27,802 nt of DNA from the NCBI GenBank assembly GCA_043814095.1, contig JBDRKI010000127.1:1-27802 (forward strand), given 5' to 3'. Below the pieces are notes generated by a model, which saw only the letters and a list, made by a program, of their open reading frames with translations, did no database searches and was not told where the DNA came from. The stretch's first letter is position 1. The number at the start of each line of letters is the position of its first letter. Made by a program: the position numbers and the translations under genes. This document shows, piece by piece, positions 1 through 27,802 of this stretch. The DNA is from Armatimonadota bacterium (GTDB lineage: Bacteria > Vulcanimicrobiota > JACPDS01 > JBDRKI01).

Positions 1-141
1 CTATCCCATAAATAACCAGATATCAGAGATAAGATTTTGGCGCAGAGGCAAACTTATAGATGTCCAGAGAGTTAAAAATAGTGAATTACAGCTTGTGCAC
101 TTTTAATTCTTAAAGTGTGCACTTTTAAAATTTAACTAACA
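1..141 (+). mobile_element. Putative right end of an insertion sequence/transposon with a 5'-TGT terminus and two subterminal repeats
   Basis: The minus strand from 141 reads TGTTAGTT AAATTTTAAAAGTGCACACTTT AAGAATTAAAAGTGCACAAGCT. A perfect 13-bp repeat TGTGCACTTTTAA lies at 94-106 and 116-128 (22-bp period). Confidence 0.55.
2..106 (+). CDS. 3' end of a gene entering from the left edge, probably a transposase C-terminus
   Basis: Open frame from base 2 reads YPINNQISEIRFWRRGKLIDVQRVKNSELQLVHF, stopping at TAA 104-106. The stop lies inside a repeat-bearing, TGT-terminated end-like sequence. No catalytic motif is visible, so the product call is inference. Confidence 0.5.
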   Translation, partial: YPINNQISEIRFWRRGKLIDVQRVKNSELQLVHF

Positions 142-159
142 TGCTTTACCGGGAAAAAT

Positions 160-441
160 CTAAGCCGCCCGGGATTCAAGTTTTGTTATTCTTTGCTCAT
201 GATTAGTCAATACATTATTTGTTTTTTTTATTTCATGTTTTACTTCATCTATTTTAGTATCTATTTTTCTGTCTGAATAATCAAATCTGACTGCCATTTC
301 ATCCCTTAATTCTTTCGTATTGATATCGATTTTTTTATCTAATCTTTCAATTTTATTATCCAATACCTTATGGCCCTCAACAACAGTAGAGAGCTTGCTG
401 TTAATATCCTCAAGTATTACTTCAAAATGCTCTTTTTTCAT
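160..441 (-). CDS. Small coiled-coil hypothetical protein (93 aa)
   Basis: Heptad-like LDNKIERLDKKID, KIDTKIDEVK and HEQRITKLE segments. GAGG RBS and a good promoter upstream. Confidence 0.75.
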   Translation of the reverse strand: MKKEHFEVILEDINSKLSTVVEGHKVLDNKIERLDKKIDINTKELRDEMAVRFDYSDRKIDTKIDEVKHEIKKTNNVLTNHEQRITKLESRAA

Positions 442-468
442 GAATGCCTCTGAATATTTACTTTTTTA

Positions 469-497
469 ATTATAGCAAATTACATTACTTTTGTCTA
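469..497 (-). promoter_or_regulatory. Sigma70-type promoter of the 93-aa gene
   Basis: Minus strand TAGACA - 17 nt - TATAAT, with extended -10 (TGcTATAAT). Confidence 0.65.
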
Positions 498-1994
498 ATG
501 ATTGTTTTTTATGGTTTTTATTGCTTCTTTTGCTTCGGCTTTTATATTCCCGTATTCATCCCCTTTTTCTTTTATAATCTTTTCAAGACACGGGATAAGC
601 GGCTCGGCTGTTTTTCCTAATTTTTCCACTGCCCGGAGTGCCGACATAATTACGGCAGGATCGTCGCTTTCCAAAGCTTCTTTTATATAAGGGAGGGCTT
701 TGGATGAATCTGAATCTCCCAGCGTAATAATTATTGCCGAATATACTCTGGAATTACTTTCCTTTTTAAGTAATTTTACAAGGGCGGAAAATACATCATT
801 CCTGTCTTTTATTATCTCGCCCAACGCATGTACTGCCCATTCCCGCACCCTTGCGTCATCATCATTTAAAGCCTGCTTAAGATCCGCAGATGCTTTTAAT
901 ATGGCCCTTTTACCCATCTGGGCTAACGCGTAAGCACAATGTTTCCGCACCGCGCCTACTTTATCATTAAGAAGAAGCTCTCTAACATCTTCAAATGCCC
1001 CAACCGCATCTTTGCCTATATTCCCCAATCCGTCAGCGGCAGCTTCCCTTATTCTCCATTCTTTGCTTTTTAAATTTTTTCTAAGATACGGTACCGCGGG
1101 TTTACCTATATCTTTCAGTGCAAAACCTATCTGTACATTCAAATCCCTGTTGCCGTGTAAAGCTAACTTTAGAATATCGGGCACTGCCTCTGCCGAAGGA
1201 GCTCCGATTATTCCCAGAAAATAAACTGCTGATATACAGTCGGGATTTCCGTATTTCAGATATTCTCTAAGGTACGGAACTGCTTTTTTCCCGAAACTTT
1301 TAAAGGCTTTTTCCCGTGCTGTTGTCACATTATAATAAGGGAACTTATTGCTATCTATATCCATAAGCGTAGAAACAATCACTTTGTTAACTACGCCTAT
1401 TTTGCCCAGCGCCTCTATTTCCGAAGCTAAGGCTTCTGCACATTCTTTACGGTTAGAAATACTTTCGTCTTCTACTTTAAATAAATCCAGAATAACCGCT
1501 TTTACAATATCTTTAACCGCGGAATCCGCATATTTGCCTATACTGCCTAAAGTCTTCGCGGCATGAGCTCTGGTATACGGGTCGTCGCTTTTTAAATATT
1601 TTGCGATATAGGGAACAGCAGGCGCCGCTGATCTGCCCATTCTCTCGAACTGTTCAAGAGTCCAATCCGGAGAATCGTCTAATTTATCAATGAGTTCCTT
1701 AATCTCCCCCGTCATTTTAGGAAAATACCTTAAGCGGATATCCGCAATCTCATCCGGGGTCAGCTTATTATCTTTTTTGACATACGGTTCTAATATTTTA
1801 TATGCTTCTTTTTGTTCTGCTGCTTCCAGAAATTGATTTTTAGGATTCTTATCAATTTTTTTCGAAAACAAGTACTTTAAAGTTTTTCTATCTTTTATGC
1901 TAAGCTTTGATAGATTTAACTTTCTAACTTTTCCCCTATCATCTACCAACGGAATACTATTCTTTATGAGCACCTCATTTATTTTAAATGCCAT
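495..1994 (-). CDS. HEAT (PBS-lyase-type) repeat protein with N-terminal EF-hand-like domain (499 aa)
   Basis: Repeated motifs such as LKSDDPYTRAHAAKTLGSIG, LKSKEWRIREAAADGLGNIG and LNDDDARVREWAVHALGEI. GAGGAG RBS. Confidence 0.9.
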   Translation of the reverse strand: MAFKINEVLIKNSIPLVDDRGKVRKLNLSKLSIKDRKTLKYLFSKKIDKNPKNQFLEAAEQKEAYKILEPYVKKDNKLTPDEIADIRLRYFPKMTGEIKELIDKLDDSPDWTLEQFERMGRSAAPAVPYIAKYLKSDDPYTRAHAAKTLGSIGKYADSAVKDIVKAVILDLFKVEDESISNRKECAEALASEIEALGKIGVVNKVIVSTLMDIDSNKFPYYNVTTAREKAFKSFGKKAVPYLREYLKYGNPDCISAVYFLGIIGAPSAEAVPDILKLALHGNRDLNVQIGFALKDIGKPAVPYLRKNLKSKEWRIREAAADGLGNIGKDAVGAFEDVRELLLNDKVGAVRKHCAYALAQMGKRAILKASADLKQALNDDDARVREWAVHALGEIIKDRNDVFSALVKLLKKESNSRVYSAIIITLGDSDSSKALPYIKEALESDDPAVIMSALRAVEKLGKTAEPLIPCLEKIIKEKGDEYGNIKAEAKEAIKTIKNNH

Positions 1995-2033
1995 AAGCTC
2001 CTCTTTAATTAAGTCTAATATCTTATTGGATTG

Positions 2034-3239
2034 TTATTCCCCCATTTTTATTAAAGCATTTTTTATGCAGTCTTTTATATCACTATTATCAGTTGTTTTA
2101 TCTATCTGTTTAAGAATGGGAACTAAAGACCTGCCCGTCTTTCCAAGACAACCTGAAGCCGCAACAGCTTTCAAAAGAAGATGTTCATCTTCACTTTTCA
2201 GAGCCTGTTTTATATAAGGTATGGCTTTTACAGATTTCGTCTCTCCAAGAACATGGATTATATTAGCATATATATCCGGGTGTTTCTCTTTTTTAAGTGA
2301 ACTTATAAGGGCATTGACCACGTCCTTATCTTCTATTACGGTCTGCCTTAATGCATTTAGAACATGACCCCGCACTCTTGCATCTTTATCATTTAAGGAT
2401 TTTAAAAGATACGGCTTTGCCTGCTTTAATTTCAACCCGCCCAGCGAAGATGCGGCTTCCGCCCGCACCATTCCATTTTTATCTTTATCGAGAGCGGTTA
2501 TAAGGAAGGCTCCGGTCTTACCAGCATACTTTGACGGCATATCGCTCAGTGAATCAGCTGCCAAGCGGCGCATATACGGATCTCTATCATTCAACAATAT
2601 ACTGCCAAGATGATCTATTGATTGAGGACTTAAGTGTACCAGCATCTCTTCAATCTTATTATGGCTCAATGAAGTCGCCCTGCTCGGATTTAGATTGGCT
2701 GCCTTTTCAATTTTCACAAGTAAATACAGCATATTCCAAACAAGCTCTTTACTGGTCGCACCCATTTTTGCAACCGCTTCTAAAACAGAATCAGTCAGAT
2801 CTCCGTTCTGATCTCTGCGTATTATTTTTATAAATGCAGGAAGCGCAGGGGCAGCTGCCTGCCCGCAATCGCTTAATTCCCTGATTGCATCCTGACGACT
2901 TGCTTTGCTTTCATAAATATCAGATGCTATTTCAATATTTTTTTTGAATTCATCCGCACCTTTACCGTATCTTTTTGCAAAAAGTTTAGTTTTTACAATT
3001 TCAATATCCTTTAAGGTTAATTCTTTATCTAATAAATAAGGCTTAAAAGCTTTATAAAATTCTACTTGCTCACACTGCTCTAAAACACCGTTATCATTTC
3101 CATCAAAATAATTAATCATTAAAGAGCTTATCTTTTTCCCTGTTTCTTTATTGTTGAAGCTTATATATTTTGCTCTCCCCTCATTATTTAAAATAACAAA
3201 ACGCTTATTTTCCGGTATCTGTAAAATTTTAATTGCCAT
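2034..3239 (-). CDS. HEAT repeat protein with N-terminal EF-hand motif (401 aa), paralogue of 495..1994
   Basis: HEAT motifs (DRDPYMRRLAADSL, DKNGMVRAEAASSLG, LNDKDARVRGHVLNAL). Start moved to ATG 3239 because AGGAGG lies immediately upstream and the N-terminus then matches the paralogue (MAIKI vs MAFKI). Confidence 0.88.
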   Translation of the reverse strand: MAIKILQIPENKRFVILNNEGRAKYISFNNKETGKKISSLMINYFDGNDNGVLEQCEQVEFYKAFKPYLLDKELTLKDIEIVKTKLFAKRYGKGADEFKKNIEIASDIYESKASRQDAIRELSDCGQAAAPALPAFIKIIRRDQNGDLTDSVLEAVAKMGATSKELVWNMLYLLVKIEKAANLNPSRATSLSHNKIEEMLVHLSPQSIDHLGSILLNDRDPYMRRLAADSLSDMPSKYAGKTGAFLITALDKDKNGMVRAEAASSLGGLKLKQAKPYLLKSLNDKDARVRGHVLNALRQTVIEDKDVVNALISSLKKEKHPDIYANIIHVLGETKSVKAIPYIKQALKSEDEHLLLKAVAASGCLGKTGRSLVPILKQIDKTTDNSDIKDCIKNALIKMGE

Positions 3240-3318
3240 ATACGCCTCCTGTAATAAATTTAAATACAGCACAATTATAGCATAAGGAGATATGAAAAGT
3301 TGTTAACAAAATGTTAAC
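3237..3318 (-). promoter_or_regulatory. Conserved regulatory cassette, copy 1 (GTTAAC direct-repeat box, extended -10, RBS)
   Basis: Minus strand GTTAACATTTTGTTAACAACTTTTC (3318-3294), then CCTTATGcTATAAT (-10 at 3279-3274), then GGAGGCGTATATG. The first 25 bp are identical to 6494-6518. Confidence 0.85.
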
Positions 3319-3348
3319 TTTTTACCCCTTAAAACTCCCCTATAACAT

Positions 3349-3378
3349 AAAAAAGACAGCGGTTTTACGCTATCTTTT
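3349..3378 (-). terminator. Rho-independent terminator after hflX
   Basis: Minus strand AAAAGATAGCG-taaaac-CGCTGTCTTTTTT: stem with one U-G pair followed by a U-tract. Confidence 0.7.
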
Positions 3379-3400
3379 AAGAAATAATTATATTTTCTTG

Positions 3401-4519
3401 CTACCACCCGTTGCCTGAGATATCATCCATTATAAGGGCTTCTATATGGTTAAGAAGCCTTTTAAATCCTATCTTGGAAGAAGCCGATACAACAACACTC
3501 TCGGGTATCATTTTCCTTATCGCCCTTACCTTCATTTTATCTTCAACAAGATCAACCTTATTCAACACGTTTAAAACAGGCTTATTATCAGCGGCAAGAT
3601 CTGCCAAAATCTCATTAACCACCTGGTAATGTTTATACCAGTGGCTGTCCGATATATCCATAACATTTATTATCATATCGGCATACCTTGCCTCTTCCAG
3701 TGTTGATTTAAACGCCGCTACAAGCTCAACAGGCAGGTTTCTGATAAATCCCACGGTATCTACAAGAAGAAGTTCATGCCTCTGGGGAAGAGTAACTATC
3801 TTTGTCATGGGGTCTAATGTTGCGAACAATTTATCTTCAACAAGAGAGTTTGCGCCCGTTAATGTATTAAGAAGGGTTGATTTTCCCGCATTTGTGTAGC
3901 CCACTATGGCGGCTATCTTAAAGCCTCTTTTATGCCTGCCGGACCTTAAAAGCTCCCTGTGCTCTTCAACTTTTTTAAGCTCTTTCCTTAATGTGGCTAT
4001 CTTTTTATTAATATGCCTTTTATCCGTCTCAAGTTTTGTCTCACCGGGCCCCCTTGTTCCTATACCGCCTCCGAGACGGGATAGTATAACACCGTAACCC
4101 GTAAGACGGGGAAGAAGGTAATTTAACTGCGCCAGTTCAACCTGGATCTTACCTTCCCTTGATTTAGCGCGCATTGCGAATATATCAAGTATAAGGGCGT
4201 GCCTGTCAATTACTTTTTTATTTAACGCTTCCGAAATATTTCTTTCCTGTATGGGTTTCAGGTCATTTAAAAATATAATCAGGTTAACATCATATTCATA
4301 AACCAGCTGTTTCAACTGTTCAATCTTGCCCTTCCCTATAAAATACGCGGGATCGGGGCTTTCCCTTTTCTGCATAACCACTTCTGTCACTTGAGCGCCT
4401 GCGGAATAAGCAAGAAGTTCAAGCTCGGCAGTTAAATCATAAATCTGGTCCCTGTTTGAAGGAAGTTCAACCGCCACTAAAATGGCCCGTTCTTTTCTTT
4501 CCTTCTGTATGTTTATCAT
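3401..4519 (-). CDS. hflX: Ribosome-splitting GTPase HflX
   Basis: LILDIFAMRA, QVELAQL, GGGIGTRGPGETKLE, G1 GYTNAGKS, G2 LFATLD, G3 DTVGF, G4 NKVD. Confidence 0.97.
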   Translation of the reverse strand: MINIQKERKERAILVAVELPSNRDQIYDLTAELELLAYSAGAQVTEVVMQKRESPDPAYFIGKGKIEQLKQLVYEYDVNLIIFLNDLKPIQERNISEALNKKVIDRHALILDIFAMRAKSREGKIQVELAQLNYLLPRLTGYGVILSRLGGGIGTRGPGETKLETDKRHINKKIATLRKELKKVEEHRELLRSGRHKRGFKIAAIVGYTNAGKSTLLNTLTGANSLVEDKLFATLDPMTKIVTLPQRHELLLVDTVGFIRNLPVELVAAFKSTLEEARYADMIINVMDISDSHWYKHYQVVNEILADLAADNKPVLNVLNKVDLVEDKMKVRAIRKMIPESVVVSASSKIGFKRLLNHIEALIMDDISGNGW

Positions 4520-4650
4520 CTTTTTACTGATAAGGCATCACCTCATATCCCATATTCACTATATATAAAGGGTTATCCTTCACAAAAAAAGGAATTATAA
4601 TGCTCCTATGTAGAAACTTACCAACATTATAACCTTATATGAGGTGAATT

Positions 4651-5907
4651 ATGAAATTTGTAAGTATATTAGGACTTGTAATTATTCTCTTTATAGCTTT
4701 TCTATTGTGCGAAAACAAAAAGAAGATTAATTTTAAAGCTTTAATGTGGGGGCTTGTCCTGCAGCTTGCTTTTGCCCTTTTCATATTAAAAACCACTTTC
4801 GGGAAATGGATTTTTGAGTTTATAAATAAACTCGCAGTTAAGCTTCTGAATTTCACGACAGCAGGAGCATCTTTCATCTTCGGAAATCTCGTAACGGATA
4901 CAAAATCATTCGGGTTCATATTCGCATTCCAGGTGCTTCCCACGATAATATTTTTCGCGTCGCTCATGGGCGTGTTATATTATTTAGGCATTATGCAGTG
5001 GATAGTAAGAATATTCGCCATAGCCATGATTAAGCTCATGAAAACTTCCGGCATTGAATCATTAAACGCAGCTGCTAATATATTCATAGGCCAGACTGAA
5101 GCCCCTCTTTTGGTAAAACCTTATGTTTCAAAATCAACAAGATCAGAGCTTCTGGCAATTATGGTGGCAGGCATGGCTACCATAGCGGGCGGCGTAATGA
5201 TAGCGTATGTTGCAATGCTTAACGATTATGTGCCTGATATAGCAGGCCACCTTATGGCGGCATCCGTCATAAATGCCATAGGCGCCCTTATATTCACCCG
5301 CCTCATAATACCGGAGACCGAAGAACCCGAGACTCTCGGAAAAGTTAAGTTGGATGTTCCCAAAACAGACGCTAATGTTATTGATGCCGCCGCAAACGGC
5401 GCTTTTACAGGGCTTCATCTCGCGTTAAACGTGGGCGCCATGCTTCTTGCATTCATAGCTTTGATCGCTATGTGCAACTACGGGCTCCATCTTGTAGGAA
5501 TGGGTATAAATAAAATATTCAGCACTAACTTAAATTTAAGCCTCCAGTTAATATTCGGATACATATTCTCGCCATTCGCGTGGATTATAGGGATACCGTG
5601 GAAAGACTGTATACCGGTAGGAAATGTTCTCGGCATGAAGCTTATCATAAATGAATTTTTCGCGTACAGTGAATTCTCAATGATGCTTAAAAATTCAGTT
5701 TCTAAATTTGATGCAAGATCCCTTATTCTCGCTTCTTATGCATTATGCGGGTTTGCCAACTTCTCATCAATAGCGATACAGATAGGCGGTATAGGCGGTA
5801 TAGCACCATCAAGGAAACACGACCTTGCAAAACTGGGAATAAAGGCGCTCATTGCTGCAACCCTTACAAACCTTGCAACAGCGGCAATAGCTGGAATATT
5901 GATATAA
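4651..5907 (+). CDS. nupC: Concentrative nucleoside transporter (CNT/NupC family)
   Basis: FAFQVLPTIIFF, ANIFIGQTEAPL, GMATIAG, NEFFAY and YALCGFANFSSIAIQIGG signatures. Confidence 0.93.
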   Translation: MKFVSILGLVIILFIAFLLCENKKKINFKALMWGLVLQLAFALFILKTTFGKWIFEFINKLAVKLLNFTTAGASFIFGNLVTDTKSFGFIFAFQVLPTIIFFASLMGVLYYLGIMQWIVRIFAIAMIKLMKTSGIESLNAAANIFIGQTEAPLLVKPYVSKSTRSELLAIMVAGMATIAGGVMIAYVAMLNDYVPDIAGHLMAASVINAIGALIFTRLIIPETEEPETLGKVKLDVPKTDANVIDAAANGAFTGLHLALNVGAMLLAFIALIAMCNYGLHLVGMGINKIFSTNLNLSLQLIFGYIFSPFAWIIGIPWKDCIPVGNVLGMKLIINEFFAYSEFSMMLKNSVSKFDARSLILASYALCGFANFSSIAIQIGGIGGIAPSRKHDLAKLGIKALIAATLTNLATAAIAGILI

Positions 5908-5937
5908 AATATATCCGGCTAATTACTTAATATTTAA

Positions 5938-6192
5938 TTATTTATATATATCTCCGCGGGGTTTTATAAATATTATTTTTACAGTTTTTTTATCAATATC
6001 GACATCACAGATAAGCCTAAATCCACCTATAACAACCTTCCATTTTTCTTTTAATTGCCCGTAAAGCGGTTCTAGTAAGAGAAAAGGCCTCTCTTCCAGT
6101 TTTACAAAACATTTGAAAAAAGCTTTCTGAAGTTTTGGCGAAAGCTTTTTAAAATATTTTACAGGTTGTTTATCCAGTCTGACTTCAAACAT
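5938..6192 (-). CDS. Type II toxin, RelE/ParE superfamily
   Basis: 84-aa basic protein with WKVVIGGFRLI and C-terminal PRGDIYK. Overlaps the upstream antitoxin by 8 nt. Confidence 0.85.
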   Translation of the reverse strand: MFEVRLDKQPVKYFKKLSPKLQKAFFKCFVKLEERPFLLLEPLYGQLKEKWKVVIGGFRLICDVDIDKKTVKIIFIKPRGDIYK

Positions 6193-6412
6193 TCTTGAAG
6201 GCCTTTCTCCAAGGGACTCCCTTTGATTTCTTAGACTCTTTTAATGCCGTTCTGAATTCAGGATCGGCTAAAAGTTCAAGTTCTTCGGCATAATTTAAAA
6301 GAGCCGCCTCAATAACACTGTTTAAGCTTCTGTGCTGTCTATCGGCCAGTTCCTGGAACACCCTAAGAAGCTCCATCCCTAACCTTATATGAAGTGATGC
6401 TGATTTTGCCAT
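6185..6412 (-). CDS. Ribbon-helix-helix antitoxin (75 aa)
   Basis: Start moved to ATG 6412 (GAGGAGG RBS). SLHIRL strand followed by LQELADRQHRSLNSVIEAAL helices, and an ELELLADPEF tail typical of RelE-linked antitoxins. Confidence 0.85.
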   Translation of the reverse strand: MAKSASLHIRLGMELLRVFQELADRQHRSLNSVIEAALLNYAEELELLADPEFRTALKESKKSKGVPWRKAFKNV

Positions 6413-6435
6413 AAATACAACCTCCTCGCACTTAA

Positions 6436-6465
6436 ATTGTAGCACAAACGACCACAATATGTCAA
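6436..6465 (-). promoter_or_regulatory. Toxin-antitoxin promoter with overlapping inverted repeat (probable autoregulatory operator)
   Basis: Minus strand TTGACA - 18 nt - TACAAT with extended TG. Inverted repeat ATTGTAG (6436-6442) / CCACAAT (6452-6458), 6 of 7 matching. Confidence 0.7.
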
Positions 6466-6492
6466 ACAAAAAGAGACCCATAAGGTATAAAA

Positions 6493-6571
6493 TGTTAACA
6501 TTTTGTTAACAACTTTTCTCCCCCCTTATGTTATAATTTCCTTGCAAAACCTTATATCGGAGGCATATATG
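6493..6571 (+). promoter_or_regulatory. Conserved regulatory cassette, copy 2
   Basis: TGTTAACATTTTGTTAACAACTTTTC, then CCTTATGtTATAAT (-10 at 6532-6537), then GGAGGCATATATG. Confidence 0.85.
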
Positions 6572-7096
6572 AATATTTCATCGGCAAACATCAACCAGTC
6601 GGCAAAAACAATGTTTGGACCGCAGATCGTGATGACCCATCCGGCAGATTATATCGTAGAAGATAAAAAAATAAGAAAGCACGGTTTATACCACCTAATA
6701 TATGAGGTAACCGAACATCCCGAATGGTTTCCTGAAAATATTGTAACATCAGTAAATGAGCTCAGTTCCCTGCAGAAAAAACTCAACAGTAAGGTCAGGA
6801 TTATTTCAGACCTTAAGAAAATAAGAGAAGTTATAGACAATTCCAGTAAACCTAAATTGCTTGAAAAGGAACTGGGCAAAAAAGGCGTGGAAATATTTAT
6901 TTCCGAGAAAAAACTTTCTGATGAAATTAAACCTCTCTTAACCGAGAGAAAAGAGCTATTCGCGCAGATCAAAAAAGATTATTCACCGTGGTTTAAAGAA
7001 AAACAGGAAACCTTATCTATTATTGATAAGCAAAGCAGGTACTGGCTCACATTAGTGAATGTAAGCGGCTATATTGAATATTTAAATAAAAACTAA
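6569..7096 (+). CDS. Orphan hypothetical protein (175 aa), Lys/Glu-rich and helical
   Basis: Start moved to ATG 6569 on the basis of the GGAGG RBS. The TTG 6503 start lies inside the operator box. No recognisable motif. Confidence 0.75.
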   Translation: MNISSANINQSAKTMFGPQIVMTHPADYIVEDKKIRKHGLYHLIYEVTEHPEWFPENIVTSVNELSSLQKKLNSKVRIISDLKKIREVIDNSSKPKLLEKELGKKGVEIFISEKKLSDEIKPLLTERKELFAQIKKDYSPWFKEKQETLSIIDKQSRYWLTLVNVSGYIEYLNKN

Positions 7097-7117
7097 ACTT
7101 ATATGTTGAATTAAATT

Positions 7118-9427
7118 TTATTCTTCGTTTGAATCCCGGCTGCCCTGAAGGGTCAATATCTTTCTGGGCTTGCTTCCTTCGGCAGGGCCTACAACGCCCC
7201 GCTCTTCAAGTATATCCATAATCCTGCCGGCTCTTGCATATCCTATGCGGAGCTTTCTCTGAAGATATGATGTGGATGCCTGGCCTGTTGAGGTTATAAG
7301 GTTTATGGCTTCGTTTAAAAGGGTGTCATCCCCGTCTTCTGATGTTATATCTTTACCTGTTTCTTCTGTTGATACTAATTTTATCATATTGGGAGGATCA
7401 GGCTGGTTTGCCCAGAAATCAACTACTCTTTCAAGCTCATCCTGGTCAATATACGCGCCCTGGATCCTTCTGGGGTCGGCTTCATCTATTGGAAGGTAAA
7501 GCATATCTCCCCTGCCCAGCAGTTTTTCCGCGCCCTGCCTGTCAATTATAGTTCTTGAATCTATCTGTGATGATACGGCAAACGCTATCCTTGAAGGCAC
7601 GTTTGCTTTAATAAGACCGGTTATAACATCAACGCTCGGACGCTGTGTGGCAAGTATAAGGTGGATGCCTGAAGCGCGCCCTAACTGGGCAAGACGGCAA
7701 ATGGATGTTTCAACAGTTGCGGCGCTTAAAAGCATAAGGTCGGCAAGCTCGTCTATTACCAGGAAGAGGTATGGCATTTTCTCAAGATTCTTGCTCCTGC
7801 AGTGCGCGTTATACTCATAAATATTCCTGGCGCGGACTTCTGCAAACCTTTTATAGCGTTTATCCATCTCAACGGTTAGCTGTCTTAATGCAAGTGTTGC
7901 TTTTTTGGGATCTGTTACTATGCGCTGGCCTTCCGAGAAATCATTCTCAACCAGGTGAGGTATGCCTTCATAAAGTATTAATTCAACTCTTTTAGGGTCT
8001 ATCATAAGGAACTGTACCTGTGAAGGGTCATATTTAAATAATATACTTGTTATAACTGTGTTTATGCATACTGTTTTACCCGAGCCGGTAGCGCCCGCTA
8101 TTAAAAGATGGGGCATCTTTATTAAACTGTCCACAATGGGATTACCGGTTATATCCTTGCCCAGTCCGAGAGGAACTTCCTGGCCTCTTTTAAACTGGCG
8201 GCTCTCCAGTATGTCTTTTATATGCACAGGGTCTATGCTTTTATTGGGTATTTCAATGCCTATGGCGCTTTTGCCGGGTATAGGCGCTTCTATTCTTATG
8301 GACTGAGCGGCAAGAACAAGAGCAATATCGTTTGAAAGATTTGTTATCCTGCTTACCTTTACTCCCCTTGCCGGCTGGAGCTCATATCTTGTGACAGTCG
8401 GGCCCCTTTCTATATGAATAACCCTGGCATCAACTCCGAAACTCTGCAGGGTATCAACAAGAAGCTGGGAATAGTCACTAATAACTTTATTTCTGCTTGA
8501 CTTCTTTATGCCTTTTAATATGTTTGTGGGCGGGAGCCTGTATTTAATTTTTCTTGCCGGAGACATTGTTTCGGAAGATGCGGATGATTTATCCTTAACC
8601 GCCCTGATTGAACCGGGAAATAACTCTATCTGATCCTGCGGTTCTTCCGACTCCTCTGCCTGATGCGAAGAAACAGCTTTATCCAGAGGGGGCTTTACTT
8701 CTTCTTCCTTAAAAGCAACCGACTGGACCTGAGGTATTGGCTCTTCTTCTTCTTCTATCTCTTCTTCTATCTCTTCTTCGTCATCTTCTTTATTCTCATC
8801 TTCCGGATATATGGTAAGCTGTTTTACTTTAGGTGCGAATTTAGGAATGCTTATTTTCGGAATCTTTACGCTTTTTATAAATCTGAAAAGATGAGAGAAA
8901 AGAAAAGCTATCCCTTTGGCAGTCAGGGTAAAAATATCCGCCATCAGATTGATAACATCTTTTAAAGAAAACTTCCCGAGCATTAAGAATGCCGATACAA
9001 AAAGAACAATAACAAAAACATAAGCTCCGAACGAGCCTATGGTTTTAAGCAGGAAGCTTGATATCCTGTGCCCTACGGCGCCTCCGTGCTGGGAGTAAAG
9101 ATGGAAAAATATGGCAAAATCAACCACTATAACAATAGATGATATAATTGACATCCATAAACTTAACGCGCCCTGCGGGTATATAAGGTGGATGCCTATA
9201 ACAATAAATATTAAAGGTACAATATAGTGAGCCCAGCCGAAAGCAAGGGTAAATATATCCTGGAAGAACATCGAAAACGAGCTGTTAATACCCGGGAATA
9301 TAAAACTTGCAAGCAGAAATACGCTGAAAGCTATAAGGAAAACGCCTACTATCTCAAGCCAGTAAGCTTCCCTTCCCTGCTTGTTAAGGGTATCTATATA
9401 TTTTCTTTTTATTTTTCTTCTCGCCAT
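7118..9427 (-). CDS. ftsK: DNA translocase FtsK/SpoIIIE
   Basis: N-terminal TM helices, MPHLLIAGATGSGKT Walker A, IDELADLM Walker B, ATQRPSVDVITG, gamma domain LQRKLRIGYARAGRIMD. Confidence 0.97.
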   Translation of the reverse strand: MARRKIKRKYIDTLNKQGREAYWLEIVGVFLIAFSVFLLASFIFPGINSSFSMFFQDIFTLAFGWAHYIVPLIFIVIGIHLIYPQGALSLWMSIISSIVIVVDFAIFFHLYSQHGGAVGHRISSFLLKTIGSFGAYVFVIVLFVSAFLMLGKFSLKDVINLMADIFTLTAKGIAFLFSHLFRFIKSVKIPKISIPKFAPKVKQLTIYPEDENKEDDEEEIEEEIEEEEEPIPQVQSVAFKEEEVKPPLDKAVSSHQAEESEEPQDQIELFPGSIRAVKDKSSASSETMSPARKIKYRLPPTNILKGIKKSSRNKVISDYSQLLVDTLQSFGVDARVIHIERGPTVTRYELQPARGVKVSRITNLSNDIALVLAAQSIRIEAPIPGKSAIGIEIPNKSIDPVHIKDILESRQFKRGQEVPLGLGKDITGNPIVDSLIKMPHLLIAGATGSGKTVCINTVITSILFKYDPSQVQFLMIDPKRVELILYEGIPHLVENDFSEGQRIVTDPKKATLALRQLTVEMDKRYKRFAEVRARNIYEYNAHCRSKNLEKMPYLFLVIDELADLMLLSAATVETSICRLAQLGRASGIHLILATQRPSVDVITGLIKANVPSRIAFAVSSQIDSRTIIDRQGAEKLLGRGDMLYLPIDEADPRRIQGAYIDQDELERVVDFWANQPDPPNMIKLVSTEETGKDITSEDGDDTLLNEAINLITSTGQASTSYLQRKLRIGYARAGRIMDILEERGVVGPAEGSKPRKILTLQGSRDSNEE

Positions 9428-9439
9428 AACACACCGCTC

Positions 9440-10627
9440 TTAACCGTTTAAGTATTCCCATGCCGCCTTCACGTGAATTGCGGCTCCGGTTTTCAGTATT
9501 TTTTCATCAAAATAGAATTCTTTATTATGCAGCTGTATATTTTTTCCTTTAATTCCCGAGCCCAGTTTTATAAACACGGAGGGAACTTTCCTTGAAAAAT
9601 AGGCAAAATCCTCCCCGCCGAGCATGGGTTTCGCAAGTTTTTGAACATTATTCCTGCCTAATAAATCTTTAAGATTTTTTGAAACAAAATCCGTCATGTT
9701 ATCATCATTAATTACGGTAGGATAACCGCCGGATAAATTAATGGAAAATTTCGCGTTATATTTTTTTGTAAGTTTTTTAAGTTCATCCTTAACGACTTTA
9801 TGAACTTTCTTCCTTACATCTTCTTTTAATGTTCTTATTGTCCCGAAAAGCTCTGTCTTGTCGGAAATAATATTATGTTTTGTCCCGCCTTTTATCTTTC
9901 CTATGGTTATAACAACCGGATACGGCTTATTATCAAACTTGTCCTTTATTTTATGAAGCGCCTCAATAACTTTTGAAGCTAATGATATCGTGTCAACGGC
10001 ATGCTCCGGATACGCGCCGTGCCCTGATTTGCCGAGCAGGGTTATCTCTACTTCATCCGCGAAAGCCGAACTTACGCCCTTTTTTAACGATATCTTTCCC
10101 GAGAGTATTGAAGGGAAAATATGAAGGCCAAACGCGGCGGAAACTTTAGGATTTTTTAAAACCCCTTCTTTTATCATTGGAAGCGCGCCGCCGGAAGTTT
10201 CTTCCGCGGGCTGGAAAACCAGCTTTATATTCCCCTTAATTTTATCCTTTAAGCCGTTTAATACAGCCGCCGCCCCTATAAGGCACGCGATATGCCCGTC
10301 ATGGCCGCACGCGTGCATAAAACCATCATGCCTGGAAGAAAAGGCAAGGCCTGTCTCTTCTTTAAGGGTTAAAGCATCCATATCCGCTCTTAAAAGAATG
10401 GTCCTGCCTTTTTCTTTTCCTTTTATTAAAGCGACAACACCGGTACCCGCAGAAGCTTTTATATCCTTTATGCCTATCTTTTTAAGACAGTTTTTTATAA
10501 AAGCGGAAGTTTTAAATTCCTTAAACCCCGGTTCGGGATACTGATGAATCCTCCGCCTTATCTTAACCATCTCAGGATATATACGGTTAATTTCTTTAAA
10601 TATATAATTATTTATGTCTTTACTCAT
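9440..10627 (-). CDS. M20D family amidohydrolase
   Basis: RRRIHQYPE, LRADMDAL, MHACGHDGH, FQPAEE and GGEDF motifs. Confidence 0.93.
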   Translation of the reverse strand: MSKDINNYIFKEINRIYPEMVKIRRRIHQYPEPGFKEFKTSAFIKNCLKKIGIKDIKASAGTGVVALIKGKEKGRTILLRADMDALTLKEETGLAFSSRHDGFMHACGHDGHIACLIGAAAVLNGLKDKIKGNIKLVFQPAEETSGGALPMIKEGVLKNPKVSAAFGLHIFPSILSGKISLKKGVSSAFADEVEITLLGKSGHGAYPEHAVDTISLASKVIEALHKIKDKFDNKPYPVVITIGKIKGGTKHNIISDKTELFGTIRTLKEDVRKKVHKVVKDELKKLTKKYNAKFSINLSGGYPTVINDDNMTDFVSKNLKDLLGRNNVQKLAKPMLGGEDFAYFSRKVPSVFIKLGSGIKGKNIQLHNKEFYFDEKILKTGAAIHVKAAWEYLNG

Positions 10628-10683
10628 AAAATTAATAATATTCCCTTAAATATTCTTTTTACCGCTTTGTATTTTTAAGCGAA

Positions 10684-11127
10684 TTAAATTAATACTTTAA
10701 TAAGGTCGTGCCTTGTTATTATGCCTGTAAGCTTGCCGTCTTTAAGCACCGGCACGCGGTTAACCTGCCTCTCAACCATTAAAGAAGCAACATCTTCAAC
10801 AGTCTCTTCTTCGGCTACCGTTAAAAGCTCTTTGGTCATAATCTGCTCTGCGGTATATGAAAGAATCTTTTTCAGTTCATCTTCCATCTCATGGGGCCTC
10901 GCAAGATAAATTATCCCACCCAGAAGCTGTATATGCGGAGGAAGATGCGGACCGGAGACCTTTGTAATAAGGTCTGTCTCGGAGACTATGCCAAGTATAT
11001 TATTCTCCTCATCCACAACAGGCAGACCGCTTATGTTTTTCTCATACAGCAGTTTCGCTATCTCCTTAACAGGCGTATCCGGCTTTACCGTAATAACATT
11101 TTTCTCCATTACTTCTTTTGCCAGCAT
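10684..11127 (-). CDS. CBS domain pair protein
   Basis: ISGLPVVD/GIVSETDL and RVPVLKDGKLTGIITRHDL. Start set at ATG 11127 (GGAGG RBS). Confidence 0.92.
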   Translation of the reverse strand: MLAKEVMEKNVITVKPDTPVKEIAKLLYEKNISGLPVVDEENNILGIVSETDLITKVSGPHLPPHIQLLGGIIYLARPHEMEDELKKILSYTAEQIMTKELLTVAEEETVEDVASLMVERQVNRVPVLKDGKLTGIITRHDLIKVLI

Positions 11128-11146
11128 GTTTTTTACCTCCAAAAAT

Positions 11147-12691
11147 TTATTTAATATCCCTTGTCTTTTTTATAACTTTTCCCAGCAGATTTATTATATC
11201 ACCTGCGAGCATTGATAAAGCATCATTATCTTTAATATATTTGTCCGCGCAGGCACCGTGCAGGTAAACGCTTAAAACAGACGCCTCCTCGGAATTTAAC
11301 CCCTGCGCCATAAAAGCGGCTGTCATCCCGCTTAAAACATCGCCCGAACCGGCCGTTGCAAGAGCGTTGTTCCCTGTATCATTAAAATAAAGGCGGTCTT
11401 CATTACATATTATACTGCAGTGTTTTTTATAGACAATAACGGCATTATAATCTTTCGCGGCTTTCTTAATATATTCCAAAAGCTTTGTATTTATATGTTC
11501 TACTTTCTTTTTCAGAAGCCTCGCGAACTCCAGAGGATGGGGAGTTAATACCCATCCCGATCTGTTTTTTACGCTTTTTAAAGCAGCTAAAGCATATAAG
11601 GCGTCAGCGTCAACAACCTTGGGAAGATTTATCTCTTTTATTATCTTTCCCGTAAGCTTTATAACTTCGGGATGCCTCCCTATCCCCGGGCCTATTAAAA
11701 TCACATCATAATTTTTAGATATATTTTTTATTTCATTAAAGGCTTTTACGGAAAAGTGCCCCCCTCTTGATTTTACGGGGTGCGTTATAACTTCCATGCT
11801 CTGGGCTTCAAAAGAAGCGTTAAGCTCGGAAGGTACGCATATACCCGCAAGCCCGGCTCCCGACCTTAAAGCGGCAATTGCGGATAATAACGGCGCACCG
11901 GTATAACCCGCGGAACCGCCTATTACAAGAACCTTGCCGCAGGACCCTTTATGAGCGTCTTGAGGTCTTACGGGCAGAAGCTTTTTAACCATAACGGAAT
12001 CTATCATATTATTCTTTATTTTTTCATCGGATAAAAGATCTTTCGTAAAACCTATATTCTCAATTGCCAGCTTCCCTCTGTGAAGAAGTCCGTCCGATAA
12101 AAAATGTCCCATCTTGGGAAGCCCAAAGGTTACGGTATAATCAGCCATTACTGCATTTCCCAGTATCCTTCCTGTATCTGCGCATATCCCGCTCGGCATA
12201 TCAACCGAAACTACTTCTTTATCATATTTTATTATAATTTCTATAACTTTAAGATATATGCCTTTTACTGTCTTATTTAATCCTGTGCCGAATATCCCGT
12301 CAATAATAAGGTCTGAATCTTTAACGGCTTCTTCTAAATCATGCAGGTCCTTAGGGCTGTTTATAAATTCGGGTTTTATGCCTATCTTGAGAAGGAAATT
12401 ATAATTTATACTGTTGTCTTTAGAAAGCTTCTCCGGCATGCCCGTTATAAATACCCTGACGGTTATATCATGGGCAAGAAGAAGCCTCGCCGTAACAAGA
12501 GCGTCCCCGCCGTTATTGCCGGAACCGGCCACAATAAGCACTTTCTTCTTATTTATATCTTTAACATTTTTAATTATGAAGTTATATACTGCAGAACCCG
12601 CTTTCTCCATCAAAATTGTGGATTCTACTTTACGTTCATTGATTGTAACAAAATCTATATCTCTCATCTTCTCCGCGGTTACCGCCTTCAT
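11147..12691 (-). CDS. nnr: Bifunctional NAD(P)H-hydrate epimerase/dehydratase
   Basis: YjeF_N motifs GSGNNGGD, DGIFGTG and DMPSG. Dehydratase motifs HKGSCG, DADAL, TPHPLE and ATAGSGDVLSG. Confidence 0.95.
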   Translation of the reverse strand: MKAVTAEKMRDIDFVTINERKVESTILMEKAGSAVYNFIIKNVKDINKKKVLIVAGSGNNGGDALVTARLLLAHDITVRVFITGMPEKLSKDNSINYNFLLKIGIKPEFINSPKDLHDLEEAVKDSDLIIDGIFGTGLNKTVKGIYLKVIEIIIKYDKEVVSVDMPSGICADTGRILGNAVMADYTVTFGLPKMGHFLSDGLLHRGKLAIENIGFTKDLLSDEKIKNNMIDSVMVKKLLPVRPQDAHKGSCGKVLVIGGSAGYTGAPLLSAIAALRSGAGLAGICVPSELNASFEAQSMEVITHPVKSRGGHFSVKAFNEIKNISKNYDVILIGPGIGRHPEVIKLTGKIIKEINLPKVVDADALYALAALKSVKNRSGWVLTPHPLEFARLLKKKVEHINTKLLEYIKKAAKDYNAVIVYKKHCSIICNEDRLYFNDTGNNALATAGSGDVLSGMTAAFMAQGLNSEEASVLSVYLHGACADKYIKDNDALSMLAGDIINLLGKVIKKTRDIK

Positions 12692-12695
12692 AAAA

Positions 12696-13061
12696 CTACC
12701 CCGCCTCTAATATTACGCTTGCCGCCGCGTATTCCTTGCAGTGTGAAAGACTTATCTGTATGTTTTTAACATTGTTTTTCCCCGCAAGCTCACAGGCTCT
12801 GCCGTGGAGTTTAACAAAAGGCGCGCCTTCCGGACCCGATATTATTTCTATATCCTTAAAATCAACCGGTACGGAAAGAGCCTTCATAACGGCTTCTTTC
12901 CCGCAGAACCTGGCCGCGAGATGAGCTGCCTCTCCTGCTTTGCCTCTTGAGTATTCCAGTTCTGAACTTGTGAATACCCTGTTAAGAAACTGATCTTTAT
13001 GCTTATCTATGGATTCTTTTATCCTGTTTATCTCTACAATATCCATACCTATCTTATACAT
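12696..13061 (-). CDS. acpS: Holo-ACP synthase
   Basis: GMDIVEINRI, LAARFCGKEAVMKAL and ISLSH motifs. Confidence 0.95.
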   Translation of the reverse strand: MYKIGMDIVEINRIKESIDKHKDQFLNRVFTSSELEYSRGKAGEAAHLAARFCGKEAVMKALSVPVDFKDIEIISGPEGAPFVKLHGRACELAGKNNVKNIQISLSHCKEYAAASVILEAG

Positions 13062-13151
13062 ATTAAAAACCCGCCAAAGCTTATTATTTAAGGGTTTTTC
13101 TACAATTGTACCCTTACTTCCTCTTTTATAGTATTATAATATTATTAAAGA

Positions 13152-13179
13152 TAAGGTATAGAAAATTAAGGTATAGAAA
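13152..13179. repeat. Tandem 13-bp direct repeat in the divergent acpS/diguanylate cyclase intergenic region
   Basis: TAAGGTATAGAAA at 13152-13164 and 13167-13179. Confidence 0.8.
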
Positions 13180-13262
13180 TACATAAGCAGGTAATTTTAT
13201 TACAAGATAGAAAGATTAATTAAAATAATATTATGATTTGAGGCATTAAAGAGGTATTAAAA

Positions 13263-15056
13263 TTGAAGAATTTATTCTTAAAAAGAGGGAAAATGTCAAT
13301 TTTAATAATAAGCCTGGTCCTGGGCTTATTAATGTATTTTCTTTACGCCTTAAATCTTTTCAGCTTCTGGGACTGGAAAGCGGCAGACTTTTTCTTTTAT
13401 ATAAGGCCTACCGTTGATACAAATCCCGACATTATAATTGTGGCAATTGACGATGAATCCATAAGTAAATTCGGCAAATTCCCGTGGGATACCAAGGTCC
13501 ACGCGAAACTTTTAAATAATCTGGCAAAACAAAAGCCTAAACTGATATGTTTTGATATACTTTTTGATAAACCGGATAAAAATCCTTACAGCGATCAATT
13601 ACTGGCCGAAGCCATGAAAAACGCCGGCAATGTCATATTGTCCATGGGATTTATAGCACAATCACGCCCTGCGGATTATTATAAACGGGATTCTGATATT
13701 ACCCTGGATATTGCCAGAGCGCGCATGCCTTTAAAAGAGTTCCGCGACGCGGCTCTTGATCTGGGTGTTACTAATATTTTTCCCGAAAAAGACGCTATAA
13801 ACAGAAAAATCTATCTCTCAATCCCCTTCGGAGACCAGAACTTCCTCTCTTTCGCGGCGGCGGCAGCCATGTACGCGATGAACCTGACAACCAAAGACAT
13901 TAAAATACTGCCAAACGATATCGATCCTAAAATTTTCTGTTTGGGCAAAGAACACATAAATCTTCACGGCGACGGCTGGACAATAATAAATTACTGCTAC
14001 GGCGTAAACAGGTTTTACAACATACCTTATTATGAAGTTTACGATAATACCACACCTAAAGATTTTTTTAAAGATAAAATAATACTGATCGGGAACACTG
14101 CCGCAGGTCTCGGCGATATGTGGGCTACTCCCATATGGCACGCCCTGCCCGGGGTAGAGATACAGGCGAATGTTCTTAATAATATATTTGACAATAATTT
14201 TTTAAAGAAAGATATTCCCGTAAAGAACTTTATAATCATAATAGTATTATCCATTATGCTCGGCATAACAACTTCCCTGTTCTCGCCGGTAAAAAACGCC
14301 TTATGCTCTATCGGCATGATACTGCTCTTCCTTATCTATTCATTCTGGCAGTTTACAGGCAATAATGTTATACTGCCCACGGCCACGGTGCTTATAACCA
14401 TAATATTCCTGTTCATTATTTTAAATATATTCAGGCTGGTATCCGAAGAACGCGAGAAAAAAGAAATAACGGTGGAAAAAGAAAAGTACTATGAAATGGC
14501 AACGGTTGACGGCCTAACCCAGCTTTATGTGGCCAGGTATTTCAGGCAGTGCCTGAAAGAAGAAGTGGAGAAAGCCCAGAAAGAAAACTTAACTTTAAGC
14601 TTTGTAATGGTGGATATAGACAACTTTAAAAAAGTAAACGACGTATACGGCCACGAACAGGGAAATATTGTCCTTAGGGAAACCGCCCAGATAATTAAAA
14701 ACGCCCTGCGGTCCCAGTCAGATATAGCGGCAAGGTACGGTGGAGAAGAAATAGCCATAATACTGCCAAACACGGAACCCGATACCGCTTTCCAGATAGC
14801 AAACAGGATAAGGGAAAGTATGGCTTCCCATAATTACTCGGGTTTTAAAGGATTCAAGCAGATAACGGCAAGCTTCGGGGTATCAAGCTACCCGCACCAC
14901 GCCCAGAACGAATCCGAACTTGTTGAACGCGCGGACGAAGCTTTATATACTTCAAAAAGAACGGGTAAAAACAAGGTTACAATGGGGCGGAAAAAAGTTG
15001 AAGGCGAAGAGTCTGCCCGTCCGGAAGAAGAACCGCCGCCTCAGGAAGATCATTAA
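13263..15056 (+). CDS. CHASE2-GGDEF diguanylate cyclase (start may be ATG 13293)
   Basis: CHASE2 motifs IIIVAIDDES, FPW, FDILF and PGVEIQAN, then three TM helices, then DGLT, DIDNFKKVNDVYGH and ARYGGEEI. Confidence 0.92.
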   Translation: MKNLFLKRGKMSILIISLVLGLLMYFLYALNLFSFWDWKAADFFFYIRPTVDTNPDIIIVAIDDESISKFGKFPWDTKVHAKLLNNLAKQKPKLICFDILFDKPDKNPYSDQLLAEAMKNAGNVILSMGFIAQSRPADYYKRDSDITLDIARARMPLKEFRDAALDLGVTNIFPEKDAINRKIYLSIPFGDQNFLSFAAAAAMYAMNLTTKDIKILPNDIDPKIFCLGKEHINLHGDGWTIINYCYGVNRFYNIPYYEVYDNTTPKDFFKDKIILIGNTAAGLGDMWATPIWHALPGVEIQANVLNNIFDNNFLKKDIPVKNFIIIIVLSIMLGITTSLFSPVKNALCSIGMILLFLIYSFWQFTGNNVILPTATVLITIIFLFIILNIFRLVSEEREKKEITVEKEKYYEMATVDGLTQLYVARYFRQCLKEEVEKAQKENLTLSFVMVDIDNFKKVNDVYGHEQGNIVLRETAQIIKNALRSQSDIAARYGGEEIAIILPNTEPDTAFQIANRIRESMASHNYSGFKGFKQITASFGVSSYPHHAQNESELVERADEALYTSKRTGKNKVTMGRKKVEGEESARPEEEPPPQEDH

Positions 15057-15061
15057 ATTTA

Positions 15062-15099
15062 AAATAAAGAACCCGCATTGTAAAGCGGGTTCTTTATTT
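15062..15099. terminator. Bidirectional terminator between the convergent cyclase and rpsI genes
   Basis: Perfect 15-bp inverted repeat AAATAAAGAACCCGC / GCGGGTTCTTTATTT with an 8-nt loop. Confidence 0.88.
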
Positions 15100-15116
15100 C
15101 TATTATCTTAAATTTA

Positions 15117-15545
15117 TTATCTCTTTGTCCACTGGAAGCTTTTTCTCGCTCTTTTTCTTCCGTATTTCTTTCTTTCCTTAACTCTCGGGTCTCTTGTTAA
15201 AAAACCAGCCTTTTTTAAAGCCGGGCGGTATTCGGGATCAACTTTTGTCAGCGCCCTTGCTATACCGTGACGGATAGCTCCGGCCTGACCGCCTACTCCG
15301 CCGCCTGAAGTGTTTGCTATAATATCAAACTTGCTTAAAGACTGCGTCATCTCCAAGGGCTGTCTTACGACTATTTCCCATACTTTTCTTTTTAAATACT
15401 CGCCGTAAGGTTTATCGTTTATGGTTATCTTTCCGGAACCCGGGAAAAGCCTTACTCTGGCTATAGAATTTTTTCTTCTGCCTGTAGCTGTTGTCGCCGT
15501 ATCGGGTGCAATTTTTACTTTCTGCTCTTCAGCTTTCTTAACCAT
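15117..15545 (-). CDS. rpsI: 30S ribosomal protein S9
   Basis: [30 protein letters not shown] and [14 protein letters not shown]. Confidence 0.98.
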
Positions 15546-15555
15546 TTAATTCCTC

Positions 15556-16008
15556 CTACGCTAGAACTTCCGGATTATTTGCTTTATGCGGATGTGAGTC
15601 TCCGGCATATACTTTTAATCTTTTCATTCTTTTGTCTCTAAGTTTATTCTTCGGAAGCATACCTTTTACGGCGTGTTCTATTATCCTTGAGGGTCTCTTT
15701 AAAAGAAGTTCCTTCATTGATATCACTTTCAGCCCGCCGGGATAACCGGAATGCCTGTAATATTTCTTGTCTTCCTGTTTTCTGCCCGTGATTCTTATTT
15801 TACCGGCGTTCACAACAACAACAAAATCGCCTCTGTCTATGTCTCTAGCGTAGACAGGTTTGTTCTTGCCTGTTAAAATACCGGCAATTCTGGTAGATAA
15901 TCTGCCCAGGCTCTTGCCTTCGGCATCCATTACATACCAGCTTCTCTGCATAGTTTCTTTTTTAACAGTTTTTTTAGTTTTTTTCTTTACTTCAGTTTTC
16001 GTCTCCAT
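15556..16008 (-). CDS. rplM: 50S ribosomal protein L13
   Basis: WYVMDA, LGRL, GDFVVVVNA, YYRHSGYPGGLK and AVKGMLPKN. Confidence 0.98.
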   Translation of the reverse strand: METKTEVKKKTKKTVKKETMQRSWYVMDAEGKSLGRLSTRIAGILTGKNKPVYARDIDRGDFVVVVNAGKIRITGRKQEDKKYYRHSGYPGGLKVISMKELLLKRPSRIIEHAVKGMLPKNKLRDKRMKRLKVYAGDSHPHKANNPEVLA

Positions 16009-16055
16009 AATACATCACCTTTATATAAATTTAATACGGGGCTTATAACTGTAGT

Positions 16056-16084
16056 ATTTTAATATAATTAAGAAGGTATGTCAA
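16056..16084 (-). promoter_or_regulatory. Sigma70 promoter of rplM-rpsI
   Basis: Minus strand TTGACA - 17 nt - TAAAAT, preceded by an A-rich UP-like tract. Confidence 0.8.
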
Positions 16085-16113
16085 CATTTTTTTGTTTCTT
16101 TTTTGATTTTTTT

Positions 16114-16911
16114 TTACTTGCTGCGCCCTGCCGCCTCATATAAAAATACGGCGCAGGCTGCCGAAACATTCAAAGATTCCACATTTTCCTTAAGGGGAAG
16201 GCTCAAAACGGCATCGGAAATCTTCTCCGTAATGCCGGATATACCGGAAGATTCCCGGCCAAAAACAAATACAGAAGGATACTCAATCTTAAAGTCAGCC
16301 AGGGATTGTTTTGAATGCGAAGATGTGGAATATACCTTATATCCTTTATTTTTCAGTATTTTTAAGTCTTCCAGATCTTCAGATAAGTAAATATTAAGCT
16401 TAAAGACGGCTCCCGCCGAACCTCTTATAACTTTAGAATTATAGGGAGAAACAGACCCACCGGAAAGAATAATATCTTTTACCCCCATGGCAAGAGAAGT
16501 CCGCAATATCGTCCCTAAGTTGCCCGGATCTTTAATATTGTCGAGGCAAGCCACTATCCTGCCGGTTACAGCGCCCAAACCGCTTTTAAGAAGATTGACT
16601 CCGGCAAGAAGAAGAAAACCGGAAGAAGTTTCCACCTGGCTTATATGCTTTAAGAGTTTCTCATCAATAAGGTAGGTATCTTCTGTGCCGGTTATAAGCT
16701 TCTGGAAATAATCTTCATTTCTGTTTTTCAGGTAAAAATCTTTTGTAAGAAAAAAAGCTTTTAGAGGAATCTTACATTTTAAAACTTCCAGGACTACTCT
16801 TATTCCCTCAATAATAATAACGTTTTCCTGCCGGGAAAATGATGTTTTATGCAGGGCTTTTACGTATTTAATAAGTTTATTTTCTTTTGACTGTATTTGT
16901 TTAAAATTCAT
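16114..16911 (-). CDS. TrmH/SpoU family RNA 2'-O-methyltransferase
   Basis: DPGNLGTILRT, VFGRESSGIS and ESLNVSAA SPOUT motifs. Confidence 0.93.
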   Translation of the reverse strand: MNFKQIQSKENKLIKYVKALHKTSFSRQENVIIIEGIRVVLEVLKCKIPLKAFFLTKDFYLKNRNEDYFQKLITGTEDTYLIDEKLLKHISQVETSSGFLLLAGVNLLKSGLGAVTGRIVACLDNIKDPGNLGTILRTSLAMGVKDIILSGGSVSPYNSKVIRGSAGAVFKLNIYLSEDLEDLKILKNKGYKVYSTSSHSKQSLADFKIEYPSVFVFGRESSGISGITEKISDAVLSLPLKENVESLNVSAACAVFLYEAAGRSK

Positions 16912-16922
16912 AAATCCCGCTT

Positions 16923-17954
16923 TTATATAAACCGCTGTATCTGTTCAAGAAGATCTTTAAAATTATAGCTTTTATTTATAAAATGATTTACACCCACCTC
17001 ATATGCTTTTTTCTCATCAAGCGCCGAACCGTAAGCAGTAAGCATAATAACCGGAACTCTTTTATTAATCTTCCTTATTTCTTCGCATACCTGAATCCCG
17101 GTTGAATCTGGAAGCATTAAATCCAGAAGTACAATGTCCGGCATTTTTTCTTTTACTCTTTCGATGCCGTCTTTTGCCGTACTCCTGTATTCCACTTCAT
17201 AACCGGATTTGGAAAATTTATGCTGGAAAAGCTGTATTAAACGTATAAATTCCATATCATCATCTACAATTAATATTGTCTTTGCTTCTGTTTTCTTCAT
17301 GGTCTCAACTTTATGAAAAGTTATTATATACTTGGTAAAATCGGTTTCTTTTTCTATATCAAAATCCTGCCCCTGATCCTTTAATATTTTACAACTTACA
17401 AACAAATCAAGGTTATCAAAGTACCTTCTGTCTATATCGGGAACTTCTTTAAAATTTCTAACGGTATTTTCATCAAGACCGCGTGAGGAATCTATAATCT
17501 CCAAACTCAAATCATCCTGAATCTCCCTTACGCGTACCGTTATTTTGCCGTTAGTCAGCGTGCGGAGTATCCTTAATATTATATTTTCAAACACAACTTT
17601 CAACTTCTTTTCGTCTATATTTACGCCGCAGCTCTCATCTATAATTTTCTCAAAATAAATATCGTTTTTATCAACATAATCCAGGCTGTTTATAAAATCC
17701 CTGACAAATTCATTCAAGAAAATATCTTTCTTGTGATATTCAATACTCCTATCTTCCAGAAGATAAAGGTAATACAGGTTATCCACTTCTCTCGTGTAAG
17801 CTTTTACCCCCAGTATAAGCTGCTGGTATTGTTTTCTCTCTTCAAAAGTAAGAGAGATAGTTCTTCTGAATTTTTCAACCTGTTTTTCTATTTCTTTTAT
17901 GTCCTTTACGGCTATTTCCCTTATAAGGTCAAGATAAGTTTTGCTTAATAACAT
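16923..17954 (-). CDS. Degenerate histidine-kinase-like domain fused to a receiver domain
   Basis: Intact C-terminal receiver (ILIVDDD, LLDLMLPD, MLTA, FINK). The N-terminal part follows a HisKA/HATPase layout with eroded motifs. Confidence 0.8.
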   Translation of the reverse strand: MLLSKTYLDLIREIAVKDIKEIEKQVEKFRRTISLTFEERKQYQQLILGVKAYTREVDNLYYLYLLEDRSIEYHKKDIFLNEFVRDFINSLDYVDKNDIYFEKIIDESCGVNIDEKKLKVVFENIILRILRTLTNGKITVRVREIQDDLSLEIIDSSRGLDENTVRNFKEVPDIDRRYFDNLDLFVSCKILKDQGQDFDIEKETDFTKYIITFHKVETMKKTEAKTILIVDDDMEFIRLIQLFQHKFSKSGYEVEYRSTAKDGIERVKEKMPDIVLLDLMLPDSTGIQVCEEIRKINKRVPVIMLTAYGSALDEKKAYEVGVNHFINKSYNFKDLLEQIQRFI

Positions 17955-17987
17955 ATTTCCCTCGCAAAAATCATTTATTTTACGCTT

Positions 17988-18932
17988 TTATATCTTCTCT
18001 TTCACCGCCGCAAAAAGAAGAGGTATCATCAGCTCATGATGTCCCGCCACAAAATAACCGCGCCCCCCGAGGTATTTCACCCTCTGCACAAGATTCATAT
18101 CACTGCGGTAATGCCTTATGAAATCAAAATGAGCTCCGGTGAAATCGGAAACCTTGTGCCCCAGGTTTCTAGCAATTGTTATCGCTTTCTCTATAACAAC
18201 AGGCAGGACCACGGCTGAGCCGAAATTAAGTATGACTCCTCCCCCGCCAAGATCCTTTACCATGGAAGCAAAGACTTTAAAATCATGAAAAGTGGCTTTG
18301 CCCAGCGCTTCGCCGCTGCAGGAAGGATGCATATGATTTATATCCCCGCCTATGCTTACATGAACCGTTGCCGGAATGTCTTCTTTAAAACAGCTCGCAA
18401 GAATACTTATATTATTATACGGGGCTTTAACTTCCATGAGCTTTTTCCCTACCTCTTCGCCCAGCCCTGTATCATCCATTGCCGCCCGACTGGCGCATTC
18501 GTTCAGAAAAATGTTTGTTTCTTTTGCCATGCCGAAACTGCCGTCTTCCATGCCCTTGAAAACATCCTCGCTTGTAAAACCGAAAAGGGCTAGCTCGGAA
18601 TCATGTATACTGCCCGCGCCGTTCAACGCTATGCCGGTAACAATCTTATTCTTAACGGCATCAATAATAACAGGAGACAAACCGCACTTTATCACATGGG
18701 CGCCCATCGTAACAATAACAGGTTTGCCTTTTTTCTTAGCATTTACAATAGCTGTGACTATTTCTTTAAAAGATTTTCCCGTTAATATATCGGGTAAAGA
18801 ATCCATAAATTTTTTAAAACTTGCGCCTTTTTTATGAGGTTTCGCGAAATCGCTTTTATTAACTTTGCTTTTCCTGTTTTTCACCGAATAAGTTTTAATT
18901 TTTGTTAAATCCACAGGTTTATACCTTGACAT
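17988..18932 (-). CDS. Deoxyhypusine-synthase-like fold protein of unknown function
   Basis: MGAHVIKCG, NGAGSIHD, IPATVHVSIGGDI, GSAVVLP and GHHELMIPLL resemble the DHS-like NAD-binding family. Start placed at ATG 18932. Confidence 0.7.
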   Translation of the reverse strand: MSRYKPVDLTKIKTYSVKNRKSKVNKSDFAKPHKKGASFKKFMDSLPDILTGKSFKEIVTAIVNAKKKGKPVIVTMGAHVIKCGLSPVIIDAVKNKIVTGIALNGAGSIHDSELALFGFTSEDVFKGMEDGSFGMAKETNIFLNECASRAAMDDTGLGEEVGKKLMEVKAPYNNISILASCFKEDIPATVHVSIGGDINHMHPSCSGEALGKATFHDFKVFASMVKDLGGGGVILNFGSAVVLPVVIEKAITIARNLGHKVSDFTGAHFDFIRHYRSDMNLVQRVKYLGGRGYFVAGHHELMIPLLFAAVKEKI

Positions 18933-20043
18933 TGCCCTCACCTTCCAATTCTTTAAACGCTCTCAGCATTTTCACGGCGCAGTTCGTATAAGAGAATTTA
19001 GCCGCGTTCTCAAGTCCTTTACCTACAAGTTCTTTTTTAAAATTTTCATCCCTTAACACTTTATAAATTTTTTCCGCTATATCTTCATAATTATGAGGGT
19101 CGCACATTAAAGCACCGCGGCCCGAAGCCTCGGGCAGGCTTGCCGAAGATGAGGTCACAACCGGAGCGCCGCAGATCTGGGCTTCAACAACGGTTAAGCC
19201 GAACCCCTCATAAAACGAAGGAAAAACAAAAACATCCGTTATATTATATAAATTAACCAGATCTATACTGTTAACTTCTTCTATTAAAAAGAGTTCTCCT
19301 TTTGAAGTAAATTCTTTTAAAAGTTTGATTAATTCTCTTTTTTCCGCATCTTTGCTGAAAATGCCAGCGGGTGCGGGTTTTCTCCCTATAATAACAAGTT
19401 TATGCGGTATATTATGTTTCTGCTTCAGAACGGCAAAGGCTTTTAAAAGCCCCAGCCAGTTTTTCCTTCTATCGGGAGCGCCCACATATAATATAAAGGG
19501 ATGTCCTCCGGAAAATTTATCACGCAGAGCTTCAATCTCTGTATGGGTGTAATTTTTTCTGTAAAAATCAGAGCATATCCCCGGGGGGATAACTTCTACT
19601 TTCTCAGGTGAAACACTTAAATTTTTAACTATCTCGCCTTTTGAAAATTCCGAAAGAGTTATAATCATATCCGATTTCGACGCCGCATCAATCATCCTTT
19701 TGCGGTCTTTCAGGATATATGACTTGGGTATATTATCGTTAAACTCTGTAAAAGGAAGCGTATCATGGATATTAACGGCGTTTTTCTGAGCGCCCGGAAA
19801 ATCTATCCTGTTCCACGGATGCCATACTGCTTCCAGAAACGATATATCTTCCTTATTCTTATATTTTATAAATTCTATGCCCTGATATTCTTTACTGGCT
19901 TCCATATAAGGCTTCAGGTCTCTGTCCGATAAAAAATAAAATTTATTATCGGATTTTATAAGCTCGTTTATAAGATCCGCGGTATACCTGCCCATCCCGC
20001 GTTTGTCCTGGAATAAAAATGTTATGTCTATGCCTATCTTCAT
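18919..20043 (-). CDS. GT4 family glycosyltransferase
   Basis: MKIGID start (ATG 20043), RKNWLGLL and FVFPSFYEGFGLTVVEAQICG. Confidence 0.92.
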   Translation of the reverse strand: MKIGIDITFLFQDKRGMGRYTADLINELIKSDNKFYFLSDRDLKPYMEASKEYQGIEFIKYKNKEDISFLEAVWHPWNRIDFPGAQKNAVNIHDTLPFTEFNDNIPKSYILKDRKRMIDAASKSDMIITLSEFSKGEIVKNLSVSPEKVEVIPPGICSDFYRKNYTHTEIEALRDKFSGGHPFILYVGAPDRRKNWLGLLKAFAVLKQKHNIPHKLVIIGRKPAPAGIFSKDAEKRELIKLLKEFTSKGELFLIEEVNSIDLVNLYNITDVFVFPSFYEGFGLTVVEAQICGAPVVTSSSASLPEASGRGALMCDPHNYEDIAEKIYKVLRDENFKKELVGKGLENAAKFSYTNCAVKMLRAFKELEGEGNVKV

Positions 20044-20047
20044 ACCT

Positions 20048-22162
20048 TTACCTGTAAGCAAATTTATCGCTTTTAAGCAGTCTCTCACACGCTTTTAAAA
20101 TTTCATCTTCCCTTATCTGCTCCATGCAGATAAACTTTTTGCATTTTTCCTTAACGCATACTTTATCGCAGTTTATATAAAAATTCCTTACTATCTCATA
20201 CCTGGTCCTGTAAGGATGCCAGCGGTTCGGGAAATCGCTCTTTAAACCGAAAATAGCAACTACCGGCACCTTGCACGCCGCCGCAATATGCATGGGGCCC
20301 GAATCAGGGCATATAAGAAGACTGCACCTTTCCAGTACCGCCCCGAGCTGTTTCAAGCTAAGGTGGCCTGCCAGGTTTACCGCTTTGTATTTCATTTTTT
20401 TCTCAACATCGGCAACAAGCTCTGTTTCCTCGGGTCCGCCCGTTAAAATAACAACAGCCTTAAATTTTTCAACAAGCATATCGGCAATAGCGGCAAACTT
20501 CCATGTAGGCCATACTGAAGGATCAAGCTCCATACCCTTGCCCGTGTGAAGCGCTATAATCATTTTATGCTTATCTATCCCGAGCTTCTCAAACAAACCT
20601 TTTATATCATCTTTATCCTGCTGAGGAATTTCAAAAAAGAGGTTCCTGTCAACTTCACATACGGGAAGAGCTCTTACGTAATCCAGTATTATCTCAACCC
20701 AGTGGCTTGTCTTATCCCCTGTTTCGCTTGAAATTCTAACGGGATAATTATAAAGGAAGCTGTATAAAAGCCGGCCCGACTGCCCCACTCGTATTTTCAC
20801 GCCTGCCAGGTATACGGCAAGTGCCTCCCATGCCGTACTCCACAAGACAATACCTGCATCATATTTTCCTTCCTTAATCATTCCCAGCACCTTAAAAAAG
20901 TATCCGAAGGTTCCTATCTTCTCGGAATCAAGAGTTATAATCTCATCAATATAAGGGTTGCCCTGGACTACCTCTTCCCGCATATCATCAACTATTAAAG
21001 TCACATGGATATCGGGATAGTTCATTTTCAAAGTTGAAAATATAGGGGTGCTTAAAAGAAGATCTCCTATCCCCCCGTGGGTATGCATGACAAGAATTTT
21101 TTTAATATCACTCTCTTTATCATCCATATCTTCGAACTGTGCGGCTTTGGTTTCTTTCATTTTAATATCTTTCTCATCTGCTGATTTTTTTAATACTTCT
21201 ATGGAATCTTTGAAAAAGCTTAAAACTTCAGAATCGGAATATGCAAGTTTCTTATGCTGCTGTTTTCTCTTTTTTATAACTTCTTTTATTTTAGGGAGCG
21301 CCTTTTTAAAGGCCTCAATATAATTTTCCCTTCTGCCTATAACAGCGAATAAAAGATCAAAGGGGAGAGTTATAAAGTGTTTTAACAGAACCTTGTAATC
21401 GGTAAGATTTTTCCATGTAAAAAAAATCATATTGCGCAGGAAAACCTTATCTACTTCCGGGTCGCGGGAACCGTCCCCTATTGTCGCGCCTCTCTGGTGA
21501 TATACCAGAGAATCCGGCTGGTATAAAACGCGCCAGGACCTTTTCCACGCCCTGTAAGAAAGATCCACATCCTCCCAGTAATAAGGGTGGTATATCTCGT
21601 CAAACCCGCCCAGCGCGAAAAATTTCTCTTTATCAACGGCAAGGCAGGCCCCTGTAGCGAAAGAAACAGGGAAAAGCGTTTTTACTTTCTCTATTAAGGC
21701 CGAATCAACACGTTTGTTGCAGAAATAACCGCTTGTAAAGACCGTTTCGTGTATGCTTTCAATAAAATTATCTCGTTCTGTTATTATCTTAGGAGTAAGC
21801 GCGAAAAGATCTGCTTCTTTAAAGGGCTCTATCAAGGGCTGGAGAAAATCCCTTGTAACTTTTATATCGTTATTCAAAAAGATAAGGATGGAATTTTTAC
21901 TCTCTCTGGACGCGATATTACAGCAACGCGCGAACCCGTAGTTTTTTGGAAGCTTGATTGTCCTTATCTGCGGGTATCTGGATTTAATATATTCAACAGA
22001 GCCGTCTTTAGAGCCGTCATCCACAACAATAATCTCGTGTTTGCCGCCGGTAAAATAAACGGCGTTTAAAAGATGAGGCAGGTTCTCCTTTAAAAGCTCT
22101 AACCCGTTAAATGTAGGTATTATTATTGAAACTCTTTCTTTGATTTTTCTTGAAAAGTGCAT
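20048..22162 (-). CDS. GT2 glycosyltransferase fused to a GT9 (ADP-heptose:LPS heptosyltransferase-like) domain
   Basis: N-half: VSIIIPTFN, VVDDGSKD, FLNND and YWEDVDL. C-half: GGIGDLLLSTP, NPYIDE and DSGPMHIAAA. Confidence 0.9.
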   Translation of the reverse strand: MHFSRKIKERVSIIIPTFNGLELLKENLPHLLNAVYFTGGKHEIIVVDDGSKDGSVEYIKSRYPQIRTIKLPKNYGFARCCNIASRESKNSILIFLNNDIKVTRDFLQPLIEPFKEADLFALTPKIITERDNFIESIHETVFTSGYFCNKRVDSALIEKVKTLFPVSFATGACLAVDKEKFFALGGFDEIYHPYYWEDVDLSYRAWKRSWRVLYQPDSLVYHQRGATIGDGSRDPEVDKVFLRNMIFFTWKNLTDYKVLLKHFITLPFDLLFAVIGRRENYIEAFKKALPKIKEVIKKRKQQHKKLAYSDSEVLSFFKDSIEVLKKSADEKDIKMKETKAAQFEDMDDKESDIKKILVMHTHGGIGDLLLSTPIFSTLKMNYPDIHVTLIVDDMREEVVQGNPYIDEIITLDSEKIGTFGYFFKVLGMIKEGKYDAGIVLWSTAWEALAVYLAGVKIRVGQSGRLLYSFLYNYPVRISSETGDKTSHWVEIILDYVRALPVCEVDRNLFFEIPQQDKDDIKGLFEKLGIDKHKMIIALHTGKGMELDPSVWPTWKFAAIADMLVEKFKAVVILTGGPEETELVADVEKKMKYKAVNLAGHLSLKQLGAVLERCSLLICPDSGPMHIAAACKVPVVAIFGLKSDFPNRWHPYRTRYEIVRNFYINCDKVCVKEKCKKFICMEQIREDEILKACERLLKSDKFAYR

Positions 22163-23077
22163 TTATTTCCTCAACAATTTGTAAAATTTAGCTGCTAATC
22201 CGGGAACCCGTATGCTTAACTGCATAAATCTTGAGTATACTCTGAACCTGTAATTTAAATGCCTTAAATGATTCTTAATCCCCAAGCTTTTATTTGACGC
22301 AATGTGATTCTCTATAACATCGCTGTAATTATCAAACTCCTGCTTCCTTGTTTCTTTAAGTTCTTCTATAAGGGACTGCATATATACGGGGTGAGATTCT
22401 TTAAACCTTACGCAGTATCTTCCCTCCCAGTTTAAAAAAGAGTCTTTCTCCACTTTATCCAGTTCCGAATAAGTGGCATCACCGCACTGTGCATATAACT
22501 TCCATTTTTCAAGCACTTCATCCTTTAATGTTACATAGCCGTAATGGTAAAAAAGATACGGAAGCACAATTCTTGAGCCACTCTGGCCGGTAAGCTTCTC
22601 GTGAACAGAACCTGTCCATTTAAGGGAAGGGGTATATCTCACAAAAAGGTCATGTCTTCTGTCTATGCTGAATATATAATCAAATGACTGCATAAAATGA
22701 TAAAAATATGAATCTACAACCCCCACTTTCTCCGGCAGAGCAGGGAGGATATCTCTTGTGACTGTTTTTAAACAAACAGGGTGAACTTCATCACTGTCAA
22801 TTTTTATAACCCATGTGTTTTTATCAGGCTTTAATGAATGTATGTATTCTAGATACTTGTTTCTCGCGTCATCAAAACCTTTAAAAGGATGAAATAAAAG
22901 TTTAACTTTATCCTCTTTATAAAATTGAGAACCTTTCACAATATCAAGATTAGGATTATCCTTATCGGAACTGTTGTCATTAATAACAACAAGATCAACA
23001 GCATCATTTAAGCTGTCAAGACAAGCCTTTAAAAAAGGTTCATTCCTGTTTGATATTATCATTGTAGCGATTATCAT
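22163..23077 (-). CDS. GT2-like glycosyltransferase (WaaE/KdtX-like)
   Basis: NEPFLKACLDSL, IDSDE (DxD), WTGSVHE and HYGY. Confidence 0.75.
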   Translation of the reverse strand: MIIATMIISNRNEPFLKACLDSLNDAVDLVVINDNSSDKDNPNLDIVKGSQFYKEDKVKLLFHPFKGFDDARNKYLEYIHSLKPDKNTWVIKIDSDEVHPVCLKTVTRDILPALPEKVGVVDSYFYHFMQSFDYIFSIDRRHDLFVRYTPSLKWTGSVHEKLTGQSGSRIVLPYLFYHYGYVTLKDEVLEKWKLYAQCGDATYSELDKVEKDSFLNWEGRYCVRFKESHPVYMQSLIEELKETRKQEFDNYSDVIENHIASNKSLGIKNHLRHLNYRFRVYSRFMQLSIRVPGLAAKFYKLLRK

Positions 23078-23079
23078 AT

Positions 23080-23985
23080 TTACCTTTTTATCCCCATACT
23101 GTAATAATAATTCAATAGATATTCATATATTTTATACAATTTCTTTTTCTCTTTAACAGTCAAATTTCCCTTATTTTCCAGCATTCTTACCTTTTTAAGC
23201 CAGAGGTCCTTTGTTAAGGAATTTAAAAGGAGGGTCTCTTTTAATTTCCTGGGGTGAATGCTCAGCTTTTCTTTTAATTCGGGATAAAGCCCGGCAAAAT
23301 ACGCGGCAGACCGCCCCATTAAATACTTTCTTCCCAGAAAACTTTCAAAATCTCTGAAGTAATGGTGGTAGCCTTCGGCATCCTTATTATATTTTATAAC
23401 ATACCCCGCTTTAATTAATCTATATCCGAACTCCGTATCCTCAAAACCGTACTCGTTAAATTTTACGTCAAATCCGCCGAGAGCATTAAACACATCTTTT
23501 TTAATAGAAATATTTCCGGTATAAAAATATCCAAAACCTACATTCTCGGGATCTACACCCTTATATGTATTCTGGAGATCATTCTCTAAAAGATAACTTG
23601 TAAAATGATTTAACTTCACGTTTTTATCTTCTTCTATATGACCTAAGACCCCGTCAGCCCCGGTAGAATAATATTTAAGATGTTCTTCTAGAAGAGATGA
23701 TGAAGCTATCATATCATCATCAAGGAAAAGAATTATATCCGCATCGGCTTTTAAAACGCCGGAATTTCTTTTGACAGCGGCCCCGGGAGACTCACACGCG
23801 TAATATTCAATATTAATCTTTTTCTTAACATCATTTATAACTTCAACTGTCTTATCATTTGTAAAATCTTCAACCACTATAACTTCAAACGCTTCATTGG
23901 GAAGAGTCTGTGCGGTTAAAGAAGATAAAACCAGCCCTAAAACATCTGCTCTTCTGTGTGTAGCTATAACAACACTTATCTTCAT
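23080..23985 (-). CDS. GT2 family glycosyltransferase
   Basis: MKISVVIAT, FLDDD, GGFD and YGFEDTEFGYRL. Confidence 0.92.
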   Translation of the reverse strand: MKISVVIATHRRADVLGLVLSSLTAQTLPNEAFEVIVVEDFTNDKTVEVINDVKKKINIEYYACESPGAAVKRNSGVLKADADIILFLDDDMIASSSLLEEHLKYYSTGADGVLGHIEEDKNVKLNHFTSYLLENDLQNTYKGVDPENVGFGYFYTGNISIKKDVFNALGGFDVKFNEYGFEDTEFGYRLIKAGYVIKYNKDAEGYHHYFRDFESFLGRKYLMGRSAAYFAGLYPELKEKLSIHPRKLKETLLLNSLTKDLWLKKVRMLENKGNLTVKEKKKLYKIYEYLLNYYYSMGIKR

Positions 23986-25496
23986 AAATCATCCGTCCTG
24001 TATAAAGATATATCCTGGACCGGGATATCATCTGTTCTATATTTATCCTTACTCCCGCCTTCCGCGTTAAAACCGGAAAAACTTACCTGCTTAAAAACCT
24101 TGTACGGAGTAACACCCTCAAGCTCTTTATTATAAGCAAATATGTTGACTAAGGTTTCTGCTTGGGAATACTCCATAACTTCGCCTAGTTTTCCAATAGG
24201 TATTACATCATCACCCATATAATAAGCGAAAACAGGATACATCTCATCAACATATGATACAAGTTTTGTATCATTATTTTCATAAATATATTTAACGACT
24301 TCACCGTAATTTGACCGCAGGTTAATAACGGGCTTAAGGGCTAAAACGCCAAAAATAACTATACATACAATAATAAAGCTCGCCAGAACCTTCCCTAAAA
24401 CTCTCCGCTTCTCCCATTTTCCCAAACTTATTACCGCGAAAGCGGCAATAACAGCTATTGCGGGAAGTGCAGAAGCAAATGAGCGTAAGACCCTAAGGTG
24501 CGGGTAAAACCCGTACCAGATTACAGGGAATAGTGCCAGTACTATAAGTACAAATTCTGCCATATTAAAATTCCTCTTCAACCTTTTTACAAGCATAAAA
24601 ATACCGGCAAAGAAGAATAAGAACACAATCCAACCTTCCATTTTCTGGAAAAAATAAAAGAAAAAGAAAGGATCCGCCCCGTATTTTGACTGCTGTGCGA
24701 TAGCGGAAAAACTCCCTCTTAATTCTTCAAAATAAGTAACGGGGAAAATTCCTTTCACCATAAGAGTTATAATCTGCCATAATATTATAGGGATTGCCAT
24801 CCCTGCCGCAAAGCCCATAATTTTTATAAATTTAAACTTTGATTCTTTATCTACAAATAACAATCTTAAAACTTCAAACCCCAGAAAAAGAGGCAGCATT
24901 AAAAGCATATTATAGTGTATGGTAAAAGATACCCCTACCATTAAAGCGCAGAGTATCATATAAAAATAACGTCTATTCCCTAAAGAAAGTACGTAAAAAT
25001 AAAAAGCAAGAAAAAGGAAAAAGATACCGGCGGCAATAGGAAGCCCGCACCTTGAATACATTATATGCATGGGACTCACGGCAAGTATCACAGCCGAAAG
25101 TAGAGCTGCATTCTCATCAAAGATTCTCCTTGCAATTAAATACACAAGAAAAACGGTGAGTGCCCCGAAAAATACCGATACAATAAAAGAAGAATGCGTG
25201 CTTAACCCGAATATAATCTGGGATAACATAATTAAAAAGACAAATCCCACCTTGCTTCCCGAACCGTAATTAGGGACATCTTTCCCTATATGTTCTTTAA
25301 GAACAGGGTCTTTCTCCGATATCTTGGGTTTATCAACAATCTTTAAATATTTTGCCTTGGCGCTGCAGAGGTATACCCCTTCATCATAAAAGAAGATACC
25401 CTTCCCCTCTATATTATAATTCCGTACCAGGGTACCGAACATAATTATAAGGAGCAGGAGGATCACTGCAAGACTCGTATTTTTAACTTTATTCAT
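23982..25496 (-). CDS. ArnT/PMT-like (GT-C fold) membrane glycosyltransferase
   Basis: FYDEGVY loop after TM1, many TM helices, LAVSPMHIMYSR. Confidence 0.85.
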   Translation of the reverse strand: MNKVKNTSLAVILLLLIIMFGTLVRNYNIEGKGIFFYDEGVYLCSAKAKYLKIVDKPKISEKDPVLKEHIGKDVPNYGSGSKVGFVFLIMLSQIIFGLSTHSSFIVSVFFGALTVFLVYLIARRIFDENAALLSAVILAVSPMHIMYSRCGLPIAAGIFFLFLAFYFYVLSLGNRRYFYMILCALMVGVSFTIHYNMLLMLPLFLGFEVLRLLFVDKESKFKFIKIMGFAAGMAIPIILWQIITLMVKGIFPVTYFEELRGSFSAIAQQSKYGADPFFFFYFFQKMEGWIVFLFFFAGIFMLVKRLKRNFNMAEFVLIVLALFPVIWYGFYPHLRVLRSFASALPAIAVIAAFAVISLGKWEKRRVLGKVLASFIIVCIVIFGVLALKPVINLRSNYGEVVKYIYENNDTKLVSYVDEMYPVFAYYMGDDVIPIGKLGEVMEYSQAETLVNIFAYNKELEGVTPYKVFKQVSFSGFNAEGGSKDKYRTDDIPVQDISLYRTDDL

Positions 25497-25502
25497 TAAA
25501 AT

Positions 25503-26360
25503 TTACCTCTGGTGAAACTGCCTTCTTATGCTGGCAATCTGGTCAGCAAGAAAACCGAAAAAGAATATAAAAACGCTGACAAGCAGTGTAAATACGGATC
25601 CTCCGAAGATGCCCCCGTAATGCATAAGCTGGCAAAGAGCTAACCCTCCCCCTATTATAAAAAGAAGGACGCTTACAGGCAAAAAGAATTTTAAAGGATC
25701 AAACAACATTACTATCCTTGTAACTATATATAAAAATCTCACCCCGTCATTAACAAGTTTAATCTTGCTTTTCCCTTTTGATCTTTTGGATATTGTATCC
25801 ATATCAACATACCTAACAGGATACCCTGCTTTAAACATTGCAAGCGTTATTGTAGAGGGATATGAAAAAGTATTCGGGAGAAGGTGTATAAACTCAAGCA
25901 TCCTATCCCTTTTTATAGCCCTGAATCCTGATGTAAGATCCACAACCTTATGGTTAGCCAAAAAAGAAGCTATTTTATTTAATACCGAATTAAGTATTGA
26001 TCTTGTAAACCAGAGCTTTCCTTTTTTAGTCCTTGCCCCTACTACCATATCATATTTATCCATATCTTCCAGAAGTTTCGGTATGTCCGAAGGGTTATGC
26101 TGTCCGTCGCCATCCATAAAAACAAGGTAATCTTTGGTAGCGGCTCTTACACCTGTTTTAACAGATGCCCCGTTCCCTATATTATACGGGTGGGATATAA
26201 CTTTAGCCCCTGCCGAAGACGCAACTTCTGCGGTATTATCATCTGAGCCGTCATCAACAACTATAATCTCGAACTCAGAACTTACGTTTCTTACCCCCTC
26301 TATAACCTCTTTTATTGCTTCGCCTTCATTATATGCAGGTATAATTACTGATACATTCAT
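25503..26360 (-). CDS. Polyprenol-phosphate glycosyltransferase (DPM1/ArnC-like GT2)
   Basis: VIIPAYNE, VVDDGSDD, MDGDGQH, DLTSGFRA and two C-terminal TM helices. Confidence 0.9.
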   Translation of the reverse strand: MNVSVIIPAYNEGEAIKEVIEGVRNVSSEFEIIVVDDGSDDNTAEVASSAGAKVISHPYNIGNGASVKTGVRAATKDYLVFMDGDGQHNPSDIPKLLEDMDKYDMVVGARTKKGKLWFTRSILNSVLNKIASFLANHKVVDLTSGFRAIKRDRMLEFIHLLPNTFSYPSTITLAMFKAGYPVRYVDMDTISKRSKGKSKIKLVNDGVRFLYIVTRIVMLFDPLKFFLPVSVLLFIIGGGLALCQLMHYGGIFGGSVFTLLVSVFIFFFGFLADQIASIRRQFHQR

Positions 26361-26468
26361 AATAACTCCCTCTTTTTTCCGCTTTTTTCTCTATTTATTA
26401 TAATAAATCCTTGTTAAATCTTATCTTTTTAACCCTTATTATACTTTATTCTTATTATAAAGTATATT

Positions 26469-26509
26469 TTGTTAACAAAATGTTAACAATTTGGTAATAA
26501 TTTGGCAAT
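26469..26509. promoter_or_regulatory. Copy 3 of the GTTAAC box, extended to four half-sites at 11-bp spacing
   Basis: TGTTAAC 26470, TGTTAAC 26481, TGGTAAT 26492 and TGGCAAT 26503. Bases 26469-26487 are identical to 3300-3318. Confidence 0.8.
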
Positions 26510-26577
26510 ATATTTTTGTTAATATAATAATAGCGATATTATACATTTATCTTGTCTATATATCATTGGGGGAGAAA

Positions 26578-27802
26578 TTGGGACTTTACGACTGGCTTAA
26601 TAATGCGGTTAACCTTGTAAAAATAGTTGAATCCTCTTCCGCAAAGCGGGAGATGACTTTTGATATTATTGATGAGAGAAACTTTGATAAATATATTAAT
26701 TCTGATATAGGAACTAAGTTCCTCGCCTACCTTAAAAAGAAAGATCTTACTCTCTGGAAGATCATAGTAGACAACCAGAGAAAATTAAAAGGCATTAAGG
26801 GAAAAGAAGCAGCCTACCTTAAAAATAAAAAAGCTACCCTTTTAAAATTATTTAATGAATATCATGCTAAGAACTCTAACTACAACTCTTATGTTACAGT
26901 ATCTAACTGCCCTAAAATATTAAAATCATCTTTAGGATATAACTTCTTAAGAATACTTAAAAGAGATTATCCGGTCCTCCATAAAGGATTCATGCAGAAA
27001 GGTTATGACGGAATTCAGGATAATACTAAAGTATTCTTCGCGCATCTTTTTAACAGATACTTTAAATCAGGATGTAATAAAATCGAACTGGGACACCGGT
27101 CAGAATACATAAAGAAGATGGTATTCTGGGCTAAAGGTAAGCATATACATTCTGCTAAAAAGAAAGTATATTCCAAACCCGTAAATGAGAATACCGATCC
27201 GGTCAGGTATGACCCGGATTATCTTAATCTTCTCTTATCATCATCTTCGGGATATAATTTCCTTCAGAAACTTAAAGTATCATGTTCTAAGCTTCATAGA
27301 GTATATATACAGCAGAATGAACCTAAACTTACAAATCTTAAAAAGTTTGATAAAAAAGCTTACGGGTTATTAGCCGGATTATACGGCAGATATCTTAATT
27401 CGGGAAAAGTCCCCAAAACAGCTTACAGAACGCCTCAGGAAGAAGAACAAAGAATATCTTCATTTGTTAGAAAGAACCTTAAGACACCCGAAGATATAAC
27501 TAAATGCATAGAAAAGATAGAGAAGCTCCCCGCAGAAGACGCATTTATTGCCAAAAAAGTGTTTAAAGATATATTCTTTAAAAAATCACTTATGAGCAAG
27601 AACCCCGATTATGTTAGAAGATACCTGGAATTCGTTAAATTATACCTTGCAGAATTCTTCACATCAGGATCACCGGATTATGCGGGATTAATTAAAGAAG
27701 GCAAAGATGTTCTGGGAGACCTCTACTACTTTACAGATTATATAACCGGGAAGATGGATGAAAGATACATCCTTGCAGGCTTAAAGGATAGATACAATAT
27801 CG
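26578..27802 (+). CDS. Large orphan protein (at least 408 aa, runs off the window) with three internal repeats; absent from the ORF track
   Basis: GGGGGAG RBS then TTG at 26578. Manual translation MGLYDWLNNAVNLVKIVESS...LAGLKDRYNI has no stop codon to the window end. Confidence 0.85.
   Translation, partial: MGLYDWLNNAVNLVKIVESSSAKREMTFDIIDERNFDKYINSDIGTKFLAYLKKKDLTLWKIIVDNQRKLKGIKGKEAAYLKNKKATLLKLFNEYHAKNSNYNSYVTVSNCPKILKSSLGYNFLRILKRDYPVLHKGFMQKGYDGIQDNTKVFFAHLFNRYFKSGCNKIELGHRSEYIKKMVFWAKGKHIHSAKKKVYSKPVNENTDPVRYDPDYLNLLLSSSSGYNFLQKLKVSCSKLHRVYIQQNEPKLTNLKKFDKKAYGLLAGLYGRYLNSGKVPKTAYRTPQEEEQRISSFVRKNLKTPEDITKCIEKIEKLPAEDAFIAKKVFKDIFFKKSLMSKNPDYVRRYLEFVKLYLAEFFTSGSPDYAGLIKEGKDVLGDLYYFTDYITGKMDERYILAGLKDRYNI

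Follow-up and report, generated by a model that had tools for sequence, protein, structure and literature searches.

The window, by which we mean the whole 27,802-nucleotide stretch of DNA that was analyzed, carries three arrays of GTTAAC-type half-sites, each ahead of a gene (Table 1). Two of these regions, read from 3318 to 3237 on the minus strand (82 nt) and from 6494 to 6571 on the plus strand (78 nt), begin with exactly 25 identical bases, and both CCTTATGYTATAAT and GGAGGCRTATATG occur in them as an earlier, sequence-only reading of this DNA had described. As that reading also stated, the distance from the second GTTAAC to TATAAT is 22 nt in the first copy (TATAAT starting at 3279) and 21 nt in the second (starting at 6532), neither copy has a TTGACA-like hexamer at -35, and TTGACA is present in the promoters of rplM and of the TA operon. 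It had taken the arrangement for a two-copy cassette, having missed the third array of the window; 93 arrays are present genome-wide.

Table 1. Features of the window that bear on the arrays and the genes beneath them
Feature	Position	Strand	Basis
499-aa HEAT-repeat paralog, 26.5% identical to the 401-aa protein, 40 nt downstream of it	495..1994	-	
401-aa HEAT-repeat protein, first gene under array 1	2034..3239	-	
Shine-Dalgarno GGAGG, array 1 gene	3245..3249	-	sequence
Extended -10 (TGcTATAAT), 22 nt past array 1 box	3274..3282	-	
AACTTTTC tail behind array 1 box, covering the -35 position	3294..3301	-	
Array 1, predicted activator box, two GTTAAC half-sites 11 bp apart	3302..3318	-	
TAAGG element, 13 nt ahead of the first half-site of array 1	3327..3331	-	
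TAAGG element, 13 nt ahead of array 2	6481..6485	+	
Array 2, two GTTAAC half-sites 11 bp apart	6494..6510	+	
Extended -10 (TGtTATAAT), 21 nt past array 2 box	6529..6537	+	
Shine-Dalgarno GGAGG, array 2 gene	6559..6563	+	sequence
175-aa singleton protein under array 2	6569..7096	+	
Array 3, four phased half-sites GTTAAC, GTTAAC, GGTAAT, GGCAAT	26471..26509	+	
Gene under array 3, runs off the contig end	26578..27802	+	

The genes under the first two arrays had been called orphans, which holds for one of them. The 175-aa protein is a singleton that matched itself alone among 184 candidates; the 401-aa protein has HEAT-repeat paralogs, one of them encoded by the adjoining gene, and we infer that the 499-aa and 401-aa genes are probably on one transcript. 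In the predicted model of the 175-aa protein, residues 1-38, which are rich in S, N, T and Q, are of low confidence (pLDDT under 50) and are followed by a helical hairpin. A fold search with this protein returned nothing at E 0.001 or better, and its SipB coiled-coil row was weak (E 0.38) and is given no weight here. The N-terminus is type III-like in composition, and the protein looks like a candidate export substrate. The N-terminus of the 401-aa protein does not score as type III-like, and by composition that protein does not look like a substrate. The gene under array 3, whose start codon is probably TTG, has no Pfam match and belongs to a lineage-specific paralog family, of which the C56 member also carries the box.

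A genome scan with a list of downstream genes, a check proposed in the earlier reading, found the 93 arrays to comprise 2-4 half-sites each and to be nearly all intergenic, with export operons and genes of unknown function beneath them. Perfect GTTAAC-N5-GTTAAC pairs number 93 at spacer 5 and 0-1 at 15 other spacers; when one mismatch is allowed there are 155 pairs at spacer 5 versus at most 17 at other spacers, and 151 of the 155 fall outside long ORFs. Intergenic DNA holds 88 perfect pairs, whereas 50 shuffles averaged 0.02 and never gave more than 1. The sites, about 90, are spread over 50 of 129 contigs (2.5 Mb).

The hexamer half-sites, each itself palindromic, repeat with an 11-bp period. 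TATAAT lies whole helical turns from the arrays, at offsets of 10/11, 21/22, 32/33, 43 and 54 nt, with peaks at 21 (25 cases), 32 (18), 10-11 (9), 33 (6) and 22 nt (4). An extended TG -10 was found in 33 of 78 box promoters versus 38 of 404 control promoters, and -35 matches of at most 2/6 in 53 of 78 versus 159 of 404. Matches of at least 5/6 occur in 3 of 55 box promoters versus 40 of 404 controls (p 0.46); the lack of a strong -35 alone is not significant. TAAGG at the 13-nt offset accompanies 27 of the 93 arrays. AACTTT recurs behind five other arrays, so the tail is a motif component and not a sign of copying. The 11-bp period, the phasing of the -10 and the extended TG -10, along with seemingly poor -35 matches, support the earlier proposal of an activator-dependent promoter of the OmpR/PhoB-family type, and the promoter mechanism is of a textbook kind. 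For Salmonella PhoP, activation is described from 12, 23 and 33 nt and not from off-phase positions (PMC3335776).

Arrays lie ahead of the flgB..fliK (C54:23692), flgE-like..flhA (C54:15537) and FlhB-like/flgF/flgG/flgJ (C55:15563) operons of a flagellum-type export apparatus, for which FliF, FliG, FliM/N, FliH/I/J, FliOPQR, FlhAB, FliE and FlgBCFG are present. This Vulcanimicrobiota (Eremiobacterota) genome, 98.97% complete in 129 contigs, yielded none of the parts that mark a motile flagellum (flagellin, hook-filament junction, cap and MotAB stator): neither flagellin nor MotA was detected, and blastp recovered none of FlgK, FlgL, FliD, FliS and MotB. The L- and P-ring proteins FlgH and FlgI were likewise not found in the genome. 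FliE, FliJ and FliO were recovered by NCBIfam alone, and E. coli queries overlook divergent proteins, so the absences of FlgK, FlgL, FliD, FlgH, FlgI and MotB are less firmly tested than those of flagellin and MotA. None of the four secretins in the genome is linked to the system; by our reading of neighbouring ORFs by eye, they belong to type IV pilus, type II secretion or unlinked loci. The missing rings and the lack of a linked secretin, which bear on how the candidate export machine would cross an outer membrane, count against the export reading proposed below.

In an FlhA tree the system is a clade by itself (99 support), separate from both SctV and the flagellar copies of the phylum; in a quick FliP tree it falls between SctR and flagellar FliP. 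Both trees use a single marker and few outgroups and have no bootstrap. That the system is sister to injectisomes is rejected for now, since the FlhA tree, the longer of the two, puts it inside flagellar sequences. The marks of an injectisome were looked for and not found, namely a place in the SctV/SctR clade, a secretin in the locus, an SctF needle and the loss of FlgB/FlgC/FliE/FliG. In many relatives the system coexists with a true flagellum. Many relatives also encode, beside flhA, a multi-copy protein of roughly 78 residues. A small helical protein of 80 aa, modelled as a single long helix, has no Pfam, PDB, Atlas or SctF match and no significant match to E. coli axial proteins. TXSScan has been run on related genomes (PMC9259500); we found no published description of this export system in a search that left most subscription papers outside.

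Upstream of this system's flgB, 25 of 30 genomes have a box pair within 2 mismatches (19 of 30 within 1 mismatch). Of the true flagellar flgB copies 0 of 8 have one, but this control is weak, as 3 of the 8 are internal to operons and four of the other five come from one family. Families f12 and f17 have retained a sister export system but have neither the regulator ortholog described below nor perfect pairs; in family f5 the regulator is present with degenerate boxes only (perfect pairs in 0 of 7 genomes). Because regulator, box and system occur together in one clade, their association counts as one event and gives no independent support.

The genome encodes three OmpR-type regulators, of which one adjoins pst and another adjoins efflux genes. 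The third (G000:C97:38444-39139) lies beside a soluble PAS histidine kinase. In 30 of 40 relatives it has an ortholog of 61-77% identity, and its recognition helix, near-invariant among them, has a different sequence in the other two regulators. Source names of its orthologs are Eremiobacteraeota, Vulcanimicrobiota, UBP9 and Ca. Bruticola, with a few Armatimonadetes or Chloroflexi labels, and their database name is PhoP. Its best NCBIfam match is YycF/WalR (279.7 bits, below the 340 cut-off), and the 357-aa kinase matches WalK at positions 266-594 only, the cytoplasmic part; neither of the marks of a WalR/WalK pair, a regulator over the YycF cut-off and a membrane-bound WalK, was found here. 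The site given for WalR/VicR, TGTWAH-N5-TGTWAH (PMC4168254), is matched by TGTTAA-N5-TGTTAA in window copy 2 and most arrays. No box was found upstream of the regulator's own gene in any of 30 genomes, and no LytTR protein was found in this genome. Sequence comparison points to this WalR-like OmpR regulator as the likely reader of the box.

Of the 79 downstream proteins, 63 have no Pfam hit. We compared the N-termini of 65 targets without a signal peptide with those of 272 other first genes, the targets and start codons having been picked by heuristic plus eye. Residues 2-26 gave an AUC of 0.73 (p 5e-9) with the published feature set of S, T and P versus L, D and E (PMC2669295) and 0.82 with a wider set; protein bodies, the rest of the sequence, gave 0.49-0.55 overall and 0.53-0.54 with the published set. 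As a group the targets have the composition of type III substrates, with N-terminal S/T/P up and L/D/E down; orphan-gene composition is raised as a caveat in the same source (PMC2669295). Sec-type hydrophobic N-termini are found in 12 of 77 targets (caspase lipoproteins, ComEA-like, pilin-like), which cannot be type III cargo; the regulon's ComEA-like, pilin-like and caspase-lipoprotein genes are joined by glycoside-hydrolase genes. Dozens of box-marked genes are likely candidate substrates of the export machine.

We propose that a single OmpR/PhoB-family activator binds these repeats. We infer it to be the WalR-like regulator, whose phosphorylated dimers would occupy 2-4 consecutive half-sites and recruit sigma-70 RNA polymerase where the -10 is good, often extended, and the -35 is poor. 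The regulon would turn on a flagellum-derived type III export machine consisting of basal body, rod, C-ring and export gate, without filament or motor, along with dozens of lineage-specific genes dispersed over the genome; the majority of these may encode export substrates. Both genes of the window pair would be regulon members. As a whole, a regulon of one such activator, the export machine and its substrate genes appears reasonably probable from the sequence data.

A similar regulator could instead run a general envelope or life-stage programme of the WalR or CtrA kind, with the export operons as one branch and most orphans non-substrates. The YycF/WalR best match, the resemblance of the kinase to the cytoplasmic part of WalK and the ComEA-like, pilin-like, caspase-lipoprotein and glycoside-hydrolase genes speak for such a programme, which we nevertheless consider unlikely: the bias in composition does not extend beyond the N-termini, which speaks against a plain orphan-gene effect, and those 63 targets belong to no Pfam family. 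Distinctly less probable is that a different protein, another OmpR-type or a non-OmpR factor, reads the arrays, or that these are repressor or anti-silencing sites. Palindromic half-sites, a flgB array that extends to 10 nt from the -10, the candidate regulator's lack of an autoregulation box and the separate TAAGG at a fixed 13 nt, suggestive of a second factor, would fit this, but the genome yielded no LytTR protein, its two remaining OmpR regulators adjoin their own targets and differ in helix sequence, and a poor -35 with strict phasing fits activation.

TTAACA resembles Pho-type half-sites, and together with the database name PhoP this could suggest a phosphate (Pho) regulon. That is very improbable, as the pst operon, its regulator and the second phosphate-binding-like gene all lack an upstream box pair with 2 mismatches or fewer, and the pst operon promoter bears its own repeat, CTTCACA x2. 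We give equally little credence to the mobile or recombined expression cassette ahead of cargo genes that the sequence-only reading had proposed from the window pair, a proposal already largely refuted. The 25 identical bases and the alike -10 and Shine-Dalgarno contexts favour it, but an unrelated promoter pair is equally identical (25/25, with 24/25 in 7 pairs among 630 compared), and the flanks match at the all-pair average, with 15 of 28 nt identical upstream (mean 14.0) and 9 of 24 downstream of the -10 (mean 9.1). Since the pair has no extra shared flank, recombination is unsupported; no shared sequence beyond functional motifs, as in a PeSL- or integron-like mobile promoter cassette, was found in it. 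Half-site number also varies, from 2 to 4, and the box before flgB is vertically conserved across families. Among the roughly 90 sites of the regulon, the two copies are unexceptional.

Under the activator-regulon reading, the box marks something outside the textbook, a flagellar export system that lacks a filament and is conserved across a phylum with almost no cultured members. It comes with a candidate master regulator, and the box, as a DNA tag, points to dozens of genes that could not otherwise be annotated as its likely substrates. This provides a handle on the lifestyle of these bacteria (association with a host or with prey) and may be an independent instance of a flagellum turned secretion machine. 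A second, independent conversion of a flagellum into a delivery machine in Vulcanimicrobiota, with its own filament or needle subunit of about 78 residues, a WalR-like switch and more than 50 box-marked effectors for host or prey, is conceivable, and we hold it as a doubtful extension. If true, the box would list the effector repertoire of any group member.

Known systems share parts of this arrangement. The perfect SaeR site of Staphylococcus aureus, GTTAAN6GTTAA (PMC5083920), and the WalR/VicR site both fit this box and its 11-bp period, and SaeR is described as controlling secreted proteins; they belong to another phylum, whereas here the regulator falls below the YycF cut-off, its kinase lacks a transmembrane part and the regulated genes are those of a type III export system plus orphans. 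Salmonella PhoP likewise activates at whole turns from the -10 and takes lineage-specific genes into its regulon (PMC3335776), but here there are up to four half-sites, palindromic, and about 90 sites in 2.5 Mb. In Legionella and Coxiella, PmrA and CpxR are response regulators over a secretion system and scattered effector genes, and their box serves effector finding (PMC2701608); that system is type IVB with C-terminal signals, whereas this one is flagellum-type with an N-terminal bias and is predicted from sequence. Buchnera and Lysobacter enzymogenes have filament-less basal body and export genes with secretion used or proposed (PMC13468123; PMC7688988), as remnants of a lost flagellum, in contrast to the separate, well-conserved paralogous system with its own regulon seen here. 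Injectisomes, including the Myxococcales form, are also flagellum-derived export machines without motility (PMC3459982); the system described here differs in keeping FlgB, FlgC, FliE, FliG and rod proteins, in scoring better as FlhA/FliP than as SctV/SctR and lying outside the SctV clade, and in having neither a linked secretin nor an SctF match.

The two promoter stretches in the window are alike as the sequence-only reading described: direct comparison confirmed that their 25 leading bases are identical, that TATAAT lies 22 nt and 21 nt past the second GTTAAC and that their Shine-Dalgarno contexts match. The proposal that a cassette was recombined or copied in front of variable genes did not hold. 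The flanks of the window pair match only at the average rate of promoter pairs, and we rejected copying because, in the 630 pairs compared among promoters having TATAAT at the 21/22 offset, another pair also reached 25/25 identity and seven pairs reached 24/25. The claim that both downstream genes are orphans stood for the 6569 gene (only itself was matched among 184 candidates) and fell for the minus-strand gene, which encodes a HEAT-repeat protein with paralogs.

The box, GTTAAC-N5-GTTAAC, occurs 93 times in the 2.50-Mb source genome, against no more than one occurrence at any other spacing between 0 and 15. With one mismatch allowed, there are 155 pairs at spacer 5 versus ≤17 at other spacings; ORFs of ≥100 aa do not cover 151 of these 155 pairs. 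We counted 88 intergenic pairs, compared with 0.02 in shuffled intergenic DNA. Sites merge into 93 arrays of phased half-sites (36 with two, 18 with three and 39 with four) spread over 50 of the 129 contigs; three arrays are in the window.

The arrays are phased with the -10 element. The distance from the last half-site to the start of an exact TATAAT is 21 nt in 25 cases, 32 nt in 18, 10–11 nt in 9, 33 nt in 6 and 22 nt in 4, and minor peaks occur at 43 nt and 54 nt; a peak at 26 nt (9) is mostly a second, tandem TATAAT or lies 5 nt past a phased one-mismatch hexamer. The -10 carried a TG extension in 33 of 78 oriented promoters versus 38 of 404 controls, and ≤2/6 matches to TTGACA were found in 53/78 versus 159/404; strong -35 elements alone did not differ significantly from controls (p 0.46). 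The half-site repeat and the phasing agree with the earlier suggestion of an OmpR-family type promoter, apparently of ordinary design. PMC3335776 reports that activation by Salmonella PhoP works with boxes 12, 23 and 33 nt from the -10 and is lost at off-phase positions, and the box fits the SaeR and WalR sites published in PMC5083920 and PMC4168254. In 27 of the 93 arrays a TAAGG element begins precisely 13 nt ahead of the first half-site (next most common offsets, 2 cases each); it is out of the 11-bp phase of the half-sites and may be the site of a second factor.

Three OmpR-type regulators and no LytTR protein were found in the source genome. One regulator precedes the pst operon; the promoter of that operon carries another 11-bp repeat and lacks a GTTAAC pair. 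A second adjoins efflux genes. The third, the C97 regulator, is best matched by the YycF/WalR model with a score under the cut-off. It is 61–77% identical in 30 of 40 relatives, with a partial match in one more, and was absent from searches of 8 genomes of families f12 and f17 and one 62%-complete genome. Its orthologs, labelled Eremiobacteraeota, Vulcanimicrobiota, UBP9 or Ca. Bruticola plus a few other labels, have a near-invariant recognition helix; no box was found at the regulator's own gene in 30 genomes. Elimination of the other two and co-occurrence within a single clade point to this candidate as the likely reader of the box.

To define the downstream proteins, 98 automatic array-ORF pairings across 83 arrays were reduced by eye to 77, dropping opposite-strand and shadow ORFs. 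With 2 added by hand, 79 proteins were scanned against Pfam, the two window genes being scanned separately. No family was detected at E 1e-5 for 63; the other 16 include caspase-like (4), HEAT (2), TPR, zinc metallopeptidase (2) and ComEA-like proteins and two flagellar genes. Three arrays head operons of a flagellum-type export system (table). Family models found neither flagellin nor MotA in this 98.97% complete genome, and E. coli queries, a weaker test, found no FlgK, FlgL, FliD, FliS, FlgH, FlgI or MotB.

Another array heads an 80-aa protein predicted to be a single helix. Members of its family were found in 24 of 41 genomes, as many as 8 per genome and frequently directly past flhA, and in 369 clusters of a large sequence library; no Pfam or PDB entry matched it. 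The family also forms the C-terminal module of longer proteins (128 of 151 matched stretches, from the best 150 matches, end at the C-terminus). Of the 13 copies examined in relatives, only 2 have a clear box in front. We regard the family as a candidate filament subunit or incorporation tag.

Features of the window, the source genome (G000) and its relatives (other G numbers); C, contig; L, locus
Feature	Location	Observation
Array 1; array 2; array 3	window 3302-3318 (-); 6494-6510 (+); 26471-26509 (+)	
HEAT protein	window 2034-3239 (-)	401 aa, under array 1
6569 protein	window 6569-7096 (+)	175 aa, under array 2
TAAGG	window 6481-6485; 3327-3331	
RHH antitoxin + ParE/RelE-like toxin	window 5938-6412	promoter TTGACA-17-TACAAT; divergent from array 2
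Small coiled-coil ORF	window 160-441	closes HEAT-gene run
ORF ending another box-controlled locus	G000:C46:8605-8832	resembles window 160-441 ORF by look, no alignment
Operon array	C54:23692	flgB-flgC-fliE-fliF-fliG-fliH-fliI-fliJ-transglycosylase-fliK-like
Operon array	C54:15537	short flgE-like-fliM-fliN-fliO-fliP-fliQ-fliR-flhB-flhA
Operon array	C55:15563	FlhB-like, FlgF, FlgG, FlgJ N-terminal genes
80-aa protein	G000:C54:993-1232 (L241)	array C54:1306; relatives L242-L250, roughly 78 aa
82-aa ORF	G000:C54:711-959	directly after 80-aa gene; no family match; possible partner subunit
C97 regulator	G000:C97:38444-39139	
CTTCACA-N4-CTTCACA	G000:C36 upstream of 20996	before pst operon; separate Pho-like box adjoining own regulator
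Box-controlled protein	G000:C27:11090-12568	C-terminal zinc metallopeptidase domain (Pfam ATLF + Peptidase_M90)
Gly/Met-rich low-complexity proteins	G000:C38:7460-7948; C12:26730-27101; G019 L254, L260	at or near box-controlled loci
FlhA C-terminal (FHIPEP) region only	G000:C4:6190-7566; C67:7431-8699	two stand-alone proteins distant from export locus
Chemotaxis-like genes	G000:C70; C84	cheA, cheB, cheR, cheW, two receptors; no flagellin or motor found in genome; may serve type IV pili
LAGLIDADG homing endonuclease-like ORF	G000:C38:13058-13519	inside rRNA region; by eye
Third, divergent FliP clade	G010:C49 (L292); G016:C2 (L305); G034:C69 (L294)	no flagellin found in these genomes

We set aside 12 of the 77 targets with a hydrophobic signal-like N-terminus and compared the remaining 65 with 272 other promoter-proximal genes. 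The feature set for type III signals given in PMC2669295 (enrichment in S, T and P, depletion of L, D and E) yielded an AUC of 0.73 for residues 2–26 (p 5e-9) versus 0.53–0.54 for the protein body; a wider set, fixed ahead of the first test, yielded 0.82 versus 0.49–0.55. As a group, the orphan proteins thus have a composition suggestive of type III cargo. The 6569 protein scored high and is modelled as a 38-residue low-confidence N-terminus followed by a helical hairpin; the HEAT protein scored negative. The Gly/Met-rich proteins at or near box-controlled loci may resemble harpin-like helpers.

FliP is present in 40 of the 41 genomes of the phylum and flagellin in only 14. FlhA sequences split into a 58–70% group and a 39–48% group. 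In a FastTree phylogeny, the former and a sister group from f12 and f17 form one clade (99), which is separate both from the flagellar copies of the phylum (99) and from SctV (100). With flgB genes assigned by contig linkage or best-hit rank, 25 of 30 export-system copies have an upstream box pair with ≤2 mismatches (19 with ≤1), compared with 0 of 8 true flagellar copies, three of these controls being inside operons. Export-system flgB usually has four phased half-sites, the last ~10 nt before the -10. Perfect pairs number 0–16 in relatives versus 93 in the source genome, so either the regulon is greatly expanded there or its sites are far nearer to consensus. In two relatives, the neighbours of 16 of 32 perfect sites, judged by eye only, likewise combine unknown proteins with exported ones.

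By membership tests, the system belongs to neither the WalR nor the Pho regulon, and the export system is neither a motile flagellum nor an injectisome as defined in PMC3459982. The promoter design appears to be an ordinary OmpR-family one; literature searches found no description of the export system with its regulon, and the main-text passages of PMC9259500 and PMC10469934 contain none of the export system. The box regulon would work in the way of the Legionella PmrA/CpxR effector regulons (PMC2701608). The export system can be likened to the filament-less basal bodies described for Buchnera (PMC13468123) and Lysobacter (PMC7688988); unlike in those accounts, it is a dedicated paralog alongside real flagella in relatives.

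What the first reader, a model, noticed from the sequence alone, without database searches (positions are those of the whole stretch)
3300..26487. Candidate undescribed regulon: identical 19-bp box marks three orphan loci across the window
Seen: TTGTTAACAAAATGTTAAC occurs exactly at 3300-3318, 6494-6512 (inverted) and 26469-26487, always intergenic and always next to a lineage-specific gene (HEAT pair, 175-aa orphan, 408+ aa repeat protein). I did not see it upstream of hflX, nupC, acpS or rplM. It consists of two palindromic GTTAAC half-sites 11 bp apart. Known: this fits OmpR-family consensus boxes (WalR TGTWAH-N5-TGTWAH, Bacillus PhoP TTHACA repeats, CtrA TTAA-N7-TTAA). No DNA-binding response regulator is encoded in the window. 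Inference: three hits in 28 kb suggest a large genome-wide programme switching on dispersed orphan proteins, for example a host-interaction, predation or developmental stage.
Basis: partly seen in the sequence, partly recalled or inferred. Interest (0 to 1): 0.9.

Follow-up and report, generated by a model that had tools for sequence, protein, structure and literature searches.

The report
Promoter box of a secretion regulon
The repeated 19-base box is a docking site for a transcription regulator found at about 93 promoters of this uncultured bacterium, and it appears to switch on a flagellum-like secretion machine that has no filament or motor, together with dozens of proteins of unknown function.

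Summary
The exact 19-mer occurs three times in the window, each time in a promoter.

It is two units of an array of the 8-bp palindrome TGTTAACA spaced 11 bp apart. Units sit at -72/-61/-50/-39 (weakly -28) from a TATAAT box, and there is no -35 box.

Genome-wide there are 93 such promoters, with almost none in the reversed-sequence control. 89 of the 93 are intergenic.

65 of 85 first genes have no Pfam family, against 5 of 40 random genes.

The regulon includes the operons of a flagellar-type type III export apparatus, in a genome with no flagellin, FliD or MotA match. Arrays occupy the same positions in that cluster in other families of the phylum.

The target proteins mostly lack signal peptides, and their N-termini are rich in Asn, Gln, Ser and Thr.

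The best mechanism is tandem binding of an OmpR/PhoB-type response regulator. The best candidate is the conserved regulator at G000:C97:38444-39136, not PhoB. The regulator's identity, its signal and actual secretion are all untested.

The scan had already noted such arrays on other contigs of this genome (e1-1369390, e1-1232159).

The parts
3300..3318 (-). Box 1. Two TGTTAACA units (GTTAAC at 3302-3307 and 3313-3318), at about -40 and -51 of the minus-strand promoter.
   Evidence: offset 22; 70-nt promoter profile score 20.5 on the minus strand.
3274..3279 (-). -10 box TATAAT, preceded by TGc (extended -10). Drives the HEAT gene.
3319..3334 (-). Distal flank TTTTAAGGGGTAAAAA. This is the 'TAAGGG-n-AAAA' boundary motif seen next to the outermost unit of many arrays.
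2034..3239 (-). First target gene of box 1, a 401-aa HEAT-repeat protein. The start codon lies 34 nt after the -10 box.
495..1994 (-). Second HEAT-repeat gene (499 aa), same strand, 39 nt downstream. Probably the same operon.
   Evidence: Operon membership is inferred.
6477..6493 (+). Distal flank CCCATAAGGTATAAAAT of array 2.
6494..6512 (+). Box 2. Units at -50 (6494-6499) and -39 (6505-6510) of a plus-strand promoter.
   Evidence: score 44.5.
6532..6537 (+). -10 box TATAAT with TG at 6529-6530. A C6 run (6520-6525) lies between the box and the -10.
6569..7096 (+). Target gene, a 175-aa ORFan with N-terminus MNISSANINQSAK. It has no Pfam family and no relative.
   Evidence: (only itself among 5.8 billion proteins).
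26469..26514 (+). Box 3 and its array. Units are GTTAAC (26471, -61), GTTAAC (26482, -50), GGTAAT (26493, -39) and GGCAAT (26504, -28).
   Evidence: score 44.5 on the plus strand, 28.9 on the minus strand.
26520..26525 (+). -10 box TAATAT with TG at 26517-26518.
26578..27801 (+). Target gene, 408 aa and open at the window end. It belongs to a 7-copy family with shared N-terminal modules, and every copy sits behind an array.

Best explanation
The 19-mer is two adjacent units of a tandem array of the 8-bp palindrome TGTTAACA, repeated every 11 bp (one DNA turn). The arrays hold 2 to 5 units, most often 4. They sit at fixed positions (-72, -61, -50, -39, weakly -28) upstream of a TATAAT -10 box, often an extended TGnTATAAT, in promoters with no -35 hexamer.

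The most likely mechanism is as follows. Phosphorylated dimers of a winged-helix OmpR/PhoB-family response regulator load side by side on one face of the helix, two dimers on four units. They replace the -35 contact and recruit RNA polymerase, as PhoB/PhoP, WalR and CtrA do.

The element marks about 93 promoters, at least about 136 genes. Its conserved core is a flagellum-derived type III export apparatus without filament or stator. In this genome the regulon has grown to include dozens of lineage-specific proteins.

The best candidate regulator is the phylum-conserved RegX3/MtrA/WalR-like protein at G000:C97:38444-39136, which has a cytoplasmic PAS histidine kinase next to it.

Shown here: the sequence architecture, the genome-wide count, the register with the -10 box and start codons, the gene content, and conservation of the sites in relatives.

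Inferred: that a protein binds, that it is this family and this gene, that it activates, and what it senses.
For: Phasing. GTTAAC pairs lie 11 bp apart 93 times, 22 bp apart 37 times and 33 bp apart 13 times. Every other distance up to 60 bp occurs at most twice. The hexamer itself is not over-represented, 750 against 818 expected. The reversed pattern gives 0.

Register. The distance from the last exact hexamer to a TAnAAT box peaks at 10/11, 21/22, 32/33 and 43/44 nt. The profile of the 54 of 78 arrays that could be oriented shows units at -72 to -33 and no TTGACA at -35.

Census.
- The 70-nt profile gives 369 windows at score 18 or more, against 5 in the reversed genome.
- These collapse to 93 loci, 85 with a Shine-Dalgarno-preceded ORF; the median gap from the -10 box to the start codon is 43 nt.
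- 89 of 93 array cores are fully intergenic.
- Units per promoter: 2 in 12, 3 in 24, 4 in 44, 5 in 10.

Not a paralogue effect: 65 of 85 first genes are singletons.

Conservation.
- The same geometry (GTTAAC-N5-GTTAAC, then 21/22/32/33 nt, then TATAAT) is seen in other families.
- The motif is enriched in relatives, for example 24/23 against 1/0 in G013 and 22/28 against 4/2 in G019.
- TGTWAH-N5-TGTWAH gives 121 against 19 in G013.
- Arrays stand before the orthologous ~272-aa FlgE/F/G-like gene in 12 of 25 relatives examined, plus G000, covering families f1, f2, f3, f7, f8, f11, f13, f14 and f16. Six genus-g5 genomes of family f5 carry a GTTTAC variant there.
- Arrays also stand before flgB in G000, G010 and G019, and just after flhA in G000 and G016.

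Regulator.
- Only 3 OmpR-type regulators are in the genome.
- The PhoB-like one sits in a phoB-phoR-pstSCAB-phoU cluster that has no array.
- Only the C97 regulator has close orthologues across the phylum: 30 of 40 relatives at 61-77% identity. The C20 regulator has them in 4 of 40 and the PhoB-like one in 0 of 40.
- Its presence matches that of the FlgE/F/G-like apparatus gene in 38 of 40 relatives.
- The 8 relatives at least 90% complete that lack it have 0 sites.
Against: No binding, expression or start-site data exist, and no RNA run holds this DNA.

Each unit is a palindrome. A dimeric helix-turn-helix protein reading GTTAAC-N5-GTTAAC as an inverted repeat would fit the sequence equally well.

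Family f5 keeps the C97 orthologue with an identical recognition-helix stretch (alignment A1). Yet the three f5 genomes tested at one mismatch (G004, G012, G029) show no clear enrichment of GTTAAC-N5-GTTAAC: 1 against 3, 0 against 10 and 11 against 3 per strand, with G/C-rich spacers unlike the box in G029. The two tested for TGTWAH-N5-TGTWAH (G004, G012) show none either. At the conserved position the genus-g5 genomes carry GTTTAC-type units. A change of box without a change of helix argues against this regulator, or means other residues set specificity.

The agreement in presence and absence rests on essentially one split (f12 and f17 against the rest), so it is weak evidence.

No array stands before the C97 regulator gene itself.

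TG at -15/-14 in part of the promoters (T in 34 of 54, G in 24 of 54) could give basal transcription, so repression is not excluded.

Gene calls are my own crude ORF-plus-Shine-Dalgarno heuristic, and the profile was trained on this same genome.
Confidence: 0.6

Rival explanations
1. The arrays are bound by a regulator of another family. For example, a dimeric helix-turn-helix protein could read adjacent units as an inverted repeat (GTTAAC-N5-GTTAAC) and polymerise along the array. It might be encoded among the unannotated genes.
For: Each unit is a perfect 8-bp palindrome, and spacers occur in both orientations: AAAAT, ATTTT, AATTT. Arrays score on both strands. Family f5 changes the box while the recognition helix of the C97 regulator stays identical. 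Most genes of the regulon have no family, so an unknown DNA-binding protein could be among them.
Against: Arrays with odd unit counts are common: 24 promoters have 3 units and 10 have 5. The strict 11-bp head-to-tail phasing and the fixed register replacing the -35 are the hallmark of OmpR/PhoB-type sites. No candidate gene was found in or next to the conserved apparatus cluster.
Confidence: 0.2
2. The arrays are operators of a repressor or silencer that keeps recently acquired, AT-rich orphan genes off. The protein would coat the DNA from -72 to -28 and block RNA polymerase.
For: Targets are overwhelmingly lineage-specific. Units reach -39/-28, where bound protein would clash with polymerase. 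Part of the promoters have an extended -10 that could work alone.
Against: The conserved core of the regulon is an ancient apparatus cluster, with arrays kept at the same positions across families, not foreign DNA. The promoters have no -35 element. That is typical of activator-dependent promoters.
Confidence: 0.1
3. It is the Pho box of the phosphate-starvation regulator PhoB.
For: The 11-bp phased units, 4 per promoter, replacing the -35, look like Bacillus PhoP and E. coli PhoB sites (recalled).
Against: The phoB-phoR-pstSCAB-phoU cluster (C36:18454-27126) has no array at score 18 or more, and none is visible upstream. This PhoB has no close orthologue in any of 40 relatives, although the motif is phylum-wide. 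No phosphate-scavenging gene is among the 20 annotated first genes.
Confidence: 0.04
4. It is a non-regulatory dispersed repeat: a miniature mobile element or an uptake-type sequence.
For: About 90 copies of a near-identical short sequence, nearly all intergenic.
Against: Flanks are not conserved beyond a short boundary motif, and unit number varies from 2 to 7. The position is locked to the -10 boxes and start codons. Sites are kept at orthologous positions in genomes of other families.
Confidence: 0.02

Closest known systems
WalR/VicR boxes of Bacillota (TGTWAH-N5-TGTWAH)
   Same: The 19-mer reads T-TGTTAA-CAAAA-TGTTAA-C, an exact fit to the consensus (passages of PMC4168254). The best NCBIfam hit of the candidate regulator is YycF/WalR. 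Both are direct repeats one helical turn apart.
   Different: The regulator scores below the WalR cut-off (279.7 against 340 bits) and its kinase far below WalK's (219 against 725). The arrays have 3-5 units rather than 2. There are 93 promoters. The targets are an export apparatus and orphans, not a cell-wall hydrolase set.
Pho boxes: Bacillus subtilis PhoP core binding region (four TTAACA-like hexamers, 11-bp phase, -60 to -20) and E. coli PhoB pho boxes (recalled, not from a call)
   Same: The same unit (TTAACA), the same phase, typically four units, and the -35 is replaced.
   Different: The pst/phoU cluster and phoB itself carry no array, and the regulon content is unrelated to phosphate.
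CtrA boxes of Alphaproteobacteria (TTAA-N7-TTAA at -35)
   Same: GTTAAC-N5-GTTAAC contains TTAA-N7-TTAA. CtrA activates roughly 100 genes, mostly from a site at -35 (abstract and passages of PMC11264516). CtrA also controls early flagellar genes (recalled), and here the basal-body operons carry the box.
   Different: CtrA is not among the 25 best NCBIfam hits shown for any of the three regulators. CtrA promoters usually have one site, not phased arrays of 3-5 units (PMC11264516 passages). This is a different phylum.
Effector-regulon boxes of injectisome type III systems: the Xanthomonas HrpX PIP box and the Pseudomonas syringae HrpL hrp box (recalled)
   Same: One short box stands before both the apparatus operons and many dispersed, lineage-specific genes, so the box can be used to list candidate substrates.
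   Different: The sequence and regulator family differ (an AraC-type protein and an ECF sigma factor there). The apparatus here is flagellar-type, not an injectisome. Secretion of the targets is untested.
Flagellar basal bodies kept without flagellin, as in Buchnera aphidicola (recalled)
   Same: The export gate, C-ring, MS-ring and rod genes are present, with no flagellin match.
   Different: Here the state is widespread in a free-living, uncultured phylum: 27 of 41 genomes have no flagellin match, yet all 41 have FlhA. It also coexists with a true flagellar cluster in some genomes (G013, G019).

Membership tests
WalR/VicR-type box and WalRK system | Two hexamers TGTWAH separated by 5 nt | tested here: met
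   Direct reading of the 19-mer against the consensus quoted in PMC4168254.
WalR/VicR-type box and WalRK system | The cognate regulator and kinase are WalR and WalK orthologues | tested here: not met
   The C97 regulator scores 279.7 bits against the YycF cut-off of 340. Its kinase scores 219 against 725 for WalK, and at 357 aa it matches only the C-terminal part of the WalK model (positions 266-594).
WalR/VicR-type box and WalRK system | The regulon is centred on cell-wall hydrolases | tested here: not met
   Among the 20 annotated first genes none is a classical autolysin. One SLT transglycosylase lies inside the apparatus operon.
Pho box / PhoB-PhoP regulon | Direct repeats in 11-bp phase, 2-4 or more units, taking the place of the -35 | tested here: met
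Pho box / PhoB-PhoP regulon | The box stands before the pst operon and phoB | tested here: not met
   No profile hit at score 18 or more in C36:17000-29000, and no array in the sequence upstream of phoB.
CtrA box / CtrA regulon | TTAA-N7-TTAA overlapping the -35 | tested here: met
   The unit at -39 to -33 and its neighbour at -50 contain TTAA-N7-TTAA. The consensus is from PMC11264516.
CtrA box / CtrA regulon | The regulator is a CtrA orthologue | tested here: inconclusive
   CtrA is not among the 25 best of the 92-100 NCBIfam matches listed for the three regulators. The full lists were not shown.
OmpR/PhoB-family response-regulator operator (general) | A winged-helix regulator of the genome binds the repeats | not testable with these tools
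   Three candidates exist. Binding needs EMSA or DAP-seq.
Type III secretion regulon box (works like a PIP or hrp box) | The same box stands before the apparatus operons and before dispersed substrate genes | tested here: inconclusive
   The apparatus operons carry it in G000 and in relatives. That the dispersed genes encode substrates rests only on N-terminal composition.
Miniature mobile element / dispersed repeat | Conserved full-length copies with terminal repeats, independent of promoters | tested here: not met
   Unit number is variable, flanks are unrelated, and the register with the -10 box is fixed.

The most novel reading that the evidence does not exclude
The box is the regulatory signature of a flagellum-derived type III secretion system that has lost its filament, cap, hook-junction proteins and stator. 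This would be a conversion of the flagellar export machine into a secretion device, independent of the injectisome, and it appears to be conserved across most of this uncultured phylum. The 60 to 85 signal-less proteins behind the box in this genome would then be its secreted substrates or effectors. These have Asn/Gln/Ser/Thr-rich N-termini and include proteases, HEAT-repeat proteins and a family with shared N-terminal modules and variable C-termini. If so, the box gives a ready-made list of that secretome.
Probability: 0.3. Interest if true: 0.85.

Novelty: new variant of a known kind. Interest (0 to 1): 0.68.

Why it matters
Phased response-regulator boxes are textbook, but three things here are not.

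First, one box accounts for about 93 promoters in a 2.5-Mb genome, three quarters of them in front of proteins with no known family. This gives those orphans a shared, testable context.

Second, the conserved core of the regulon is a flagellar-type export apparatus, in genomes where no flagellin, cap or stator gene was found. The same cluster and box recur across many families of the phylum. In genomes that also have a real flagellum, no exact box match fell on the flagellar contigs. This makes the question of what filament-less flagellar export systems are for directly approachable.

Third, the box is a practical handle. It predicts candidate substrates, one candidate regulator and three short promoters that can be tested by gel shift and reporter assays without culturing the organism.

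Tried and rejected
- **Expression evidence.** The look-up of sequencing runs listed no RNA holder. It listed only one DNA run, with a small share of the words, which I did not lay.
- **Close relatives by name.** The first genome-contig scan, with HflX, found nothing. The second, with FlhA, gave as nearest an uncultured MAG at 61% identity, with everything else at 49% or less across many phyla. The phylum label 'Armatimonadota' therefore comes only from earlier notes of this scan and was not verified here.
- **Function of the orphans.** The 175-aa orphan has no relative among 5.8 billion proteins at near lengths. The ESM Atlas gave no usable hit for it or for the 408-aa protein.
- **Autoregulation.** None of the three OmpR-type regulator genes has an array upstream.
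- **Literature.** These searches found no paper on this system:
  - 'Armatimonadota' with 'type III secretion': 5 papers held the terms and 3 were listed, none relevant by title or abstract.
  - 'Armatimonadetes' with flagellar, secretion system and flagellin: 0 papers.
  - 'TTAACA' with direct repeats and response regulator: 0 papers.
  - 'RUG807': 0 papers.
  - A broad search on flagellin-less export gave only general flagellar papers.
- **Sigma-factor explanation.** The genome has RpoD, a SigH-type factor and two ECF factors. The -10 box is a plain TATAAT, so I dropped the idea that the units are a special -35 element. The spacing to the -10 box (20 bp) is too long, and the units repeat.
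- **Pho box.** Rejected; see the rival explanations.

Full report
**Observation.** The 19-mer TTGTTAACAAAATGTTAAC is present exactly at 3300-3318 (+), 6494-6512 (-) and 26469-26487 (+). Shuffled sequence gives 0.01 matches on average. All three copies are intergenic.
- Sites 1 and 2 share GTTAACATTTTGTTAACAACTTTT, then 13-14 nt, then TGnTATAAT.
- Site 3 continues into two degenerate units (GGTAAT, GGCAAT) before TGtTAATAT.
- The genes driven are the HEAT-repeat gene 2034-3239(-), probably together with the second HEAT gene 495-1994; the 175-aa orphan 6569-7096(+); and the open-ended 408-aa ORF from 26578(+).

**Genome-wide picture.** The window is contig C127 of a 2.50-Mb, 129-contig genome with 39% G+C.
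- GTTAAC-N5-GTTAAC occurs 93 times and the reversed pattern 0 times.
- The hexamer itself is not enriched (750 against 818 expected), but its spacing is. Pairs lie 11 bp apart 93 times, 22 bp apart 37 times and 33 bp apart 13 times. No other distance up to 60 bp occurs more than twice.
- This gives 78 arrays of 2-4 exact hexamers.
- The distance from the last exact hexamer to a TAnAAT box peaks at 10/11, 21/22, 32/33 and 43/44 nt. The arrays are therefore in phase with the -10 box.

**Promoter profile.** I aligned on the -10 box the 54 of 78 arrays that had an in-phase box on one side only. Nine had one on both sides and 15 on neither.
- The alignment shows GTTAACA units starting at -72, -61, -50 and -39, a weak one at -28, A/T-rich 4-nt spacers, partial TG at -15/-14, and nothing like TTGACA at -35.
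- A 70-nt profile built from this alignment finds 369 windows at score 18 or more, against 5 in the reversed genome.
- After merging shifted and opposite-strand hits these are 93 loci.
- 85 loci have an ORF of 40 aa or more with a Shine-Dalgarno-like motif within 400 nt. The median gap from the end of the -10 box to the start codon is 43 nt.
- 89 of 93 array cores are fully intergenic by my ORF calls, which cover 81% of the genome.
- Units per promoter: 2 in 12, 3 in 24, 4 in 44, 5 in 10, and 6-7 in 2. Occupancy is 89 of 93 at -50 and 76 of 93 at both -39 and -61.
- Caveats: the profile was trained on this genome, the control is only the reversed sequence, and the gene calls are a simple heuristic of mine.

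**What the promoters drive.**
- The 85 first genes are not a paralogue family. 65 are singletons, and the largest cluster has 7 members and includes the window's third target.
- 65 of 85 have no Pfam family at E 1e-4 or better. Among 40 randomly drawn non-target ORFs the figure is 5 of 40. Restricted to proteins of 90 aa or more it is 56 of 76 against 5 of 40, odds ratio 19.6, Fisher p = 2e-10.
- The annotated minority are proteases (three caspase-like, S9, an M90/ATLF-like metallopeptidase, a Met-zincin, and a 2980-aa protein with M16 domains), four HEAT-repeat proteins, NAGPA, GH114, an HD-GYP-type domain, and three flagellar-type proteins.
- The 175-aa orphan of the window has no relative among 5.8 billion proteins at near lengths and no usable Atlas neighbour.

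**The apparatus.** Contig C54 carries a flagellar-type type III export cluster. In order of transcription:
- an array, then flgB, flgC, fliE, fliF, fliG, fliH, fliI, fliJ, an SLT transglycosylase and a FliK-like gene;
- a second array, then a 273-aa FlgE/F/G-like gene, fliM, fliN, fliO, fliP, fliQ, fliR, flhB and flhA;
- a third array, then the Met-zincin gene.

Contig C55 has a fourth array before a second FliK-like gene, an FlhB-C-like gene, flgF, flgG and a rod-binding protein.

The genome is 98.97% complete. Even so, it gave no match to Flagellin_N, FliD_C or MotA/ExbB, and only three proteins with the rod/hook C-terminal domain: FlgC, FlgF and FlgG. Its sigma factors are RpoD, a SigH-type factor and two ECF factors. 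No FliA was seen. A missing match is not proof of absence. Still, the picture is a basal body and export gate without filament, cap, junction proteins or stator.

**Target proteins look exportable without Sec.** Only 10 of 85 have a hydrophobic N-terminus; in the 78 of them that are 80 aa or longer the share is 12%, against 26% of 1987 control ORFs.
- Residues 2-25 are enriched in Asn (2.2-fold), Gln (1.8-fold), Pro, Thr and Ser, and depleted in Leu, Glu, Lys, Cys and His.
- Mann-Whitney p is 5e-14 for Asn and 2e-18 for Asn+Ser+Thr+Gln.
- Ile is favoured at position 3, and Asn at positions 5, 6, 8 and 9.
- This resembles what is described for type III secretion signals (recalled). It is not a test of secretion.

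**Conservation.** Relatives are distant: one genome in the same order, the rest only in the same phylum.
- The exact motif is present above control in 22 of 40 relatives.
- It is strongly enriched in several: TTAAC-N5-GTTAAC gives 24/23 against 1/0 in G013 and 22/28 against 4/2 in G019. TGTWAH-N5-TGTWAH gives 121 against 19 in G013.
- The promoter geometry is the same there. Targets again include orphans with polar N-termini and a clostripain-type protease.
- All 41 genomes have FlhA, and many have two full-length copies. Only 14 of 41 have flagellin.
- Among the loci fetched for 29 relatives I read the stretch before the orthologous ~272-aa FlgE/F/G-like gene in 25. An array stands there in G001, G002, G006, G007, G010, G013, G016, G019, G022, G025 and G039, besides G000. 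Six genus-g5 genomes of family f5 carry a GTTTAC/GAAAC variant in the same 11-bp phase. In seven genomes the gene follows its neighbour without a promoter.
- Arrays also stand before flgB in G010 and G019, and just after flhA in G016, as in G000.
- In G013 and G019 these sites lie on the contig of the second FlhA. None of the listed exact matches lies on the contigs that carry flagellin next to the other FlhA.
- The box therefore appears to be an old part of this filament-less cluster.

**Which regulator.** The genome encodes three OmpR-family regulators.
- One (C36) heads a phoB-phoR-x-pstSCAB-phoU cluster that has no array. It has no close orthologue in 40 relatives.
- One (C20) sits between a BaeS-like kinase gene and an ABC exporter gene. 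It has orthologues in 4 of 40 relatives.
- The third (C97:38444-39136) is followed by a 357-aa PAS kinase. It is 61-77% identical in 30 of 40 relatives. It resembles RegX3 and MtrA among solved structures, and YycF/WalR, MtrA and PhoB among NCBIfam models, all below their cut-offs.
- Its presence agrees with that of the FlgE/F/G-like gene in 38 of 40 relatives. Both are missing from families f12 and f17, whose members have no sites.
- This makes it the best candidate, but only on distribution. The agreement is essentially one phylogenetic split.
- Against it: family f5 keeps the regulator with an identical recognition-helix stretch, while the f5 genomes tested show no clear enrichment of the standard box (G004, G012 and G029 at one mismatch; G004 and G012 for TGTWAH) and the genus-g5 genomes use a variant box at the conserved position.

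**Comparison with known systems.**
- The sequence fits the WalR consensus (PMC4168254, passages) and contains CtrA's TTAA-N7-TTAA (PMC11264516, abstract and passages).
- The four-unit, 11-bp, -35-replacing layout is that of Bacillus PhoP and E. coli PhoB sites (recalled).
- Membership in the WalRK, Pho or CtrA systems is not supported; see the membership table.
- It works like those systems. In its use, one box before apparatus operons and many dispersed lineage-specific genes, it works like the PIP and hrp boxes of injectisome regulons (recalled).

**Earlier notes of this scan.** Notes on other contigs of the same genome had seen three TTAACA arrays and called them ordinary regulator sites (e1-1369390). 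They had also seen a shared element before caspase-like lipoprotein genes (e1-1232159). My results agree with both. They add the genome-wide scale, the fixed promoter register, the link to the export apparatus, and the exclusion of PhoB.

**Verdict.** The element itself is a known kind of site. The size and content of the regulon, and its tie to a filament-less flagellar-type export system, are new as far as my four topic searches of the held library show. Still open: the binding protein, activation versus repression, the signal, and whether the targets are secreted.

Noticed in passing
G000:C4:6322-7311 and G000:C67:7470-8060; relatives: [quoted passage not shown] G000 has at least two. Genomes of family f10 have 12-18 FHIPEP matches each. 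FlhA-C is the docking platform for export substrates, so these could be soluble sorting adaptors.
   Followed up: no
Upstream of the outermost unit of many arrays; in the window 6477-6493, 3319-3334 and 26454-26470: A boundary motif 'wTAAGGG-n2-AAAAw' sits directly next to the distal unit. G occurs at -10 to -8 in 38-48 of 93 promoters, and A at -4 to -2 in 66-72 of 93. Its role is unexplained. It could be a second factor's site or an end-stop for the array.
   Followed up: partly
window 6520-6525: A C6 run lies between box 2 and its -10 box.
   Followed up: no
window 26578-27801 and G000 contigs C48, C56, C90, C17, C107, C122: A seven-member family shares N-terminal modules (about residues 1-200 and 217-615) but has different C-termini. 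One copy of at least 2980 aa carries M16 peptidase domains. Four of the seven copies run off contig ends. The layout recalls polymorphic toxin or effector families.
   Followed up: partly
G000 whole genome: There is no match to the MotA/ExbB/TolQ family anywhere. Yet the window encodes a heptosyltransferase-type enzyme and other envelope glycosyltransferases, and the genome has four secretin genes.
   Followed up: no
G000:C75:64512-65165 (L125:1393-2046): A sigma factor scores above the curated cut-offs of the sporulation SigH equivalogs (342-361 bits). This is unexpected if the phylum label from earlier notes is right.
   Followed up: no
window 5938-6481 (-): A small two-gene pair reads divergently from box 2. 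It has a ribbon-helix-helix protein (RHH_1, 22.9 bits, cut-off 20.5) and a weak ParE-like match (20.9 bits, below the cut-off of 23). It looks like a toxin-antitoxin pair.
   Followed up: no
L282-L287 (genus-g5 genomes of family f5), upstream of the FlgE/F/G-like gene: At the position where other families have GTTAAC units, these six genomes have GTTTAC / GAAAC / GTTTAA in the same 11-bp phase. The candidate regulator's recognition helix is unchanged.
   Followed up: partly
G000:C37:67994-68647 and window 13263-15056: An HD-GYP-type (HD_5) gene is a target of the box. The window encodes a CHASE2-GGDEF cyclase, and a c-di-GMP phosphodiesterase-like ORF follows the candidate regulator's kinase. 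This hints at a link to c-di-GMP signalling.
   Followed up: no
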